Source of the DNA: a virus
Reading direction: 5' to 3' (one strand)
DNA length: 64,000 bases
Virus record (IMG/VR): IMGVR_UViG_3300025282_000024
In this document: positions 1 through 64,000 of the stretch, in pieces
Numbering within the stretch: position 1 is the first letter of the stretch
How the letters are laid out: every line of letters begins with the position of its first letter
Made by a program: the position numbers and the translations under genes
Notes under the pieces: generated by a model
What the model saw: the letters and a program-made list of their open reading frames with translations, nothing else
Told to the model about the DNA's origin: nothing
The model's database searches: none

Positions 1-331
1 TTCCGCTAGTATCATAAGGAACCAAAACTTGAGCCATTTGATCATAAATATTCCTTTTCTTTGTATATTGCGCGGCGGTACTAAAATCAGCACTAGTAAA
101 GTTAACAGATTCAGCGCTAATACCAACAGTAATATCAAAAATATGATTTGCAGAAGAACTTAAATAAGGATAATCATATACTGACTGAAACATGCCATGA
201 GCATATGTTTTAATATTATTATCAGAATAAGTTCCTGAAGCAATCGTACCAGTAACTGGAATTGCCTCGTGAAGTAGCGTTCTTGTTGTCGCCACATCGT
301 TATTCAAAAGTGTCTTAAATGTAGTTGCCAT
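1..331 (-). CDS. Putative virion/baseplate protein, 5' part only (runs off the window edge; absent from the ORF track)
   Basis: ATG at 331 preceded by an AAGGAAGG SD-like sequence. Manually translated open frame MATTFKTLLNNDVATTRTLLHEAIPVTGTIASGTYSDNNIKTYAHGMFQSVYDYPYLSSSANHIFDITVG... has no stop before the edge. It follows the structural operon. Confidence 0.85.
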   Translation of the reverse strand, partial: MATTFKTLLNNDVATTRTLLHEAIPVTGTIASGTYSDNNIKTYAHGMFQSVYDYPYLSSSANHIFDITVGISAESVNFTSADFSTAAQYTKKRNIYDQMAQVLVPYDTSG

Positions 332-346
332 GTTTTTCCTTCCTTT

Positions 347-1321
347 TTATTGCTTTTTGACAAAACGAACTGGTATGTCGATTCTGTATCCTGTTGTTGC
401 CCCAGTAACTCTAACAATAGTATCAATATAATAGAACGTTGTGGCGTCAGGTGCACCCACCGCAAATGTGCTACCAAGCCTTTCAAATAAGTAAGTGCTA
501 GTTCTCAAATTGGTTGAAGCTTTTATTTTAAAAGCGCAATGTGTTCCTCTTGGGCCAGCAATTGCCGTATTAATAAGGTCATTGGTAACTTGATCAGTGT
601 CGGCGGCAAGAGGAGCTACATCAGTACTTTTCACAAAATCACCAGTCGACAAATAATAGCTAGCAACATTATCATCATCTATAAAAGAAAACGCTGTGGT
701 TTTGCCAACCGTTTGTCCACCATCCAAAGTCTGCGGATCTGCAGTCGTTAGCGAGCCCAGCCTATTATCTATTTCTACAATGTATTGATTTTCCTGTAGC
801 TCTGCGTCGATCTTATAAGCATTAGATATCTCTGTTGTGTTTAGCCCCTGATCAACGCGGATATTTGTAATTTTGTCAGATGGCTTGGCTCCCGGGTCAT
901 TCCCTGGAATATAATTACCTAAAGCATTATTTGCAAATAATGTTGAGGTTGCCGCATCTACAGACACAACAAACGATCCGGACCCAACATTGGAATTCCA
1001 TTGTGTAAAATTCATCTTCTGATTTAATGCAACAACTGGCAAGTAAAGAATATTATTATTTGTTAGCGTAATCAGCTTAGATTTCATATTTGCAGTGTTG
1101 TTAGTAAAAGCTTCTAAAACCGGTGATTGGAGAATTTCTATATCGTAATAGGCAGAGCCGCTACTATTCGTCGCGTCGTAATTGCTATAATCAATTTCAT
1201 CATCTCCAAACGCATATTTTGTGATTCTGAAAGAACCATCGCCCTCGGCCAATCTTTTTCGACCCGCATCCGTTAGTACCGCATCCAATATGATATCGCC
1301 ACTATTATCTAAATATGCCAT
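347..1321 (-). CDS. Putative baseplate/tail-fibre attachment structural protein
   Basis: 324 aa with SD AAAAGGAG. N-terminal LTDAGRKRLA...ITKYAFGDDEIDY resembles the N-termini of tail-collar/fibre-attachment proteins. Function inferred from context. Confidence 0.6.
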   Translation of the reverse strand: MAYLDNSGDIILDAVLTDAGRKRLAEGDGSFRITKYAFGDDEIDYSNYDATNSSGSAYYDIEILQSPVLEAFTNNTANMKSKLITLTNNNILYLPVVALNQKMNFTQWNSNVGSGSFVVSVDAATSTLFANNALGNYIPGNDPGAKPSDKITNIRVDQGLNTTEISNAYKIDAELQENQYIVEIDNRLGSLTTADPQTLDGGQTVGKTTAFSFIDDDNVASYYLSTGDFVKSTDVAPLAADTDQVTNDLINTAIAGPRGTHCAFKIKASTNLRTSTYLFERLGSTFAVGAPDATTFYYIDTIVRVTGATTGYRIDIPVRFVKKQ

Positions 1322-1342
1322 AATAATACTCCTTTTCCATAA

Positions 1343-1350
1343 TTAAATAG
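1343..1350 (-). promoter_or_regulatory. Putative late promoter motif CTATTTAA
   Basis: Member of the recurrent CTAHTTAW motif; ends 21 nt upstream of the ATG at 1321. Confidence 0.5.
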
Positions 1351-1381
1351 TTACTTTTTGTTGTTTTTTCAATTCTTTATT

Positions 1382-4300
1382 TTAACATTTTCCTGAGCTG
1401 TGTATATTTGGCTCGCCACTTGAAGATTCATTTTCTTTTTGAATTTTAGCAACATCCTTCACAGTTAAATTCAAATCAAATTTCTTACCCGTCTTTTTAC
1501 TTGTAAATCTAAATTTAAATGTTTTGCCCCACACTGATTTATCCAGCTCAGGATCTCCAATCATTTTATCCAAGTCGCCACTATTAACTAGCCCAACTGA
1601 ACCATCCTTATAATTTTCTAAAGCATCCTCGTCAAGAACTCTTTGTTCCATGGTGGGCCCAATTCGAATATATTTCATAAAACTCTTTGTAGGATCATTT
1701 GCTTTTTTATCTTGCAACTCATTCATGAAAAACATTTTAAATATTGTATAAGGGGCCTCGCCATCTTTGTCTACAATTCTAGCCAAATATACTGGGGATG
1801 GATTAGAATAATTGCCATGTGTATCTATTTCTCTAAATATGTAATAATAATCTTTATTTGTTTTTAATGTATCATCGATATACCCAAGATTTGATAGACC
1901 TTCACCAACAGCCGCTATTCTTGTTTCACTAGTCGGCGTAAAGTCTTGATATGATTTGGGTTTTTTATCAATTCTTAATATTTCTATAGAGCCACAAAAG
2001 TCATCTCCAGAGTAAGTAATTGGCCCCTTCATTTTTCTCTGGTTTATTCTTGTCTTAACTTGTGTGGTTTCTTCATCTTTGTTCATGAGAATATGAGTTT
2101 TTCCCTCATTGCCTCCAACTCCAGGTACCAAAACTTTATCAAGAGATATGGGATATAAATCATATTCTCCAATATTAAAATTACAATTTATTAATACTTT
2201 GTCAGTTTCCCCATATAACGGCAGGAATGATACATCTGGAAATATTGGTGGCTTATCCCAAACCAGTGTTGTTTCGAGAGATGTCAAAAAATAAGATGCT
2301 TCGTAATTTGTGGCTTTCTCTCCCGGAAGATAAACAGTATTGTTGGCAGACGCAATTGTATTATAATACGGAACTCTAATTAAATGTACGTCTGGTTTAT
2401 AATTGTAGTATAAATCAAGACCTTGGCCTGGGAAAAGAAAATTCGGCCCACTTATGACTTCACTTTGATATTGTGTGCCAATGACAAAAGTGTGTGCATA
2501 AACTTGATAGTAATACCCCTTATCATATTTAACTTGTGTGTCAATATATTTTGCTGTATCGATGCCTGGAATATTTGGAATGAAAAAGCTTTGTATAAAT
2601 GATTTAGTTTTTGTATTGAGTTTTCCTGGGTTGGGGCCGCCCACCGGAGCATAAGAAAAATTCTCACCGGTCTTTTCTTCTTCAGAACTGCCCACGCTAT
2701 TGCCTGGAGAATATGGTGCTTCTTCAAAATCAGCATCTGTCCAAGCTTTATATTTGACAACTTCATAAAATAAAACTTCAGAATATGCTTTTTTGCCTTG
2801 ATATATATCTTTTACGCTTCTTACTCTTTCATTAATAAATTTATTTATTTTTGTCTTTGCAGCTATCCATTTTAAAAACGAGAGGGGAGCACCAGCAGAT
2901 TTAGGAGGAGCTTTTCCAAAAACAACAGGTTTTAATATGCTGATGTCGTCAGACAATACCCCTCCTTTTAATTTTTTTAATTGTGCGATATAGTCAGCAC
3001 CGCTACCTTCATTATTTATCCAATCATAATATTGAGGAGGGAGGCCTGCAAAATTATTTGCTAGCCTCTTCATCGTGTTTTTTGCCCATTCTCCATCGGT
3101 ATGGTATGCAGGGGATGCATCTAAATCCAACAAAAGGTCAGTTTCTAGAAAATCATTTAACCAAAGATGCAACAATGTTTCGTTAAACATTGTATTTTGT
3201 TCCGGTTGTACATCTCCTTTCACAATTTGATTATCTTTTCTTATTACACATGTTTCATTCAGGGTGGTCGATGCATAAAGTGTAATATCGTCATAAAATT
3301 TTTGGACTTTTTCAGTAAGCGCGTCTTCGCTAGCGTTACAAACGGTGTATGTGGCCGCCATAACATTTTGCATAAAAATATCAGTTAAGCCGCTCTCATA
3401 CAAAACGTTACCTACATAGCCGCTGTTGGCCATCGGTAAATTAATATCGACATAAAAGGGAAACATCTTTTTTAATTTATCTGCCTCATCTACAAAATCT
3501 TTCATTTTATATGCAGAGACGCCAACAACATTGTATTTCTTTTCTTTAATTGAATATTGAGAACCTTTAATGCCCCCCTTATAGAAGTTGGTACCACACG
3601 CATCTCCGGTATTATATTTATCGAAGGCGCCGCATGCAGGCTCATTTAATGTGCCCATAGTGCTTACCCAAGAGTTTAAATAATCAGCAATATTTTTAAC
3701 TGGTCCATTATTTGTATCTTGTTTCTTAGTACCTACAGACAGATATTGTCCCAAAGTGCCAGCTAAGAATTTATAGGTCGCAGGAGCAACTGGGATCGGT
3801 GGCCACGTTTGGTCTTCGTAAGGGCCATCAATATATAAAGAACCATTTTCTTTTTTACAATATTTAAACAGATCGGTAGGCATCCATGAACCCTGGTCAG
3901 AATAACGAAAATATTGTTCTTCAGAAATTTGATCATAAATCAAGGCATATATGTTTGGAAGAAGCTGTTCTGGTATAGGCGACAAATCGGCATCGCTAAC
4001 ATATGACTCATGAGGCACTTTTATTGGCATATTATCTGAGGTAGGATAATCAGAAATTGCTTTCTCATAGGGCAATAAATAAAAATTATAATGACCTTGA
4101 ATTTTCACTGGAGATGATAATCCCAGATCCTCGCCAACGTTTGCTTGGTATGCGTTTTCTAGAAATGGCTTTTTAATTTCAAAAGTCGCATCTCTATATG
4201 AGTGGCCGCTGTAGTTTTTTGGAGCAAGTATACTCAAAGCATCATTATTGTCGGGGTCAGGGGCAGACAATTTTTCCCATTTCTCCCCGTTCTCATTTCC

Positions 4301-5086
4301 ACTAAACTGTTTTAAGTTTTCGAAAGCAGGATTGTCCCCAGCATTATAAGTTTTAAGGCGAAGGAGTTCGTTCATCAATAGAAGTCTAGATTTATATTGG
4401 CCCGCCTGGTCGGGCCCGGGCTTGTGAAGCTTTGAGGAAGAATATAATCCGTTTTTCCATGCAGCCGAATTATTGTCTGCAAAAGATCCCAACGACTGAA
4501 GATCGTATGTATTAGATGCATGAGGGGCGCCAATACTAAGGGCACCAATTGGGGACTTTTCTACCAAATAAGATATTTTAGCGGCTGCTCGAAGCGGATC
4601 CGCAGTATCTGAGGGGGCCGGCGGATTAAAGATATCTACCTGATCGCTATTTTTATAACGTGTTTTGTTTTTTAGCATAGGAAAACCGCCCGGGAATTCC
4701 AATTCGCCTGCTGCCTGTTGCGCAACATCAAAAGCAACATATTCAAGAGAAGCAACATTTTCTGGATCCACAGACATATTCCATGGAAACCATGACTCCG
4801 CAAGGCCCGGAGGAACTTTCCAACCTTTTTTCCATGGAAAGGTTGCGAAGGGCCCTTTTACGTGGGCGGCGCCGGCGGCAGAAACAAGTGAATAATCTCC
4901 ATATATTTCGCCCACCGTTTCTTCGGGGTTGCCTCCCTCAAGATTCATAGTTCTAAAGGGCGTATTAAATGGCACCACCAATATAGTAGATTGTGGGGAC
5001 TTCATAGAAGAGAGCTGATTATCAGGTTTCTCAAAAAGATCAACCTCTACCATTTCGCCTGTTTCTGGGTCTTTGTACCAAGCCAT
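1382..5086 (-). CDS. Large putative virion protein with C-terminal FN3/Ig-like motifs
   Basis: 1234-aa ORF. YIDTQVKYDKGYYYQVYA and YIDDTLKTNKDYYYIFREIDTHGNYSNPS resemble FN3 D-x(6-7)-Y-x-Y strands. Lies in the structural operon. Confidence 0.55.
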   Translation of the reverse strand: MAWYKDPETGEMVEVDLFEKPDNQLSSMKSPQSTILVVPFNTPFRTMNLEGGNPEETVGEIYGDYSLVSAAGAAHVKGPFATFPWKKGWKVPPGLAESWFPWNMSVDPENVASLEYVAFDVAQQAAGELEFPGGFPMLKNKTRYKNSDQVDIFNPPAPSDTADPLRAAAKISYLVEKSPIGALSIGAPHASNTYDLQSLGSFADNNSAAWKNGLYSSSKLHKPGPDQAGQYKSRLLLMNELLRLKTYNAGDNPAFENLKQFSGNENGEKWEKLSAPDPDNNDALSILAPKNYSGHSYRDATFEIKKPFLENAYQANVGEDLGLSSPVKIQGHYNFYLLPYEKAISDYPTSDNMPIKVPHESYVSDADLSPIPEQLLPNIYALIYDQISEEQYFRYSDQGSWMPTDLFKYCKKENGSLYIDGPYEDQTWPPIPVAPATYKFLAGTLGQYLSVGTKKQDTNNGPVKNIADYLNSWVSTMGTLNEPACGAFDKYNTGDACGTNFYKGGIKGSQYSIKEKKYNVVGVSAYKMKDFVDEADKLKKMFPFYVDINLPMANSGYVGNVLYESGLTDIFMQNVMAATYTVCNASEDALTEKVQKFYDDITLYASTTLNETCVIRKDNQIVKGDVQPEQNTMFNETLLHLWLNDFLETDLLLDLDASPAYHTDGEWAKNTMKRLANNFAGLPPQYYDWINNEGSGADYIAQLKKLKGGVLSDDISILKPVVFGKAPPKSAGAPLSFLKWIAAKTKINKFINERVRSVKDIYQGKKAYSEVLFYEVVKYKAWTDADFEEAPYSPGNSVGSSEEEKTGENFSYAPVGGPNPGKLNTKTKSFIQSFFIPNIPGIDTAKYIDTQVKYDKGYYYQVYAHTFVIGTQYQSEVISGPNFLFPGQGLDLYYNYKPDVHLIRVPYYNTIASANNTVYLPGEKATNYEASYFLTSLETTLVWDKPPIFPDVSFLPLYGETDKVLINCNFNIGEYDLYPISLDKVLVPGVGGNEGKTHILMNKDEETTQVKTRINQRKMKGPITYSGDDFCGSIEILRIDKKPKSYQDFTPTSETRIAAVGEGLSNLGYIDDTLKTNKDYYYIFREIDTHGNYSNPSPVYLARIVDKDGEAPYTIFKMFFMNELQDKKANDPTKSFMKYIRIGPTMEQRVLDEDALENYKDGSVGLVNSGDLDKMIGDPELDKSVWGKTFKFRFTSKKTGKKFDLNLTVKDVAKIQKENESSSGEPNIHSSGKC

Positions 5087-5090
5087 TTAT

Positions 5091-5300
5091 TTAGTAGGCT
5101 CCTCCATCATCATTTTGCATGTCTACGGGGTTAGTACCATAGCTTTCCTCATCAACGCCAATAAAATCAAAGCTAGCCATTTGTTCTTGAAGGCTTTTAT
5201 TGGTTTCGGGAACATCAAACATGAAGCCGGTGCAAACATATTCTGCTCCCATTTTCGCAAGCTCTTGCGGATTTTTTAAGTTTACTATACTCAAAGCCAT
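5091..5300 (-). CDS. Small acidic hypothetical protein
   Basis: 69 aa, strong SD AAGGAG before ATG, fills the gap between two large genes. Confidence 0.7.
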   Translation of the reverse strand: MALSIVNLKNPQELAKMGAEYVCTGFMFDVPETNKSLQEQMASFDFIGVDEESYGTNPVDMQNDDGGAY

Positions 5301-5315
5301 TTTTAAACTCCTTTT

Positions 5316-8300
5316 TTAAAAATTGTAATTATCAGTGTTTGGGCTAGCTTGCTGGGCCTGATTCATTTCATTATCTGCGGCGTCGTTGACGGTAGGTTGC
5401 AGGGGCTCATTAGCATCAACTTCTCCGATGCCACCTACTGAAGGCGATAAATCTTTTAAAGATGTATCAACCATTTGCATTCCCGGCGCTCCAGCTGATA
5501 TTTTTTTGTCTGGAAACTTATCTATATATGCATTGCTTGCCAAATTTTCTATTTGATGTTGTGTAGTGAGAAGAAAGTGCCCATCATATACTTGCATATC
5601 TAAAACTTCATATGCCTTTGTGTTAAAAATATCATATTTCCTTTTAACTAGCCTACACAACAAATGAACACTAGAGCCTTTAGCCGTTGCCTGATCGACA
5701 GCTGCATTTATAGCATTTAATTTAGTAAGAGTCAGCGGCTCCCATATGGGGGCTTTCGCGGATGCATTAAACACTTCCTCATATTTTTTAGCGTTACCGT
5801 CTGGATTTGAAACGGATTTGGGAATATCTTTAACTCCCTCATAGCCAGCCAAATATTGCACTTCTACTACATTCATATGATTAAACCAAAATTGACCAAA
5901 CTTATCTATTTTTAGATCCTGATTTTGAATATCTTGGTTTGAGGGAACAATGCCAGCTGGCTTTTCATAAAGCTGTGGGTTGCCCCCATGTAAATAATAA
6001 CGAAAATCTGGATTTACTTGAAGCTCTTCGGCAGGAGAAACAAAGTTCTCCAAAGAAACCCTGCTTTCAAGGTTAAGATTCGCAATAAGAGCTAGCGCCT
6101 GGAAAGGTAATTCTTGAAGTTTTCCTGCGGTGTCACCCAGAACTTGCATGTAGAGGGTATCCAAAAAGACACCACCCACCCCAGGAGATTTATGAGCGAA
6201 TATACTATTATATAAGTTATTCACATATTTATATAAAATGCTTTTTTCTAACATAGGATCGAAAGAACCCAGTTTCGCATCTAAAACTGTTGGGGCAATA
6301 AAAGTCCCGTTAATCAAAGATAACAATAATTTTTCTTGACCATAATTTTGAGCCCATGGCACGTGCATAATTTTTAGTAGTTGATCTGATGGCATTGCAT
6401 TCTCTAAGTTTTCAAGCGTAGCATTACTTGGTAACGGATCATTCACACCACTATCCCAAGAAAATTGTTCATTGGGGGCGCCTTCAGCGTCACCTATTAA
6501 TTTATTTTCACTTGCGGCCAAATCAGTAGCTGTTAGTGGATCAACAACAGAATCTTGAGGAAAATATATTCCCCTATATGCCAAGGTTTGATATTCCTTT
6601 AATATTCTTTCCATCTGATCGTTGATACCCAAACTTCCATCTATTTTATCATCCGGCCCATATCCTAATTTATGGTCGGAGTTTGTATCGCCATATAATC
6701 CCATTTTATATCGAAGTATATTATTAACAACCATCCAATATTCATTCTCATTGTTGGACTGATGATCAACAATATATTTAGGCAAATGAGTTCCGCCAAT
6801 TGGAACCTTAAGGTGCATACCAATCGAAGGCATGAGATTTAAATTCAACTTTTGGTTTGATTGTGGGCCATGATAAGCTGGAATTTTAACCGGCAAAACA
6901 AATGGCCCTCCATTAAAATTTGGAAAATATTGATTAAATTCATTCAGGCATCGCGTTATATAATTATTAGATAACATCGCCTTAAGCCCAATTTGAGCTG
7001 TTGTCTTATTAGGTAAAGGAGAGGGCGTTGTCCCAACCAAAAAGTCATATCCTCCGTCAGAATGTGTGGTGTGCACCAGTTCTGTCGGTTTTTTAAAAGT
7101 ATGTTCTACTTTGATTTTTTTTGTTGGAGAAGAGTGTAGAGGCATGCCTCCGAAAGCTTTTGGCTCAGGATTAGAAAAAGAATGTACTTTAGGAATCTGT
7201 ACAGTAGAATATGAATTAATAATTGATTTTATTTTGTCAGCTACTAAAATTAATATTTCGCTAAATACATTAAAAGATTCCGGGCTTCCGGTATATACGT
7301 CTAGGAGGTCGGTCAAATCCTCAACTTGAAACATTGGCTTTTTTTGTGCAAGCATTGAAAAACTCTTAACAGCTTCAGCTGCGCTAATAATTGCGCCATG
7401 AGTATTTAGTGTGGACCACCCCTCTTTTTCAAATGTCTGTTGTGCTAACTTGGTAAACTGACCGGTCTGAGAATTGAAAATAGTATTTTGCCCAAATGAG
7501 CTGTGGATCGGATTGTAACCACCGTTAGCAAAACTAACCATAGGCTTCAATTTACTAATTGCAAAAGTAATTTGATTATAAAAATTGAAAAAATAATTTA
7601 ATGTTGGGTCAGTTACTTCAACCTCCAAAGAATATTCAAAAACTCCACGACTTATATTTTGAATATCATAATCTGTAAAAGTATAATAGGTTATGTGGGA
7701 TGCATTTGCGGCGCTGTTAGAAGTAGAATTTTCTATCTTTACTGGAGCCAGCGCTGATTTTACGGGGGGATCATATTCTAAAATAAGCTCTTCTTTTTTA
7801 ACATTAGCATTCCCCAGCTGTCCGGTATAATATATGTTAGGGAACCCATCATATATTAATTTTCTACCCGTATCATTGACCACATCACTTGAACCAACGG
7901 TGTCAACTCTTTTTCTATAAATCTTAAAAGATTTTATATTTGGTACACCATTATTAACTAAAAAGCCGGTCGCAAAAGACCCTCCGCCCAAGTTCGATAA
8001 TTTATCTAAAAGGCTTGGCATCATACAATATTTTTTTATTAACTTTCCCCAGTCAATAGAAAATAATAATTTACTTTGTCTTTTTGTATTGACTGTAGAT
8101 ATTAAATCTCCGAAGCAAGCCAGGTTACTAAAATCAGCAGCGGCGACTTGTGTGAGTTGATTATTAACATAATTCCCCCCAAAGATAAGACCTTTTTCAG
8201 CATCAAAATTAAAAATTTGTTTCTTTATTTCTGCTACCTGTCTGAAATCTTGCACACTACTATTGTTCACCATTACGTAATCTAAATAAGGTTGTGCAGT

Positions 8301-9269
8301 TTCCGGATCGTGCTGATTGCCAGCCATAAATCTGTCGTCATGTTTGTGGGCTCCTCCAAACCAAAGCGTCCCCATTATCTTGTCAAATTTATTGTTTTCT
8401 TGATCTGTTGATATAAAAAATACCATCCCTTGTTTCGGGATTGTAGAATTTTTAATGATAACAGAGCTAGCCACTCTTCCGTGCTTGGGATCCCAAAACT
8501 CAAACTCGCCTCCAGTAGCGTCTTCCAAATCCTCTAACATGCTCGATATATCCAACCTACATATTGCAATTGCTGCTAAATCAGATGGAAACGCAAGCCC
8601 TACTAATTCTTGTTTAATTTTAACTGGAATTTTATAGATTGTTCTTCCATCAGGCATAATATGTTGATATTTTTGTTTAATAAAATCTCTTTTGTTTTGG
8701 AGGCCGGCCTGAGCGTCTCCTAGTGTATTCATCGAATTTTCAACAATGTTGTCAAGTGTCCGGGAAGTGTATTTAAAATCCATATTATTGATTAATTGGA
8801 ATGGATGTGATGGTGGCCACTTAGGGCTTCCATCTTCTGTTTTATTGCCATCTAAATAAGCTAGCATGGTGCCTGGTATCGAAAAGCCAAATTTTTCTTT
8901 ATCTTTTTTTGATATATAATGTTGATAGGCTGCTTTGCCTTTTTCATTCTTAAAAGTTATAAGTTGAACTTTTACATATTTAAAAATGTCATCGACAAAC
9001 ATGCCCAAATCGTCAAATAATTCTTCCACTTCTAGAAGCAAATCATATGTTACAATCAATTTATTAGAAGAGGTAAAATCGGAGGCTGTAGGATCGCTAG
9101 TCCAGCCGCCGCTTCCTTCAGCCCTTTTATCAATATGCGCATCAATTGCCGACTCTCTATTTGCAGCAATCTCGTTTAAAGCGGCGCTCGCACCCTCAAG
9201 AGTAACTTTATTAATATAAATGTTTGGTAGTATAGAATTTACCAAGCCGTTAAAACTAAAATTTGCCAT
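5316..9269 (-). CDS. Large hypothetical virion-associated protein
   Basis: 1317-aa ORF, TAATG-coupled to the upstream gene. One FN3-like strand (YTFTDYDIQNISRGVFEYSLEVEV). No family recognised. Confidence 0.6.
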   Translation of the reverse strand: MANFSFNGLVNSILPNIYINKVTLEGASAALNEIAANRESAIDAHIDKRAEGSGGWTSDPTASDFTSSNKLIVTYDLLLEVEELFDDLGMFVDDIFKYVKVQLITFKNEKGKAAYQHYISKKDKEKFGFSIPGTMLAYLDGNKTEDGSPKWPPSHPFQLINNMDFKYTSRTLDNIVENSMNTLGDAQAGLQNKRDFIKQKYQHIMPDGRTIYKIPVKIKQELVGLAFPSDLAAIAICRLDISSMLEDLEDATGGEFEFWDPKHGRVASSVIIKNSTIPKQGMVFFISTDQENNKFDKIMGTLWFGGAHKHDDRFMAGNQHDPETAQPYLDYVMVNNSSVQDFRQVAEIKKQIFNFDAEKGLIFGGNYVNNQLTQVAAADFSNLACFGDLISTVNTKRQSKLLFSIDWGKLIKKYCMMPSLLDKLSNLGGGSFATGFLVNNGVPNIKSFKIYRKRVDTVGSSDVVNDTGRKLIYDGFPNIYYTGQLGNANVKKEELILEYDPPVKSALAPVKIENSTSNSAANASHITYYTFTDYDIQNISRGVFEYSLEVEVTDPTLNYFFNFYNQITFAISKLKPMVSFANGGYNPIHSSFGQNTIFNSQTGQFTKLAQQTFEKEGWSTLNTHGAIISAAEAVKSFSMLAQKKPMFQVEDLTDLLDVYTGSPESFNVFSEILILVADKIKSIINSYSTVQIPKVHSFSNPEPKAFGGMPLHSSPTKKIKVEHTFKKPTELVHTTHSDGGYDFLVGTTPSPLPNKTTAQIGLKAMLSNNYITRCLNEFNQYFPNFNGGPFVLPVKIPAYHGPQSNQKLNLNLMPSIGMHLKVPIGGTHLPKYIVDHQSNNENEYWMVVNNILRYKMGLYGDTNSDHKLGYGPDDKIDGSLGINDQMERILKEYQTLAYRGIYFPQDSVVDPLTATDLAASENKLIGDAEGAPNEQFSWDSGVNDPLPSNATLENLENAMPSDQLLKIMHVPWAQNYGQEKLLLSLINGTFIAPTVLDAKLGSFDPMLEKSILYKYVNNLYNSIFAHKSPGVGGVFLDTLYMQVLGDTAGKLQELPFQALALIANLNLESRVSLENFVSPAEELQVNPDFRYYLHGGNPQLYEKPAGIVPSNQDIQNQDLKIDKFGQFWFNHMNVVEVQYLAGYEGVKDIPKSVSNPDGNAKKYEEVFNASAKAPIWEPLTLTKLNAINAAVDQATAKGSSVHLLCRLVKRKYDIFNTKAYEVLDMQVYDGHFLLTTQHQIENLASNAYIDKFPDKKISAGAPGMQMVDTSLKDLSPSVGGIGEVDANEPLQPTVNDAADNEMNQAQQASPNTDNYNF

Positions 9270-10354
9270 TATTCACACGCATCCTCTATATCCACTATAT
9301 TCTGATTCTCGGCAGTGCCATATATATTAACGGGAGTGCCTTGGGGGCCAAGTGTATCATTACAATTAAATATCTTATCGATAAAGATATTTTTAACTTT
9401 ATCTTGAGTGTTTTGCAGATGACAAAATTCTTCTTCATCAATTTCAAAATCAACATCAATATCAAAATAATATTCAACATTCTTATCAGTAATGGCCCCG
9501 TTCTCATTAACAAAATATAATCTTTCTAAAATTTCAGGGCTTGTACCAACTGCATTGGAGGTAACCATATAAACTTCTAATTCAAAATTTTCTTTTTTGA
9601 ATTCCGTATTTGCCTCTTCAACTTTTAACATGGCGAAATCACCCAAAACCATAACATAAGAATCATCCATGAGCTTATATGGAGTATTTAGTCCATCTTC
9701 CGATAGGTGCATCTCCGCCTCTGTGGGCACTAAATCATATATTTCTGCAGGGATTTCATCTAAGTCCTTATAATTGGGGTCTGGAGGGTAAAAGCATGCC
9801 TTATACTTAATATCACACCCTAATTGAGGAATAAAAGTTGTAGGTACTGTAGTTGAGCCAGTATAAGAAGCGTTTGCAGATCCTGTCCATGCATAATCTA
9901 CAGAAATTAATTCTGCTTTATAAAACCCCACATCCCAAGCAGCTATATTATTTGAATTATATGCGGAACTGCCAATTGGGTTCATATAAATATAAGAGCT
10001 ATCTGGCGTTTCAAGAAGAAAATCAGAAGCTTCTTTCTGAGATGCAGCAACCACTCCGGGCATCAAATTATTAACATGTGTGCCATCCTCAGAAAATACT
10101 CCGACTTCGGCGGCCCTATAAATACTTTGAGGATGCAACCTTGGAGTCTCCTCTTGAATTCTCCCTTCGATATTATTTTGTAATTCAGCATCTGGGCGGG
10201 TCGACCCTGTGCCAACAAACTGTATATCATAAATTATATCATCATCAAAAAAAGCATATTGATGGGGCTTAAGTTTTCCTAACGAAAGCAAATATCTACC
10301 ATAGGATGTTAATTCTAGATTTAATGTTTCTTCTTTTGGATTCGCATATATCAT
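9269..10354 (-). CDS. Putative baseplate structural protein (N-terminus similar to 347..1321)
   Basis: 361 aa. LTSYGRYLLSLG...YAFFDDDIIYD parallels LTDAGRKRLAEG...YAFGDDEIDY. Confidence 0.6.
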   Translation of the reverse strand: MIYANPKEETLNLELTSYGRYLLSLGKLKPHQYAFFDDDIIYDIQFVGTGSTRPDAELQNNIEGRIQEETPRLHPQSIYRAAEVGVFSEDGTHVNNLMPGVVAASQKEASDFLLETPDSSYIYMNPIGSSAYNSNNIAAWDVGFYKAELISVDYAWTGSANASYTGSTTVPTTFIPQLGCDIKYKACFYPPDPNYKDLDEIPAEIYDLVPTEAEMHLSEDGLNTPYKLMDDSYVMVLGDFAMLKVEEANTEFKKENFELEVYMVTSNAVGTSPEILERLYFVNENGAITDKNVEYYFDIDVDFEIDEEEFCHLQNTQDKVKNIFIDKIFNCNDTLGPQGTPVNIYGTAENQNIVDIEDACE

Positions 10355-10368
10355 TTGGATATCCCTTA

Positions 10369-10376
10369 ATAAATAG
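10369..10376 (-). promoter_or_regulatory. Putative late promoter motif CTATTTAT
   Basis: Recurrent motif in a short intergenic gap, 14 nt upstream of the ATG at 10354. Confidence 0.55.
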
Positions 10377-10408
10377 GTCTTTTATTATTTTGTTTGTTTT
10401 TCAAAAAA

Positions 10409-13400
10409 TTATTTGAGCTTAAGATCGTCTGCAGTTATTGATGCAAAATTTTCTTGGGCTTGTGCTTGTAATATTATAAATTGTTGAGGAGAAGATATAA
10501 GTGGAAGACTGCCAAGGGCGTTCTTGATAAAAGTATCAGGATCAGTTTCAGTAACAGAATCAGAAACGGGGGGAATAGTCCACAAAACTTCAAGTGGAAG
10601 TATCTTCAACATATCTATTATTGTTGGTGTGCTGATAGGCTCTGTTCTTGGGGTTAGCGTGACTGTCTCATTTATTTTTGCTAACTCAATTAATGAAAAG
10701 AAATCATAAGGCCAATTATAGCTATAATCGAGAGGCTTTAACCCTGGGACCGGGGCGGGGCCCGCTCCTGGTGGAGGAGGGCCTGGCATCATATTAGTCG
10801 CAGTTATATCATGATAAGACCAAGAAGCCTTTTGTTTAACTTTAAAAACCATCCATTGAATATTTTTTGGAAAGCCTATACCAGCAGGGCCAATCTTATC
10901 TCCGGGCACATCATTTAAGAGATCAAAGCCTTTGTTTGCATCTAAGACGTCCTCGGCTTTTGGTGGCGCCGGAGCTGGGCCAGTGTTAGTGGGGTCTGGC
11001 TTCCAAACCTCTCCGGCTAAAAGATTCATGCCAAAATCAATTTCAGAAACTGCACATTGAATTCCGCTGGCCGAGTCCGTTCTCTTTTCTGAGGGGAGTA
11101 CTCCCTGCCACATTTTAACCAAGTCATCTTGAGTAAAGTGGTGATCAAATTCAAATATGACCATAGCCATGGGTTCTTGATTTTTATTCATCAAGAAATT
11201 AAACCCAGGCGGAATAACATATTTTTTCATTGCCTTCACTAGATTAACAACTGATGGCGCAGGTTTATATTTTACGGCACCATCAACAGAACTAAGATTT
11301 TTTATTAAATAATCAATATCTTTAATTTCAGGATTAAGCAGCTTCGATTGAGCCCAGTCGATAGTTTTCCTATCTATGTGGAAAAAATTTCTACTGCCTT
11401 GAGAATCTTCATAAAACGGTACCGCAACAATTGCTTCACTTATAGTTTTGCCCTCTATGGGGATTTGGCCCAGCTTTTTACTTGGATTTAAATTAAAGCC
11501 TAATTTTTCTGCAAGATTTCCTACGGTGTCGTTATCTTGAGAGCCGCTGACAGGTTGGATTTCTAAGAATACGCCGCTGTCGGCAGAAGGGATAGTTCCA
11601 TATTGATGCCACATTCCCTTTGCAATTGACCATTCTCGATTTACGGTCTCAATAGAAGCGGTGATATTGGTGAAATCTAATATTGGACATTCCCACTTAG
11701 GTTGAATTACCCAGCGTGTTTTGCTACCTTCTGTAACAACTTGATTCCAATTTATAGAAGCACTTAGTTGCATAGCTGCTTGAGCTGCCGGCGGAACTGT
11801 GTTCAGAACATCCGGGGGCCAGCTGATTGCGACGGCCGCTCCAGAAGTTATCATGTCTCTGTAATATGAAGCTGTTATAGCTGACATTACATCTGTTATT
11901 GTTTTATAGCCACTAAATTCCGGAGTATAAGATATCTCAATATGACTATAACCATTGTAATACGGAGGAGTATATGGCTCAAAACTGCCAGTGGCTTTGC
12001 CGGCCCAACCAATACCTGGCGCATAGGCAGTATGGCTGCCGGCATATATTGGGGGGCCAAAAGAAGACCCATAAACAGGAATATGTGTGGTGTTGACCTG
12101 TACACCAACTGTATGTGTTCCAGAGAACCATGGTACTACGCCGCGGTTGTAACCGCTGTCGGAGGCCGTTAGACTTAAATATTTGGTTTGGTAGGTTCTG
12201 TCGAACGCCCGGTTATACATCATAATTGTGGGTGGGTTATATTCATAAGATGCACTATTGTTATAGCGAAGGGCGCCTGCCACAGTTGATGTATCCTGAA
12301 GGGTAGCAAGATCACGTATTTCTGAGTGGGAGCACACTATTCTCATTTTATACGTTTTATCTGCCGTAAAATAAATGAAATTGCCCTCGGCTTTTGCGCC
12401 TAAAGGATCCTCAAATAATGGGGCGCTCCCTTCTAATGTTTCTTTAGACACAAAAGTTGTCATTGGGCCATAATCATTATCATTTTTTCCATCGGTGGCT
12501 CCCAAAAAGAAGCGCGGAACCTCTGATGTAAAGTTATTAATTGCCATATTATAAAGATCATTTGCAGGCTTTCCAAAACTTCCGGTACTATCTATCGAAG
12601 AGGAGCGGTGTGTTTCGGCGTCCACTATTTTCCCAATGTCACTGAGCCAATAATCAGGATTTACGAGAGCCTCAAAAGGTGCCCTTTTTGTTGGCGGAGT
12701 TGTGGCTATACCAACATAGTGGTCTATTGCGTTTGCGGTTATATAATCTGTGAGTGATCCAGTAAACAGAGGATAGTCAACTGCCAATCCGGATTTAATT
12801 GAATTATATAATATACCAGGAGCAAAAAATGGTGTCATTAGAGTGCGCCAATTAGCCTCTGAGCCTGTTAAATCAGCATTAGGAGCATAAGATTGACTAA
12901 ACAACGTTGCTAGCTGCACTGACCTTTCAGAAGGATAAAAACCATCATAAGGAAGGAATTTCATGAGTGCATTACATTTAAGAGTGAGATTCGTAGGCAT
13001 TGCAACGCTTGAAAAGTCGCTGTCAATCGGTTGAAAATATTTCAAAAAATCAGCATTGCTATATACTGTGTAAAAAGAACCAGAGCCAAGCAACGTAGTA
13101 TCAGCGCTGCTACTTATAACTGATCCTGTCAAAGTTAGCCAACCAGGATTATCCGCCAAAAATCCACCAGAAGAAGCCATATCAACAACATGATATTCCA
13201 TATGCTCACTAATTCTATATTCTGGAACAATACCATAATCTTTTCCAATGCTTCTAACATCTTCAGCATATTCTTTATAAGTATTATAGGAAGGGTTATA
13301 TCCCGATTGCTCGCCAGCTTCCCATTCAGTTTGGCCAAGATAAAATGCTACAAATGGGCTGTCGGTGTACACTTGAGGAATTCTTCTGTTATATGTTGCG

Positions 13401-16400
13401 CCGGCAATTGGAGAGATAAGACCTGAATCTACGGGCCCATGCCAAATACTATAAGAGTTCTGAAGTTCACCTTCAGAGCCAGAACTGTATAATTCATTAC
13501 CCATAGTACGGAGTTCGCCTAAATCATCGGCGTCTAGAGACCATATACTGGCTGTTCTCCAAAAAGCAGTGTGAGAAGCAGTAATATATCCTTGCGAGTT
13601 TATTGTCTTAAGGTTTCTGTCTGCGCGCAGATCTTTCCAAAAATTGTTAATGAAGTTGGGTCTTTCCCTAACTAAGGAAAGATAGGTGTAATGTTCTCTT
13701 GGATAAATTCCCTCGCTTATCTGCATATGGCGAAATTCGTCTATTGGATTGGCATCTCCACTAATATATGTGGGAGTGTTCCACAACAAATATTTCTTTA
13801 ACGTATCGTATGCTAATATTGTATTATCTGCAGCCTGTAGAGTTTCCCCAATCTGGCCGGCCCTCGACCATACCAAATTTGAATTATTTAAATCAAGAAG
13901 ATTACTAATTTTTGGATCTGGAATATTTGTAAAATATGCTTTTTCATTACCATAAGAAGCCCACATATTGGTTGGTTGATTGTTGGGTGGTACTGAAAAA
14001 GGTTGATCTGATTTGTAAGTATATTGATATTTGAGTGGATTAAATTTTGAAGTAATTGGTGGCTCAACTTGTGATACAATACCATTATTATAACCAATGT
14101 AATCGCCGTCTACAATGGACGATGTAACTTTTGTAAATGTTTGAATGTTGTTCTTGTAATTATAGCGCATTACAGGATTCTGGGCACCTCTAATCTGTTT
14201 CCACGAGGGCCAGCCGTATGGGCCCTGACGATGTAATACAAGACCATTGAATGCAATTGGAGTGGATAAACCGGCGCCGGCAAATACTTTATCAATACCT
14301 GTGTTAGATGACGCGCTCAAAGTATTCTCATACGGAATAACGGGATCGTAGATTATGGAATTAATACCTGCAAAGTCCATTGGCGCTCCGGTGAGACCTC
14401 CATGCAATGATGGACTCCATTCACTGGCTGAAAGGAATGTAATATCAGTAGAAGCCAAACTAGCGTTGCTGAAATTTGGTTGTTCAAAACCATAGTACGC
14501 AGAGCCGGTATACCCATATATCACACTAGCTGTAATCCAAGTATACTGTAAGCTTGTTTGCAACATTTGATGTTGCACAAACCAGTTATCATATGTGGAA
14601 ACGGGGCCAATATATACTGCACCCTCTAACTTTTTGACGAGGGCACCGTTGTTATCTATTACCATATTGCTGGAAACCAAAGTTCCATCCAGCGATCCAT
14701 ATTGTGCCGGCAACGTTAAGCCTGATGTCCAACCTTCGCCACCCCACCAGGCTATTAAACGAGAAACTCTAGAATGTTTGCTTAAGTCTCCTGGGCCTTG
14801 GCGCTCTAAATCAGGATCAAAATTTGTGGTTCCATAATATATCTCTAGAATTTCAGACGCAGAACACTCGCGATGGAAAACACTAAGTTCGTCCAGAAAG
14901 CCTTGCCATGCTCGGCCGAGGCCAGATCTATCTCCTAAAAAGCAATCAGCACCTGTAATGCCTACATATGTGCCGGCTGGCGTTGTATCTTCTGTAACAG
15001 CTAAAGATAACCCATTCACATATATTGTAGGATCGTTAGCAACAGAAGTGGCATCATAAGTAACAGCAATGTGGGCCCACTCATTGGTATCAATAGTTGC
15101 AACCGTAGACCATTCCCCCACTGTAGTATTAAATCTCGCCCTGAAGTAGACTTTACCTGTGGAATCTACAGATAATCGAACGCAATCGGCAAAATCAAAT
15201 ATATGTGGATCATTGTTGCCGCCGGCGTGGCCTAGATTCATTGGATTTACCCAAGCAGAAAGGGTAAATGTTTGTGTAGACCCGACCGCGGTTCCAATGA
15301 GAGCGTCCCAAATTGCTGGGGCCCCAATATTTACACTATAAGCGCTTGGGGCAGTGGCGCCATTGAAATAGAGAACTTTATTATTGTGGTATTCTATCGC
15401 TCCCAGCTTCTTTTTACTATTTCTATTAACTTTGTGGAAAGAACCAGTCCCATCATAATTTGAAGCTTCTACTGAGCTACTGCCGCCAATATAAGGGACT
15501 CCGGCTAATGCATATGCCGCCACAGTTTGTGCATCACTAAAATATCCAAATTGGTTTGTGTGGTCTGTATACCACTCATTAAGAGGTGTTCTTACATTTA
15601 AATTTCTCCATGGAAGTGCATTATAAACACTATATTCTGCAGCTGCAAGATCAAGCATTCCTTCGCCCATCGTTGCAGGACTTCCGGGTGCGGAAAAGCG
15701 ATTAACTATAATAGATTTAGTACTACCAGTTAAGTCTCTTCTAGGTATAGCAAAATCAATAACACCAGTAACATATGTAGAGGGGGCATATGTTGTTGGC
15801 AAATTGCCATCAGATTCGGCTAAATATCTATTATTAATTGAGCGCCCGTTGGTCATCACCAATTCATAATTGTGTGAATAATTTCCTATATTTGTAGCAT
15901 CCAAAACTTGATCGGGGCGGCCAGGAATAGTAGAGGAAGACCCAGTAAACATTTTAATATTTCTGATATTCACTGGGCGTTTTGTTGACTCTCCCCTAAG
16001 CATGCTCCCCTTTTCAAGAGAAGGATCTACGGTCATACTATTATTAAAACCAGAACCAAAAGCGTAAAGACTACTGGCCGAAAACATAATCCTCCACCCT
16101 TCAATACGATTTGCCGCTGTATCTGGGCTTGTGTTCTGCGGCCTTAAATTGCTATATATGTGTCGATAAACTTTTCCTCCTACAAACTTTTCAGTAAAGG
16201 GGGATTGTATAGGGCGCCCATAAAGCGGGCCATAAGTATCTTCATGAAGGTTGGTTATATCTATGCCAGCTTTAAAATTATTAGCAACAGCATCGTGATA
16301 TCCTCCCGAAAGGGAAGCGCTGTATATATCAAAAGGCGTGTATAAGTCTCCTTTTGAATTTAAATAAGACTTGTCTACTTCTGTTAATTTAAAATTTGTA

Positions 16401-19400
16401 ACACTAGAATTATAATTCTGCTTTCTTTTTCCGTCATTTAGTGCCAAGTCATCATTACAACTTTTAAAAGCTTTAACAGAGGCGCTAGGAATTTGTAAAT
16501 AACTTCCGCTGGTATTATATTTTATAAACGTCAGCAAGTCAGTCTGTTTGTTTACAAATTCATTTACTCCGCCTTTAATGAGCGGAGATTCATCAACTTT
16601 TAATCTGTAGGGTTTAGCCAATCTTCGTGTAACATATGTGGACCCAGCGTAAGTAGTTATTCCTGATGAACCAGAGGATCCTAAAGTGGGGGCGCTTGCA
16701 TTTGTCTCATTTATAATAGAATCGAGTATTGTTTGCTTGTTAGAATTAACAAAAGCATTGCTAGAGCTTAATGGAGGTGTCGATCTGCTAGTACGGTCTT
16801 TCCACCACAAACAATTGTTTGCTTGAGGGTTCTTACAAATGAAAGATGAAATAGTAGGATTATTTTGAGGAGAGCCTGTATATCCATTTCCCGAAGAATC
16901 AGTTCCTTCCAAATCGTTGAGTTTATAATAAGCTACCAAGTTACCAGGAAGCAAAGAAAACACGTTCGAATCACATCCGTTATTGTATAATAAAAGAGCC
17001 TCTGCTGCGCTTAACTCTTTATCAAACAAAGAGAAATTACCAATAGTGCCATCAGTATAATTTATGTCGAAACCACGACCAATTTCAAAAGCATGATTAA
17101 GATTTTCCATTGCTGTATACGTAACACTATTAAAAGCCGTCATCGCGAGGGCTATTCCGTTGATATAAATAGAAATACCATCAGCTGCTGTGGCTCCTCC
17201 TCCTCCGTCGTAAGTTACTGTCACATTGATAAGCTGGTCTTCATAAGCGGTTATGGCTGTAGAGCGAGCATGCGCTGTAGCTCCGGAGCTTTCATCTGTC
17301 AAATAAAGATCAAACCTATCTGAACCATCAGTAAAAAGCCAATATTCTTGATTACTTAGAGCACCATACTTAGAAAACAGGTTTAATGTTGTCATATCCG
17401 ATGTTTTAAGCCAGAAGTTGGCCGAAAAAGGACTATCTGTGGCGCCATCTCCGAAGCTAAATGCTGCAGCATCAGGAACAGAAAAATACTGACTTGACGC
17501 AGCTACAAATGTCATCATTCCAGCCGTATTTAATGGCGCATGGCCAAATTCCCAGTTATAAAGAAGCTCATTAATTCCTAAAATATTCCCTTCAATGGTT
17601 GGTGTTTTGTCTTCTAGCGTGGGATATTTCCATCTATATTTATTTCTTTGCAACACAGTATTTTCAACCATGGTGCGAACATTTGAACCATATTGATCAC
17701 TTATATCTGAAGACATTGGCACCAAATAACCTAAGAGAACATCTAACGTAAGGTCAATCCATTTATAAAAATCAACATATTTATCTAAACTTGGAGTGTT
17801 GCCGACTCTCTCATAAAACATTTGACGAAGCTTCGCCATATCTTTATAATCATCGCGATATTTATTTACTGGTTCGCCAACAAGATTATTAAAGTCTTTA
17901 ATTGTAGAGAACATCTTTATCATTTCATCAGAAATGGTTTGATACATACTCTTTTCAATTGACGTATAATAATTCGTAGGTCTTGCTATTTCGCCCTTAT
18001 TGAAAAATATATCATCGTCTGTTAAAATATTAACCATATCGGCACTATTGATCATTTCAGGCAATTGCTTTTTGGCCGAGCTAACATATTTTTTATTTAT
18101 TGGTAGTGTGGAGTTGGCGGGAAAATTAAATCCTTTGGGCAAATATTGTTTGCCAACAATCTCACCAAACTGTCCGTATTTAGAAACTTTTTGGGCTGAA
18201 CCAGAAGAATAATCAGCCCCAATAAATTCACCACTACCATCGGATCCGGTTACAGTATCAAAAGTCCAATTTAAAACTAACGTATCTATTTCAGGTATTC
18301 TTGTTCCAGTAAGTGCAGTTGGATATAAATAAGAGCTTCTATAAGGATGTTCAGCACCATAATTTTTTACATCTTGATTGTGTTGTTGTATGGTGCCTGT
18401 AGGTAAATATTTATACCAAACGCGAGTAGAAGAAATGTTTCCATCTGCTTTTTGCAGAAGGGTTCCAGAAAAATTAGTTCTATGGGCGCCGATATAAGGA
18501 GCCTTGGGATAATTTAGAAAACTGCTGCCGCCGTCTGCGCTAATGGTGCCTGTATGTAAAAATTCATTTTTAACATAATCCGCTATTTTTTCGACGCCAT
18601 AAAACTCAACTGCATATCCAGCATTGTCCACCGAGCCGGATGAACCATCTGGTAAATTTGCATTAGAATTTGGTTTAACGGAAACAGAAAAAGTCCAACG
18701 CGTGTCATCGAACACTTCATCAAAATAACTGCTGGAAAGTCCTAGAGCGCCAATAACAGAGCCTGCGGTACCAGTTAAAAGGAATTTAGACCTCTGTGAG
18801 TAATCAGACGCCTTAACCGCATAAACTTGGAAGTTGGCGCTATCGGTTGTTGCCCAAGTTAAATCATTCCCTGTGGCATCGTCTTTAACTTGATGCATAC
18901 CAAATAAAGATGCTGTCGTAAACGGCATATAAGTTCTAAATTGGCGACTTGGCCCTTCATCTGTTGTCGCCACCGTATTTGTATCGGCCATGGAATGTCG
19001 AATTGGAAAATGCACTTCCGACTCCATCGTAAAACCTATATAATCAGTCAGGCCATAAGTCCCTGAAATAATTGCCTTTGAGTTTGAATTTGTACTTGAA
19101 GAGTGCGGGAATACAGTTGCTTCTGAGCTTCCAGTCAAACCAAAGTTTACATATTTCTTATACTCAGCAACAGATTTATAATTATCTTTTAAAGTATAGG
19201 TTACTCTATTTCCATATGTGTTGATACGATAAATTTCATCGCCCACACCAAAACAATGAATTAAGTTTCTAAAGGATTTTTCTGTTCCCTTGGTTTTATT
19301 AATATAGACAATATTATCGTAGATGTTGTGATATATTCTGTTTTTTATATTATAGAGCTTTTCCTCGAATAAAGATCGATCATTCCTACTTTTAAAATAT

Positions 19401-21055
19401 TCTAATTCGGTTGCATCAGAAAATAATTCAGGAAAATATTCAAACCCAATTGATTGTAATAGCCTATCATTAAATGGAGCCGGCTTGTGATTGAAACCAA
19501 CATGTGATTTATACTTAAGCTTTGGAATAGAATTAATTTGTTCTGCTAGTGAATCAAAATAAGAGCCCACAATCTGAGTCAAGTTTTTTAGCGGTGAATA
19601 TTCTTTGTCTTCATCTTCTTCTATAATCCACGCCGGCAACGAATGATACATGGAAGAGTTATTAGCAAAATCATGAATCTCGCCTTCTTCTTTTTTGGTG
19701 TCCAAAGTCGATTGAACGTCCGGGTGGAAAGGATATAAAATTGGATCTTTAAACTCTTTAGTCACTAAACTAGAACTGACCATTGCAGAACCAACATTTC
19801 TTGACGCAGAATCATATCCAACGAAAGTACCATTACTTATTCTTCCTGAATAATCCAGCACTACACTATCGTAAGTGGTGTCTCCAACAATACCTTCATT
19901 AAATTTATAATAAACACCTAAAGCTGTATTTGCATCATCAGTGTTGGTGCCGCCGCCTACGGGTTCAATCATATATCTAATAACTTCAGCAGAGCTTCTT
20001 TCATCTTTCCAAAATCTAAATTCGTCTAATGAACCAGATAATTTACCCCATCCCAATGTTGGAGCAAAAGTTCCGGATGGCGCTGTTATGAGAGAGCCAA
20101 TTGTAGCATTTATATTTCCACTAACATAACCAATAGAAGATCCCGTGACAATCGTTTGATTGCACGCGCCATCAAAATAAAAATTAATTTCTACGTTGCT
20201 GCCGCTATTTTTTAATGCGAATGCATAATGATGCCAACTATCATCTGCTATGGATGATGTGGTTATCGAAGACCCAACAATCTCATCTGAGAAGCCGGCC
20301 GTTCCAGACATATATGTAACTCTAAAGGGGGACACGGCGGTTGTGCCGGTCATTTCAATTGTTAGGCGACCGTAATTTGCGCTTGAAGAAATAAAGTCAG
20401 ACGTACTAGCATCAAAAATAACTTCGCGGCCAGTTTTGGAAGTAACAAATTCAGATTTTTTCATCCAGAATTCTACAGTATTTCCGTCTATCCCTCCAAT
20501 TTTTAAATTACATTCTCTATTTTTAGATGGCTCCCAGACATTGGCATAGCCGCTTTTATAATCGCCGGAAGAATCAACAATATCTTTATCTTTTGATCTA
20601 TTTGATGTATTTGGGCCGCCTTTTGCAAAAATATATTCATATGAAGCGGTTGCGGGTGCACCATATCCATCGGAATCTGCAATTTGAGTACCCCATCCAT
20701 CTGCAGACAAAATAACATAACCATTTGTTCGAGGATATACTTCTTCAAAAACATACAAATCGAAAAATGAAGAACTTAATTCCCACTGAATTCTTTCTTT
20801 TAAAGAGCCATCATAGGGATAGGTTTCATAAATTCTATCAAATGCATCAACATAATATTTTTTTGCTGACCCAAATCTTGCAAAGTTTTTAAGATCAGAG
20901 AAGTCAACAGGAGGTCTATGTCTCTCCCTCTCTTTGAAATAATCTTTCAAATAACCAACAGATTCTAACGTACCATCTTCTACTAAAGACTCTGGATTGG
21001 CATTTGTTAAAATTATATCATGACTTTGATAAAGTTTTTTATAATCTATGGGCAT
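10409..21055 (-). CDS. Giant baseplate/receptor-binding protein with three LamG (concanavalin A-like) domains
   Basis: 3548 aa. Three LamG signatures: TVEFW..WHHYAF..GSLDEFRFW..YYKFNEG; FSANFW..VTVTYDG..IYING..LVAYYKLND; TLSAWVNP..WAHIAVTYD..IYVNG..GFLDELSVF. Located two genes after gp6. Confidence 0.75.
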   Translation of the reverse strand: MPIDYKKLYQSHDIILTNANPESLVEDGTLESVGYLKDYFKERERHRPPVDFSDLKNFARFGSAKKYYVDAFDRIYETYPYDGSLKERIQWELSSSFFDLYVFEEVYPRTNGYVILSADGWGTQIADSDGYGAPATASYEYIFAKGGPNTSNRSKDKDIVDSSGDYKSGYANVWEPSKNRECNLKIGGIDGNTVEFWMKKSEFVTSKTGREVIFDASTSDFISSSANYGRLTIEMTGTTAVSPFRVTYMSGTAGFSDEIVGSSITTSSIADDSWHHYAFALKNSGSNVEINFYFDGACNQTIVTGSSIGYVSGNINATIGSLITAPSGTFAPTLGWGKLSGSLDEFRFWKDERSSAEVIRYMIEPVGGGTNTDDANTALGVYYKFNEGIVGDTTYDSVVLDYSGRISNGTFVGYDSASRNVGSAMVSSSLVTKEFKDPILYPFHPDVQSTLDTKKEEGEIHDFANNSSMYHSLPAWIIEEDEDKEYSPLKNLTQIVGSYFDSLAEQINSIPKLKYKSHVGFNHKPAPFNDRLLQSIGFEYFPELFSDATELEYFKSRNDRSLFEEKLYNIKNRIYHNIYDNIVYINKTKGTEKSFRNLIHCFGVGDEIYRINTYGNRVTYTLKDNYKSVAEYKKYVNFGLTGSSEATVFPHSSSTNSNSKAIISGTYGLTDYIGFTMESEVHFPIRHSMADTNTVATTDEGPSRQFRTYMPFTTASLFGMHQVKDDATGNDLTWATTDSANFQVYAVKASDYSQRSKFLLTGTAGSVIGALGLSSSYFDEVFDDTRWTFSVSVKPNSNANLPDGSSGSVDNAGYAVEFYGVEKIADYVKNEFLHTGTISADGGSSFLNYPKAPYIGAHRTNFSGTLLQKADGNISSTRVWYKYLPTGTIQQHNQDVKNYGAEHPYRSSYLYPTALTGTRIPEIDTLVLNWTFDTVTGSDGSGEFIGADYSSGSAQKVSKYGQFGEIVGKQYLPKGFNFPANSTLPINKKYVSSAKKQLPEMINSADMVNILTDDDIFFNKGEIARPTNYYTSIEKSMYQTISDEMIKMFSTIKDFNNLVGEPVNKYRDDYKDMAKLRQMFYERVGNTPSLDKYVDFYKWIDLTLDVLLGYLVPMSSDISDQYGSNVRTMVENTVLQRNKYRWKYPTLEDKTPTIEGNILGINELLYNWEFGHAPLNTAGMMTFVAASSQYFSVPDAAAFSFGDGATDSPFSANFWLKTSDMTTLNLFSKYGALSNQEYWLFTDGSDRFDLYLTDESSGATAHARSTAITAYEDQLINVTVTYDGGGGATAADGISIYINGIALAMTAFNSVTYTAMENLNHAFEIGRGFDINYTDGTIGNFSLFDKELSAAEALLLYNNGCDSNVFSLLPGNLVAYYKLNDLEGTDSSGNGYTGSPQNNPTISSFICKNPQANNCLWWKDRTSRSTPPLSSSNAFVNSNKQTILDSIINETNASAPTLGSSGSSGITTYAGSTYVTRRLAKPYRLKVDESPLIKGGVNEFVNKQTDLLTFIKYNTSGSYLQIPSASVKAFKSCNDDLALNDGKRKQNYNSSVTNFKLTEVDKSYLNSKGDLYTPFDIYSASLSGGYHDAVANNFKAGIDITNLHEDTYGPLYGRPIQSPFTEKFVGGKVYRHIYSNLRPQNTSPDTAANRIEGWRIMFSASSLYAFGSGFNNSMTVDPSLEKGSMLRGESTKRPVNIRNIKMFTGSSSTIPGRPDQVLDATNIGNYSHNYELVMTNGRSINNRYLAESDGNLPTTYAPSTYVTGVIDFAIPRRDLTGSTKSIIVNRFSAPGSPATMGEGMLDLAAAEYSVYNALPWRNLNVRTPLNEWYTDHTNQFGYFSDAQTVAAYALAGVPYIGGSSSVEASNYDGTGSFHKVNRNSKKKLGAIEYHNNKVLYFNGATAPSAYSVNIGAPAIWDALIGTAVGSTQTFTLSAWVNPMNLGHAGGNNDPHIFDFADCVRLSVDSTGKVYFRARFNTTVGEWSTVATIDTNEWAHIAVTYDATSVANDPTIYVNGLSLAVTEDTTPAGTYVGITGADCFLGDRSGLGRAWQGFLDELSVFHRECSASEILEIYYGTTNFDPDLERQGPGDLSKHSRVSRLIAWWGGEGWTSGLTLPAQYGSLDGTLVSSNMVIDNNGALVKKLEGAVYIGPVSTYDNWFVQHQMLQTSLQYTWITASVIYGYTGSAYYGFEQPNFSNASLASTDITFLSASEWSPSLHGGLTGAPMDFAGINSIIYDPVIPYENTLSASSNTGIDKVFAGAGLSTPIAFNGLVLHRQGPYGWPSWKQIRGAQNPVMRYNYKNNIQTFTKVTSSIVDGDYIGYNNGIVSQVEPPITSKFNPLKYQYTYKSDQPFSVPPNNQPTNMWASYGNEKAYFTNIPDPKISNLLDLNNSNLVWSRAGQIGETLQAADNTILAYDTLKKYLLWNTPTYISGDANPIDEFRHMQISEGIYPREHYTYLSLVRERPNFINNFWKDLRADRNLKTINSQGYITASHTAFWRTASIWSLDADDLGELRTMGNELYSSGSEGELQNSYSIWHGPVDSGLISPIAGATYNRRIPQVYTDSPFVAFYLGQTEWEAGEQSGYNPSYNTYKEYAEDVRSIGKDYGIVPEYRISEHMEYHVVDMASSGGFLADNPGWLTLTGSVISSSADTTLLGSGSFYTVYSNADFLKYFQPIDSDFSSVAMPTNLTLKCNALMKFLPYDGFYPSERSVQLATLFSQSYAPNADLTGSEANWRTLMTPFFAPGILYNSIKSGLAVDYPLFTGSLTDYITANAIDHYVGIATTPPTKRAPFEALVNPDYWLSDIGKIVDAETHRSSSIDSTGSFGKPANDLYNMAINNFTSEVPRFFLGATDGKNDNDYGPMTTFVSKETLEGSAPLFEDPLGAKAEGNFIYFTADKTYKMRIVCSHSEIRDLATLQDTSTVAGALRYNNSASYEYNPPTIMMYNRAFDRTYQTKYLSLTASDSGYNRGVVPWFSGTHTVGVQVNTTHIPVYGSSFGPPIYAGSHTAYAPGIGWAGKATGSFEPYTPPYYNGYSHIEISYTPEFSGYKTITDVMSAITASYYRDMITSGAAVAISWPPDVLNTVPPAAQAAMQLSASINWNQVVTEGSKTRWVIQPKWECPILDFTNITASIETVNREWSIAKGMWHQYGTIPSADSGVFLEIQPVSGSQDNDTVGNLAEKLGFNLNPSKKLGQIPIEGKTISEAIVAVPFYEDSQGSRNFFHIDRKTIDWAQSKLLNPEIKDIDYLIKNLSSVDGAVKYKPAPSVVNLVKAMKKYVIPPGFNFLMNKNQEPMAMVIFEFDHHFTQDDLVKMWQGVLPSEKRTDSASGIQCAVSEIDFGMNLLAGEVWKPDPTNTGPAPAPPKAEDVLDANKGFDLLNDVPGDKIGPAGIGFPKNIQWMVFKVKQKASWSYHDITATNMMPGPPPPGAGPAPVPGLKPLDYSYNWPYDFFSLIELAKINETVTLTPRTEPISTPTIIDMLKILPLEVLWTIPPVSDSVTETDPDTFIKNALGSLPLISSPQQFIILQAQAQENFASITADDLKLK

Positions 21056-21061
21056 TCTATT

Positions 21062-22933
21062 TTACTCTACTCGAAACTTGTATTCTTCAGATTGTTCAAC
21101 ATATTGAGAATTCAAATAATATACGAATTTTATTGCATATACATTGTCTGACTCCAGAAGAGACATATCTAAATCAAAATAACTCCCGCTCTTATCAAAG
21201 GACAGTCTAGTATAGTTGGCGCTTCCTGTGCCATAAGATATTACTTCCAAATCATCGTTAACACGATAAAGTTTATAATAGACATCCTCAACTAAATCAA
21301 TTGGTGCTTTTTTTGAAGACACTGTATAGATGGTTGGACTCCAATCTTTTTTTCTTGTGTACAATCTAAATCTAGCTTTTGTATTTTGATTAGAATATGA
21401 TGGCTTTAAGTTAGTAATATTACTCACAAATTGCTGATTTGGGTTAAATGATTGTCCGGGCCAAACTTGAGTTAAACTTTTCGGCTCAATTGATCCTGTA
21501 TAATATTGAACGCTGGCGCTGTGCCACACATCATAAACAGTAGTTAAAGATGTCGAGCCAGTAAACGCAAAAGAGGCTGAATATATGCCGGTAGAAACAT
21601 AACCTCCCGTGACATTATAATCTCCAGATGTTACGACGCCCCCACCAACGCTTAAAGCTAACGTCGCGCCCGAAGGGGCAGTATTATCCGAAGAGCCGGA
21701 ATATAAACTAACCAATATAGCGCCAGTTCCAACTGCCGGAATGTTCTTTAATTGACCTCGTACATAATTGTAATAATAAATTGTATTTAAATTATCGGCA
21801 GCAGGAGCTAAAGAACTGCTGTAATAAAAGCTCCCTCTATCATCTTTTATAGAAGAATCCCACCGAGCTTCAATAATTGGTCTATAGAAAAAATATTGAG
21901 ACCCTCGTGCAAAAAACTTTTTAGTATAATAGGAAACAGAGTCAGATTCTTCAGTGGAAGACAATTTAACTCCGACACCATAATTTGATTTAGAGCCCAA
22001 TACATTTCCTGCACTATTAATCCATTGCTCAACTAGCGGAGTAATATCTAACTCCAAATCCTCGAAACCAGTATTGAAGGAAGCAGTAAAAGAGGAAGAG
22101 GCGTCTGAATAATAATCACCGCCCTCTGTTGTCCACAAAGTATAATCACTTCCGCCGCCAAGAGTTCCACTTAATCCACTATTGGCAACGCTGTCACTAC
22201 CCGTAACATCAAAAACGGCGGCGGCGCTAGAAGATATAGAATTTAAATTTCCTGCTGCTCCTGCGGCGGATGAAGTAATATAAACAATAGAACTAACAGC
22301 ATTTGCACTAAAGTCTGCGCTAGCTGACGTATTTATTATTGTAACTATATTGGTGGCGCATGCAGCAGTGCTGCCTCCAATGTGAAAAAAGTCGGGCGCC
22401 GGGGTTGCATCATTTATAGAAGTAAACAAATAATTCGCTGTTGCTCCAGTTAAATGGAGTGTGTTAGCGGCTGTATTCGCTCGTACAGTTATAGATGCGC
22501 TAGCGGCAATATCCGTATCTGTTGTGTAAAGCCAGTTTGATGGCTCTTCATTAGAATAATTTTCCATATCTAAGCCATTGCCCTCTTGCCAAGATTGAGA
22601 AATCGCTGATACAACTAGATTAAAATCCTTTGGCGTTGTTTGGGAATGTCTTGCGTTGAACATTCTTAAATAAAAGGAAACGCTTCCGGAGGCCGGGATA
22701 TTTCCTTGAGTGCGATCATATGAAATATAATTCGCGGCAGTCCCAGTGACCGGAAATTTAATTAAAATTCTAGCATATTCAGTTGATGAAGCTGATTCCT
22801 GTGCATATATGGAAAATGATTCTACTATGTCTGATTGGCCCATATTGCCACTGACGCCGCGTTCGGTTAAATTAGCTTTATAAGCATTAGTAATTGTATT
22901 GTCTGCGTCTGCAGTGTATCTTTTAATAGCCAT
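21062..22933 (-). CDS. Virion structural protein with an interrupted DNRLRE/CBM96-like domain
   Basis: 623 aa. RILIKF..SWQEG..W..EGGDY..DITPLVEQW..NYGVGVK..RPIIEARW pattern. TAATG-coupled to the gp6-like gene. Confidence 0.55.
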   Translation of the reverse strand: MAIKRYTADADNTITNAYKANLTERGVSGNMGQSDIVESFSIYAQESASSTEYARILIKFPVTGTAANYISYDRTQGNIPASGSVSFYLRMFNARHSQTTPKDFNLVVSAISQSWQEGNGLDMENYSNEEPSNWLYTTDTDIAASASITVRANTAANTLHLTGATANYLFTSINDATPAPDFFHIGGSTAACATNIVTIINTSASADFSANAVSSIVYITSSAAGAAGNLNSISSSAAAVFDVTGSDSVANSGLSGTLGGGSDYTLWTTEGGDYYSDASSSFTASFNTGFEDLELDITPLVEQWINSAGNVLGSKSNYGVGVKLSSTEESDSVSYYTKKFFARGSQYFFYRPIIEARWDSSIKDDRGSFYYSSSLAPAADNLNTIYYYNYVRGQLKNIPAVGTGAILVSLYSGSSDNTAPSGATLALSVGGGVVTSGDYNVTGGYVSTGIYSASFAFTGSTSLTTVYDVWHSASVQYYTGSIEPKSLTQVWPGQSFNPNQQFVSNITNLKPSYSNQNTKARFRLYTRKKDWSPTIYTVSSKKAPIDLVEDVYYKLYRVNDDLEVISYGTGSANYTRLSFDKSGSYFDLDMSLLESDNVYAIKFVYYLNSQYVEQSEEYKFRVE

Positions 22934-24729
22934 TACTCTACGGTGCCTCCAATATCTAAATCTGGATATTTTATTTCAAAAATAGTATCCGTTGGTGGAA
23001 ATAAAAATCTACCATCAGGAGAAAGAGCCTCTTCTATAGATATTGGAGCATCAGCATAACCATCGCCAACCTTTACTTTTAATTTAACATCCACAACATC
23101 CATAAGGTCTGGAATGGATTTTAATATTTGATATATATCTGTAATTATTATGGGCTCTCCAATATAAAACGTCTTAGTGAAGGCATTTCTTAACGTATCG
23201 TTGGCCTCAACTAAAAGATCATATTTGTTTGTGCCAGGAAATGGTACGATTTTAAACTCTATTCCAATATTGCATATCTTTGCATCTAAAATGTCGATTG
23301 TATCATTGACCATCTTATATTGATTTATCCATGTTTTTAAGTTATTTTTAAGTGTGGTATTAGCAACCACCAAATCTCCATCGGAATTTTCGGCAAGTAC
23401 ATAATAATTTATATTACGCTGGTTATATGAGTCAGTATCTAATTCCAAAGCTGCCCTTTTAATTTTTCCAAATTTTGATGGCATGTTATAGCCCAATGCT
23501 ATATAATCTTGTTTGGTCACTGCCCTGTTTTGAGAAGCAAAGTTGGCCATGGCCCTTTCTTTTATTTCTTCAATGCTTATAAGGCCAACGTCGCCAGTAA
23601 CAGGCGCTTCATTTAAAACGGCCAAACTATTTTGTACTCCAGATATTGTAGCTTCGTTTAATAAGCCTTCTTGTTCGGCCAAGAATGAAAAATCTGCAGT
23701 GCCGATTCTTGTTATTGTTTGTGCGGCTGCATTAACATTTTCATTTGTGTTAATTCTATAAATAATAGTTAATGTAGTGCTGGATGGTGACACTCCTAAT
23801 TTATCAGTTTTGTTTAAGATAGAAGGGTCAAAAGAGGTATCTGTAACATAATCTTTTGCATGCAATTGTAATATAACCTCAGACGGATCTTTGACTTCAA
23901 CAGGAGTTTCTTCACTTCCTTGACCAAATTGTAAAAATAGGCCATCAGGGGTAGAATCAACCCTAAATCTCCTAGAAACAGAAACAGGCTTTAATATATA
24001 TGGAACGGTATTATTGTCAGGATTTCTATTTATTACAGGGACATGAAGAACGTCCTGGCTCAAATAATCAACTTCAAAATACTGATTTCCATTATCATCA
24101 AACACTGAGATTATTTCACTTATATTTTCACCAACCATGGAAACCCTTTGAAATGGAGTATATTCTCCAACGTATACTTCTTGTACTGCTAATTCACCAG
24201 AAATTATTTGACCCGCTGTCCTGACTGCATAGGAAGTTGGATTTCCTGTGGTGGCATCCTGATTTGCAACTACAATTGGATTATCAGAAAGCGCAAAATT
24301 TACATCCTCTAACAAAGAAAAAATTGTATCGTTTGTTGATATAAAAGTCGATCCCTTGCGTAAAATGGGCATATATTTTTCATCAGGTGCCTGAGAGGAG
24401 GCTTCAGCCGGAACGGTAATATAAAAATTGCACACGCCAAACGAAGACGGATATGGCTTATATTTATAGCCCATTTGTCGACTTAGCTTGAGTACATTAT
24501 CAAATTCAATGGCAGTGTCTAAAAAAGATTCGTTGGCTTGGTAATCCGTGTAAAACGAAAGCATATCCCCAACATAAGCAACGGTATCCAACATTATAGA
24601 ACCAAAAGATGCTTCAGTGAAATCTCTATAATTATCTGGGTAATATCTCTTGACATATGATTCTAATTCACTTCTAATTGAAGTAAAATCGCGATTAGTA
24701 TAATTTATTGCTGGTTTTTTCGTTGCCAT
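22933..24729 (-). CDS. Baseplate wedge subunit (T4 gp6-like / baseplate J family)
   Basis: NYTNRDFTSIRSEL..DFTEAS.GSIMLD..AYVGDMLSFYTDYQANESFLDTA, LQFGQG and QNRAVTKQDY motifs; follows the gp25-like gene. Confidence 0.92.
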   Translation of the reverse strand: MATKKPAINYTNRDFTSIRSELESYVKRYYPDNYRDFTEASFGSIMLDTVAYVGDMLSFYTDYQANESFLDTAIEFDNVLKLSRQMGYKYKPYPSSFGVCNFYITVPAEASSQAPDEKYMPILRKGSTFISTNDTIFSLLEDVNFALSDNPIVVANQDATTGNPTSYAVRTAGQIISGELAVQEVYVGEYTPFQRVSMVGENISEIISVFDDNGNQYFEVDYLSQDVLHVPVINRNPDNNTVPYILKPVSVSRRFRVDSTPDGLFLQFGQGSEETPVEVKDPSEVILQLHAKDYVTDTSFDPSILNKTDKLGVSPSSTTLTIIYRINTNENVNAAAQTITRIGTADFSFLAEQEGLLNEATISGVQNSLAVLNEAPVTGDVGLISIEEIKERAMANFASQNRAVTKQDYIALGYNMPSKFGKIKRAALELDTDSYNQRNINYYVLAENSDGDLVVANTTLKNNLKTWINQYKMVNDTIDILDAKICNIGIEFKIVPFPGTNKYDLLVEANDTLRNAFTKTFYIGEPIIITDIYQILKSIPDLMDVVDVKLKVKVGDGYADAPISIEEALSPDGRFLFPPTDTIFEIKYPDLDIGGTVE

Positions 24730-24749
24730 ATTTTTAAAAAATCCTTTTC

Positions 24750-24757
24750 ATAATTAG
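24750..24757 (-). promoter_or_regulatory. Putative late promoter motif CTAATTAT
   Basis: Recurrent motif directly upstream of the SD (AAAAGGA) of the gp6-like gene. Confidence 0.45.
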
Positions 24758-24761
24758 ATAT

Positions 24762-25157
24762 TTAAGCTGTAAAAGTAATAGCTAATGTGTCGTCTAGGCC
24801 CACACTGGGAATTGTATAGTGAATTTGTAATCCTAGAGAGTTTGTAGGCTCGTTTTCGCCCGGGCTATCCTGAAGGTCTATCACATTAATATCTGTAACT
24901 CGAACAAAGGGAACATATTTTTTTACCTGCTCCATAATTTTGCCCCTAAGTGATGTATGAGTAACCATTTTAGTATCAAATAAATAATTACGAACCCCAA
25001 CTCCAAAATTAGGATCCATCATTCTTTCACCTGGGCACGTTAAAACAACCATCTTAATGTTCTGCTTCATAACGGCGCCTATAGTTTTATTTAATTTGTA
25101 ATACCCATCAACAGGATCGTGTTGCAGTGGTAATTTTGGAGAATAACCGATTCCCAT
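24762..25157 (-). CDS. Baseplate wedge protein, gp25/GPW family (sheath initiator)
   Basis: 131 aa; KQNIKMVVLTCPGERMMDPNFGVGVRNYLF is the gp25 signature. Confidence 0.93.
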   Translation of the reverse strand: MGIGYSPKLPLQHDPVDGYYKLNKTIGAVMKQNIKMVVLTCPGERMMDPNFGVGVRNYLFDTKMVTHTSLRGKIMEQVKKYVPFVRVTDINVIDLQDSPGENEPTNSLGLQIHYTIPSVGLDDTLAITFTA

Positions 25158-25175
25158 TTATTTAATCTCCTCTAG

Positions 25176-25183
25176 ATAAGTAG
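25176..25183 (-). promoter_or_regulatory. Putative late promoter motif CTACTTAT
   Basis: Recurrent motif just upstream of SD GAGGAG of the gp25-like gene. Confidence 0.55.
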
Positions 25184-25227
25184 AATTTAAACATGTTTTC
25201 ATTATAAAATAATTATACATTTCAACA

Positions 25228-28200
25228 TCATCCACTGTCTGTTTGGGGGGTGCCATCTTCACATTCTTCTTCTTCTTCTGTAAGTTTGTCTTTATCTTTG
25301 TCTGGAATCTGCGAAATCATTTTTGCTATTATTCCAACAGGAGTTAGTGGTCCAGGGAAAAACCATGGTGTTTTCCAGGTCGGGTCAACAGTGTTCGCTG
25401 CCATTTGAACAACTAACTCAAAAAATTGTGCAGCCACATCTTGAGACGATGGCGCTGACATGGCTAACTTTTCTTCCTGGGGGACATCTTCAACTGCGTC
25501 GTTAACATATGAATAATCACCCTCTAATATTTTAATAGATTGAGTTATGAAAGAGTTAATTAATAGCTTCGTAGGAAAAAATAGATTTTGCAACTCAGGA
25601 TAAGCACTAATCATAGCATAACGGTATAAAAGTGCTGTAGAAAACACAGTTTGTCTAATGGGCAACACCTCCTCAAGGAGTTTAGACCCTTTTGTCTTTT
25701 CCATTATTTTGTTTTGCAACGTATGCACAATTTCTTCCCGCAAAGGGTTGGGGCTTGATTCGGCATCATCAGTTGTGCGGTTATGGGGGGCTAATGAGGT
25801 ATTAAGAAGTTTGCACGCCGCCCAAAGAGTGGGCCGCACAGGATTATTATTAGATGCTGTATTGACATAATACGTACTTGGCTCTTTATTTTCCTGCATG
25901 TAGGCCACATTTATCTTAATTGGGCAAAATAGATTATTATATAAATTTGCTTTATTGTTAATCGATGGGCCGCGGGAGAAATTATATTCAAGGGCACCTT
26001 GCTCCAACCCAAGATCAGAAATTTTGCCCATAATTAAACTCCATGGATTTTCTTTTAATGGTGGAGTAGGCGAATCGATAAAAGCAGAAGAAACAGAGTC
26101 AGACCCAAACGTCGTCGGAGATCCCGCGGGGTGTAAATTTTTATGTACATCCTCCCAATATTTTCTCAGATCATATTCTGTAGCTTCTAGTGGTAAACAC
26201 AACCAGCGGCGTACTTGGTTGGCTGGATCTGACAATAAGAACGTTTTATCTAAAATATAATCTCTATCAATTTTTATATCCGGTAAATAAGGCTCCACAT
26301 CTCTCAATTCGGATATAAGATTTTCTATATAATCTGAATCGATATCTTGTCCTTGATATGGTACCACCAAATTCAGCCTCATACCCAGGGAAATATCAAA
26401 CCAGTGATCAAAAGGCGCCTCAACAACAACTCTTTTTAACCACTCATAAATCCCACATAAATAATCAATGTTTAAATTCACAAAGCTGTCACCAAAGACG
26501 GTATCGGGAGCAAGACTTTCAACGGTGATACCATCAGGAAGTGCAGAAAAATCATCAAAACCATGACGATCCATAAACTGGGCAATTGCCAATAGATAAT
26601 TTTTATTAAAAGAGTTCGAAATATTCTTCGTAGCGACGGCGCCGACGTCGGCGTCATTAACACCGATATTTGTCTCTTTGGCACCAGAAAAAATATCAAT
26701 AATTGAACCATTCCATTTTGAAAAACTAGCATCAGCTATCTCAGAAAAATTGTAATACCCCATTGAGTCAAAATTTATAACCCCCCTATTGCGAAAATTA
26801 CTTCTGGCCTCTGGGATGACCCCATTGGGGTAGTGCTGCCAATAATAAAAAGCATTATAAAACGCAGCTGGGCCGGCACCGCCGGTAATACCCTCCTGGA
26901 ATGCCTGTGTTATTGTATCCAATGAACTTACAGTGCTTTGAAATATTAATTTATAAATGGAACTAGTATCGGAGGGCTTATTAAGGTCAGAAGCCCAACT
27001 CCACAGCGCGCCATCCTTGTCTACTGGTGAAAAGAAAGTTAAAAAGAAATCCCAAAAAGTAGAAAGTTTTCCGCCCTTTACCGCTATAGGAGCATCGAAA
27101 ATGAGTAAACCATGGGCCTCATATTCTTCTTCCACTTTTCCTATGACCTTCCTTATAAAATTATGTATTTTCCTAACAACTTCTTCATAGTTAGGCACCT
27201 GTACTCCAGGTTGACCATATGATTGAGCGCCTGTTGGGCTATGGCCCGGAAGTGGAAAAATGTTTTTGTATAGTGGGTTGCCGCCGTCGCGTGTGAAAAA
27301 AGTGTTAATAATTGGCTCACCAGTTTCTACTGACTGATTGTGGGGGACGTCTTGTAGGGTGATGCCGGGAGCTGCTCCATACGTCATCCCATATGCATTA
27401 ACATCATCATAAGCTCTAAAAATAGCGCTTTCCCAAAGCGCAAAAGCTTCTTTAAACTTTCCCCAAAAACTATAAAAATATGGTTCTGCATCCTCCAAAG
27501 ACGAGGGTTCGTTATAGGTTGTAGCTAATTTAGACTTCATTCTTACATAGGGTTCAAAGAAGAGGCCCCCTTCGAGATCAGAAGGGAAAGGCTTTTGTCC
27601 ATCAATCTGCCAACCCTCGTTTTTATCAATTAACTCGAAGAAGGGCATCTTATTTTTTTCTAAACTATTTGGATCTCCAAGTGTTTTTGGGCGCGATGGA
27701 TACATTGCCTTATTCATTATTTCATTATGTATAGCATACTTGAAAAAATCATTTTTAAAATATTCTCCCTCCCCCAGCGTGATAAACTCATCTTTCCAGT
27801 TGGGGTTAGTGTGATAGCGTATACGACTATCCATTAAAGAATCAACTTCTAGAGCCTCTTCCATAATAAGAATATCTAAGCTTTCTTCTGGAGTTTTTAC
27901 TTTTAGTTCTTCGGCTTTTGCTACATCGTCGAGGGGGGCGCCATTTTCGTCTACCATGGCGTCTACATCTAATGTTAATCTACGTGCATTTACTATTTTT
28001 TCAGAATATTCTAAAAGAGGGCCATATCCTGTCGATAAAACACTCTCAACTGAAGATTTAACATTTTTCTTTACAATGCCCATATATGCTTCATCTTCGA
28101 TGATGTCAGATATATTCGCAAATGAAAACATAAAAATATTTTTAAGAAACTCTTCTACAATACAAACTTTTATTAGCATTTTATATAATCCAAACAAATT

Positions 28201-31200
28201 TGCAATCTGAAGTGCGTCTGGTGTGGCAAACATACTAACTACGCATTCTAGGCTTTTTCTAATATCATCTACGTCTAATTTATTTTTATCAGGATTTAAT
28301 AAGGGTGTCGCGTCTGTGTCAATACATTTAGATTCAGTTTCTTGATTAGTTAGCGGAAGCGAATTAAAGTTCTTAGCTTCAAATAATTTATTTTTAGATG
28401 TATTATTCCAAACAGTCTCAAGAATTAAATTTGAAGCAATCGGAAAAATGCCTTTAAATATGGAGGCTGGATTATCTCCAGTGACGGCCGTCATGAACAT
28501 CATTTCTGGAAGAACTTTGCCAGTTGGTATAGACGGGCTTTTAAACCAATACTTAAAAAGCCCGTTCTCAAAATCATTCATATCAAAAATTTCACCTTCT
28601 TCTTCATCTTTCTTAGATTTTTCAGGAGGTGGATATTCATAATCTTTAATATCCCCATTAAAACAAAGTACTTTAATTTGTGGGGATTCGATAGATGTTC
28701 CTTTAAAACCCATCGGATTGCCAGAAAAATTAAAAACCATATATATGATATACGGCGTATTAGGAATATCATATTCAAATATTGCTATTTTATTCTCTGG
28801 TTCATATTTTATTAATTGATTCATGCCGCCGTTATCAGAAGTTGTAATTTCAGCAATCATATTCCGGAATTTCTTGGCAACAAGCTTCTTTCCTTCAGAA
28901 TCGGTGTCCGATTCATAAGCGTCCACAGACGCTGCCAGCATAGTATTGACAGCGCTCTTATACGCAGCCGAAGGATCCTCTGGATCGACTTCCACATTGG
29001 ACAGCTGATTAATCAAAATATTAACTGCATCGCCGCTCATAACTTCTTTTATTAATGGTTTATAGGCGGAGAGGTTATTATTAAAAACGTCATCAATGGT
29101 TTTGTATGTACGATTATTCAGCCTTTCCTGCATAAAAAGCTGTGTTGGATCAGATTGATTAGGCATCATCGGCTTCATTCCAACTTGATTTGGAGAACAA
29201 GGGCCGCAAAAAAGTGGAGGATATAGATCTTCCATCATCTGCTTATCCATTAACGGTAAAATTGCCGACAAATCATCTAAAACTTGTTGTTGATCTCCTT
29301 CAACTAAGGCTATAATATCGTCTGGCGCGATGGACTCACCAAGATTCTCCACATTAATGGGGTCGCAAAGACTTGAAAAAGCACTTTGTAGGGCGTCATA
29401 TTCATCAATAACTGCGTCATATGTATCCGGATCAATTAACTTTCCCAAATCAAACAAAAAAGCATGTGCTTGAGTTGGAGAAATAAATCCGATTGGGAAA
29501 GGCAATTCGACAATTGCGCCCGAGTCAGGATCCTCTTTTTTATATGTCTGGTTCTCTTTGGTAGGATCATATCCAGTTTGTGCAACAATTGCGGCTAGAG
29601 ATAGGCCTGGAAATTGTTGTAATATAGTCATACTCACTTCGTCGCCCATTAATATTAGTGCCGGCTCTTCATAATTTCCATCAAAAGAGCTGTCATTGCA
29701 TTCAGTTGTAAATAATCTTTTTAATTCGCGGGGCGAAAATGCATCTCCTAGCTTTTCAAACCCATCTACCAAAGTTTGAATGTCCTGGTTGAAAAAATGT
29801 TTTTCTTTAAGATCTTTAAACTTGTCCCAAAGTTCTTGTTCTCCCTTGTCTTTATATACTTGAGAGTCCATTATCCAATCTTTGGGGCTCGCAAAACCAA
29901 AGGGGCTATCGGTGCCATTACATAAATCTTTAGTTAAATTCCCACTAAACTCATCCTTAACATATTTTAAAACAACCATTGTGGTAGCAAAAACGAGATT
30001 CATTCCCATATCTTTAAGACCATTTGCAAACGCGTCTTTGAAGCCTTTCATTTTATCCTCGGACTTCAGATACTTTTTAATAGGATTAATCATTCTGTCT
30101 AAAGCTAAAGTTCCATCCTGATCCGAATCATATAACTTATCTTTTGCTGCGGTTGTCATCCCATCTATCATTTCATCAGAGATATCTTGGAATTCATCGA
30201 GTAAACGAGTGACTGGCCCGTATAAAGTTAATACACAATCACATATGGCATCGCTAGCTTGATCATCAGCCCATTTTGCTAATTCTTCATTAAAGTCATC
30301 TGGGGCTCTTCCAAACTTCTTTTGCATATATGGGTCAGAACAATAAGCAGAAGTTAATTTAGACACAACCTGAATCTCTGTCCATGGAGTCGCTGGGTCG
30401 GGTGGAAATTTCTTGGGGTATCTAGCGGATGCAATTTTGTAAAGCTCGCCAACTCGGCCTGTAATCTTTCCTTCCAATTTTGCAATTGCCATTTCGCCTG
30501 GTGCACCCAGATTTCTTAAACATGGATAGAGTTGTTGTCGAATTTCTGCTATTGGCACCTTCTTCAATATCGTTTGGCATAAATGTCTTTTCATGTCGCT
30601 GTTTTTGACACATTTAAACAGAAGCGTTGCAGCTATTTTTATTAATTCAGATATTGGAATTCTGTTTAGCAACTTATCAAAAAGAGCCGTCATGGACTTT
30701 ACCTCTCCACTGAGGGCTTTCAATAAATTATCGTCGCCAGCATACATGTTAGTAACATTTGATGCCCCAACAACCATATTTTTAACGTCCGGACTCATTA
30801 GTTGGAGGGGATCTTTTATATATTTCCCAGTAAACAGAAGGTCTTTAAATATCGGATTTTTTAACTGGAGTATATCCAAAGGCGTGCCTGGCATGGATCC
30901 ACCCTGGCCAGAATAATGTACTTCTGGGGGAGGGTAAATATATGTATGGACAAAATCTAACCATGATTGTTCCATGGAAAATAAATCAGTACTATAATTG
31001 CCCCCATCTTTTAAATATCGCGCATACCTTCTATTAATTTCTGGCAATAAATGTATAAAATTATTAATTCCCGGGAGGGCAAATGGACCATTTCCTTTTA
31101 TGGCATTAAGGCCTTCTTTAAGAATATAGGGGGTTAAATCCGCGCCCTCTTCACACAAACAATCTGCAACTTCACTAAAAGAAACATATTGTAAAATATA

Positions 31201-32259
31201 ATCTTTTGTAAAACCAAACTGCAATGCTGACAGTGGGGTAGTATCTTTTAACTCTTCTAAGCTAGGGTGGCCATTGGTTCGCATTAGGCCATCAAGTATC
31301 TGATAAATTTGACTTATGGAGCCGGCTGCACATTTAGCATCAAAGTTGACTTCCACCCCTTCTCTAGCAAAAGCAATATTCATCTGTGCGTCAAAGTGTA
31401 GTAAAATATTTTCTAAATTTTCTAAATTTTGCTTAAGATCTTTAACTAAAATTAATACTTCCCTATTGGTGACACTATAATCTATATTAGGAGCATTCTG
31501 AGATAATGAATCTACCCACCCTCGATCAAACATAACTTTAATCCATAAAGTCTGATATTCTGGAAGCCTAGGCACAATGTGCCAAGATTGTGTTGTTGAC
31601 ACCTCTTTTGGCTTGCCCGTAACTGGATCATTTGATCTTTTAACTTTTCTATTTTGTGGTATAAAACCAAAGTCTTTTGACCAATTTTTAATTTGGTCTT
31701 TGCGGATTGTCTTGTCTAAATCCTTTTCTAATTTTTTTAGTGCCCAAAATTTACAATTATTAACAAATTCCTCATTGCCAAGAAGGCCGACGCCGGGGGC
31801 TCCTTTTTTAGAAGCGGGATATCCAATATTATATTTATTGAGCCCATCTTTATAATTAACCAAATTTGGATTTTTGGTCATGTTCTCAAAAACCAATGGA
31901 ACTATATAATATTTGCCATCAGCTGATAAATGTGCTTTTTCTCTCTGCCACCAGAGTTGCTTATTCCCAATATTTTTCTTTTCATAATCTCTATTTTTTT
32001 CGTTCCCAAAAGTTACAGACGGTCCAATGCCATAAGATTTCTTTATCACGCTTATTTTATATGCCCAACTAAAATTTTCTTCCGGAGGGAACAAATTAGC
32101 ATCATTCATTTTCTTTTTGATGATACCCATGAATCCCTCAAGAGTCGGAGAATATTTGCCGCTTACTGCAGTCAAAACGACAACGCCTTTTTCTGGTTCC
32201 TCTTTTAATCTGTTATATAATTTTTCAATTATTATATCTAAAGCTGTTTTGTTAGCCAC
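25228..32259 (-). CDS. Very large hypothetical protein, probably virion/baseplate-associated
   Basis: 2343-aa ORF, GTG start with SD AGAGG, between spike and gp25. Helical, Cys-containing central region. No family recognised. Confidence 0.6.
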   Translation of the reverse strand: MANKTALDIIIEKLYNRLKEEPEKGVVVLTAVSGKYSPTLEGFMGIIKKKMNDANLFPPEENFSWAYKISVIKKSYGIGPSVTFGNEKNRDYEKKNIGNKQLWWQREKAHLSADGKYYIVPLVFENMTKNPNLVNYKDGLNKYNIGYPASKKGAPGVGLLGNEEFVNNCKFWALKKLEKDLDKTIRKDQIKNWSKDFGFIPQNRKVKRSNDPVTGKPKEVSTTQSWHIVPRLPEYQTLWIKVMFDRGWVDSLSQNAPNIDYSVTNREVLILVKDLKQNLENLENILLHFDAQMNIAFAREGVEVNFDAKCAAGSISQIYQILDGLMRTNGHPSLEELKDTTPLSALQFGFTKDYILQYVSFSEVADCLCEEGADLTPYILKEGLNAIKGNGPFALPGINNFIHLLPEINRRYARYLKDGGNYSTDLFSMEQSWLDFVHTYIYPPPEVHYSGQGGSMPGTPLDILQLKNPIFKDLLFTGKYIKDPLQLMSPDVKNMVVGASNVTNMYAGDDNLLKALSGEVKSMTALFDKLLNRIPISELIKIAATLLFKCVKNSDMKRHLCQTILKKVPIAEIRQQLYPCLRNLGAPGEMAIAKLEGKITGRVGELYKIASARYPKKFPPDPATPWTEIQVVSKLTSAYCSDPYMQKKFGRAPDDFNEELAKWADDQASDAICDCVLTLYGPVTRLLDEFQDISDEMIDGMTTAAKDKLYDSDQDGTLALDRMINPIKKYLKSEDKMKGFKDAFANGLKDMGMNLVFATTMVVLKYVKDEFSGNLTKDLCNGTDSPFGFASPKDWIMDSQVYKDKGEQELWDKFKDLKEKHFFNQDIQTLVDGFEKLGDAFSPRELKRLFTTECNDSSFDGNYEEPALILMGDEVSMTILQQFPGLSLAAIVAQTGYDPTKENQTYKKEDPDSGAIVELPFPIGFISPTQAHAFLFDLGKLIDPDTYDAVIDEYDALQSAFSSLCDPINVENLGESIAPDDIIALVEGDQQQVLDDLSAILPLMDKQMMEDLYPPLFCGPCSPNQVGMKPMMPNQSDPTQLFMQERLNNRTYKTIDDVFNNNLSAYKPLIKEVMSGDAVNILINQLSNVEVDPEDPSAAYKSAVNTMLAASVDAYESDTDSEGKKLVAKKFRNMIAEITTSDNGGMNQLIKYEPENKIAIFEYDIPNTPYIIYMVFNFSGNPMGFKGTSIESPQIKVLCFNGDIKDYEYPPPEKSKKDEEEGEIFDMNDFENGLFKYWFKSPSIPTGKVLPEMMFMTAVTGDNPASIFKGIFPIASNLILETVWNNTSKNKLFEAKNFNSLPLTNQETESKCIDTDATPLLNPDKNKLDVDDIRKSLECVVSMFATPDALQIANLFGLYKMLIKVCIVEEFLKNIFMFSFANISDIIEDEAYMGIVKKNVKSSVESVLSTGYGPLLEYSEKIVNARRLTLDVDAMVDENGAPLDDVAKAEELKVKTPEESLDILIMEEALEVDSLMDSRIRYHTNPNWKDEFITLGEGEYFKNDFFKYAIHNEIMNKAMYPSRPKTLGDPNSLEKNKMPFFELIDKNEGWQIDGQKPFPSDLEGGLFFEPYVRMKSKLATTYNEPSSLEDAEPYFYSFWGKFKEAFALWESAIFRAYDDVNAYGMTYGAAPGITLQDVPHNQSVETGEPIINTFFTRDGGNPLYKNIFPLPGHSPTGAQSYGQPGVQVPNYEEVVRKIHNFIRKVIGKVEEEYEAHGLLIFDAPIAVKGGKLSTFWDFFLTFFSPVDKDGALWSWASDLNKPSDTSSIYKLIFQSTVSSLDTITQAFQEGITGGAGPAAFYNAFYYWQHYPNGVIPEARSNFRNRGVINFDSMGYYNFSEIADASFSKWNGSIIDIFSGAKETNIGVNDADVGAVATKNISNSFNKNYLLAIAQFMDRHGFDDFSALPDGITVESLAPDTVFGDSFVNLNIDYLCGIYEWLKRVVVEAPFDHWFDISLGMRLNLVVPYQGQDIDSDYIENLISELRDVEPYLPDIKIDRDYILDKTFLLSDPANQVRRWLCLPLEATEYDLRKYWEDVHKNLHPAGSPTTFGSDSVSSAFIDSPTPPLKENPWSLIMGKISDLGLEQGALEYNFSRGPSINNKANLYNNLFCPIKINVAYMQENKEPSTYYVNTASNNNPVRPTLWAACKLLNTSLAPHNRTTDDAESSPNPLREEIVHTLQNKIMEKTKGSKLLEEVLPIRQTVFSTALLYRYAMISAYPELQNLFFPTKLLINSFITQSIKILEGDYSYVNDAVEDVPQEEKLAMSAPSSQDVAAQFFELVVQMAANTVDPTWKTPWFFPGPLTPVGIIAKMISQIPDKDKDKLTEEEEECEDGTPQTDSG

Positions 32260-32283
32260 TTTCTGACCTCTTTTTTTGTAAAC

Positions 32284-33273
32284 TTAAGTTGTAGATACTT
32301 GGCCACTATTAATATAGTCACTGCTAAATTGTTCTAATCTTTGTATCTTAATACCGGAGCCTCTCATTCCGTGTAACATAAGGCTTTTCTTGCAAGATAG
32401 CGCACTTGTTATGGCGTCAAAGCCAGCAGTCATGCAATCAAAAGACATTAGGGTTTCTCCCCCCGCAAGAGAAGTTGGGTTTCCAGTTGCAAGGGTACCA
32501 ATAGCCATGCTAGTTGGAGATGGATGTTTGTGGCTCATAAGTGCAGTATTAAATTTATGCTGAAACATTAAAAAATTATCCACAACGGTTGCCAATTCAT
32601 TAATATTATCAACTATGTCATTTAGCGCCCTTAATACATTATTTCCTTTTGGGATAGGTTGGGGCTTGCCGCCGCCGGCAATTAAATTAATACTGCCAGG
32701 TCCCCAAACTGGAAAGCCCAATGAATTTTTAAGATCTATTCCGCTGCAAATTTTAATATTTTCACGTCCAATAATACGGAGCTGATCTGCCTTCACAACT
32801 GCAGCAGATTTCCCAGCCACCGACCCAATATTGCCGCCAGGGACTGCAAACATATCATCAACATCACATTTAGCAGAGACATAAATTCTAGCAGCATCTT
32901 TTTTTGCATTTGGATTAAGTGGCACTCCGGGAACTTTGCCCTTCGCTGTGCCATGTGAATCTAAACCTGCATATATATCGACCGCAGAACAGCCAAAAGC
33001 GCCGACTCCCCCATAACCGGCGCCATGTATATATGGTTCACCAGTTTTGGGATCCGTTTTTTCATTCATTCTGTCTAGACCGATTCTTATCCCAGAACCA
33101 TAAGACCCTTCAATGTGATTTTCGCCTTTGGCATATCTAGATATATTAGGCACCCGATGGGGGTTGGGATCGCCATCAATGCCACTATAAAATATGCTTG
33201 TACTTCGGTCTAAATTTAATCCAGTTTGATCAAAAAATAAAGCTCTATTTCTAAGGGGAATACTTAACGTCAT
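32284..33273 (-). CDS. Putative baseplate central spike protein (gpV/gp45-like C-terminal module)
   Basis: 329 aa. GENHIEGSYGSGIRIG, short beta-repeat stretch (SAAVVKADQLRIIGRENIKI), QPIPKGN helix and H-x-H (SHKHP). Downstream of the hub/lysin gene. Confidence 0.6.
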   Translation of the reverse strand: MTLSIPLRNRALFFDQTGLNLDRSTSIFYSGIDGDPNPHRVPNISRYAKGENHIEGSYGSGIRIGLDRMNEKTDPKTGEPYIHGAGYGGVGAFGCSAVDIYAGLDSHGTAKGKVPGVPLNPNAKKDAARIYVSAKCDVDDMFAVPGGNIGSVAGKSAAVVKADQLRIIGRENIKICSGIDLKNSLGFPVWGPGSINLIAGGGKPQPIPKGNNVLRALNDIVDNINELATVVDNFLMFQHKFNTALMSHKHPSPTSMAIGTLATGNPTSLAGGETLMSFDCMTAGFDAITSALSCKKSLMLHGMRGSGIKIQRLEQFSSDYINSGQVSTT

Positions 33274-33287
33274 TTTATTATTTTCCT

Positions 33288-36200
33288 TTATGCGGAAGCT
33301 TTGTCCTTTTTCTTCACTACCGGCTTCGCTGTTTTAAGGTACACGGTTCCGGCCCCCCCTTGCGTCACCCAGGCGCGCCATGCTTTCGGTGAACTCTTAT
33401 GGGGGCCGGTGTATGAACAACCATTTTTCTTTAATCTCGCACGTGCCCATTTAAAGTCTGCTCCATGTACTTTCAGCATTGAAGAGGACCAAGGCCTGTT
33501 CAATCTCACGTGATAGTGGTTAGCGTGAGCGGGTACCATACTAAACATTTTCAGTATTTTTTTCCTTGTTGCTCCCCCATCTCCTACAAAAGCTTTAAAT
33601 AACTTTTTAAACGCAGGATCGGGGGTACCAAACCAAAGATCATATTGTTGTTTTTCCAACTCCAACATTCGTTTTTTTAGCCAGGGCCCAAATCTGGAGC
33701 CTTTTTTGTTGTTTACTCCAAAATATATTGCAGAGCCAGGAAAATATTTAAGTGTAAGAAGCCCCAACGCAATAGTTTTATCATAGTCTACAACCATGCC
33801 CTTGTGTTTTTTTGCTTTGTCAGGGCTCTCATAAAGTCGTTGAAAACGGCGGGGGGAGGCGCCTGGCCCCGACAGAACTAGGCTGGTACCAGGAGAGTTT
33901 TTATAATCAATTGGCAAAGTCATATCAAAATCATTACCCTCTCTGTGAGAATTGTGGCCTCGCACCATATCAATACCATTGGCCCATTTTGGGGAAACAT
34001 CTCCTATCATCCATTGTATACCTGATTTTCCTTTTTGGGATCCTCTAACTATAGTAGCATATGCGCCGCTCTTAGCAGGTTTGGCAGCTTTACCCCATAT
34101 GGGATTTTCTAAGACTTTATCTATAAATTCTCCTACTTTCTTATTACCATAAGAATAGTTATAAACTTGTCTCCTTTGAGCAGTATATTTTTTACCTTTT
34201 ACAAAAGCTGATATATTAATTAATCCTAAAGGATTTGGGCCGCACTCTACTTTTCCAGAAGGGACGCTTCCCTTGGCGCCCTTTTTCTTGCCCTTAATTC
34301 TCGCTCTGCAATCTTTCTCACAGGCTTTCAATTGTTTTCGCTTAACTGTATTGGCTCTTTGTCTTGCTTTCTTGCCCTTTGCACATTTTACATTAGGGTC
34401 AGCTAATTTATGTTTATCAGGGAGTGGCTTTCCTTCGTAGTTATAAGCATTTCCATCATCGTCATATGAAACAGGAACTTCTGCTGGTTTTACTTTTATA
34501 GCCGGAGCTTTTATTGGAATTCCATCAACTTTTCCACTTTCTAATAAAGAAGGTGTGCCGAATCTTTTTTCTAGTGGGCCATAGTGGCCACCTGCGGTAT
34601 TCAGGTCCAAATATAATCCTTCTAATTTAGTCAGATTATCTGCTGGAGGGGGCTGAATATCTTTACATCCATTAAATTGTTTACCGCCGGGAAGACCTTT
34701 GGGGTCACAAGGATTTTGTGATATAAATCTTTTAATATTTGGCTTAACAACGGTCAATGTTTCAGCCTCTTTGGGCGTATAAATGTGTATCTCCAAATCT
34801 TTCCCTGGATTAAAGCCACTTTTGTTATTCACAAAAATCTTTTCAAAAACTGGATCAATCGCGAAGGAGTAAGAAGAGTCGAGATAATCTATTCTTTTAA
34901 GCTTAGTACTCCCAATTGTGTTACTAGATAATTGCTCCACTAAACCAGCTAGAGAATAACCACCTCCAGAAAATGATTTAATATTTATAAATTTGGGATT
35001 GGCTGTTGCACCTAAACCTTTCTTAAGGTCGGTATTCTTTATTTTATCAACCACTTCTTTATGAAAATCCGCAAAAGTGGCGCCCGAGTCAGAGCCAAAA
35101 GTAGCTTTTTTAACCCCGATCTTAGAATAAACATTCAGCTGGGTCGTTACATATACTATATTTCTTTTTTGTTTGTGAACCATTTCATACAAAGACTCTT
35201 GAATTTTTTTTCTAAATCCCATCCCCCGCCAAAGAGTTTCTCCCGGAGAATCACCCTGGAGCCCATGGAGAAAATATATTAACTCATAAGGTTTCGTTAA
35301 ATCAGCTCCCTGCGGGACGACAATTGCGGTCTTGCCTTTCTGTGCTTTAGTTTCTGAAGAATTATATAATAAAGTTTTTCCCTTAAACTCTGAAAAGAAA
35401 CTTTTATCTTGGGCTGAAATTTCGGCACTGTCACCCTCAGACTTAATAACCATGCCGGGCGTTTTTAAGACTTCGGTTGCAGAAACTGCGGTTGGAGCGC
35501 TGGCCTCTTCCCACCATGTAATCCAGTCAAAACTGAGCGGGGCCGAAACTCCTCTGAAAATAAAATTCACCCATCGACCAGACAATCTTAAAGTTTTTGC
35601 TTTGTTGCTCTCAATAAATTTTTTGCCACTGTCGTATTCACCTTTGAGTTTCTTATAGTCCGGTTCGTTTTTGGCCAATTGGGTGCCCCCCTTCTTATAA
35701 ATCAGGGCGCCCTCATAAAACTTTTTTAGTTCATCAATGGCTTGATTTAAGGGATCTTTAGACGAAGCTAGCGTCATAGTAGTCAGCCATTCTATAGTGA
35801 ATGAAGAGGTGCGACCGATGTATGCAGCAACAGCATTTTTAGGCAAGTCTGGGGCTTTATCTGATAAGTGATATTCAACTTCCACTTTGTTGGGATCAAT
35901 GGCAATCATAATATCCTTTATGTCATTGTCGTGCCAATGATTGGCCTCGGTAGAACTATAATCCGCGTCCCATAATTGTATTTTTTTCAAATTTTTAAAC
36001 TTACCGAATTTTTTTATTCGAGCTAAGTTGGAAATTGCAATAGCGCCATAACGATCCGCAACCAAAGTTGTTTGTTGAATTTTTTTCTTTTGAATTGAAA
36101 ATTTCTCACTTAAAACTTTATTAACTGCCCCAACTAGTTTTTCAATATGACCTGCAACTCCTGCGCCTATGGACTTTTGTTCATATGACATTGTTTGTCT

Positions 36201-37352
36201 ATTAAATATTTTTGATGTACCATCGAAGTTCCATACCGGCCATTGTCTATCTCCGTATGTCGTGAGTTTCGTGTTTGGCTTCGATGTGGCGCGGGGATAT
36301 CCATTATTTTTGGTCATTTTCTCCTTTGACCACATCATTTCAGGCATTACAAAAACAAGATTCCGGCGGGCCCCATCAAATTGAGGATTTTTTTTGGTCA
36401 TTTGAGTTATTGTTTTTCCAATCTCATTCCACTCTTTTGAATCATTTGCAAATTTTCCTTGATCATGGAAAAAATAAATTACTTCAAGGCCTTTATTTGG
36501 ACTAACACCAGTTGGCATATATATTAGTACACTGCGACCCTCTCCTTCGATCATCTGCAACCCGTCTTTTGTGCCGTTCCCCTCTAATTTACCAATATAA
36601 ACAATTCCTTTAAAGTTATCATTGCTTTTGGGATCCACTAATTTTGCTAGCCATTTCGGCGCTTCAGCTCCTGGGGCGCCATTTATTAATTTGTTTTCTT
36701 GATGGCCGGCGTCTGTAGTTAAAGGTATGACATCATCCAACTTAGATGCCTTCTTGTTTTTATTAATGCAATCTCCAACTGCCCCTTCGCCAGTATAACT
36801 TTTTTTGCAAGCGTCTATGCAATCTTTTAGTTCTTGTACATTAGCTTTTATGTTTTTAGGATCTACAGGACCTGCAAAATACAGCCGGCTGATGGCCCCC
36901 TTATTTGCCAACTCTACCTTCACTAAGTCGCCAGGGGCGGCCCCTTGGCGCTGTACTAATGTATCGATTGCTTGTATTGTCGGGTATGCATCAATTGCCA
37001 GCTTATCTTGCCTGGTTTCTTCCGGAAGATTATCCGGTTTTGTTAACATAAAATGTAACTCAGGGACACAAACTTTATACGTATTTAAGCTGTATTTTGC
37101 AGAGGCGCCTGTGTTGGAATTTAATGCAACTGCACTATCCTGGGGGGTGCATTCGTTATCAACCCTCAACAATACACCAATAAGAGTGCCAGAGGTTTTA
37201 AACTTATTTGGGGTAAAAACCCTATCCTTCATCCGAGCTATTATAGACTGAGGTGTCTCAGACTGAGAATCAATGCTCTCTTGATCTACATCATCAACAT
37301 TAAAATCATTAAGATATCCTGGCTGAATATCCAATATTGGAGGCCTGCTCAT
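33288..37352 (-). CDS. Baseplate hub-associated lysin: OB-like N-terminus + two alpha/beta-hydrolase-like domains + MepA-type (LAS) murein endopeptidase
   Basis: 1354 aa. C-terminal IGDVS..GHNSHREGNDFD..HANHYHVRL matches MepA zinc motifs. LIYFLHG..SFSGGG..YLDSSY..GGHY is an alpha/beta hydrolase pattern; an earlier degenerate copy reads VIYFFHD..ADRYG..LWDADY. Confidence 0.75.
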   Translation of the reverse strand: MSRPPILDIQPGYLNDFNVDDVDQESIDSQSETPQSIIARMKDRVFTPNKFKTSGTLIGVLLRVDNECTPQDSAVALNSNTGASAKYSLNTYKVCVPELHFMLTKPDNLPEETRQDKLAIDAYPTIQAIDTLVQRQGAAPGDLVKVELANKGAISRLYFAGPVDPKNIKANVQELKDCIDACKKSYTGEGAVGDCINKNKKASKLDDVIPLTTDAGHQENKLINGAPGAEAPKWLAKLVDPKSNDNFKGIVYIGKLEGNGTKDGLQMIEGEGRSVLIYMPTGVSPNKGLEVIYFFHDQGKFANDSKEWNEIGKTITQMTKKNPQFDGARRNLVFVMPEMMWSKEKMTKNNGYPRATSKPNTKLTTYGDRQWPVWNFDGTSKIFNRQTMSYEQKSIGAGVAGHIEKLVGAVNKVLSEKFSIQKKKIQQTTLVADRYGAIAISNLARIKKFGKFKNLKKIQLWDADYSSTEANHWHDNDIKDIMIAIDPNKVEVEYHLSDKAPDLPKNAVAAYIGRTSSFTIEWLTTMTLASSKDPLNQAIDELKKFYEGALIYKKGGTQLAKNEPDYKKLKGEYDSGKKFIESNKAKTLRLSGRWVNFIFRGVSAPLSFDWITWWEEASAPTAVSATEVLKTPGMVIKSEGDSAEISAQDKSFFSEFKGKTLLYNSSETKAQKGKTAIVVPQGADLTKPYELIYFLHGLQGDSPGETLWRGMGFRKKIQESLYEMVHKQKRNIVYVTTQLNVYSKIGVKKATFGSDSGATFADFHKEVVDKIKNTDLKKGLGATANPKFINIKSFSGGGYSLAGLVEQLSSNTIGSTKLKRIDYLDSSYSFAIDPVFEKIFVNNKSGFNPGKDLEIHIYTPKEAETLTVVKPNIKRFISQNPCDPKGLPGGKQFNGCKDIQPPPADNLTKLEGLYLDLNTAGGHYGPLEKRFGTPSLLESGKVDGIPIKAPAIKVKPAEVPVSYDDDGNAYNYEGKPLPDKHKLADPNVKCAKGKKARQRANTVKRKQLKACEKDCRARIKGKKKGAKGSVPSGKVECGPNPLGLINISAFVKGKKYTAQRRQVYNYSYGNKKVGEFIDKVLENPIWGKAAKPAKSGAYATIVRGSQKGKSGIQWMIGDVSPKWANGIDMVRGHNSHREGNDFDMTLPIDYKNSPGTSLVLSGPGASPRRFQRLYESPDKAKKHKGMVVDYDKTIALGLLTLKYFPGSAIYFGVNNKKGSRFGPWLKKRMLELEKQQYDLWFGTPDPAFKKLFKAFVGDGGATRKKILKMFSMVPAHANHYHVRLNRPWSSSMLKVHGADFKWARARLKKNGCSYTGPHKSSPKAWRAWVTQGGAGTVYLKTAKPVVKKKDKASA

Positions 37353-37355
37353 CTA

Positions 37356-37661
37356 TTATTTATCTCCACTCTGGATTATATCAAAAAGATGCTCCTTATC
37401 TTCATCATTTAATTCTAAAGAGTCGTCCCGCCTTTTGTTTAAAATTGCAGTAATTTTAACTAACTGCTCATTAGAGCGCTGCAGGGTTTCAACATATTTA
37501 GAAGCAATCATGCCTAATTGTTTGTGGTTCTCTAAATCAGAGGTTTTTTTCATCTCCAATAAAAGATCTGTTAATAAGGTACTTGTTATCGCTCGATCAT
37601 TTCTAATGTTTTTTATTGACTCTTCAATATAGTCATTAATGTCCTCTACTCTTCTTCCCAT
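37356..37661 (-). CDS. Hypothetical helical protein
   Basis: 101 aa, overlaps the end of the sigma gene, coiled-coil character (KYVETLQRSNEQLVKI). Confidence 0.7.
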   Translation of the reverse strand: MGRRVEDINDYIEESIKNIRNDRAITSTLLTDLLLEMKKTSDLENHKQLGMIASKYVETLQRSNEQLVKITAILNKRRDDSLELNDEDKEHLFDIIQSGDK

Positions 37662-38335
37662 TTCTTTCTAAAATCCCTATACTTAATCCTTAATTTGTTT
37701 AAGGAGCTTACGACTTGTTTGGTGTTTAAACCAGTAATCTCTCTGATGTATAGGTAAATAGCTTTCTTATTAAAAATTTCTATATTTTCAGATTCTTCAA
37801 AAAGAATTTTTACGGCTTGAATAACTTTTTTATCATTTGTTCTTGTTGCCACCACTTCCCATGCAACAATATTGTTCCTAAAGTGCGCCCAAAATTCTCT
37901 TTTAATTGCATCTTGCATTGAAGTATTATAAACAACAAGGGGGTGACTATTATTAATATTCTCACTCTCAGGCACACAATAATTTTCAATTAATACTTCT
38001 CGCCTATATCTCTGTGATGTTTTCTTGACTTTGTGTATAAACCAATTTTTTGTTATGACACTAAAATAAGAAAAAGCCTTTGAACCCTTGCTTGGGTCAT
38101 ATTTATCTAATATAGTGATCAGCCAATTTTTACAGTCTTCTTTTAAATAATCAATATTGGGAAGGCTAGTAAACTTGTAAGTATAAACAATTTTATCAAC
38201 CATTTCGTCAAAGGCCGGGCCGATGAGTGTTGCGTATAAAGAATTTCTTGTTTTTGGATCATTCGTATTACAATATTCAATTATTGCATTTTCATGTACT
38301 TTTGTAAAATACATGTTTTTTCTTTTACGAGCCAT
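37646..38335 (-). CDS. Phage-encoded sigma factor (gp55-like late sigma)
   Basis: 229 aa. DYLKEDC..ILDKYDPSKGSKAFSYFSVITKNWF resembles sigma region 2 (FDP..G.KF.TY; gp55 NFDP.K..FAYF). C-terminal HTH-like IREITGLNTKQVVSSL. Directly upstream of the structural module. Confidence 0.78.
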   Translation of the reverse strand: MARKRKNMYFTKVHENAIIEYCNTNDPKTRNSLYATLIGPAFDEMVDKIVYTYKFTSLPNIDYLKEDCKNWLITILDKYDPSKGSKAFSYFSVITKNWFIHKVKKTSQRYRREVLIENYCVPESENINNSHPLVVYNTSMQDAIKREFWAHFRNNIVAWEVVATRTNDKKVIQAVKILFEESENIEIFNKKAIYLYIREITGLNTKQVVSSLNKLRIKYRDFRKKWEEE

Positions 38336-38338
38336 TGT

Positions 38339-38638
38339 TTATATGTCTTCCTCATTATGCCCTTCTTCATCAGCATAATTAATATCATAAGTGGCCCTAA
38401 AATTTTTAGCGCTTTCCGAAAGAAGCTTCGAGTGCCGCAAAAGATTCTCCAACGTAGTATCCCCATAAAATCTTTCTAAATTATATACAATATCAACATG
38501 CTCAGAGTACTCTTCTAAACTAATAAATAAGCCTTCTAGTTCCTCAGATATATTAAGAAAACGCTTTACTAACTGTACTATATACCAAACTAATAATCCA
38601 TTGATTACAACGGAAATTCCTAAAAATATTTCAATCAT
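38339..38638 (-). CDS. Small membrane-anchored coiled-coil protein
   Basis: 99 aa; N-terminal hydrophobic helix IFLGISVVINGLLVWYIV. Confidence 0.7.
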   Translation of the reverse strand: MIEIFLGISVVINGLLVWYIVQLVKRFLNISEELEGLFISLEEYSEHVDIVYNLERFYGDTTLENLLRHSKLLSESAKNFRATYDINYADEEGHNEEDI

Positions 38639-38886
38639 CTTTTATCCTTCAGCTCCTCTTTGTGTTGATCAAGCTCTTTTTTAGAATTCTTAATGAATTC
38701 TTCAACATGTGAACCAACTTTTGGTTTGTCGGGTTCCGGGCTCTTAGAGAGATTGTGAAAAATACTTGGCTTGCGATAAATATTTTTAGACTTACAGCGT
38801 TTGCAGTCTTCGGCCTCTTCAGTCATGCCATGATTTTCTTTCCATTCTTCACAGCAATCATCACATGCATAGACATATATGGGCAT
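38635..38886 (-). CDS. FmdB-family zinc-ribbon protein
   Basis: MPIYVYACDDC...CKRC matches MPxYxYxCxxC...CxxC. Confidence 0.85.
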   Translation of the reverse strand: MPIYVYACDDCCEEWKENHGMTEEAEDCKRCKSKNIYRKPSIFHNLSKSPEPDKPKVGSHVEEFIKNSKKELDQHKEELKDKR

Positions 38887-38887
38887 T

Positions 38888-39121
38888 TTATGCCTTGTTG
38901 TCTGTATCTGTGGTATCTACATTTTGTTGTAAACTTTCTTCAAAATTATCATCAAATTTAACAAGCGGAGGATTTATAACCACCAATCCATGTGGGGAAT
39001 CTTTTATCTTAAAGCCGCTCAATACCGGAACAATATCAGATTGCTCCATTAAACTTTTTTGTAGCGCCATCATAACAGCTCCCACGGCTTGATCTGACAT
39101 TCGCATTTCTTTTAATTTCAT
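38888..39121 (-). CDS. Hypothetical protein
   Basis: 77 aa, ATGA overlap with gmd, SD GGAG. Confidence 0.7.
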   Translation of the reverse strand: MKLKEMRMSDQAVGAVMMALQKSLMEQSDIVPVLSGFKIKDSPHGLVVINPPLVKFDDNFEESLQQNVDTTDTDNKA

Positions 39122-40095
39122 TTAATTTCTCCTTTTATTAAATTGTAATCATGATCATACATCATTTCGGCTAAACCTTTAAATGTTATACTTGGGCCCC
39201 AATTTAGTTTCTCTTTTGCTTTTGTATAATCTCCCAAAAGCAGCGGCACCTCATGAGGTCTGTAAAATTGAGGATCGATATCAACATAAAATTCAGGATT
39301 TCCTAGGCCTGCGTGATGGAATACATAATGTAAAAACTCTTCCACGGTATGTGCTTCATTTGTAGCAATAACATAATCTCCTGGCTTATCTTGTTGTAAC
39401 ATAAGCCACATGGCTTTAACATAATCGCCGGCGAAACCCCAATCCCTTTTAGAATGTATATTTCCTAATGAAAGTCTTTTCTGTAATCCTAATTTAATCC
39501 TCGCTGCAGCCAGAGTAATCTTTCTAGTTACAAAGGTCTCTCCTCTTCGTGGGGATTCGTGATTAAAAAGAATCCCACTTGAAGCATGGATACCATATGA
39601 TTTTCTATAATTCCTCACAAGATTGTGTGCAAACACTTTTGCACAGGCGTAAGGAGAGGCCGGCATAAGCTTAGACTCCTCATTAAAAGGAATGTTGACA
39701 TTATCGCCAAACATTTCAGAAGATGAAGCCTGATAAAAGCGGGCATGTGGTACAATGTGGCGCATGGCCTCCAATAATCGTAATGTCCCCATGGCCACGC
39801 CGTCTACGGTATTTATCGGCACGTCAAAAGATACTCTAACATGAGATTGAGCAGCTAAATTGTAAATTTCATCTGGTTTATATTTCAAAAATAATGACCA
39901 CATGCATGAAGAATCATTTAGATCAAAATATTCTAAAATAAAATTTTCATTATTATAAATATGATCAACCCTTTCAGTGCGAATAGTAGATGTCCTTCGT
40001 TTCGCACCGACCACTTTATACCCCTTTTCTAACAATAACTCTGCTAAATAAGAACCATCTTGACCAGTTACTCCTGTAATAAAAGCTGTTTTCAT
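39118..40095 (-). CDS. gmd: GDP-mannose 4,6-dehydratase
   Basis: ITGVTGQDGSYLAELLLEKGY, YNLAAQSHVRVSF, FYQASSSEMFG, SPYACAK, LFNHESPRRGETFVTRKI, RDWG. Confidence 0.97.
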   Translation of the reverse strand: MKTAFITGVTGQDGSYLAELLLEKGYKVVGAKRRTSTIRTERVDHIYNNENFILEYFDLNDSSCMWSLFLKYKPDEIYNLAAQSHVRVSFDVPINTVDGVAMGTLRLLEAMRHIVPHARFYQASSSEMFGDNVNIPFNEESKLMPASPYACAKVFAHNLVRNYRKSYGIHASSGILFNHESPRRGETFVTRKITLAAARIKLGLQKRLSLGNIHSKRDWGFAGDYVKAMWLMLQQDKPGDYVIATNEAHTVEEFLHYVFHHAGLGNPEFYVDIDPQFYRPHEVPLLLGDYTKAKEKLNWGPSITFKGLAEMMYDHDYNLIKGEIK

Positions 40096-40925
40096 ACCCC
40101 TAACTCTCTAAAACATTTATCAATAGCATCACGTGCGTTAATTTTAGCATACCAACCAATATTTTTTAAAGGTATTGTGCCGGCTAAAGTATGTTTGACA
40201 TCCCCTTTTCTCTCCGGGGCATATCGCCAGTCTGGAATGTGATATTTTTCAACTATAGTTTTTATGTCATTTAATGACAAAGAAACCCCAGCACCAACAT
40301 CAAAACACACTCCATGAAATTTATCTTCATAATTCATACAAAATATATTCACATCTACAATATCTTCAACATGAATATAATCTCTTGTTTGTTCGCCATC
40401 TCCATCAAATCTTAATGATTCTCTTTGTCTTAACATTTCCATCCACGCACAAATAACCGTAGAATAGGCGCCGCCGTGTTCTTGGTCTTCGGAAAAAACA
40501 TTAAAATAACGAAGACAAACAGTATCCAATCCATATAATTCAGAATATAATTCACATTCCATTTCGGAAATTAATTTATGTAATCCATATGGAGATTTGG
40601 GGCCGTTGCCATCTCCAGTCGCGGCCGATGACGAACTAAAAATCACCCTTTTAACTCCATGATTTTTAGCCCACTCAAGTAAAACAGAAGTGCCATATGC
40701 ATTTTGTTTAAATGTATAGCTGGGCCTTTCAACCGAATACTCTACTCTTGGGAGAGCAGATAGGTGAAAAACATAATCAAACTGCTCGTTTGGCAAACAA
40801 CAAAGAATATCTTCTCCTTCTTTTAAATCAACACCTTTTACTTCGTAATTAAGTTCAATTAATTTATTATATATTTTATTACCAATATATCCTTTGTGTC
40901 CTGTAACTAATATTTTCTCTTTCAC
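40092..40925 (-). CDS. NAD-dependent sugar epimerase/dehydratase/reductase (extended SDR)
   Basis: TGHKGYIG, FSSSSA, SPYGLHK (YxxxK), LRYFNVF, GDGEQTRDYIHVEDIV. Confidence 0.92.
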   Translation of the reverse strand: MKEKILVTGHKGYIGNKIYNKLIELNYEVKGVDLKEGEDILCCLPNEQFDYVFHLSALPRVEYSVERPSYTFKQNAYGTSVLLEWAKNHGVKRVIFSSSSAATGDGNGPKSPYGLHKLISEMECELYSELYGLDTVCLRYFNVFSEDQEHGGAYSTVICAWMEMLRQRESLRFDGDGEQTRDYIHVEDIVDVNIFCMNYEDKFHGVCFDVGAGVSLSLNDIKTIVEKYHIPDWRYAPERKGDVKHTLAGTIPLKNIGWYAKINARDAIDKCFRELGV

Positions 40926-40963
40926 TTATTTATTCCTTTTTGTTAAAATTATATCTAATTTTT

Positions 40964-41590
40964 TCAACTCGCGTAGATATCATCTATGGGGCCAACTCTC
41001 CCTTCATGTTGATACCCTTTCTCAACTAATAGATCCTTAATTCTATTATCGTTGTAATTGTTCTCAACCAAGATTATTTTAATATTATATTTGTCAAAGT
41101 CTAGCGCGTTTAATATTTCAAACTCTGACCCTTCTGTGTCTACCGTACAAAAATCGATATTATAAACACTGTTTCGACTCAATATATTATTTAGTAAATC
41201 TGTTTGAACTGTGATCACATCATGGCCCGTATTGTTTGGGTGCCTCACTTCATTCTTAATTCGAGGGAGATGATTTTTATGATAACTCTTGACAATACCA
41301 CTTAGTCCCTTACCCCAGCCACAAATGTCTAAAAATTGAGCTTCACCAATATAGTCTGATATGGCGACACACTCACAAACACATTTTCTATTTTCCTTAA
41401 GTAGTTTAAATCTAGCCGGGCTTGGTTCTATACAAATACCGGACCAGCCCATTGATTCTTCAAAAAACATTGTATTACTTTTATCAATTCCATCGTCGGC
41501 GCCGATTTCCAGAAATACCCCGTTTTTTTTATCCTTAAAATAATTTTCATAAAGCCACTTATCTTGACCATATTGACTATAGAATTTCAT
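40964..41590 (-). CDS. FkbM-family SAM-dependent methyltransferase
   Basis: YSQYGQD..GVFLEIGADDG..SNT..GWSGICIEP..IDFCTVDTEGSEFEIL. Confidence 0.9.
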   Translation of the reverse strand: MKFYSQYGQDKWLYENYFKDKKNGVFLEIGADDGIDKSNTMFFEESMGWSGICIEPSPARFKLLKENRKCVCECVAISDYIGEAQFLDICGWGKGLSGIVKSYHKNHLPRIKNEVRHPNNTGHDVITVQTDLLNNILSRNSVYNIDFCTVDTEGSEFEILNALDFDKYNIKIILVENNYNDNRIKDLLVEKGYQHEGRVGPIDDIYAS

Positions 41591-42375
41591 TCGCGACCTC
41601 TCCTACTTATCTGGATTTCTTTACCCGGGTGCTGACTAGCAACTATAAGTCCATCGGCCGAATAACTCTCTTCTTCTGTATGAGAACAAAGAATATAGAA
41701 ATTTTTATTTTTTAAGAATCTCATACAGTATTCATGTACATGCTGCCCATGAGTAGAGATGAAAAAATAATTAATTTTCTGTTCCTCAATAGAATCTAGA
41801 GAGCCCAAAAGCATATCATATTCAGCCCCTTGAATGTCTGAATGTACAATATCAACTGTATCTAAGTTATATTCTTTGCGTATATTATCAATACTGGTCT
41901 GATCAAGCGTATAAGATTTTCCATCCCAGTCTACAAAATTAGTATTCCTTAAGGGTTCTCTGCCAACCGACGCTTGAGCAAATTTGCCCTCCATATTGTT
42001 GATATCAAAATTAATTTTTCCTGCTTTTAGTTTTTCTTCATTTGGTTCAATCATAATATTTGTCGGATTCTCAACTTCTTTATTAAACCACATAGAATAA
42101 TATGACCAATTGCTGCCAAGCTCTATCATAGTTGCTTGGGGCGGTATGTCTTTTAATACTTCATAAAAAGCTTTTTCTTCCTGTGGTTCGTGGTGCCCTT
42201 TTAAGTCTCGAATTATTGTCGTCATCCAATCACCATGATAGCCGCCTTTTACAACCTTTATGCCGTTATGCATTATTTGATATTTGTCCTCGGCAATCAT
42301 CCCAGCATTGTCAACTTTCGGTATATACGAACAATCTCCACAACTTATCGTCAATTTAGCTCGATCAGTTAGCAT
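41587..42375 (-). CDS. FkbM-family SAM-dependent methyltransferase
   Basis: HEPQEE..MIELGSNWSYYS..MIEP..VDIVHSDIQGAEYDML..ISTH. Confidence 0.85.
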   Translation of the reverse strand: MLTDRAKLTISCGDCSYIPKVDNAGMIAEDKYQIMHNGIKVVKGGYHGDWMTTIIRDLKGHHEPQEEKAFYEVLKDIPPQATMIELGSNWSYYSMWFNKEVENPTNIMIEPNEEKLKAGKINFDINNMEGKFAQASVGREPLRNTNFVDWDGKSYTLDQTSIDNIRKEYNLDTVDIVHSDIQGAEYDMLLGSLDSIEEQKINYFFISTHGQHVHEYCMRFLKNKNFYILCSHTEEESYSADGLIVASQHPGKEIQISRRGRE

Positions 42376-43207
42376 CTTCTATCCTCCTTATTTTTTTCCT
42401 TACAATTTCCCAAATATTATATTCATCCAAAACCTTATTCCTGCTTCTTCTTAACGATTCTATCGTTTCATCGGTAACAGGAGCTTCTAATATTTTTTTT
42501 ATTTTTGCGGCGGGATCAGGATCATACAAATCTATGCATCGGTAACTCAAGGGATCAAAAAAATCATCTATATTAGGGCAGCCCCAATATATTGGGATAG
42601 ACCAAGAAAGATACGCATCCGCTAATTTCTCAGTCCAATAATTTTTCTCTTGAGAGTTTTCTAATACAACACTATAAGTATAGGGAGACAAGCCACGTAA
42701 TTTGCAATTACCATCATAATTTAATTCCCCCTTATAATTTTTTTTATAATCCTGTTTATTATGACCTCTTCCATAAAGATCGATCATATTTTCATTTGTG
42801 ATCAATTTCTTAACAAAATTTTGTCTATGATTGTGCTTTGATGAAACTACACAACTAATTTTTTTTTCTTTCTCAGGATAAGGCATTTCTTTTAGCTGGT
42901 CATAACTTCTGTTTACCCACCATGTTATACCACAATGAGTGTTTTCCCATATAAGCATATGCTTGAATGTTCTGGATAGCTTTTCTATAAAATTTGGTTC
43001 ACGTTTAATATATATTGTTTTGTCAGGATCAATATTATAATTCGTATTTTTTCCTCCAAGAATTATATAATAATCAGCATTATTGATATTTGAGACGCCC
43101 ACAATATCTTTCCAGACACCAGAAAGGCCCGGTGTTTGCTTATTATAGCGTTGCAATAAACTAGCCGGGTACTCATTCCACGAATTTATAAAGAAAACTT
43201 TGTTCAT
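42365..43207 (-). CDS. GT10-like (alpha-1,3-fucosyltransferase family) glycosyltransferase
   Basis: IDLYGRG..YTYSVVLENSQEKNYWTEKLADAYLSWSIPIYWG matches the GT10 EN..Y.TEK motif. Confidence 0.88.
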   Translation of the reverse strand: MNKVFFINSWNEYPASLLQRYNKQTPGLSGVWKDIVGVSNINNADYYIILGGKNTNYNIDPDKTIYIKREPNFIEKLSRTFKHMLIWENTHCGITWWVNRSYDQLKEMPYPEKEKKISCVVSSKHNHRQNFVKKLITNENMIDLYGRGHNKQDYKKNYKGELNYDGNCKLRGLSPYTYSVVLENSQEKNYWTEKLADAYLSWSIPIYWGCPNIDDFFDPLSYRCIDLYDPDPAAKIKKILEAPVTDETIESLRRSRNKVLDEYNIWEIVRKKIRRIEDAN

Positions 43208-43228
43208 TTTTCGGCAACCACAACTTTC

Positions 43229-45277
43229 TCACTTATCTTCATTATAATTCCCTTTTATTAAAATAACATCCTTTCTATCTTTTTCTTCATCGCGATTTTC
43301 TTTCATTTTTATCATACCCTGCAGGGATAAAAATTTCAAGCCGTGGGCATAGATGTGTTTTTTTGAATTATATAAGATATCTCGCGCATCATCAACATAG
43401 TATCTGAGATATGGATTATGAGAAGAAACATTTTCAGTAAATGGAATTGTATTTGATGGTAAATGAATAACATCAAAATCGCGACATGCACGCTTTCCAT
43501 ATAAGGACAATGGGGCGCTACCTCCAACACAGAAATCTTCTAAGTCTAAGTCGCTATTTTCAATTATATGCTTAGTCTCTTTTACAAACTGCTTAATGTT
43601 TGGTGTATTAAATGCGCCCACCTTTGAAGTGTTTATAAATTCTAAAGTAGGTTCGTGGAATGCAATAGTTGCATTTCTCCAGGCCTCTTCGTAAGTGTCT
43701 GTGGTATGTACGCTTGGCTTTCCAATACCAACAACATCTCTAATTTCATTTTTTACGCGTGTGGCTGTTTCTGGGCCGGCACATTCAAATAAAATAACCT
43801 TTACTGCGCTTCCTTTAGAAAAATTTAAATTAGCTTGTTCATGAGCGCCTGGATATCCATTTGTTTCATTGCCAAGCCACGTTTCGTCAGAATAGGAAGA
43901 GATAACATAATTTAATTTACCAGTATCACTAAGTTCAATATCCTTTTGATAAATAACAGAGACATTGTTTTTTGTAAAAATCTGAGAGATTTTATCAAAA
44001 TGAGGCTGACAATGGGCACAAAGAGATGTCACAAATACATTTTTCTTTAGTCTCATGTATTCTAGAGCCATGGCATCTGCCGTGTCTCTGTCTAGACCCG
44101 TTGGGACAATATCCCTCTTATTTAAAAAATAATCCGCAGAACACATTAATTGGCCCGCATCTGGGGCACTTTCTTTGCAAATGAGGGGTACACCATAGGT
44201 AATGGCCGCGGCGGTGCGGTGAGCACCATTTAAAAGCATGTGGTTGTCGTTTACAGGAACAAATGACTTCTCTTCATCAAAACCTGTTGTTTTCATCTCC
44301 TCCAAGATCGAGTGATAGGCATTATAAAAATCTTCTAAATTGTTTTTAGCAGGTCTCTTTTCGGTAAACCCACCCCATACTTCCAGGTGATTTTCATATA
44401 CTGATTTTGCAAAAAAGTCTTCTACGCCTTTTTCACGATGCCGAGCATATAAAGTCTTTGCTGGTAGGTCAAACCTCCAGGCAGTCAAAAGTTCGGTCGC
44501 ATCATCAATGACAAACCTATCTTTGTATTTACTTTTAATGCCATAAACCCTTGAATACTTAGGTTTGCGTCGAATCTCTGACTCATATGATAGTTGTTTT
44601 TTACGCTTTTCTGGTACTACATGATCGTTATTGTCATGAAGATTATAAACATATATTAACTCTTTGACAAAAGATATTTTATCCCCAGCCATCTCCAGCA
44701 TGGGAAACATAAAAGCTAAATCCCAAGCAGCTTCGTAAAAATTATCTTCTTTATTTTTAAGATCTTCTACTTTGATCTGTTTCCAAAGATGATATTTGAA
44801 GGTTCTTAAGGCTGAAGTCATCCATGGGGAATTCCTGTAAGAGCGATTTCTTATTATTTTTTTAGGAACTGCCTTCTCACAGAATTTGCTGCGCTCTCCA
44901 GAAGGATAAAGTACATGGCTTCCATAAGTCAGCCAACAATCATCACTATAATATTTACATAATGTCGATAATACTTCGGCATTCGCAAACCAGTCATCTC
45001 CATCTAAAGAAACAATTATATCTTCGCCTTTTGGGTCTGAAACATTGATAGCATTATAAATATTTTCTAGGGCGCCCACATTCGTTTTATTCTGAATCAA
45101 AGTAAACCGAGAATCTGTTTCAATTTCTCTTTTAATAATAGAAACACTATCATCAGAGGAAGCATCATCAACCAGCACACATTGAAAATCTGTATATTTT
45201 TGTGCTTTGATACTGCGTATACACGCTTTAACCCACTTTTCCACATTGTAAAGAGGGACAATTATTTTAAAATGCAT
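43229..45277 (-). CDS. GT2 glycosyltransferase fused to ParB/Srx-like and pol-beta nucleotidyltransferase-like domains
   Basis: N-terminal IIVPLYNVEKW..VDDASSDDS..LDGDDW (GT-A); central LLNGAHRTAAA (DGxHR-like); C-terminal VGGSAPLSLYGKRACRDFDV (hGGS..DhD). The GT2 call is strong; the other two are inferred. Confidence 0.8.
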   Translation of the reverse strand: MHFKIIVPLYNVEKWVKACIRSIKAQKYTDFQCVLVDDASSDDSVSIIKREIETDSRFTLIQNKTNVGALENIYNAINVSDPKGEDIIVSLDGDDWFANAEVLSTLCKYYSDDCWLTYGSHVLYPSGERSKFCEKAVPKKIIRNRSYRNSPWMTSALRTFKYHLWKQIKVEDLKNKEDNFYEAAWDLAFMFPMLEMAGDKISFVKELIYVYNLHDNNDHVVPEKRKKQLSYESEIRRKPKYSRVYGIKSKYKDRFVIDDATELLTAWRFDLPAKTLYARHREKGVEDFFAKSVYENHLEVWGGFTEKRPAKNNLEDFYNAYHSILEEMKTTGFDEEKSFVPVNDNHMLLNGAHRTAAAITYGVPLICKESAPDAGQLMCSADYFLNKRDIVPTGLDRDTADAMALEYMRLKKNVFVTSLCAHCQPHFDKISQIFTKNNVSVIYQKDIELSDTGKLNYVISSYSDETWLGNETNGYPGAHEQANLNFSKGSAVKVILFECAGPETATRVKNEIRDVVGIGKPSVHTTDTYEEAWRNATIAFHEPTLEFINTSKVGAFNTPNIKQFVKETKHIIENSDLDLEDFCVGGSAPLSLYGKRACRDFDVIHLPSNTIPFTENVSSHNPYLRYYVDDARDILYNSKKHIYAHGLKFLSLQGMIKMKENRDEEKDRKDVILIKGNYNEDK

Positions 45278-46104
45278 TTCTCAACTACCTCGGCAATTTC
45301 TTGTCTTTTCTCAACAAAACACTTTATCAAATCTGAACCTTTCTTCTTAAACCATGGTTCTTTTGTGGCGCCCACTAAATCATTAGTTATTAAGCTCATG
45401 TTCATCATTCTTGCTTCAACCACTATCCTGGAAAAAGTCTCCGGCGTTGAAGGAAAAAATATTAAATTTTCATTTTTGGATATATTTTCTAAAAATATAT
45501 TTGGTGGTGCGGGATCTATTAGCTCATAATCAATGCCCTTAATACGACAATATTCAATTGACCCGACTGTATTCTTATGTGCGATATGAGAATTCATAAT
45601 AGAGCTTTTTTCATTTTTAGTCTTTTTGGAGAGGTCCTCTAGAAGCTTAAGCGTTTTGAGCGACCATAAGTTTCCACTTAAATTAACAATGTTGTTGAGT
45701 GATAAATTAACCCTTACAATATCGGCATGAAATTTAGTTTGACACAAAATAGCTTGTGCATTTTTATAAAAATCAAAATTAATTATTTCTGTTTTGGGAG
45801 CAATAAAATCCGGATAATTCGCAGGATTTCTGGTTTTAAGATATTTGTGATCATGCTCATAGATCACATAAGGCAACGAGCCCTCTGTAATTTTGTCTTT
45901 TACAGAGGGCTCTAAATTGATAAAGTTAGATATGATTGCACCATCCATATCATTTAACGACTTGTTAGTGACCAAATGACTTTGCAAACTGACAACATCG
46001 TGACCATTTTTTTTCAAGATACAAATTAATTCTTCATTGTTTAATTCGCCACCCCCAACCAAATGTTCAGCAAAAAAGTCAGCTATAAAAAGCAACTTAG
46101 TCAT
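45262..46104 (-). CDS. GT-B fold (GT4-like) glycosyltransferase
   Basis: GGGELN near the N-terminus; PETFSRIVVEARMMN matches E-x7-E. Confidence 0.7.
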   Translation of the reverse strand: MTKLLFIADFFAEHLVGGGELNNEELICILKKNGHDVVSLQSHLVTNKSLNDMDGAIISNFINLEPSVKDKITEGSLPYVIYEHDHKYLKTRNPANYPDFIAPKTEIINFDFYKNAQAILCQTKFHADIVRVNLSLNNIVNLSGNLWSLKTLKLLEDLSKKTKNEKSSIMNSHIAHKNTVGSIEYCRIKGIDYELIDPAPPNIFLENISKNENLIFFPSTPETFSRIVVEARMMNMSLITNDLVGATKEPWFKKKGSDLIKCFVEKRQEIAEVVEKCILK

Positions 46105-47380
46105 ACTTTTCTTCGTTCAACTCATTAAGCCAACTTTGCACATCTACGCTCTCTGAAGCATATTCCTTTAGACAATCATTAAATGCCTTATACTGTTTTT
46201 CTTCACTGAAATTTTTTAATACCCATTTCTGAAGATCTTTGGCCTGCTTTTTAAATCTACCATAGTCTTTATAAATCTCTCTTAATTTCATTTTATAAGA
46301 GCCGGGTTGTGCATATGCCCACATTGAGCCTTTTTCTAATACACCATCCCAAACAGCATGATCGGGTATTGGCTGAATATCATAGCCCACTTTTCCAAAA
46401 TGAGCTTTCATTTTTTCTTTGCCAGTTTTCTTATCTTTTTTAGGTGCAAAAAGAAAATCTATATGGCCGCTCCATGCCGGAGCCACCACTGGAAGTCCTG
46501 AATATGCAGCCTCAAACAACGGTAGCCCAAAGCCCTCGCCATGGGTTAAAGAAACTAAAGCTTTAATTTTTGGATGTTTATACAAAGAATGCATTTCTTC
46601 ATCCGACATATCTCCATGTAAAAGATATATTTTGCATTGCCTATTTTCGTACTGTTTCAAAAAGTTTGTAATTGTTTTCGTCGTATGTTCACGATCAATA
46701 ATTGAATTACCCTTTGTAAAGGCTTTCACAACTAAACCAACATCCGGATTGTCAATAAATTCCTCAACAAACCACTTAATAGTATTAGATAAATTTTTTC
46801 TTGGGCCCCACTGAGCTACCGTGAGGAAATTAAAATCAGTCTTTAGATCTAAATTTACATTAACATCTTCATATTGTTTTACTGGATAGTGTACAACCTC
46901 TACATCCTTTTGGCATTTTAGTTCAGCCTTCTGGCCTGTATTTTTATCTACGCCATCATACGTAGTTTTTAAAAACACTTGTTTAGAATGTTCCGATACC
47001 GTAATTACCTTATTCATATGATTAACTTTTTCAAGCCAAACCGGAGATACTCTAGTTGTTTCAATTCCAGCAGTTACACCAATATTAACCGGTGCCATTT
47101 GCTGCCATTCATTTGGAATTGTAACCTGTATACTAATATCGTATTGGGGACGTCCCTGCGTTTGATGGTGATACGCGGCGGTTTTTTGAATTAAGCTATC
47201 TAGCCACCGGCGTTCGTCATTATCTTCGTGTATCCAGCCGCATTGACCCCACGGTACCGGCAATACATGTATATCATATACATCTTCAACTGCTTTGAGA
47301 GCCCTTAAAACAAATCTTCCATGTTCTCCGTAACCAGATCGAGTCAAAACTGGCGCTCTTACTATTATTTTTTGTTTCAT
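46097..47380 (-). CDS. GT4-family glycosyltransferase
   Basis: SGYGEHGR, WGPRKN, THGEGFGLPLFEAAYSGLPVVA. Start moved to MKQKII at 47380, which is TAATG-coupled to the upstream gene. Confidence 0.9.
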   Translation of the reverse strand: MKQKIIVRAPVLTRSGYGEHGRFVLRALKAVEDVYDIHVLPVPWGQCGWIHEDNDERRWLDSLIQKTAAYHHQTQGRPQYDISIQVTIPNEWQQMAPVNIGVTAGIETTRVSPVWLEKVNHMNKVITVSEHSKQVFLKTTYDGVDKNTGQKAELKCQKDVEVVHYPVKQYEDVNVNLDLKTDFNFLTVAQWGPRKNLSNTIKWFVEEFIDNPDVGLVVKAFTKGNSIIDREHTTKTITNFLKQYENRQCKIYLLHGDMSDEEMHSLYKHPKIKALVSLTHGEGFGLPLFEAAYSGLPVVAPAWSGHIDFLFAPKKDKKTGKEKMKAHFGKVGYDIQPIPDHAVWDGVLEKGSMWAYAQPGSYKMKLREIYKDYGRFKKQAKDLQKWVLKNFSEEKQYKAFNDCLKEYASESVDVQSWLNELNEEKYD

Positions 47381-48660
47381 TATAGTTCCTTTAATTCCCA
47401 ATTAGTATAGCCATGGCGAGTTTCCCAAGATCCCATTTCTTCATGTATTGTAGTTAATGTTTTTTCCCATGAACTACAATAGTTTTCGAAATTATAATTT
47501 TTTACAACATGATCACGGCCTAATTTTCCCATTTTTTCTCTTTTTTTCTTCGGCATTTCATACATTTTTAACATAGCATTGATACAATCTTCTCCTGATA
47601 TACGATCTTCGTAGATCCATGGAATATCTTGAGAACCAATAACTGCCTTCGAAGCTGGTTCAATACCAATCCCAAACCAATTTTTTCCATCTGTAACTTG
47701 CTCTTGAAGGCCACCCGTCATATTAACAATAATAGGAGTTTCACAAGACAAGGATTCAAGCGTAGCCAAGCCGAAGCCCTCTGCATCAGCAATATTAATA
47801 GTGCAATCACACATGTTATACATCAAAGACAGCACCATCGGATCAACCTTTTGTTGAGAAAATAATACTTCTCCGTTGGTCAAGCCCAATTCTAGGAGTA
47901 TCGCCTCTAGATCTTGGCCATGTTGATCTTTGACATCAGTGTGCATAATCAATGATGCCTTGTCGTGCCCAACTTTATCTAAAAACTCTTTAAACCAAAA
48001 AATCAAAGAGCCGCTCTGTTTTCTTCTAGCATTTCTATTATTCCAAAAAAATAAAAATTTACTTTCATCATATTCGTTTCCGAAAGACTTGCCAAAAGAA
48101 TTTTTTGCAAAATTATCAACATCTTCTACAGGATGTTTCGAAAATATTTGTGAATCCACCGCATGCGGCAGATACATAGATCTTACATTTGGAGAAACGT
48201 TTTTAACAACATCATCAGTTACTTTTGAAATGGTTGCAATAAAATCATTTGATTCATAATATTTTTTATTATACGTTGGATAGGGTCGATTATCCCAAAC
48301 ATGGTAATAAACCATTGGCACCAAGGGACGAATCTCATTTTCCATTTGCCACAACCAGCCAAAGAATCTAGGATCAGTCATAAACCAAAGAATATCTGGT
48401 TTTTCTTGTCTCAAGATAGAACGAAGTAGATCCGGGTTTCCATACCCATCAACCGGCAATGTTATCCAGTCTTCTCCATATTCCTCCGTCTTAATAGGCT
48501 GATAAGTCTGATGTTTCATTGCCCCACCAAGACTAAAAAATTTAAACTTTCCAGTCTTTAACATCGCCTCAATCATATATTTAGTTTGTGTGCCAACTCC
48601 AGATGGAGCAAAAGGCATATCACTAATTGTTAAAACCTTAATCTTTTTTTGTGTTTCCAA
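47380..48660 (-). CDS. GT4-family glycosyltransferase
   Basis: TTG start after GAGGG; SGVGTQ, NRNARRK, AEGFGLATLESLSCETPII. Confidence 0.9.
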   Translation of the reverse strand: METQKKIKVLTISDMPFAPSGVGTQTKYMIEAMLKTGKFKFFSLGGAMKHQTYQPIKTEEYGEDWITLPVDGYGNPDLLRSILRQEKPDILWFMTDPRFFGWLWQMENEIRPLVPMVYYHVWDNRPYPTYNKKYYESNDFIATISKVTDDVVKNVSPNVRSMYLPHAVDSQIFSKHPVEDVDNFAKNSFGKSFGNEYDESKFLFFWNNRNARRKQSGSLIFWFKEFLDKVGHDKASLIMHTDVKDQHGQDLEAILLELGLTNGEVLFSQQKVDPMVLSLMYNMCDCTINIADAEGFGLATLESLSCETPIIVNMTGGLQEQVTDGKNWFGIGIEPASKAVIGSQDIPWIYEDRISGEDCINAMLKMYEMPKKKREKMGKLGRDHVVKNYNFENYCSSWEKTLTTIHEEMGSWETRHGYTNWELKEL

Positions 48661-48669
48661 GCTAATCCC

Positions 48670-49446
48670 TCACTTACAATGTTTTGTATTATAAAATTCG
48701 CACGTTCCATATCTACCATGGCAAAACAAACGATTTTTAATATGCTTCTTGTGGGATATATTATAAAGGGCTTTATTTAATATTTTAAGAGCATTTTCAG
48801 TTTTTTTATTTCCACTAGTGACTCTGAATAATTCCACATTATTTGTTTTAGCCGTTCTTTTAATAAGCGCAAAATGAGTTTCTAAATTTGTAGGATCGAT
48901 TTTGTGTTTGATGGCAAAAAAATGTTTGTATAAAGTTAATTGATAGGTTGTCATTTTTTCAGATTTTCTTCTAGTATCCCATCCCCACGAACATGTTTTC
49001 CAATCAATAACATGATGTTTTCCATCGGGAGTTTTAACAACTAAATCCACAAATCCTTTAAAATTGTATCCATCATAATCCTCAATTGGTTCAAACAACT
49101 TCTCCTCAACAGAAACAAGCGTATAAGTACCAAAATAGTCCTTTAAAGCAGGAAGAATATGGTCCACTAACATTATGCCTTGTGAACGCATATCAGTGAC
49201 TAATTTTTTATTGAAGCCCAAAGTATCTGGAAGCTCTTTTAGTTCTTTAAGAAATTGTTCCTGAAAATATTCTTTTGGATTAGAAATATTATTTTCAACT
49301 AGCTGTTCGCATGTAGAGTGCATTGCACTTCCGAAAGCAGTGTGTTCATTTCCCTTAAAACCATCAATCTTATCTAAATAAACTAGTTTATGTTTCCATG
49401 GACACTCAGTCCATAATTTCATTTCTGAAAAGGAGATGTGAGACAA
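48670..49446 (-). CDS. PD-(D/E)XK exonuclease, Cas4/RecB-like, with Fe-S-type cysteines
   Basis: HISFSE..ECPWKH..FGSAMH..EEKL..GFVDLV..IDWKT..YQLTLY..C..C..C. Start reassigned to in-frame TTG at 49446, preceded by SD GAGG. Confidence 0.88.
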   Translation of the reverse strand: MSHISFSEMKLWTECPWKHKLVYLDKIDGFKGNEHTAFGSAMHSTCEQLVENNISNPKEYFQEQFLKELKELPDTLGFNKKLVTDMRSQGIMLVDHILPALKDYFGTYTLVSVEEKLFEPIEDYDGYNFKGFVDLVVKTPDGKHHVIDWKTCSWGWDTRRKSEKMTTYQLTLYKHFFAIKHKIDPTNLETHFALIKRTAKTNNVELFRVTSGNKKTENALKILNKALYNISHKKHIKNRLFCHGRYGTCEFYNTKHCK

Positions 49447-49447
49447 C

Positions 49448-49831
49448 TTATACCTCTTTTGTTGTTTTAGTCGTTGTTTTAGAGGCGCGTGCCTTACTAT
49501 TTTCTGGCGTAGTAGTTTCTCTAGTCGCTCTTGATTTGGGAACTGTTTTCTTCGTAGGTGCCTTTGATTTTGTAAAAGATTTTGCTTTCTTAATCTTAAG
49601 GTGCCACGTTGCCTCTGCATCTTCAGCTTTTCTAAAATTACTAACCGAGTCGGGGCCATCAACAGCTTCTACTTTAAAATCTTTATGTTTCTTTTCAAAT
49701 TCTTTTACAATAGTGTGTTTTTTAATTATTATTTTCTTTTCAGGGCGCAAACCATCCCAGAATAAGCTTTTCTTAATTACTACATTCGACTGATCTAAAA
49801 ACTCAATATGCATTTCTATATTCTCCTTCAT
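49448..49831 (-). CDS. Hypothetical protein with basic K/T/S-rich C-terminal tail
   Basis: 127 aa, tiles between neighbours; low-complexity basic tail. Confidence 0.65.
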   Translation of the reverse strand: MKENIEMHIEFLDQSNVVIKKSLFWDGLRPEKKIIIKKHTIVKEFEKKHKDFKVEAVDGPDSVSNFRKAEDAEATWHLKIKKAKSFTKSKAPTKKTVPKSRATRETTTPENSKARASKTTTKTTKEV

Positions 49832-50525
49832 TACTATAGTTCATTTCATATTCTTCCATTATGTTATTAATTTTATTATATAATACCGGACTTATATTCT
49901 TTAAGTATTTTTTATCTCTAAGAAAATAATTTTCAAAGCCATTAGCAAAATATTCATTAATGCTAGTAATTGCATAAGGAGAATAAAATAATCCCATTAT
50001 AAGGCTCTCTAAAAGAGGATATCCAACAATATTATACAAATAATAATCCAAATGTTTATCATATTCTGGATCATTAAATTTATCCTCCGGAGGCTCATAT
50101 CCTTCCTGATCTAAGAGATTGTAAAGTGTGCGCCGTTTCGAAAGGAATTCATCTTTTAAGACATCATCAAAATAAATATCTTTGCCATAACTTTCTTCTA
50201 CAGCATGAGCCATTTCATGTACAATATCATCAATCATATCGTTTTCGCTTTCTTGCTTATTTGTTATGTATAACGCGCCATCTTTATATTTTGCGTTAAA
50301 GGGTGTGTTGCTATCATTAAAAGCCTTAAAGCTTCCCACATACATTGCATCGACATTGTTCACGAGCCACTTAGGAACAAGGCCCTCAACAGTATCTAAC
50401 ACATATTGAAGATCAAAGTGGTAAGGAAGCTGATCCTTCAAAAAAACTAACTTATCACCGTATACTAGACGTTCTTTACTACTCTTTTTAGCGGCAGTGC
50501 TGCTCTCAACAATATATTCTTTCAT
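49803..50525 (-). CDS. Zincin-like metallopeptidase-domain protein
   Basis: IVHEMAHAVE (HExxH) plus downstream NEYFANGFENY. Start probably MKEYIVE at 50525. Confidence 0.7.
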   Translation of the reverse strand: MKEYIVESSTAAKKSSKERLVYGDKLVFLKDQLPYHFDLQYVLDTVEGLVPKWLVNNVDAMYVGSFKAFNDSNTPFNAKYKDGALYITNKQESENDMIDDIVHEMAHAVEESYGKDIYFDDVLKDEFLSKRRTLYNLLDQEGYEPPEDKFNDPEYDKHLDYYLYNIVGYPLLESLIMGLFYSPYAITSINEYFANGFENYFLRDKKYLKNISPVLYNKINNIMEEYEMNYSNEGEYRNAY

Positions 50526-50526
50526 T

Positions 50527-50790
50527 TTAAAGAAGCCCTTCACTCTTCATCATTTTTTCACCTTCATCAAAATCATAAATTGCCTGTTGGTATCCACGAA
50601 TAAAATTCTCTTCAGCAACAGCTAAAAGAAATTCTGGAAACTCTTTTGCTACTGTCTTAATAATCATCTCAACATTAACTTCATCATTTTCAGGGCTTAC
50701 TTGATTACCAACATAATCAACGAGCCACTCTTTTAATTCATTTGACTTCTCGACTGGCTTAAGAAGGTCCGGATTTTCATCAATACTCAT
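50527..50790 (-). CDS. Hypothetical protein
   Basis: 87 aa, SD GGAG, abuts the DoxX gene. Confidence 0.75.
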   Translation of the reverse strand: MSIDENPDLLKPVEKSNELKEWLVDYVGNQVSPENDEVNVEMIIKTVAKEFPEFLLAVAEENFIRGYQQAIYDFDEGEKMMKSEGLL

Positions 50791-51198
50791 TTATTTCTCC
50801 ATTAAAGTTTTAAAATCTTTTCGATATTTCCAAAGCAACGATATATAAAAAATTGTTACCAAGCTAGGAACAACTATAGATTCAACACTCAAGTCAAGGA
50901 ACAAGTGGAATAAAATAATATTAATAATTATTGGTGCTAACGCGACGAGTGACAATTTAACACATCGGTTAATAATAAGTGCAAAGCCACAAAGCACTTC
51001 CACGCCCTTCAAAAGAGGAAAAAAATAAGGAGCCGCTGATAGCCCATATAGAAACTCGTGAGATTCCGGCAGAGGTGTGGGGCTCGAAAAGAAATTAAAA
51101 AACCCGCTTAACCCATAAACGAAAAATATTAAACCGAGACAAATCTCCGTAACATTCTCACTAATTGTTTCTAATATTTTATATAATCTTACTTTCAT
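50791..51198 (-). CDS. DoxX-family membrane protein
   Basis: LGLIFFVYGL.GFF.F..P.P..YFFPLLKGVEVLCG..L..LAPIIINIILFHLFLD, four hydrophobic segments. Start at the second Met, after SD AAAGGAG. Confidence 0.85.
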   Translation of the reverse strand: MKVRLYKILETISENVTEICLGLIFFVYGLSGFFNFFSSPTPLPESHEFLYGLSAAPYFFPLLKGVEVLCGFALIINRCVKLSLVALAPIIINIILFHLFLDLSVESIVVPSLVTIFYISLLWKYRKDFKTLMEK

Positions 51199-51216
51199 AA
51201 CATAATCTCCTTTCAT

Positions 51217-51243
51217 AGTATAACATTATAATTTATTTGTCAA
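51217..51243 (-). promoter_or_regulatory. Sigma70-type promoter upstream of the DoxX gene
   Basis: TTGACA (51243-51238), 15-nt spacer ending in TGT, then TATACT (extended -10). Alternatively TACTAT at 17-nt spacing. Confidence 0.7.
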
Positions 51244-51249
51244 CATATT

Positions 51250-52560
51250 TTAAAGGATTTTTGCTGCGAGGGTTGCAACCTTTGATCGTTCACCTTTAAC
51301 TAGCGTTACATGACCTGAGATATCATGTGCTTTAAACTTTTCCACGGCATATGCCAAGCCATTAGATGTTTCATCTACATATACGTTATCAATTTGGTCG
51401 ATATCTCCAGTTAAAACAACTTTTGTGTTTTCTCCAACTCTTGTAATAATAGTCTTTAATTCATGAGCTGTCAAATTTTGCGCTTCGTCGATAATGATAT
51501 ATGCATTAGATATCGAACGACCCCTTATATATGTTAAAGCTTCAATTTCAATTGTTCCTTGCGCCATGTACATAGCTAATGTTTCTTTATCGTTGGCCAT
51601 CAAATGTCGTAAATTGTCTTGGATGGGTGCTAACCATGGCGTCATTTTCTCTTCCATAGTTCCAGGCAAATAACCTATATCTTTTCCCAACGGCTGAATT
51701 GGCCTAGACACAATTAATCTTTTATAAATTGTCCTTTTGTCACCCTCAACCACTTGAGCCAAGCCGGAAGCTATAGCTAAAAGTGTTTTACCACTGCCAG
51801 CTTTACCAACTAATGTGACAACTTTCACATTTGGATCCATTAACAGGTCTAGACAGAAATTTTGTTCTTTATTTCTTGGTTTAACACCCCAGATTCCTTT
51901 TTTAAATTCTCCATTGATTCTTTTAAGTGGTTTTGAATAATCATAAAACCGAGCTAAAGCTGTTTTTTTATCATTTGCGCTAGAGACCAGTAAAATAAAA
52001 TGATTTTGAAAAAGCTTAATATCTTCTTTGTCTAAATAAATTTTTTCACCCGCATAAAATTGATCAATTGTTTGATCATCCACTAAGTGTGTTTTGTATC
52101 CGCTATATAAATTTTCTGTATTTTTTACAACCTGTCCCATAACATAATCTTCAGTTGGAAGACCGAGCGCATCACACTTAACTCTCATATTTATATCTCT
52201 AGAAACAACAATAACTTTTCTTCTTGGATTTTTATTTTTTTGTTCTAGCGCGACGGTGATAATTTCATTATCTGCGATGGACATATCAAGGGGACTAGTC
52301 TCTGCAGAAACGACAAAAAGAATTCCCTTCCCCTTGGCGATTCGTATCCCGGAATGTAAAGACCCCTTGTCTCTTAACGAATCTAGACTTCGTATAAAAC
52401 TCCTAGCATTTGTTCCCACCCCATCTTGGCGCTTTTTATGTTTGTCCACCTCCTCCAACACCTTAAAAGGAACAACTATATCATTATTCTGAAAAGAGGT
52501 TAGCGCGGTGGCGTCTGTTAAATAAACACTAGTATCTAATATATAAGTTTTTTTTGCCAT
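51250..52560 (-). CDS. phoH: PIN-domain PhoH-family ATPase (PhoH2/YlaK type)
   Basis: N-terminal PIN (YILDTSV..EEVD..D..SRDINMR); Walker A GKAGSGKT, IGYLPG, YIRGRSI, IIDEAQN, GDIDQID. Confidence 0.95.
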   Translation of the reverse strand: MAKKTYILDTSVYLTDATALTSFQNNDIVVPFKVLEEVDKHKKRQDGVGTNARSFIRSLDSLRDKGSLHSGIRIAKGKGILFVVSAETSPLDMSIADNEIITVALEQKNKNPRRKVIVVSRDINMRVKCDALGLPTEDYVMGQVVKNTENLYSGYKTHLVDDQTIDQFYAGEKIYLDKEDIKLFQNHFILLVSSANDKKTALARFYDYSKPLKRINGEFKKGIWGVKPRNKEQNFCLDLLMDPNVKVVTLVGKAGSGKTLLAIASGLAQVVEGDKRTIYKRLIVSRPIQPLGKDIGYLPGTMEEKMTPWLAPIQDNLRHLMANDKETLAMYMAQGTIEIEALTYIRGRSISNAYIIIDEAQNLTAHELKTIITRVGENTKVVLTGDIDQIDNVYVDETSNGLAYAVEKFKAHDISGHVTLVKGERSKVATLAAKIL

Positions 52561-52589
52561 GTAATTCTGGAGATTGTATTATATACACA

Positions 52590-52597
52590 ATAAATAG
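52590..52597 (-). promoter_or_regulatory. Putative late promoter motif CTATTTAT upstream of phoH
   Basis: Recurrent motif in the divergent intergenic region. A variant ATAGTTAT (52649-52656, +) precedes the divergent gene. Confidence 0.45.
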
Positions 52598-52676
52598 TAT
52601 TAATCAAGGTAATATCAAAAAGAACTTCTGTTTTGCACCCCCACCTTAATAGTTATTAAATGGAGGGTATGTAAAA

Positions 52677-53132
52677 ATGAAAAGGTTACTAATACTGGTT
52701 ATTTTATTTTCTTTAATGTTTCCAACTGTTTCGAACGCAGGTCTTATATACTGCGATAAAGAGTGTTTCAAATTAAAAGACTCTCAGATAACAACTATTA
52801 AGGGGCTTTTATATGAAGTGGCGGAAAGTCAAAATAAAAAAACAAAAAAAACTTTCTTACCACATGTGGCCGAAACAATTGTTTGGATGGATAAAAAACA
52901 CAAAGAAGAAAAGGTCTATAAATTAGAAGATTTAAAAAAAGACGATAAGGCAAATTTAATCAACACATCAATAAGTTTTATTCTCGATGTGCTTTATGGA
53001 AGAACAAAATTTAATCCGCGTGTGGTTTTATATCACTGGGGTATCGTTGGTGAAAAGGTTATTGCCGAATATAAAGAAAAGATAGTTGATAAAAAGACTG
53101 TGATAGAATATAAGCTGGAGTTAAAAAAATGA
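52677..53132 (+). CDS. Secreted/periplasmic hypothetical protein
   Basis: SD GGAGG; Sec-like signal MKRLLILVILFSLMFPTVSNA; ATGA overlap with the protease gene. Confidence 0.8.
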   Translation: MKRLLILVILFSLMFPTVSNAGLIYCDKECFKLKDSQITTIKGLLYEVAESQNKKTKKTFLPHVAETIVWMDKKHKEEKVYKLEDLKKDDKANLINTSISFILDVLYGRTKFNPRVVLYHWGIVGEKVIAEYKEKIVDKKTVIEYKLELKK

Positions 53133-53893
53133 ACTTAATAAAAAAATTATTAACCATGATTGGCGCCTTATTTATATTATCAACATGTACGTCTTTCAAC
53201 TCAAACATACCTATAGGTTATAATTATAATACAGAAAGAGTTGTAGAAAATCTTCCAAGAGATTCATTTCTATTTATTCTGGTTGAAGAATATTACGAAC
53301 ACTGTTATACATCCGCGCTTAGTGACAAAAAAGAGTGTATCGTTTTTAAGGATACCGGAGCATTTAGTGGATCTGCCTTTGTAATATATAATACGCCGGG
53401 AGGAAGCTTGGTTATAACGGCTGATCATATATGTCAAACATCTGGCCCCAATATGAAACAGAAAATGACTTTAACAACTTTAAATGGTAAAACATATAGA
53501 GCTAAAATTTTAGAAAGAGATTCTAAAAGGCAAAACGATGTATGTATGATCTACGCAAAAAATTTAAAAAAGCCACCAGTTAAATTAGCTCTTAGTGGGC
53601 CTAAGCCGGGTGCAAAACTTTTTAATATTGCTGCACCTGCAGGTATTTTTAATATTAATATGGTCCCTATATTAGAGGGTCGTTATAATGGATTGTCTTT
53701 TGCTGGAAGTGCAATATATTCAATTCCAGCAGCCGGGGGATCTTCGGGATCAATGGTGCTTAATTATAACTTTGAATTAGTTGGATTAATCCATTCACTG
53801 CATATAAGATTTCCCACGGTAACAGTGGGCCCGTCTTATGAAGTTATAAGTGAGTTTATAAGAAAAGGAATTAAAAAGCACTCTCATATATAG
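53129..53893 (+). CDS. Trypsin-like (S1) serine protease with signal peptide, possibly a lipoprotein
   Basis: SGSAF, ITADHIC (His), NDVCMI (Asp), AGGSSGS (Ser). N-terminal hydrophobic stretch ends in LSTC, a near-lipobox. Confidence 0.88.
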   Translation: MNLIKKLLTMIGALFILSTCTSFNSNIPIGYNYNTERVVENLPRDSFLFILVEEYYEHCYTSALSDKKECIVFKDTGAFSGSAFVIYNTPGGSLVITADHICQTSGPNMKQKMTLTTLNGKTYRAKILERDSKRQNDVCMIYAKNLKKPPVKLALSGPKPGAKLFNIAAPAGIFNINMVPILEGRYNGLSFAGSAIYSIPAAGGSSGSMVLNYNFELVGLIHSLHIRFPTVTVGPSYEVISEFIRKGIKKHSHI

Positions 53894-53900
53894 TTTATTG

Positions 53901-54173
53901 TTAAACTGATGAGTCTTCGCGAAGTTTTTTATTTTTGCTTTTGCGCTTTCGATTATTGTTTTGCCCCTTTTTTAAAGCTATACTAGCTTTTTTCTCTGCA
54001 AATTCTTTTTTGAGTGGGGGATCCCAAATTTTAACTTTATATCCACTTGCTAGGCGTCTGACCTTGACTAAAGCATGTTTTTCAGATAGAGCATTTCTTT
54101 CTTTATCTGCTTCCGCAAACGTTTTAAACAGCGCTACTGTTTTCCACACTTTGTTATTCTCTTGTTTTGACAT
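53901..54173 (-). CDS. Small basic hypothetical protein
   Basis: 90 aa, SD AAAAGGA, immediately downstream of the tmRNA. Confidence 0.7.
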   Translation of the reverse strand: MSKQENNKVWKTVALFKTFAEADKERNALSEKHALVKVRRLASGYKVKIWDPPLKKEFAEKKASIALKKGQNNNRKRKSKNKKLREDSSV

Positions 54174-54194
54174 TGATCATCCTTTTATTTAATA

Positions 54195-54632
54195 TGGTGG
54201 AGGCGTGGGGAGTCGAACCCCAGTCCGAAAAGAATTAATATTACCGTCATTCACAAGAATAGATGCTTAACCACCCAAACATCAGCCACCTGTTACCAGG
54301 GCTTTCCATTTACCATCTTAAGGCGATGGCTACCAAAAAGTACATAGTAAACTACAATACTTAAGTCCCCTTATTATAAAAATAAAGATATTCGTCCCCG
54401 CAATAAATTACATGAACTAGGTTATTTGAACCCTTAAAAACTAGCAGATGATATCGTATATGCCACCGAATTAACTTTTTTTATAAAGCGTTAATAACTC
54501 CAGACTATGCAGCTAAGGCGTAGTCAAACTCCATATCATTGTTGGCGTTTAAATTTTGAGTATTTTTATTGTGCTACTCACACAATCTTGCACGCTAATA
54601 TCTCAACCCTCCGTCAAGACCAGTTCGCCCCC
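54195..54632 (-). ncRNA. ssrA: tmRNA (one-piece), tag peptide ANNDMEFDYALAA
   Basis: 5' GGGGGCG pairs with 3' CGCCTCC-ACCA including the G3-U wobble. T-arm TGGGG-TTCGACT-CCCCA. Helix 2 pairing (GATATTA/TAATATT, GCAAG/CTTGT). H-type pk1 ATTGTG/CACAAT + TGAGTA/TACTCA (54557-54586). Resume context TAAAC-GCC; tag ORF 54546-54505 ends YALAA-stop. Confidence 0.97.
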
Positions 54633-54675
54633 ATATCAAAGATCCACAACATTATTATATAATATTGATTAATAA

Positions 54676-55038
54676 TTATTCATCATTTTCTTCAAAAAAA
54701 CTTTCTGTATTATATTTTTTTAATAGATGTCTGAAATCGTTTGGTAATAGCCCCAAAAACCTAGCACCCTCTCTTTTAGACCTAGTAGTAGAGAGGGCCA
54801 CTTTGAGCACAGCGTCCTGTACAACCTCTCTAATAGAATACCATATTGGTATACCAAAACATTTTCCACCAAACGGTTTTGTTGCTAACTCCAACTTAAG
54901 AGCAATAACATCCTCTAGAGAAAGAGCGTTCAACATTAATTCGAACTCTTCTGAAGAAAGATCACTTTTTCTTAACTTCCTAGAGACACTGTAGTGAGCG
55001 TTTTTCCCTGAAAGTCTCTTTTTCTTTTTCCAAGACAT
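54676..55038 (-). CDS. Fis-like HTH DNA-binding protein
   Basis: C-terminal VQDAVLKVALSTTRSKREGARFLGLLPNDFRHLLKKY fits the Fis-type HTH pattern (AL....N...AA..LG......KL.KY). First ATG (MSWKKK) at 55038. Confidence 0.7.
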   Translation of the reverse strand: MSWKKKKRLSGKNAHYSVSRKLRKSDLSSEEFELMLNALSLEDVIALKLELATKPFGGKCFGIPIWYSIREVVQDAVLKVALSTTRSKREGARFLGLLPNDFRHLLKKYNTESFFEENDE

Positions 55039-55115
55039 CTTAAATTTAATTCTCAAATATGTTACAATATTTTATGTAATTATTTAATTACTAATTAAGA
55101 TTAAAATAAATTAAT

Positions 55116-55904
55116 TTATATACTGTATGTTATTTCACTTATAAGTGCAGCGTCTTTCCCTGTTTCTGTTTCAGAAGGAGGGTAATCTGGGCTAGGTGGT
55201 TCTTCTTTTATGCTATCAGTCATCTCACCTTCAAATTTATCAAAATATAATTTAAGATTTGTAAGCCCCCACTCTTTAAAAGTTGCAGCGTCTTCCGGAG
55301 CAATAAGGCCTTCGTAGGCTGTTACGATTTGCTGTTGTACTTGATTCAATGCTGCCTCAGAAGCGTCAGCTCCTTGTTGTACGTAAGGGTCATCAGAGTC
55401 TAATTTAACAAATGTGTTTTCTTCCTCTTCAGCATCTTTTTTGGCTGCCTCAACATCTTGAGGTCTGGATGGTAGAAATTTTTCTGCATCCGCTGGAGCA
55501 TTAATAACATCATCTTGCTCCACTTCCACTTCGAAGTCAACCTCATTCAACTGTGGTGTCGGAGCGTTTCTGTTAGCGTCAATCGGATTCAATAGATTTA
55601 AGAAATTAGTTAAAAAGTGGTATCTAAAAGACTCCCTTTCTTTTTTATTAGAAGACAAGTTTGTATAAGGATCTTCAATTTGTACAATGATCCTTTTAAG
55701 GAGCGCGTCTAGTACATTAATGCCGGTATTTTTATGAATAACCTTATCAGCAACTGCAGTTTTTTTAGAAACTTCAGGTATAAGATGACGAATAACTTTC
55801 CTTAACCTTTTTTCTTCTAGACGCACTTGTTTCTTTTTTCTTTTCTGTACAATACGAATACCTTCGCGAATTAATAATCTGAGTTGCTGTTCTTGCTGAT
55901 TCAT
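55116..55904 (-). CDS. Putative internal head protein
   Basis: 262 aa; LRLLIREGI and LRKVIRHLIPE helices, QLNE, acidic C-terminal half. Role inferred. Confidence 0.5.
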   Translation of the reverse strand: MNQQEQQLRLLIREGIRIVQKRKKKQVRLEEKRLRKVIRHLIPEVSKKTAVADKVIHKNTGINVLDALLKRIIVQIEDPYTNLSSNKKERESFRYHFLTNFLNLLNPIDANRNAPTPQLNEVDFEVEVEQDDVINAPADAEKFLPSRPQDVEAAKKDAEEEENTFVKLDSDDPYVQQGADASEAALNQVQQQIVTAYEGLIAPEDAATFKEWGLTNLKLYFDKFEGEMTDSIKEEPPSPDYPPSETETGKDAALISEITYSI

Positions 55905-58615
55905 TCTGTTGTGACTCCCATTGATTTATATAAATAGTCTTCAATCTCTCTAATTAACCCCTCTTCTTTATCATCTCGTTTTCCGGCATAGCCTTCTACT
56001 GCACCGCCGCCCATGGCTGATATTTCTTCTAATTGACCACCAAGAGACAGATCCTGTTGGATTAATGAGCTGATTACTTTTTCCGGAATTCCGCTCATAT
56101 TATATAAAAAAGAAAATATTTGGGGAAGCACTTTTGTATAATCATAAGTTATTTCACTTCCAGGTAAAATATCTTTTAAAGTTTTTGTATATAATTTATT
56201 GTCAACTTTTTCTATAGTCGAGTTTGGATCTTGGGAGTGATTAATTCTTGCAGAGAGATCAGTCTGAGCCGTCCATATATTACCGCCGTCTAATGAAGAG
56301 GCTACCTGATCCTTTGTTAATTTTGGATTTTTGGGATATCTCGCTAATATATTTTCAGCTCCGCAGGTACCAAATTGCATTAATTGTATTTCTTTGGGGT
56401 CATGATAATCATCATATAAATTATCATTATTTAATTCTTTAAACGCTAACCCCAATAATTCATCTTTTTTGTGTTCATTTGTGCTGAAAGCGCCAACCCC
56501 ATGTATATCAGATGGTTTAAAAACTATGTTGCTATTTTCACCGCCGGTTTCTTCTAAAGGAATTGCCGGCGCCCAAGATCCATACATTTCTGTTGTGTCA
56601 GCTTCATTAAGTGTTTCTTCAATTAGCCCAAGAAAGATACCCAGAGGAATCTGGGAAACCTCCTCTAAACTCTCTTGTGCAGAATTTAATTTTGATTTAA
56701 TCAAATCATAAACAAAAGGATCATAAAATCCCATTATTTCTTCAAATTGTTCTGGTTCAGCAATCTTTAAAGCTTTCCGAATAGTGGTGCCAGACATTTC
56801 TCCCAGGCCGGGAATTTCAATTTCTATGTGAGGTGCGACAGCTATATAAGCATGATCTTTAACTCCATGGAAGTCTTCTTCGATCTCAAAATCCTTAAAA
56901 TATCTAGGCGTACCTTTTTTAGTAAGTCCACCTAAAGTTTCTCTTGGAAATCTGGGTTTGTCTCCATCACACACATTGGGATCTGCATCCATATCTTTAC
57001 AGCCAACAAAATAGACCACAACTGTACCAGGATCTAAATTGCGCGTAATTTCAATTGCATTATACGGATTTTTAGTTTGTACCAGTTTTGAAGGGTCAAC
57101 ATCATGCCCTGCTACAATTTCCTGCTTTTCTTGGAAATTAAATGGAGACTTAGGTACACCGCCTTTATCTGACATATCTACTTTATCAGAGGTTGCTAAA
57201 TATACTTCATCAAATCGAGGATCATTTAGTAGAGATTTGTAGACTTCTGCGTGATGTCTGCCCATGGGTTGAAACCTACCCGGGTAAATTGCGACCATCT
57301 TTTTTCCATCATCATCATAGAGGGACATGTATTCTTCATGCTCTTCTGATGTCATTGGATCTGCTGGGCTGCGCCGCGCACTTCTTTCTTCTTCTTCATA
57401 GCGCGCTGTTCTTGCATCTTCGTATTCGTCATTTTTGCCCCATGGGCCCTCTATAACATCCCCTTCGGCAATAACTCCTTGTTCTTTCGCTGCTTTAATT
57501 TTATCTTTAATTGCGCCTCCAGCGCCTGTTACAATGAAATCTCCTGTCACTTTCAGAGGTCGATCGGTCAAGCCTCGAACAACAATCCCTTCATGACCTT
57601 CTAAGCCCCCCTTAGTGCTATCTGAGGCGCGTTTGACGTCCATTCCTAGGGCGTGGGTACCCTGGTTGAAGAGAGCGCCGTTAATGGCCGTTTTTACGTC
57701 CTCTGGAGTCTCTAAAAATTCCATGAGAGGAGTTCCGTTTAAAACAGCAAAATAAATCTCTTTGCTTATTGCCCACGCTTCTTTTCCGTCACGTTTTTTG
57801 ACTTTTGCATCAAATGGATTAATTGCCTGAGACAACCACTCACCTAAAGAGTGAGTTTCACTTTCATTTTCTGTCATTTGTACGGTAAACGGTTGATTTA
57901 AAGTCTTGGCAAAGTCAACATCTGTAATTAATTCTGTTGCAACGTCCCCAACCAAACTAACCTCATGTTGTTCTGCAATTGGCTGTACTTTTTCAATAAT
58001 GGATTGAAGAACACCAGGGTCATAACTAATTTCAGTACTTCCGGCCTTTATAGGCTTTCCAGTTTCTGGATCAGTTGGTCTCTCTAATCCTGGTCTGTCC
58101 ATTCCTGTGCCTTTTTTAATTCGCCATGGTTGAGCCTTCTTTTCATAAAATTGGTTAACCCCATGAAGAGCTAATATTTTTTCGCCATATTCAATGACGT
58201 TGGTTTTCCCCTTTTTCATATATTCCGTATTAAAATACTTGGTAGGGTCATCCCACATTCCCAAAGCTTTCAATTCTGGTTTTATTTGAGGGAGCACCTC
58301 ATTAAATATTTTTAAAAGTTCATCAATTGCCGGCGGCATGCCATGTCCTTCTGGCCATTTTTTGTAAGCATCTGCAGAAGTTAAGCCCATAACAGAAGAA
58401 GGTTCGGAACTACCGCGATCCATTCTAAAATCTTTTCCAGTCGGAGTTGAAGGATCATCGACAAGTTTGAAACTTACATTAATGCCATCAAACTTAACGC
58501 TCCCGGGATTAGTAGAAAGATGATCTACGATAGTTTGAAAATACTTTACTAAATCTTGGCCCGTTTTAACACTTGGTATGTCAAAAGGGTGTTGCATATG
58601 TCCCGCAGTGCCCAT
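55901..58615 (-). CDS. Multidomain protein: ligase-fold nucleotidyltransferase-like + HUP/cytidylyltransferase-like + SET domain
   Basis: 904 aa. VKFDG..E..HEGIVV..LKV (ligase motifs); AIYPGRFQPMGRHH..MSGTTIR (HIGH/KMSKS-like); SDIHGVGAF..RINHSQDPN..DILPGSEITYDY (SET). Confidence 0.78.
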   Translation of the reverse strand: MGTAGHMQHPFDIPSVKTGQDLVKYFQTIVDHLSTNPGSVKFDGINVSFKLVDDPSTPTGKDFRMDRGSSEPSSVMGLTSADAYKKWPEGHGMPPAIDELLKIFNEVLPQIKPELKALGMWDDPTKYFNTEYMKKGKTNVIEYGEKILALHGVNQFYEKKAQPWRIKKGTGMDRPGLERPTDPETGKPIKAGSTEISYDPGVLQSIIEKVQPIAEQHEVSLVGDVATELITDVDFAKTLNQPFTVQMTENESETHSLGEWLSQAINPFDAKVKKRDGKEAWAISKEIYFAVLNGTPLMEFLETPEDVKTAINGALFNQGTHALGMDVKRASDSTKGGLEGHEGIVVRGLTDRPLKVTGDFIVTGAGGAIKDKIKAAKEQGVIAEGDVIEGPWGKNDEYEDARTARYEEEERSARRSPADPMTSEEHEEYMSLYDDDGKKMVAIYPGRFQPMGRHHAEVYKSLLNDPRFDEVYLATSDKVDMSDKGGVPKSPFNFQEKQEIVAGHDVDPSKLVQTKNPYNAIEITRNLDPGTVVVYFVGCKDMDADPNVCDGDKPRFPRETLGGLTKKGTPRYFKDFEIEEDFHGVKDHAYIAVAPHIEIEIPGLGEMSGTTIRKALKIAEPEQFEEIMGFYDPFVYDLIKSKLNSAQESLEEVSQIPLGIFLGLIEETLNEADTTEMYGSWAPAIPLEETGGENSNIVFKPSDIHGVGAFSTNEHKKDELLGLAFKELNNDNLYDDYHDPKEIQLMQFGTCGAENILARYPKNPKLTKDQVASSLDGGNIWTAQTDLSARINHSQDPNSTIEKVDNKLYTKTLKDILPGSEITYDYTKVLPQIFSFLYNMSGIPEKVISSLIQQDLSLGGQLEEISAMGGGAVEGYAGKRDDKEEGLIREIEDYLYKSMGVTTE

Positions 58616-58627
58616 TAATAATTTCCC

Positions 58628-59638
58628 TTATTCGTCCGCAGCCGCAAAAATATCCAAAAGTTCATTTTCTGCGCCGCTTCTTTCAGAAGCCGGCTTCGCT
58701 TTTAATGTTTGATACGTTTGCCACAATTTATCTTCAGCATCAGTAACTGCGGCTGCTCCGCCTGCAAGTATCGCATGGCCGCCCATTGAAGGGGAGGCGC
58801 CAGCTTTTGGAGTCCCCACAATTGCTGCAGCTGCAGCGACTTCATCGCCTTCTTCTTCACCCTCATCACCTTCGTCAAACACGCTGGGATATGCTTTTCT
58901 CAATTCTTCAGGCGACCCCTTGGCCAAGCCCACCGCGTATTTCATTAATTTATGTTCTTCTGGAAAGTCTTCTTCATCATCCAACCACCAAATTAAATCT
59001 TTATCTTGATCACCATCATCTTCCGCTTTGGTAACCTTATCAAATTCTTTATATATTTCATCCCACATTCCCATCATTGTTAAATGTTCTTGTGTACCGG
59101 GTTTAATATTTGGATCAATAATAAGAACATTTTTCACTGCATCTACACCAGAGCCGGGACCATCCATTGCATTAAAAAGCAGTTGTGCAAGGTCACGGGC
59201 CGTTTGCTCTCCCTTTTCCGTTCTTTTCGTAATTTCTGATTTGTTTTCTGTCTCTATACCCTCTCCAAAATCTTTGCCGGATACTAGGTTCCCTATTCCT
59301 TTTGAAAGCCATCCGGATTTATATCGGTCTGGGCTCTGACTAAACGCGTTTTTGCCCGTCGCGGCGCTGTATACCAAATTAATTGGATCAACCTTTTTAA
59401 AAAATTTATCATACCAATTATCTGTAACTCCAAGAGCGTCTGAAGTCCACGCTGCAGCGCCAACCGTGGCGCCAAGTTTAAGAGCCCCAACAATAAATGG
59501 GATAGCCGGCGGAAATTCTAAAAGAAGTTCTTTGTCTTCCTTAAAAATTTCTTCTAATAATTCTTTATCTTCATTTAAAATTGCTTCTTTGATAAGATTT
59601 TTTAATTCTTTTTTGGTTAAACTTTGTAAATCATTCAT
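58628..59638 (-). CDS. Putative internal virion protein with a hydrophobic segment and an annexin-like repeat
   Basis: 336 aa. N-terminal LKNLIKEAILNE..LLE; hydrophobic AIPFIVGALKLGATVGAAAW; AQLLFNAMDGPGSGVDAVKNVL..IYKEF..DLIWWLDDE resembles an annexin repeat. Confidence 0.55.
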   Translation of the reverse strand: MNDLQSLTKKELKNLIKEAILNEDKELLEEIFKEDKELLLEFPPAIPFIVGALKLGATVGAAAWTSDALGVTDNWYDKFFKKVDPINLVYSAATGKNAFSQSPDRYKSGWLSKGIGNLVSGKDFGEGIETENKSEITKRTEKGEQTARDLAQLLFNAMDGPGSGVDAVKNVLIIDPNIKPGTQEHLTMMGMWDEIYKEFDKVTKAEDDGDQDKDLIWWLDDEEDFPEEHKLMKYAVGLAKGSPEELRKAYPSVFDEGDEGEEEGDEVAAAAAIVGTPKAGASPSMGGHAILAGGAAAVTDAEDKLWQTYQTLKAKPASERSGAENELLDIFAAADE

Positions 59639-59640
59639 TA

Positions 59641-62256
59641 TTATTTTTTCCCCTTCAAAGATTTTCGCCCAGCTTCTAAAGCCTTAGTTACTTCTGGATC
59701 CATTAATGCTTTTTGGCCCGCCGGTGTTAATCCCTCTGGTCTTCCCGTGTATGGATTGGTTAATGTTGGGGGAGCCATTCCACTAGTATCGACTCCTGGC
59801 GCACCAAAGTCTGCGCCACCCACACCAGTAATTGCTATATCTTCTGCTGTCATAGGACCGGTCGGAACCTTTGCTTTCTTTCTCCTTTTTTTACCACCTT
59901 TCGCGCAGTATTTAACTCCTTTGCAATGGTCCCTGGAAAGCCAATAATCAGGGCGCCCGGGCTTTGCAAAATCCTTCCCATTCCATCGCCATCCGCGGCC
60001 TTCTAACCATTTTATCGACATACCTAACGCCGCCTCTTTTTTAGCGGCCGTATTGCCAGCCATTCCTGAGCCACCTTGCCCATCGGGGTCAGGAATTCCA
60101 GTATCAGGAGTATCTGGTAAAGCTCCAGCTGCACGATCTTGCTCTCTAACTTTCAATTCTATGCACGCGTCCTTATCTCCTTTCTCACATGCTGCTCTAA
60201 GTTGAGCGTCAGTCATTTGATCCATTAATTTCTGCTTTTCTACGCTGACTTCCCCTTCTTCACCACCAACGGAACCTGTTACTTTCAATGCGGCATAAAT
60301 TCCTAAGCCTGTGCAGAGTACCGGATGTTTTTTACACCAAGCTCCTAGGGCTCTAAAAATGCGCCCTTTACTAAGATTTTTCCAAAAGCCCGGTTTTGCA
60401 GCGCCCCGGCCTGCTCCTTTGGCTGCTCCTTTGGCTGCCGCTTTGGCTGCTAGTCTCTTTTGTAATCTAGCTGCCATAGCTTTGCTTGGCTTGAACTTCG
60501 CCAATTTAGCTGCCATCTTCTTCGCAGATGCATTTTTCGCCATTGGCTTCATGCCGCGTTGTGCCATGGCCAGATGAAGTTTCTGTCTAGAGAGGGTATC
60601 CCACGCTTTGCCCCTTGGCTTATTTATCCATGTTTTACCGTGTTTACCTACCCACTTGCTCCAACTATAACCCTTAGTACCAACCTTCCCACCGCGTTGC
60701 ATCATTTTTTGCAGCATTTTTTTACCGAGTTTGGTACCTCCGAGTTTTGAAAGACTTTTGGTTCCCACCCTCGCGGCGCCGCGGCCGAGGCGGGCCAGAC
60801 CGGTGAGCGACTCTAATAATACTATAGATGGAAAAATATTCTCTTCTTTTCCTTCGTGTAAAAGGCTTAGTGCCGCCGAAACTGCGCCCACATTTTTTCG
60901 ATATTCTTGTTGCGCTCTAAATTCTCTAAGGAGGAAATCATTTTCAAGATGAAGGCCCTCAGTTATTGCCTTCTTCATCTTTTCTTTATTTTCCCGGTTT
61001 TGTTTTCCTGCTTTTACCAAAGCCTTTTTAGCTTTGCATGCAGTAGTTTGTATTGTTTTTAGAGCATCCTTTGTTAAAAAGTCCACTTGAGGCGTATTAA
61101 TTTCTTCTCCTCTCTCTACATAAGCTTTTTCCAATGTTGCTGAAATATGTTTTTCAAATTCATCAATCACAGGCCCTTTCGCCGCGCACATTTGATTTAA
61201 AATATCTAATTTTCTTTGGGCAGAGGCTTCCTTTGGTATTTCTTCCTCGCCTTCTTCATCACTTTGTGCCAATAAAGATTTGGTCGATTCCAAGCCTTTC
61301 TTTAAAATTTCAGCTTTGTTTTCGGGTCCATCGTCGCTTTTTTTGGATTCGTCACCTTCAACTTCTTCAACTTCTTCAGTTTCTTCAGTTTCTTCAGCTT
61401 CAACGAGCCAATTTTCGAAAAGAGTATGAGGGTGTTTGTTATCTATTTTTTCTTGTAGTAATTTTTCACTATAAGAGACAGTCTCTTTATTTATTTTTTT
61501 TTTTTCGTTTACTGGTTTTCGCGCTTCAACACCCTGTGGATGAGGATCTGATTCTACGACGACATCATCCTCACTTTCTTCTTCTTCTAGTACTGCTTCG
61601 CCTTCTCCCTCTAGGGATCCCTCTTCACCCGTTCGATAATCAATTGGGTTCATATACGCTTGCAGTTCTTCTTCAAGGGTTTCCTCTTTGAGGGTTTCTT
61701 TTTCCGGAAACTTATAACCCCACTTTTCCATTAACAGACTGTTAAGTTCTTTATCTTTCCATTGTTTCGTCGACATATGGTTTGCTCCTTTAATAGAGGT
61801 ACGCTTATAAATAGTTTCATTAAGCTGAATATTCTTTATTTTAGATGTTTTAATGCCGTCTTCCCAGTCTCTCAAACAAAAATTCCCTTCCCTATATGCT
61901 TCGTCCTCCATCCCTCTTAAAAATTTATCATCTTGAGCATAGCCAGGTTTGGTAGAAAACTCTCTATTAAAGTCTCCCCGACAATTTTGATTATGATGTA
62001 CCAGCTCATGAGATAAAGATCTTAAAATATCTTTAATATGGCGCTTATCCACCATTATGGTGATAGCCATTTGAGAAGGATCATAATACGCTGTTTTACC
62101 CAAAGGGTTGAGCGAGTTTTCCTCATCGGAAGCAAAATTAATCGTAGGAGGCTTATTAAAGCCCAATCTTTTTTGTGCGAAGGGGAGAAACTCTCTTGCC
62201 AATTGTTCCAGTTGTGTTAAATCATAGGAAGTACTATTATTTATTACATATCCCAT
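59641..62256 (-). CDS. Multidomain protein: N-terminal zincin metallopeptidase, acidic LxE-rich linker, basic amphipathic region and hydrophobic helix
   Basis: 871 aa; DILRSLSHELVHHNQ..MEDEAY (HExxH + E). Confidence 0.7.
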   Translation of the reverse strand: MGYVINNSTSYDLTQLEQLAREFLPFAQKRLGFNKPPTINFASDEENSLNPLGKTAYYDPSQMAITIMVDKRHIKDILRSLSHELVHHNQNCRGDFNREFSTKPGYAQDDKFLRGMEDEAYREGNFCLRDWEDGIKTSKIKNIQLNETIYKRTSIKGANHMSTKQWKDKELNSLLMEKWGYKFPEKETLKEETLEEELQAYMNPIDYRTGEEGSLEGEGEAVLEEEESEDDVVVESDPHPQGVEARKPVNEKKKINKETVSYSEKLLQEKIDNKHPHTLFENWLVEAEETEETEEVEEVEGDESKKSDDGPENKAEILKKGLESTKSLLAQSDEEGEEEIPKEASAQRKLDILNQMCAAKGPVIDEFEKHISATLEKAYVERGEEINTPQVDFLTKDALKTIQTTACKAKKALVKAGKQNRENKEKMKKAITEGLHLENDFLLREFRAQQEYRKNVGAVSAALSLLHEGKEENIFPSIVLLESLTGLARLGRGAARVGTKSLSKLGGTKLGKKMLQKMMQRGGKVGTKGYSWSKWVGKHGKTWINKPRGKAWDTLSRQKLHLAMAQRGMKPMAKNASAKKMAAKLAKFKPSKAMAARLQKRLAAKAAAKGAAKGAGRGAAKPGFWKNLSKGRIFRALGAWCKKHPVLCTGLGIYAALKVTGSVGGEEGEVSVEKQKLMDQMTDAQLRAACEKGDKDACIELKVREQDRAAGALPDTPDTGIPDPDGQGGSGMAGNTAAKKEAALGMSIKWLEGRGWRWNGKDFAKPGRPDYWLSRDHCKGVKYCAKGGKKRRKKAKVPTGPMTAEDIAITGVGGADFGAPGVDTSGMAPPTLTNPYTGRPEGLTPAGQKALMDPEVTKALEAGRKSLKGKK
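60411..60450. repeat. In-frame 12-bp tandem repeat, about 3 copies (encodes AAKA/AAKG)
   Basis: ctgctcctttggctgctcctttggctgccgctttggctgc. Confidence 0.8.
61357..61402. repeat. In-frame 9-bp tandem repeat (encodes EET EET EEV EEV)
   Basis: ttcaacttcttcaacttcttcagtttcttcagtttcttcagcttca. Confidence 0.8.
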
Positions 62257-62262
62257 TACGTA

Positions 62263-62270
62263 ATAAGTAG
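62263..62270 (-). promoter_or_regulatory. Putative late promoter motif CTACTTAT
   Basis: Occupies most of the 14-bp gap between the purA stop and the ATG at 62256; no SD present. Confidence 0.55.
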
Positions 62271-63266
62271 TTAGATTTTATCTTTATGGCTTGAAAAATG
62301 AATTTGATGAAGACTATCTACTCCCAGGCTTTTTGATAATAAATCTTTGAATTCGTTAGAAGAATTAAAATTTATTTTATTTCCATCTTTATAAAGAGCC
62401 CACGATCTTACCTTCTCTAAAACATCCATTTTATTAACAACAAGATGAGTAACACCGTTGATATGAATGGCTTTTCTAAGAAAATTTAAATCCATCCAAT
62501 TAACTTGACGTTTTCTTCCTGTTGTGGCGCCATATTCTTCGCCCACTTCTTGAATTAAACTGTAAACGGAGCCTTCTGGTTGAAAACTTTTTGCTCCAAC
62601 ATATGTTTCATACCCTTTTGCAACGCCCCAAACATGTCTGATGTTTTGAGGTGGTATTCCATTCATGCATGCTGCAGCAGAAATACAATTAGAAGATGTA
62701 ACATAGGGATAATCTCCCCAATCTATATCTAATCCAAATCCTTGGGCGCCCTCAAATAATACTTTTGAGTTGGGAGTATTAACATATAGCTCATCATATA
62801 AATCCACAATATATGGTTCTAATTCTGGAATGTCCTTAGCTCTCAGCCCTCGTCTGTCATATTTATCGCGATAGGCCGGCCCATTACCTCTTTTTGTTGT
62901 ACCTATTTTTGTATCTTTCCCATCTTCTTCAAGATGATCTTTTGTAATAATGTGAGCGTTCTCCGCAACAAAAATAAGCCCATTGGTTTTAATTCCGCCG
63001 CTTTCTAACTCTCCTATTTCTTTAAAAAATTGATCGACATTAAGAACACAGCCAGATCCGATAATAGATTTAATACCAAAAAACACTCCCGCAGGAATGT
63101 GATGAGTAACAAATTTTTTCCCATTATGGAAAATTGTATGGCCGGCATTACACCCTCCGTTATAACGAATAACGTGAGTATAATCTTCTTCTTGACAAAG
63201 CGCGTGTGTTACTTTGCCCTTTCCACAATCACCGTATTGTAAATCAACAACAACATCTGCAAACAT
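62271..63266 (-). CDS. purA: Adenylosuccinate synthetase (short form)
   Basis: QYGDCGKGK, RYNGGCNAGHT, IGTTKRGNGPAYRDK, FEGAQGFGLDIDWGDYPYVTSS, EYGATTGRKR, NKMD; SD GGAGG. Confidence 0.95.
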   Translation of the reverse strand: MFADVVVDLQYGDCGKGKVTHALCQEEDYTHVIRYNGGCNAGHTIFHNGKKFVTHHIPAGVFFGIKSIIGSGCVLNVDQFFKEIGELESGGIKTNGLIFVAENAHIITKDHLEEDGKDTKIGTTKRGNGPAYRDKYDRRGLRAKDIPELEPYIVDLYDELYVNTPNSKVLFEGAQGFGLDIDWGDYPYVTSSNCISAAACMNGIPPQNIRHVWGVAKGYETYVGAKSFQPEGSVYSLIQEVGEEYGATTGRKRQVNWMDLNFLRKAIHINGVTHLVVNKMDVLEKVRSWALYKDGNKINFNSSNEFKDLLSKSLGVDSLHQIHFSSHKDKI

Positions 63267-63297
63267 ATTACCTCCAATAAGATAATATTACCATATT

Positions 63298-64000
63298 TCA
63301 AAGTAAACGTTTACGAATAAATACTCTTATTTTATTTTCTTTGAAATAGTCTTTTGATGCTTTTGCTTCTGGGTCAAATCTGCCTAAAACGTGTTCGACT
63401 GCTTTATCTGTGGAGAACTCTGGATCTAGATACATACTCACTGAATCATATAAATTGTTAAATTTACCAGTAGGCATTTGAATAACATTATTCATCACAT
63501 AATGGGCATTTAAATCTTTATATTCTGGACCTTGATGAGGCTTCATTACTTTTTCTTTTGGCTCCCCGCTAGCTTTCGCTTTTTTGGCTCCTTTTGGCTT
63601 TTGAACTTTTTCTGGAGCGGGGAAATAATCGAATGCCGATCCCTTTTTGCCACTAGCTGTAATACTTCTAATTCCTGGTGTGCTTATTTTTCCCTTTTCA
63701 TCTTTAATACCTAAAAGATATTTTGATGCCTCTTCAAATCCATCAACGTCTATTGTGCTAATAATAGTAGCTAACCAATCTTCTTCTTCCAATTTTTTGA
63801 GCCCCTTTAAATCCTCGTTTATTTCCGCGATATTCGTAATCGATTCGCGAATTTGATTATAGGCAAATTGTGTGGTCACACCCAAACCAGCTTCCCCGGT
63901 TTGTCGGATCTGAGAGGCCACCCAAATCAATGCTTGAAGTTCATGAGGTAATAAACCTAAATTCTTAGCTTCTTGTGCAACCAATCTTGCCATGTATCGA
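63298..64000 (-). CDS. Hypothetical protein, 3' part only (5' end lies beyond the window)
   Basis: The frame stays open upstream of the listed Met (..RYMARL) to the window edge. Contains LGLLPHELQALIWV and ends in YFKENKIRVFIRKRLL. Confidence 0.7.
   Translation of the reverse strand, partial: RYMARLVAQEAKNLGLLPHELQALIWVASQIRQTGEAGLGVTTQFAYNQIRESITNIAEINEDLKGLKKLEEEDWLATIISTIDVDGFEEASKYLLGIKDEKGKISTPGIRSITASGKKGSAFDYFPAPEKVQKPKGAKKAKASGEPKEKVMKPHQGPEYKDLNAHYVMNNVIQMPTGKFNNLYDSVSMYLDPEFSTDKAVEHVLGRFDPEAKASKDYFKENKIRVFIRKRLL

Follow-up and report, generated by a model that had tools for sequence, protein, structure and literature searches.

The question raised by this locus is why one short tripeptide abounds in some tail proteins of a phage and is scarce in others, beside a cluster of genes for sugar synthesis and transfer. 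The DNA analysed, here called the window, is a stretch of 64,000 nt of the IMG/VR record IMGVR_UViG_3300025282_000024, from an uncultured marine T4-like phage. The tripeptide, hereafter the tag, is [ST]-[GA]-S (Ser/Thr-Gly/Ala-Ser).

Gene content of the locus

The tail and glycan genes of the window, with the features by which they were identified, are:

9269..10354, minus strand: p361, a small protein with three TGS tags
10409..21055, minus strand: p3548, a giant tag-rich baseplate or fibre protein (40 tags)
21062..22933, minus strand: p623, tag-rich (13 tags), directly after gp6
22933..24729, minus strand: gp6-like inner baseplate wedge protein (phrog_219), in which the tag is avoided
24762-25157, minus strand: gp25, inner baseplate/hub-side (Pfam GPW_gp25)
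25228-32259, minus strand: p2343, inner baseplate or hub-side, tag below expectation
32284-33273, minus strand: p329, inner baseplate or hub-side, tag below expectation
37646..38335, minus strand: gp55-like late sigma factor, between glycan and baseplate genes (phrog_234, E = 6.9e-6)
39118-40095, minus strand: gmd (NCBIfam equivalog cut-off passed, 438.6 vs 415)
40092-40925, minus strand: SDR epimerase/reductase (Fcl model 53 bits, cut-off 500)
41587-42375 and 40964-41590, minus strand: two FkbM-family methyltransferases (Pfam Methyltransf_21, NCBIfam fkbM_fam)
42365..43207, minus strand: GT10-type fucosyltransferase (Pfam Glyco_transf_10, E = 2.7e-12)
43229..45277, minus strand: GT2 (GT-A) fusion of 682 aa (Pfam Glycos_transf_2, residues 5-131)
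45262..46104, minus strand: U280, 280 aa, candidate compact glycosyltransferase (atlas look-alikes)
46097..47401, minus strand: GT4-B (Pfam Glycos_transf_1)
47380..48660, minus strand: GT4-A (Pfam Glycos_transf_1)
48670..49662, minus strand: PD-(D/E)XK nuclease, a syntenic neighbour for which no functional role is claimed (Pfam PDDEXK_1)

The initial annotation had placed a late sigma factor and a structural module next to the sugar genes, in agreement with the identification of the phrog_234 sigma factor, gp25 and gp6; homologs of the sigma factor were found in Flavobacterium phage immuto, Microcystis phage Mel-JY01 and LR756508. Its gene list stood for gmd, the SDR and the two FkbM methyltransferases, whereas of the five glycosyltransferases it counted, four (GT10, GT2 and the two GT4s) were recovered by Pfam. 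The fifth, U280, had no match in Pfam or NCBIfam; its atlas look-alikes are viral hypothetical proteins, with Glycos_transf_1 in some related clusters, and it is a candidate glycosyltransferase as a lead only. In the GT2 protein, the GT-A domain is joined to approximately 450 aa of other domains. Judging by their profile matches, gmd and the SDR are proposed to synthesize a GDP-6-deoxyhexose donor, a class of sugar rather than a single one, since the SDR lies far below the Fcl cut-off.

The tag is in excess in selected tail proteins

Exact counting gave 40 tags in p3548 (3548 aa) against 9-11 expected from shuffles, 13 in p623 (623 aa) against 3-4 expected (3.4 by shuffling), and three, all TGS, in p361 (361 aa) against 0.3 expected, one stretch of which reads WTGSANASYTGS. 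Elsewhere, none was found in the 598-aa gp6-like protein, two in the 1317-aa p1317 and one in the 2343-aa p2343. The figures of the initial annotation (13 in the 623-aa and, by eye, about 40 in the 3548-aa protein, a cluster in 9269..10354, none in gp6 and very few in the 1317- and 2343-aa proteins) were thus accurate. The enrichment also persisted in the shuffle check set beforehand, with z values for p3548, p623 and p361 of 10.6, 5.4 and 5.1 against whole-protein shuffles, and of 9.1, 4.4 and 3.6 when shuffling was confined to 10-residue blocks.

The excess in these three proteins is order-specific. In p3548, [ST][GA]S occurs 40 times, [ST][GA]T 11 times, S[GA]T five times and the remaining permutations 15-19 times, in agreement with the earlier remark that T-x-S is commoner than S-x-T. 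When all tripeptides of the three proteins were scanned, TGS had the highest rank among those with real counts (20 vs 2.8 expected), followed by SAS (15 vs 3.7 expected). Codons at the tag sites of p3548, p623 and p361 are varied and track overall Ser usage, indicating that the tag is no nucleotide-level signal. A hydrophobic residue often precedes the tag, as had been noticed (30 of 56 sites; background 0.32), and one directly follows it at 26 of the 56 sites.

Along p3548, tags are distributed over the entire length. Two large tail-module proteins, p1317 with its two tags and p1234 with none, show no excess, an observation that counts against the sequon reading.

Recurrence in relatives and avoidance in the inner baseplate

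The excess recurs in every one of approximately 70 homologs (z 3-9). In family tallies over these relatives, which pool related sequences, it amounts to 3.8x for p3548 (1449 tags vs 381.5 expected), 4.6x for p623 (672 vs 146) and 14 tags vs 5.0 expected for p361, with the [ST][GA]T control, which shares the phylogeny and is not a formal correction, at about 1.0 in the p3548, p623, gp6, p2343 and p329 families. The gp6 family holds 13 tags vs 67 expected (0.19x), below all 11 control patterns (0.67-1.41x), among which [ST][GA]T, [ST][GA]N and [ST][GA]D remain at 0.95-1.41x. Low values were likewise obtained for the families of p2343 (59 vs 85.5, or 0.69x, the lowest among its pattern set), p329 (7 vs 18.2, or 0.39x) and gp25 (1 vs 6.4). 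The gp6 proteins of immuto, Mel-JY01 and the relative G002 contain no tag and that of LR756508 contains one. In non-structural proteins the tag is neutral (1.23x) and not depleted, so that a cytoplasmic enzyme reading the tripeptide alone would have to rely on further context or on late timing.

Post-gp6 tail proteins are also enriched in the distant relatives in culture, immuto, Mel-JY01 and Rhodothermus phage RM378, and the tag-rich post-gp6 proteins of these phages and of the window have no mutual similarity by blastp. A position-by-position scan in four phages returned only S or T at position 1, G over A at position 2 and only S at position 3. TGS takes first and SGS second place among all tripeptides, both proteome-wide in a complete relative and in the structural region of Mel-JY01. 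With its excess of 4-5x, the tag is real, sharply defined, and independent of fold and descent. No excess was detected in T4 gp7-12, wac, gp18 and gp34-37, nor in S-PM2 gp6, its 3048-aa neighbour, gp8 and the 2320-aa protein; no S-PM2 record was among the tblastn matches of GT4-A. Thus, the check on co-occurrence came out in favour of the association, with excess and GT4 pair together in four deeply diverged phages and the excess absent from T4 and S-PM2.

A conserved GT4 pair and a hypervariable sugar cassette

Relatives of GT4-A were found in 123 viral contigs, at 59-71% identity. Both GT4s retain the catalytic motifs R/K and E-x7-E in their alignments: R209, K214 and E294-x7-E302 are invariant in GT4-A (31 homologs), and R201, K202 and E289-x7-E297 are conserved in GT4-B. 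Across 80 loci, a conserved nuclease-GT4-GT4 core (76, 76 and 71 loci for nuclease, GT4-A and GT4-B, respectively) is followed by a hypervariable sugar cassette, in which U280 is present in 44 loci, GT2 in 15, gmd in 11, GT10 in four and FkbM in none. The pair also occurs in immuto, Mel-JY01 and RM378, with hosts from three phyla, at 26-34% identity between phages of Bacteroidota, Cyanobacteria and Rhodothermus. The nuclease has counterparts in immuto, Mel-JY01 and LR756508; the RM378 ORF at the nuclease position, annotated as "similar to DNA polymerase I", had no blastp match to the window nuclease.

GT4-A was carried by all five large contigs with a p623 homolog, and no relative lacking the GT4 pair was found, the pair being a core gene of the clade. 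Since pair and tag are both universal in one clade, shared ancestry is inseparable from function, and the link between them is correlative. LR756508 carries GT4-A, lacks GT4-B throughout its 484 kb and has a tag excess of just about 2x, a single case (n = 1) that is suggestive and in line with the GT4 pair as reader.

GT4-A and GT4-B are predicted to form a heterodimer, with ipSAE values of 0.86, 0.86 and 0.85 (best control 0.06) that express model confidence, from alignments built in this analysis; 58 of 80 solved complexes, but 2 of 110 mismatched pairs, attained this mark. The predicted complexes shared at least 97% of their contacts between runs, with partner pLDDT of at least 88. The nearest solved structure to both proteins is chlorovirus NY-2A B736L (3oy2; E = 1.6e-12 and 2.2e-8), and a match to Gtf1 was marginal (E = 0.003); by such comparisons, the GT4s are not close to any known protein O-glycosyltransferase. 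Transmembrane segments were found in none of the nine glycan proteins, and no flippase, polymerase, priming transferase or export component in the glycan gene cluster, which argues for a cytoplasmic acceptor. In addition, a relative rated 100% complete, in which the pair is present, has no ThyA-family (ThyA-type hydroxylase/hydroxymethylase) gene, and the window showed neither a kinase nor any other enzyme that might read the tag.

Placement of tags in structures

The AF2 model of p623 (pLDDT 79) consists of tandem Ig/FN3-like beta-sandwiches, and Foldseek returned solely Ig/FN3-type matches. In this model, tags fall within parts whose fold is predicted with confidence, the majority of them at the ends of strands or in hairpin turns. 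Six tag columns are kept by more than 60% of p623 homologs, in the manner of structural residues; outside them, 5.1 tags per sequence occur across 62 columns, vs about 2.1 expected for the entire protein. The sheath protein of a relative has 11 tags vs 2.0 expected within residues 1-682 and none in its C-terminal core, where the expectation is merely 0.46, and four of the five tags in a relative's major capsid protein (MCP) lie outside the gp23 core match. As regards turns, the expectation that sites would map to exposed turns was borne out by the strand ends and hairpins of p623; the sites in non-core sheath and capsid regions also came out in its favour. At the N-terminus of the immuto "tail spike", SAS-type tags recur in short repeats, 6 and 9 residues apart, and a tag-rich 426-aa protein of G002 has short structural-looking repeats; in these two proteins the tag could be part of the fibre repeat.

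Proposed virion O-glycosylation and alternative explanations

The best explanation, to which we assign a probability of roughly 55%, is cytoplasmic O-glycosylation of exposed virion proteins at [ST]-[GA]-S, primed by the GT4 pair. The tag, usually with hydrophobic flanks, would be a sequon in a clade of Far-T4-like phages, with peripheral baseplate and fibre proteins as targets and, in relatives, also outer parts of sheath and capsid. A soluble GT4-A/GT4-B heterodimer, in which GT4-A is proposed to be the catalytic half and GT4-B its predicted partner in priming, would recognise the tag on late proteins and attach the first sugar(s) to Ser or Thr. The lineage-specific cassette (in the window phage gmd and SDR, GT10, the GT2 fusion, U280 and the two FkbM methyltransferases) would then supply donors and extend and decorate the glycan, and inner baseplate proteins, with surfaces buried on assembly, would be under selection against the tag. 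We infer that the tag carries a modification in the form of a glycan, with the GT4 pair as its reader, and likewise which residue accepts; the putative glycan may serve in shielding, stability or adsorption. The acceptor-sequon reading of the initial annotation accordingly gains from the shuffles, placement, co-occurrence, gp6 avoidance and predicted heterodimer, the glycan itself staying at the level of a proposal; extension and O-methylation by the remaining genes is plausible in the window phage but not general, given the hypervariable cassette. A literature search for [ST]-[GA]-S as a glycosylation tag found no publication. If true, this would be a sugar-attachment signal not described before, read by a conserved phage enzyme pair.

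A statistical or compositional origin of the excess, as an artefact of low complexity rich in Ser/Thr/Gly/Ala, is very improbable. Although the enriched proteins are above average in S, T, G and A, and other permutations of these residues are mildly up in p3548 (1.4-1.9x), z remains about 9 after 10-residue-block shuffles, the excess is order-specific, tops unbiased tripeptide scans with diverse codons, and is reproduced in approximately 70 homologs and four divergent phages; persistence under composition-matched local shuffles ruled against this candidate. An unmodified tight-turn, beta-bulge or fibre-repeat motif (hydrophobic-[ST]-G/A-S-hydrophobic) in beta-rich outer virion proteins, the glycosyltransferase cluster then serving another purpose, is an unlikely reading that nevertheless suits the position of many tags at beta-sandwich strand ends or hairpin turns, the six conserved p623 positions, the periodic repeats of immuto and G002, and the hydrophobic residues on both sides. 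It fits poorly with the occurrence of the tag across unrelated folds and proteins (Ig-like p623, p3548, sheath, MCP and fibres), with the lack of enrichment in p623 of turn-formers that have T, N or D as their third residue, and with the absence of such a bias from T4 and S-PM2 fibre and baseplate proteins. Moreover, tags turn over across 62 columns of the alignment at a maintained number, and a merely passive preference for a structure would leave unexplained the 5-fold avoidance in gp6, where [ST][GA]T/N/D stay near or above expectation.

Enrichment combined with avoidance argues for an enzyme as reader without naming one. The tag might thus be read by an enzyme other than the GT4 pair, or for phosphorylation, acylation or another late modification, while the GT4s and cassette modify phage DNA or the host envelope, the latter for exclusion of other phages or serotype change; we regard this as quite improbable. 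The GT4 pair does always lie outside the tail operon, beside the PD-(D/E)XK nuclease and genes of replication, and resembles no proven protein O-glycosyltransferase. Phage glycosyltransferases acting on DNA and host surface glycans are, moreover, described as well known (PMC12619734, PMC13326640), which favours this alternative. On the other side, the check on DNA or LPS as target found nine soluble proteins in a cluster without membrane, export, flippase, polymerase or lipid-priming component, and a complete relative without ThyA-type hydroxylase or hydroxymethylase. Glycans of several sugars with methylated 6-deoxyhexose are typically those of proteins or polysaccharides, which also counts against it. 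The conservation of the pair over phages of Bacteroidota, Cyanobacteria and Rhodothermus makes a host-specific acceptor unlikely, the tag itself offers two hydroxyl residues, and the window revealed no rival reader.

Comparison with known systems

Mycobacteriophage glycosyltransferases modify the phages' own structural proteins, with the glycans proposed as a particle shield (Freeman et al. 2023, via PMC12619734), and the glycans are located at the C-termini of capsid and tail-tube subunits (PMC12619734). A sequon with inner-protein avoidance is absent from the summary given in PMC12619734. Phage-encoded glycosyltransferases acting on the phage's own virion proteins are common to both cases, demonstrated there and proposed here; however, the tripeptide described here is dispersed in baseplate, fibre and sheath proteins, and the phages are T4-like myoviruses that infect Gram-negative bacteria and cyanobacteria.

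Chloroviruses encode gmd and other sugar enzymes, and their major capsid protein is glycosylated by virus-encoded cytoplasmic glycosyltransferases with glycans that contain methylated and 6-deoxy sugars and have N-linkages at atypical positions. Among solved structures, B736L is the nearest relative of both GT4 families, but the similarity is confined to the GT-B C-terminal half, the linkage would here be of O-type at [ST]-[GA]-S, and the chlorovirus host is eukaryotic. TibC and AAH, acting on TibA and AIDA-I, respectively, carry out cytoplasmic Ser O-glycosylation of folded beta-structure at a short strand-loop-strand element, with ADP-heptose as donor and the beta-helix repeats of one passenger domain as acceptors. 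The tags at strand ends and hairpins with hydrophobic flanks are reminiscent of this, whereas enzyme family and quaternary structure differ, and paired GT4s and a variable extension cassette are absent there. The general O-glycosylation of Bacteroidota uses the sequon D-[ST]-[AILVMT]; it is a lipid-linked system of the periplasm that includes a flippase and an oligosaccharyltransferase. It shares with the present case a three-residue O-sequon on many proteins, and the hosts of the clade include Bacteroidota (immuto, Flavobacterium); nevertheless, the sequon is different, the enzymes here are soluble and phage-encoded, and the tag is identical in phages of cyanobacteria and Rhodothermus.

In the accessory Sec systems of Gram-positive bacteria, the priming pair GtfA/GtfB is present in all loci of serine-rich repeat adhesins, where the number of further glycosyltransferases varies, leading to different glycans (PMC6973325). 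DUF1975, the domain joining GtfA to GtfB, was not found here by Pfam, sequence similarity is marginal (Gtf1, above), and GtfB is a non-catalytic chaperone whereas GT4-B retains R/K and E-x7-E. Acceptors here are mostly single tripeptides on folded beta domains instead of long disordered repeats, and the products are virion proteins, with no SecA2/Y2 export. Likeness lies in two adjacent GT4 genes for a predicted heterodimer, in the constancy of this pair next to an extension cassette that is hypervariable, and in alternating-Ser acceptors, including the SAS-type repeats of the immuto tail spike. By analogy, the paired-GT4 architecture of these phages would parallel that of GtfA/GtfB on serine-rich adhesins.

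Over-representation of [ST]-[GA]-S in a subset of structural proteins

The initial annotation had singled out the tripeptide [ST]-[GA]-S (hereafter, the tag) as unusually frequent in a few virion proteins, and the counts bear this out. In total, 40, 13, and 3 tags were found in the 3548-, 623-, and 361-aa proteins (p3548, p623, and p361; proteins are named by their length) against 9.1, 3.4, and 0.3 expected, and each of the other large proteins of the window, including the adjoining gp6, contains 0-2. All the relevant genes lie on the minus strand and are listed here in the order of transcription:

48670-49662, -, PD-(D/E)XK nuclease, first in this order, before the GT4 pair
47380-48660, -, GT4-A glycosyltransferase (Pfam Glycos_transf_1)
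46097-47401, -, GT4-B glycosyltransferase (Pfam Glycos_transf_1)
45262-46104, -, 280-aa unknown protein
43229-45277, -, 682-aa GT2 fusion protein
next, -, GT10 fucosyltransferase-like protein
next, -, two FkbM methyltransferases, an SDR, and gmd
next, -, gp55-like late sigma factor (PHROG), between gmd and the baseplate module
next, -, start of the baseplate module: p1354, p329, p2343, and gp25
22933-24729, -, gp6-like baseplate protein
21062-22933, -, p623, tag-rich
10409-21055, -, p3548, tag-rich
9269-10354, -, p361, tag-rich
5316-9269, -, p1317
1382-5086, -, p1234

The excess persisted when sequences were shuffled in blocks of 40, 20, or 10 residues (z about 9 for p3548), and it was specific for residue order, with only 11 occurrences of [ST][GA]T, 5 of S[GA]T, and 15-19 of other permutations in p3548. 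In an unbiased scan, TGS led all tripeptides with real counts in over-representation (20 vs. 2.8), and hydrophobic residues were enriched immediately before and immediately after the tag. The codons used at the tag are diverse, which places the signal at the protein level and rules out a DNA-level motif as its source. Internal tandem repeats were also rejected as the cause in the window, since no sequence context recurs among the tags of p3548 and p623, and those of p3548 are spread over all 3548 residues. No excess was found in p1317 (2 tags) or p1234 (none), two large proteins that are encoded after the tag-rich ones within the tail module; neither matched a Pfam or PHROG family.

Enrichment in outer proteins and avoidance in inner proteins

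Tags were also tallied by family over the non-identical orthologs pooled from 80 loci surrounding GT4-A in relatives, which are related sequences and not independent counts. In these tallies, the p3548 family contains 1449 tags against 381.5 expected (3.8x) and the p623 family 672 against 146 (4.6x), whereas the gp6 family contains 13 against 67 (0.19x). Low values were also obtained for the gp25 (1 vs. 6.4), p329 (7 vs. 18.2), and p2343 (59 vs. 85.5) families. In gp6, the tag was by far the lowest of 11 related patterns (range, 0.67x-1.41x), including [ST][GA]T (0.95x), [ST][GA]N (1.08x), and [ST][GA]D (1.41x), and these control patterns have the same phylogeny as the tag in the pooled tallies; in p2343, the tag was likewise the lowest of its pattern set. 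The non-structural proteins of G002, a complete 184-kb relative that stood in for the full genome of the window phage, were neutral and not depleted (31 tags vs. 25.2 expected). From T4, we take gp6 and gp25 to be buried in the baseplate. Specific avoidance in buried proteins beside enrichment in peripheral ones is hard to explain by a fold preference; both would be expected if the tripeptide were recognised by an enzyme.

The placement of the tags was judged at the level of secondary structure and domains. The AlphaFold model of p623, built on a 67-sequence alignment (pLDDT 79, pTM 0.65), consists of beta-sandwiches in a row, and a Foldseek search against the PDB returned only Ig/FN3-like chains, with no baseplate protein among the matches. 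In nine of the 13 tags, one or more residues lie in a loop that directly abuts a strand, as in the hairpins at 472-474 and 582-584, and all 13 lie in 10-residue blocks of mean pLDDT >= 67, indicating that they are on folded domains and not in disordered tails. In G002, the tail sheath protein was enriched (11 tags vs. 2.4 expected) and the major capsid protein weakly so (5 vs. 1.5). Every sheath tag falls within residues 127-601, N-terminal to the conserved domains (subtilisin-like and C-terminal); what is informative here is that the N-terminal two-thirds show a 5-fold excess, the lack of tags in the conserved C-terminal third being uninformative because only 0.46 were expected. Four of the five capsid tags lie in residues 164-240, outside the match to the gp23 core. 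The only non-virion ORF of G002 with a nominal excess is a DnaB-like helicase (L172:11506-12897; 3 vs. 0.6, z = 3.1), which is compatible with chance among 163 ORFs.

The tag across a clade of T4-like phages

Searches of GenBank phages yielded no nucleotide match to the window and none to p623 (blastn, tblastn); IMG/VR contains at least 85 relatives of p623. The tag excess was present in essentially every one of them (z 3-9), down to 42% identity. In the alignment of 67 p623 sequences, six tag positions are kept in more than 60% of the sequences; outside these, 5.1 tags per sequence are distributed over 62 columns, whereas about 2.1 would be expected in the entire protein, implying that individual tags come and go at a steady total.

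Through GT4-A and gp6, the closest cultured phages are Microcystis phage Mel-JY01, Flavobacterium phage immuto, and Rhodothermus phage RM378, together with the uncultured 484-kb phage LR756508, relatives that by sequence belong to the 'Far-T4' neighbourhood. The gp6, gp25, and late sigma factor of the window were identified as T4-type by PHROG and Pfam; the best matches, the cultured Mel-JY01 and immuto and also LR756508, stand at 30-34%, cyanophages match the N-terminus only, and GT4-A is common to the window and RM378. From these genes, the window phage is thus classed as a probable Far-T4-like myovirus of the RM378 group rather than with the Tevenvirinae or the cyanophages; the usual capsid marker, g23, lies outside the window.

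In immuto and Mel-JY01, proteins encoded directly downstream of gp6 are enriched in the tag: 53 against 12 expected in the immuto 'tail spike', which has only 3 [ST][GA]T, and 13 against 2.3 in a 1336-aa protein of Mel-JY01. No enrichment was found in gp6 or the non-structural genes of these two phages. RM378 shows an excess in an ORF cluster at 64-78 kb and none in its major head, sheath, and portal proteins. By blastp, the tag-rich proteins of the cultured relatives have no similarity to those of the window. Most of the tags of the immuto tail spike (L163:35287-38448) are in its serine-rich N-terminal ~600 aa, made of short repeats ([ST]-A-S-[YF] and [ST]-G-S-F, spaced 6 and 9 residues apart), and these repeats do contribute to its tag count.

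A position-by-position scan gave one definition in four phages: S or T, then G over A, then S only. In whole-proteome scans without pre-selection, TGS and SGS ranked first and second in G002 and in the structural region of Mel-JY01, and high in immuto and RM378; they were missing from the top lists of T4, S-PM2, and the non-structural regions. No excess was found in T4 gp7-12, wac, gp18, and gp34-37, or in S-PM2 gp6, its 3048-aa neighbour, gp8, and a 2320-aa protein.

A conserved glycosyltransferase pair and a variable sugar cassette

GT4-A and GT4-B match Glycos_transf_1, the domain model of retaining GT-B enzymes of family GT4, with 41.7 and 35.9 bits, respectively (cut-off, 26.4). Residues R209, K214, E294, and E302 of GT4-A are invariant in 31 homologs; GT4-B shows no variation at R201, K202, and E289, and conservation of at least 90% at E297. 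Both families therefore retain the basic phosphate-binding residues and the E-x7-E motif in the C-terminal domain, which we take to be the GT4 catalytic signature. The best solved relative of both is the chlorovirus GT4 B736L.

The two genes are adjacent and co-conserved. Among the 80 loci, the nuclease is present in 76, GT4-A in 76, and GT4-B in 71, with the downstream genes far more variable: the 280-aa protein in 44, GT2 in 15, gmd in 11, GT10 and the SDR in 4 each, and FkbM in none. According to their annotation, immuto and Mel-JY01 keep the nuclease-GT4-GT4 order, followed by a different sugar cassette. RM378 also has the pair (L168:8212-11893; p014 matches the GT4-B profile, E = 5.5e-10), with no sugar cassette beside it; the ORF in the position of the nuclease is annotated as 'similar to DNA polymerase I' and has no blastp match to the nuclease. 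A UDP-galactopyranose-mutase-like gene elsewhere in RM378 (L170:12985-14136) hints at a galactofuranose donor. The Mel-JY01 homolog of GT4-A (L162:19998-21489) is annotated as two ORFs of 190 and 302 aa, jointly full length; either the gene is split or the record contains a frameshift. Some relatives have a GT4-B homolog that reaches 660-700 aa through fusion to an extra domain of ~250 aa (L084:11233-13224, L094:5562-7673, L102:10767-12755, L110:6748-8850, and others).

GT4-A and GT4-B are predicted to form a heterodimer. The modelled complex, computed with alignments built in this analysis, gave ipSAE values of 0.86, 0.86, and 0.85 against 0.06 for the best control. These values express the confidence of the model; of the reference pairs, 58 of 80 solved complexes and 2 of 110 mismatched ones attained this level. 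At least 97% of contacts recur between runs, partner pLDDT is >= 88, and in the predicted interface the C-terminal strand 420-426 of GT4-A packs against GT4-B residues 257-266.

All five large contigs with a p623 homolog also carry GT4-A, and no relative lacking the pair, the within-clade negative control, was among those tested (5/5 positive). LR756508 may be a natural case of partial loss (n = 1): it has the nuclease and GT4-A (L182, LR756508.1 297435-314706; also L166), no GT4-B was found anywhere in its 484 kb, and its ORFs following gp6 show only about a 2-fold tag excess (9 vs. 4.2). The coincidence of GT4-B absence with a weak excess in this single phage is suggestive.

As for the cassette of the window, four of the five glycosyltransferases initially counted are recognisable, the fifth, the 280-aa protein, being only a candidate. 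The product of gmd passed the GDP-mannose 4,6-dehydratase (Gmd) model TIGR01472 (NCBIfam equivalog; 438.6 bits vs. a cut-off of 415); the SDR is not a canonical Fcl (NCBIfam), and the product is given by class only, as a GDP-6-deoxyhexose. The GT2 domain covers only residues 5-131 of the 682-aa fusion; for the other ~450 aa, the Pfam scan at E <= 0.01 gave no match. The T4-type late promoter TATAAATA has 15 matches against 9.2 expected, none of them informative as to when the GT genes are expressed. Upstream of the glycan cluster, the minus strand also carries:

51250-52560, -, PIN-PhoH fusion
54195-54632, -, phage-encoded tmRNA, a full-length match to Rfam RF00023 (87.2 bits vs. a gathering score of 47)
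55901-58615, -, 904-aa protein with a C-terminal SET methyltransferase domain
62271-63266, -, adenylosuccinate synthetase

ARAGORN reported no tRNA or tmRNA in the window, missing the RF00023 tmRNA.

Proposed mechanism and alternative explanations

On the best reading of these data, exposed virion proteins are O-glycosylated in the cytoplasm by phage-encoded enzymes, with the tag as the sequon. A glycan would be primed at the tag by the GT4-A/GT4-B complex and extended by a lineage-specific cassette, in the window phage by means of a GDP-6-deoxyhexose pathway, GT10, the GT2 fusion, and two O-methyltransferase candidates. The probability of this mechanism as a whole is estimated at about 0.55. 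Of the initial proposal of a virion O-glycosylation sequon, the tag observation was confirmed, and the glycosylation interpretation is partly supported, strongly but circumstantially. A wider reading is more tentative, a little short of even odds: an abundant T4-like clade infecting at least three host phyla would coat exposed tail, sheath, and head with phage-made glycans at [ST]-[GA]-S, using two active GT4s as a dedicated heterodimer, with a hypervariable cassette diversifying the glycan and inner virion proteins purged of the sequon.

A compositional artefact as the cause of the tag excess is excluded, its probability being negligible. It is unlikely that the tag is a purely structural motif of turns or fibre repeats: although tags placed at strand ends, the six conserved positions of p623, and the periodic repeats of some fibres fit such a role, this explanation does not account for the specificity of the third position, the occurrence of the tag in unrelated folds, its absence from T4 and S-PM2, or its avoidance in gp6.

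It is rather improbable that something other than the GT4 pair reads the tag while the sugar genes act on the host envelope or on DNA. Each of the two, the tag and the GT4 pair, is universal within the clade, so that their co-occurrence does not count as phylogenetically independent. As to the acceptor, a TM-like segment is missing from all nine glycan proteins (19-residue Kyte-Doolittle mean at most 1.13), and the cluster itself, apart from anything the host may encode, includes no Pfam family of a flippase, ABC exporter, polymerase, or membrane priming transferase, the components typical of a lipid-linked surface polysaccharide or O-antigen pathway. This points to a cytoplasmic acceptor. Regarding DNA, a ThyA-family pyrimidine hydroxymethylase/hydroxylase is described as supplying the hydroxylated base for DNA base glycosylation (PMC13326640). 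G002, a GT4-A carrier rated 100% complete, has no match to the ThyA family (PF00303), which speaks against DNA glycosylation by the usual hydroxylated-pyrimidine route. A NAR 2026 paper on glycosylated 5-hydroxycytosine deals with arabinosylation in Straboviridae, with no mention of GT4, fucose, or methyltransferases.

Implications

Phage-encoded virion glycosylation has so far been documented for mycobacteriophages, at protein C-termini. If the wider reading is true, no earlier system is described in which tailed phages of Gram-negative bacteria or cyanobacteria glycosylate proteins at a sequon, the virus would have a variable O-antigen-like coat, and glycosylated sites in metagenomes could be predicted from sequence alone. 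If the tag serves as a sequon, abundant T4-like phages of marine and fresh waters would commonly have glycosylated virion surfaces, predictable from sequence and linked to a defined, testable enzyme pair, and many 'LPS-like' sugar gene islands of aquatic phages could then be machinery for variable virion glycan coats. A coat of this kind would have consequences for adsorption, the stability of particles, grazing, and evasion of host defence. Mass spectrometry can put the hypothesis directly to the test, since the cultured phages immuto, Mel-JY01, and RM378 carry the same signal. Moreover, outer enrichment combined with inner avoidance is a general bioinformatic signature, usable for finding other virion modification systems.

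Comparison with known systems

No publication on such a sequon in phages was found in the literature, nor anything relevant on O-glycosylated phage tail proteins; glycosyltransferases are not mentioned in the study of Far-T4 phages by Roux et al. (2015). The closest functional analogue of the GT4-A/GT4-B system is GtfA/GtfB, the O-GlcNAc priming complex of serine-rich repeat adhesins, a conserved two-protein GT complex that primes Ser/Thr in the cytoplasm, with extending GTs that vary between loci and with DUF1975 mediating the interaction between GtfA, GtfB, and the acceptor (PMC6973325). The serine-rich repeats of the immuto tail spike resemble those of Gram-positive adhesins, and their SAS-type units strengthen the likeness. 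Nevertheless, the pair stands outside the GtfA/GtfB family, because DUF1975 was detected in neither GT4-A nor GT4-B (Pfam scan, E <= 0.01), sequence similarity to that family is marginal, and, whereas the second subunit of GtfA/GtfB is a non-catalytic chaperone, GT4-B keeps its R/K residues and E-x7-E and looks catalytic.

In mycobacteriophages, virion glycans are placed at the C-termini of capsid and tail-tube subunits, according to the summary in PMC12619734. The candidate sites described here are instead dispersed through baseplate, fibre, and sheath proteins, and only one of the capsid tags of G002 is C-terminal; the system is thus not of the mycobacteriophage type. The system would join two known themes, phage-encoded virion glycosylation and cytoplasmic O-glycosylation primed by a GT pair.

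Follow-up and report, generated by a model that had tools for sequence, protein, structure and literature searches.

A modular protein of an uncultured marine virus combines ligase-like, NMNAT-like and SET domains with junctions that resemble a presumed capsid maturation site

Several described viral systems deliver enzymes to the host together with the genome. In bacteriophage T4, the internal head proteins and Alt, an ADP-ribosyltransferase, enter the host and act on it at the start of infection, and are cut at [LIV]-x-E↓ junctions (the arrow marks the cut). The T4 capsid-targeting sequence comprises 10 residues, of which positions 8 and 10 direct processing, while C-terminal processing by the prohead protease gp21 has a precedent in Alt (PMC9026906). 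PBCV-1 packages vSET, a minimal viral SET domain with no post-SET region, which targets a host protein at entry (PMC7019647). The polyvalent proteins of phages and conjugative elements unite many disparate enzymatic domains in one polypeptide, and are predicted to be delivered with DNA and to have a role in host conflict (Iyer et al. 2017, PMC5512222). Here we describe a 904-residue protein, P0001, that shares features with all of these systems. It is encoded in a 64,000-nucleotide stretch of the virus record IMGVR_UViG_3300025282_000024, referred to below as the window, and has the following parts.

55901..58615, minus strand: whole open reading frame of P0001, 904 aa plus stop
57500..58615, minus strand: ligase/capping-type covalent nucleotidyltransferase domain, aa 1-372 (model, all-PDB structural search, invariant motifs)
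57305..57499, minus strand: linker 1, aa 373-437, acidic, pLDDT below 50, with VIAE↓G (382-384) and VIE↓G (387-389)
56669..57304, minus strand: HUP-class adenylyltransferase domain (NMNAT/NadD/PPAT-like), aa 438-649 (profile, Foldseek, VIA)
56549..56668, minus strand: conserved junction segment, aa 650-689, LEE↓VSQIPLGIFLGLIEETLNE ... AIPLEE↓, upstream edge of an insertion hotspot
56024..56548, minus strand: SET lysine-methyltransferase cassette, aa 690-864 (PF00856), bracketed by PLEE↓ and QLEE↓
56138-56500, minus strand: SET Pfam core, aa 706-826 (PF00856)
55904..56023, minus strand: conserved C-terminal tail, aa 865-904, ISAMGGGAVEGYAGK...GLIREIEDYLYKSMGVTTE, putative propeptide after LEE864

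The reading frame opens with an ATG at 58615 and closes with a stop at 55901-55903. A first-pass annotation had read it as a three-part polyprotein, and our tools recovered the ligase-like, HUP adenylyltransferase and SET parts at limits that agree within about 10 residues. All the motifs it had quoted were found in the translation: KFDG (K41), HEGIVVR (341-347), VIAE (381-384), PGRFQPMGRHH (445-455), SLEE, LIEETLNE and PLEE (649-689) and QLEE-ISAMGGGAVEG (861-875), as well as IHGVG, RINHSQDPN and EITYDY. Because exactly the same protein sequence occurs on 16 contigs, the longest of 165.6 kb, the fusion is not an assembly artefact, a concern that the annotation had itself raised. A 144 kb contig carries an orthologue with 80% identity and an unchanged domain order. 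Within the window, the gene sits between a PurZ-like nucleotide-metabolism gene and tmRNA/PhoH, outside any head module, and belongs to a tightly packed operon-like run with the PurZ-like gene, with gaps of 2-14 nt. The gene order PurZ-like, 871 aa, 336 aa, P0001, 262 aa is kept in L001, L003 and L004. The T4 late-promoter sequence TATAAATA showed neither enrichment nor placement upstream of the gene cluster, and PHROGs gave no match for P0001 or three neighbouring proteins.

The annotation had assigned a ligase fold to the N-terminal domain, and this is borne out by structure. The AF2 model of residues 1-372 has a pLDDT of 88.8, and in a VIA search of 48,161 PDB representatives the top 23 matches consisted entirely of ligases and capping enzymes (Z 5.2-7.2, about 165-209 residues aligned); Z values below 8 are modest, but the list of matches is homogeneous. 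Foldseek gave weak matches, mostly to ligases. The fold is common to ATP-dependent RNA/DNA ligases and capping enzymes (T4 Rnl1, Rnl2, NgrRnl, REL1, Trl1 and Pmar-Lig; Z 7.0-7.2), and as in those enzymes motifs I, III, IV and V occur in order around an invariant Lys: K41-F-D-G-I-N (I; K41 codon at 58493-58495), FNTE131Y (III), HE342G343IVVR347 (IV) and LK355VTG (V). Residues K41, D43, G44, N46, E131, E342, G343, R347 and K355 are invariant in 63 diverse sequences, and the offset of K41 from the alignment start agrees, by alignment ranges, with that of the catalytic Lys of Rnl1, Rnl2, REL1 and NgrRnl. Unlike ATP-dependent ligases, the domain has no OB or other known C-terminal domain and contains about 200 residues of insertions; its motif IV ends in Arg and its motif V has a single Lys. 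The family is also set apart by a conserved N-terminal segment, G-x-x-GHMxHPFD, of which we know no counterpart; the mature N-terminus of P0001 is probably G2. At the sequence level the domain matches no ligase family, Pfam or PHROG entry. Searches of PDB sequences with the single sequence and with an N-domain profile returned nothing useful, and a tblastn search with the N-domain found no similar sequence in 50,697 GenBank phage records at thresholds up to E 1. A separate lead came from ESM-Atlas, where neighbour clusters carry DUF6267 (PF19782) in 21-26% of their members; this identity was not confirmed: no match was found in P0001, 10 standalone relatives or 5 related phage records.

The central domain, which had been annotated as a HUP nucleotidyltransferase, is likewise supported. 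VIA matched it to an archaeal NMNAT (1m8k; Z 11.7, rmsd 2.9 A over 148 aa) and Foldseek to NadD (1k4k; E 2e-5, probability 1.00), and a profile search of the PDB found NadD again (8aih; E 1.6e-5 across the whole domain) along with MJ0541 NMNAT, NadM and PPAT. The fold is thus that of NMNAT, NadD/NadM and PPAT, a group that includes phage NAD+ reconstitution enzymes such as NARP2 Nmnat. The GRFQP..H stretch of P0001 resembles GRFQPFHKGH of archaeal NMNAT, and both have an ISxTxxR-type motif, here MSGTTIR, whose Arg is invariant. Unlike the known enzymes, P0001 has G-R-H-H (in PGRFQPMGRHH) at the canonical H-x-G-H site: the first His is missing in the P0001 lineage and the last is invariant. Because of this loss, the activity of the adenylyltransferase may be changed or lowered. 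The canonical form, GGFKPPHRGH, is found in distant family members, which match PF01467; P0001 itself does not at E<=1, and 11 of 52 relatives do at E<=0.001. In one tested relative, P0084, the match scores 34.9 bits, well above the 21-bit cut-off. The HUP domain of P0001 has the ligase-like domain as its fusion partner, in place of Nudix or Nampt. Among the 50,697 GenBank phage records, it matched only Microcystis phage Mel-JY01 and one huge phage.

These two domains form the conserved core pair of a family of 604 clusters at 50% identity, for which there is no Pfam or PHROG model. Of 52 multidomain relatives sampled, 49 have both domains, and either one may come first. The SET domain is a different matter. 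The annotation had described it as an exchangeable cassette, and a check of homologues upheld this: SET is limited to P0001, P0005 and P0134, and at the same site orthologues carry a 16-aa acidic linker or, as in P0013, a different insert of about 230 aa. SET is therefore a lineage-specific cassette at an insertion hotspot, between the core and the conserved C-terminal tail. Its assignment rests on a PF00856 match to aa 706-826 (E 3.6e-8, scoring 34.2 bits where the cut-off is 22.4), aligned over model positions 1-104 of 105. The motifs IHGVGAF, RINHSQDPN and EITYDY are kept in an orthologue whose SET cassette is 58% identical. A profile search of the PDB returned almost exclusively SET lysine methyltransferases, individually weak (best E 0.0046), and the Atlas clusters nearest to the domain are viral SET proteins. 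The modelled pLDDT is about 30, because only three sequences cover the region in the alignment. Like PBCV-1 vSET, this is a minimal viral SET domain lacking a post-SET region, with similarity at motif level only (1n3j, E 0.07); unlike vSET, it is embedded in a polyprotein and the host is a bacterium without histones. Among near-length proteins, a word-based search for its origin gave no relative at E<=0.001. The cassette is flanked by no DNA repeats beyond chance 14-17-mers, and its GC content is slightly below that of the flanks.

Other cassettes occur in relatives. In P0220, the HUP and ligase-like domains flank a Tad3 domain (PF25185, E 6.6e-24); Tad3 has been validated as an inhibitor of ThsB (PMC13728456). 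Relatives also carry a peptidoglycan amidase (Amidase_2, E 1.6e-16), DUF192, DUF5661 and GNAT. GNAT and peptidoglycan-hydrolase domains are likewise found in polyvalent proteins, the survey of which mentions no SET, NMNAT or HUP domain, and ligases only in another context (PMC5512222). The P0001 family differs from those proteins in its fixed two-enzyme core and in having junctions of the prohead-protease type.

The annotation had also proposed that LxE linkers separate the domains, and this holds only in part. Across P0001 as a whole LxE/IxE is not enriched (17 sites where 11 are expected, which is within the spread of other window ORFs), the two well-modelled domains (aa 1-372 and 438-649) contain 10 of the 19 [LIV]-x-E sites, and the VIAE linker is kept only among close relatives; as LxE is not enriched, plain counting provides no evidence. 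The specific junction motifs, on the other hand, are non-random. In 72 distinct contexts where the ligase-like domain does not start at residue 1, P3 is Leu, Ile or Val in every case, P1 is Glu in 68, P1'-P2' is GG in all 72, and P2 is variable. N-terminal versions of the domain (n=169) begin MG[GT].., which puts the start Met exactly where [LIV]-x-E↓GG has its Glu. In 44 relatives, leaders of about 5-35 aa, such as MNFREFWTLILE↓GG and MKLLAE↓GG, leave the GHM motif within the first 45 residues. These short leaders ending in LxE resemble the 10-residue capsid-targeting sequence of T4. P0001 itself, unlike the T4 internal head proteins, has no N-terminal targeting sequence, as its start, MGTAGHM, runs directly into the folded domain. 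In the junction segment (aa 650-689), predicted to be helical with a pLDDT of 55-70, the Leu and Glu residues are invariant or nearly so in A2 and A5.

The C-terminal tail resembles a capsid-protein sequence. The motif E-L-E-E-[IM]-S-A-M-G-G-G-A-V-E-G is present in 62 family proteins, and ELEE↓ISAMGGGAVEG matches the presumed major capsid protein cleavage site of the related phages G001 and G002, ELLRE↓ASTMAGGDVEG, which aligns just upstream of the conserved VRR..VQPM region. In T4, the comparable sites are LTE65↓A in gp23 and ELLRE10↓S in gp24. Unlike T4 sites, the motif in P0001 is a copy of the capsid-protein site and continues for 11 residues beyond the predicted cut. When 126,157 translated residues were scanned with the tail motif as a regular expression, only family tails and the G001/G002 capsid proteins were found. 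Residues 862-876 are modelled as coil (pLDDT 26-40), and the C-terminal helix that follows reaches 61-68. The tail alone, searched against longer proteins, was found only in the P0001 family, which gives no indication that other families use it as a portable signal. Tail and N-terminal leader largely exclude each other (49 of 155 versus 6 of 83; Fisher p 1e-5, uncorrected for phylogeny), and HUP-first relatives have neither. We see the tail as a putative propeptide that would be released by cleavage after LEE864, for which T4 Alt is a precedent.

A candidate protease is encoded by relatives, which like T4 belong to a lineage with a gp21-type protease and a gp23 capsid protein. The gp21-type protease (PF03420) and gp23 are present in G001, G002 and Mel-JY01, and the protease also in two huge-phage records. 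G001 (190.6 kb, 100% complete) has an orthologue 64% identical to P0001; the protease and capsid gene are known only from relatives whose orthologue is at most 64% identical. Five further related records gave no PF03420 match, but as fragments 12-48% complete they are uninformative.

As the junctions copy the presumed capsid-protease site of related phages, P0001 is probably cut inside the phage head and injected. We give an even chance to the joint reading that it is an effector of modular build, encoded by an uncultured marine T4-like myovirus, packaged in the head, processed by gp21 and injected. P0001 would be incorporated into the prohead, and the gp21-type prohead protease would cut it at [LIV]-x-E sites: a predicted cut at LEE↓ISAMG would remove the tail, probable cuts at PLEE↓TGG and LEE↓VSQ would release SET, and VIAE↓G may be a further site. 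The enzymes would then be injected with the DNA and act as counter-defence in the first minutes of infection, a role like that of the T4 internal head proteins and Alt and of the polyvalent proteins. Unlike Alt, the precursor would hold several enzymes, with catalytic domains unrelated to that of Alt. The ligase/capping-fold enzyme is expected to form Lys41-NMP as an intermediate and then transfer the nucleotide to a 5'-phosphate, and the NMNAT/NadD/PPAT-type enzyme should make an ApP-X dinucleotide such as NAD+; together they would replenish NAD+ or mend adenylylatable nucleic-acid ends, while SET would methylate a host protein. These roles in RNA repair, NAD handling and host protein methylation are guesses. 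More tentatively, and at rather less than even probability, the family may be a hitherto undescribed capsid-delivered anti-defence platform of marine T4-like phages, with a fixed ligase-like and NMNAT-like core that regenerates NAD+ or reseals adenylylatable ends at entry, and with swappable cassettes (SET, Tad3, amidase, GNAT, DUF192) between prohead-protease sites evolved to mimic the maturation site of the major capsid protein.

Support for virion delivery and protease processing is substantial and indirect, and comes from the [LIV]-x-E↓GG rule, the capsid-site tail, the T4-type protease, the leaders that resemble targeting sequences and the Tad3 and amidase cassettes. The placement of the Mel-JY01 family member among head genes also counts in its favour. 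Counted against it are the missing N-terminal leader of P0001, the position of the gene outside a head module, the lack of a late-promoter signal, the HUP-first relatives without leader or tail, the unenriched LxE, the [LIV]-x-E sites inside folded domains, a protease and capsid gene known only from relatives, the low-confidence SET model and the missing first His of HxGH. Some of these points would fit a cytoplasmic, unprocessed multidomain enzyme, for instance of nucleotide or NAD metabolism beside PurZ, in which the junction motifs are domain caps or flexible linkers: the operon-like run with the PurZ-like gene, the absence of a targeting leader and the LxE count all agree, and a coupled two-step pathway, which would favour continued fusion, would suit the strong pairing of ligase-like with HUP domains. 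Such an enzyme leaves unexplained why the start Met falls on the Glu of the junction rule in 169 sequences, why 72 internal contexts keep an aliphatic P3 and a Glu P1 around a variable P2, why the tail copies a capsid-protein cleavage site, why relatives have leaders ending in LxE and why a peptidoglycan amidase cassette is present, and we consider it rather unlikely.

Cleavage at LxE junctions might instead occur in the cytoplasm, by another phage protease. One candidate, possibly Glu-specific like the V8 family, is a conserved neighbour:

53129-53893, plus strand: Trypsin_2 serine protease gene

This gene is syntenic in L001, L003 and L004. The other candidate is a zincin head on the upstream 871-aa neighbour, where an HExxH motif is conserved at the N-terminus; polyvalent proteins have reportedly been proposed to be self-processed by zincin domains. 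Since the junction and tail motifs match the site logic of T4 gp21 and the capsid protein's own site, we regard either protease as improbable. The tail, which mimics the N-arm region of the capsid protein, and the variant HxGH could also suggest a mainly structural or scaffold-like head protein in which enzyme-like folds are inactive relics. All five ligase motifs, however, are invariant across 63 diverse sequences, the ISxTxxR-type motif and last His of HxGH are invariant, and the SET NHS and YDY motifs are kept between orthologues with cassettes only 58% identical. This retention indicates selection on catalysis and makes relics highly improbable.

New in this analysis are the core pair in either order, SET as a cassette, the [LIV]-x-E↓GG boundary rule and the capsid-site likeness of the tail. 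If the packaged-effector reading is true, the T4 principle of packaged, protease-matured, injected effectors would extend to multi-enzyme precursors in abundant ocean phages, and the grammar of [LIV]-x-E↓GG and ELEE↓ISAMGGGAVEG could predict head-packaged cargo directly from metagenomes. The link between the Thoeris inhibitor Tad3 and the ligase-like/NMNAT-like pair would point to an unrecognised counter-defence chemistry directed at NAD+ or nucleic acids. Among phages, P0001 would also be the first case found of a SET protein methyltransferase that is probably packaged, and one would then ask which protein of the bacterium it methylates on entry. Finally, the sole cultured member of the family that was found belongs to Microcystis phage Mel-JY01 (WWT39297.1), where it is annotated merely as 'cytidylyltransferase like'; within the block of head genes, its gene lies 2.6 kb upstream of terL.

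The 904-aa protein P0001, with its ligase-like, HUP (NMNAT/NadD/PPAT-type adenylyltransferase) and SET domains, is encoded within a compact co-directional run of genes, listed here with a neighbouring protease gene:

62271-63266, minus strand: PurZ-like adenylosuccinate synthetase, the first gene (upstream end) of the run
59641-62256, minus strand: 871-aa protein with a conserved N-terminal HExxH (SHELVHH)
58628-59638, minus strand: 336-aa protein
55901-58615, minus strand: P0001, a single ORF with an ATG start, 904 aa
55116-55904, minus strand: 262-aa protein
53129-53893, plus strand: Trypsin_2 serine protease, on the strand opposite to the cluster, with synteny kept in loci L001, L003 and L004

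The genes of the run are spaced by 2-14 nt, and the last pair (P0001 and the 262-aa gene) overlaps by 4 nt. Three sources yielded 16 contigs, of up to 165.6 kb, that carry the exact P0001 sequence, and a 144 kb contig has an orthologue (P0005/P0134) of 80% identity and identical architecture. Independent contigs also share the order PurZ, ~870 aa, ~340 aa, target, ~260 aa, Trypsin_2, PIN-PhoH. Together these observations exclude an assembly artefact, and show that the three-domain fusion proposed in the first-pass annotation is genuine. The PurZ-like gene matches PHROG 1211 (PurZ-type, labelled '2-aminooxy adenylosuccinate synthetase'; E 6.8e-75) and Pfam PF00709 (E 2.6e-86), is syntenic in relatives, and suggests a 2-aminoadenine (Z) genome. 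The 871-, 336- and 262-aa neighbours gave no Pfam or PHROG match. They are acidic or basic and of low complexity, and in the two smaller proteins a conserved N-terminal helix ends in LLLE↓ or LI(P/S)E↓VS, where the arrow marks a known or presumed cut position between P1 and P1'. From their sequences, all three look like possible co-packaged cargo.

Residues 1-372 of P0001 were not recognised by Pfam, PHROGs or PDB sequence searches. An AlphaFold2 model of this region (63 homologues; pLDDT 88.8, pTM 0.83) was compared exhaustively with 48,161 PDB representatives, and the best 23 matches were all ligases or capping enzymes (Z 5.2-7.2, ~165-209 residues aligned). These include Pmar-Lig, NgrRnl, T4 Rnl1, REL1, Trl1, archaeal Rnl3 and T4 Rnl2, as well as the T7, T4 and Chlorella virus DNA ligases and capping enzymes. 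Foldseek E-values were weak (at least 0.03), and its list likewise consisted mostly of ligases. Invariant in the 63 sequences, and in the classical order, are motif I (K41-x-D43-G44-x-N46), motif III (N129-x-E131), motif IV (E342-G343-x-x-x-R347) and motif V (K355-x-T-G). Given the confident model, the uniform structural list and the ordered invariant motifs, we accept the claimed ligase-type region as a covalent-nucleotidyltransferase fold with a predicted catalytic lysine. It differs from known ligases in lacking an OB domain or any other recognised C-terminal module, and ~200 of its residues are insertions. The modelled fold and motifs are compatible with several ligase and capping subfamilies, among which they do not discriminate.

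For the second domain, a profile of aa 438-649 (46 homologues) matched the NaMN adenylyltransferase 8aih in the PDB across the entire domain (E 1.6e-5); the next matches were the archaeal NMNAT MJ0541, NadM and PPAT. The model is confident here (pLDDT >90), and Foldseek assigned the domain to NadD with a probability of 1.00; structural Z scores were 11.7 for archaeal NMNAT (rmsd 2.9 Å, 148 aa), 11.6 for NadD and 11.5 for PPAT. The suggestion of a HUP nucleotidyltransferase thus holds, as does that of a variant HIGH motif: P0001 reads PGRFQPMGRHH where archaeal NMNAT has GRFQPFHKGH, and more distant family members have the canonical GGFKPPHRGH. MSGTTIR, the second signature motif, is intact. 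The predicted HUP fold alone would fit NMN, NaMN, phosphopantetheine or another substrate, and cannot tell these apart.

The third domain (aa 690-864) scores 34.2 bits against Pfam SET (cut-off 22.4; E 3.6e-8; model positions 1-104 of 105). A small SET profile matched almost exclusively SET lysine methyltransferases in the PDB, PBCV-1 vSET among them, and all of these matches were weak (best E 0.0046) and limited to the NHS/YDY segment. The structure model of this region, which only three sequences cover, has a pLDDT of ~30 and does not recover the SET fold. P0001 and P0005 share the catalytic motifs GxG, RINHSxDxN and E(I/L)TYDY, which, with the Pfam score, bear out the SET assignment. The two SET cassettes are 58% identical, compared with 80% for the whole proteins. 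P0001, P0005 and P0134 are the only family members with SET. In the close-orthologue alignment SET stands in for a 16-residue acidic linker found between MFGPAIAAVP and ELEEISAMG, and at the same site the family member P0013 carries an unrelated insert of ~230 aa. The SET versions have an added upstream junction, PLEE↓(T/V)(G/C)GEN, and retain the downstream (Q/E)LEE↓ISA, so that the domain is, as first described, a bracketed and exchangeable cassette. In a literature search, PBCV-1 vSET was the sole packaged viral SET found with a described function (PMC7019647).

Searched with a profile, 1.84 billion cluster representatives gave 604 family clusters (E<=1e-30 for 265), and the listed matches are all unnamed or 'hypothetical' and of environmental or metagenome origin. 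The sole cultured representative found is WWT39297.1 of Microcystis phage Mel-JY01 (PP395634.1, 11243-13162; locus L005/L027), a 639-aa protein annotated 'cytidylyltransferase like protein'. Its HUP domain matches the family profile at E 5e-57, its ligase-like domain is divergent (E 2.7e-13), and its junction reads IIAE↓GGLGGHMNHPFD (IIAE↓GG). Beyond the Mel-JY01 HUP match, GenBank phages gave partial weak matches in two huge-phage records: one to the N-domain (27% identity, E 3e-5) with a HUP-profile match over a mere 39 positions, and a further partial match to the HUP domain.

Of 52 multidomain members sampled, 49 combine a ligase-like with a HUP domain, in the order ligase, HUP or HUP, X, ligase; this co-occurrence indicates that they are a conserved functional pair, not a chance concatenation. 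Other cassettes in the family are Amidase_2, DUF192, DUF5661, GNAT, DUF6934 and Tad3. The metagenomic protein P0220 (1053 aa) comprises HUP, DUF5661, Tad3, LLTE↓GGAAGH, a Cys-rich segment and the ligase-like domain, with Tad3 (PF25185, E 6.6e-24) lying between HUP and ligase-like domains. Thoeris kills via NAD+ depletion, and an NMNAT-like core domain agrees well with that. Experiments have validated Tad3 as an inhibitor of ThsB, the TIR protein of Thoeris (review PMC13728456).

The domains were initially described as separated by LxE linkers. The overall LxE count in P0001 lies inside the range seen for other ORFs (17 observed, expectation 11) and bare LxE counting is uninformative, but specific junctions stand out. 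Among 72 distinct contexts in which anything precedes the ligase-like domain, P4 is aliphatic in 64, P3 is L/I/V in all 72, P2 is variable, P1 is Glu in 68, and G-G follows in all 72; by sequence, these junctions are evidently not random. The residue before GG is Cys in place of Glu in three proteins of the P0220 type. In 169 proteins with an N-terminal ligase-like domain, the start is M-G-(G/T). Since the initiator Met here occupies the place of the Glu of internal junctions, the mature domain would always be Gly-first, via Met removal or a cut after Glu. Leaders of ~5-35 aa that end at the junction site are present in 44 relatives, with the GHM motif within the first 45 residues; examples are MKLLAE↓GG, MLILE↓GG, MITFKQYLLNE↓GG and MNFREFWTLILE↓GG. 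LLTE↓GGAAGH is also seen ahead of a different domain in P0220 and another family member, P0173. The short LxE-ending leaders resemble the T4 capsid-targeting sequence of 10 residues; there, positions 8 and 10 guide processing by the prohead protease gp21 (PMC9026906).

A tail, E-L-E-E-[IM]-S-A-M-G-G-G-A-V-E-G, is present in 62 family proteins, typically ~45 residues from the C-terminus. In the P0001 model the motif stretch is coil (pLDDT 26-40), followed by a C-terminal helix (pLDDT 61-68). Tail and N-terminal leader largely exclude each other (49/155 versus 6/83; Fisher p 1e-5, with phylogeny ignored). Two related marine T4-like phages have a similar stretch in their major capsid proteins, which read LLENQAKELLRE-ASTMAGGDVEGFAAVAFPIVRR and ELLRE-SSSMSAGDVEGFAAV:

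aa 50-80 of the gp23-type capsid proteins at L021/L023 (genome G001) and L022/L024 (genome G002): ELLRE↓(A/S)S(T/S)M(A/S)(G/A)GDVEGFAAV

Aligned to T4 gp23, this segment falls directly upstream of the conserved VRR..VQPM block, the region in which T4 gp23 is cut, at FLTE65↓AEIGG. T4 gp24, which is cut at MAKINELLRE10↓S, has P5-P1 identical to those of both capsid proteins. Across 126,157 translated residues, taken from all loci and from the window, a regular expression for the tail motif matched family tails and these capsid proteins only. This confinement and the capsid alignment argue that the tail imitates the capsid protein's presumed maturation site, to 11 residues beyond the cut.

A candidate protease is found in relatives. 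G001, a complete IMG/VR genome of 190.6 kb with a 64%-identical P0001 orthologue, encodes a gp21-type prohead protease (PF03420, E 6e-25) and the gp23-type capsid protein (E 5e-62), and both are also present in G002. In Mel-JY01 the family gene is part of the head-gene block: terL follows 2.6 kb downstream of it, and the block continues into prohead protease (PF03420, E 4.7e-31) and T4-like capsid genes. PF03420 is also present in the two huge-phage records with partial family matches, and absent from five other related records, which are fragments of 12-48% completeness.

On the combined evidence, the best explanation, to which we give roughly an even chance, is a scheme in which P0001 would be packaged in the head as a precursor, cut there by a gp21-type protease, and its enzymes would enter the host along with the DNA. 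The proposed logic of packaging, processing and delivery is shared with T4 internal proteins and Alt, with the difference that one chain here holds several enzymes. The C-terminus of T4 Alt is trimmed too (PMC9026906). Against packaging, P0001 lacks an N-terminal leader, both leader and tail are missing from HUP-first relatives, and the P0001 gene adjoins nucleotide-metabolism genes, not head genes; no late-promoter signal was found in the window, and the prohead protease and capsid genes were seen in relatives, not in the window itself. Another enzyme could possibly process the Glu-ending junctions, the Trypsin_2 protease being a conserved neighbour of P0001, but we judge it unlikely that this protein, or the zincin head of the upstream 871-aa protein, is responsible.

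The ligase-like/NMNAT-like pair, together with the Tad3 and amidase cassettes, points to probable functions in early counter-defence and entry. Ligases and NMNAT-type enzymes both form adenylyl-5'-phosphate linkages. Since a ligase Lys-AMP can in principle pass to NMN (step 1 of NAD-dependent ligase reversed) or to nucleic-acid 5'-phosphates, either NAD+ restoration or RNA/DNA end repair would be plausible for the pair. Effectors packaged in the capsid and processed by gp21 are a known concept, as are polyvalent proteins; Pfam, PHROGs, a polyvalent-protein survey (PMC5512222) and the searchable literature do not contain the family, its core pair, its cassette set (with SET) or its junctions that mimic the capsid site.

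The rest of the window has the content of a large myovirus, including a gp25 baseplate wedge, sugar-nucleotide and glycosyltransferase genes and the following features:

21062-22933, minus strand, and neighbouring positions: large structural ORFs of 623, 598, 1317, 1234, 2343 and 3548 aa
49803-50543, minus strand: 246-aa ORF with a weak match to the ATLF/M90 zinc-metallopeptidase motif region (E 1.4e-5; 25.3 bits, below the cut-off of 27.4)
51250-52560, minus strand: PIN-PhoH fusion of the PhoH2 type (PHROG 2765, E 1e-112)
54195-54632, minus strand: phage-encoded tmRNA (Rfam RF00023, full model; 87.2 bits, gathering score 47; E 3.9e-34)

ARAGORN reported no tRNA and no tmRNA across the whole window. 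The six structural ORFs have no significant Pfam match (a single HasA match of 16 bits is under the cut-off), and the 623-aa ORF had no tblastn match among 50,697 GenBank phage records. By these comparisons the phage appears to be of a lineage without a close cultured relative. The top cultured matches of the PIN-PhoH fusion, in Bacillus and Arthrobacter jumbo phages, are just 34-36% identical.
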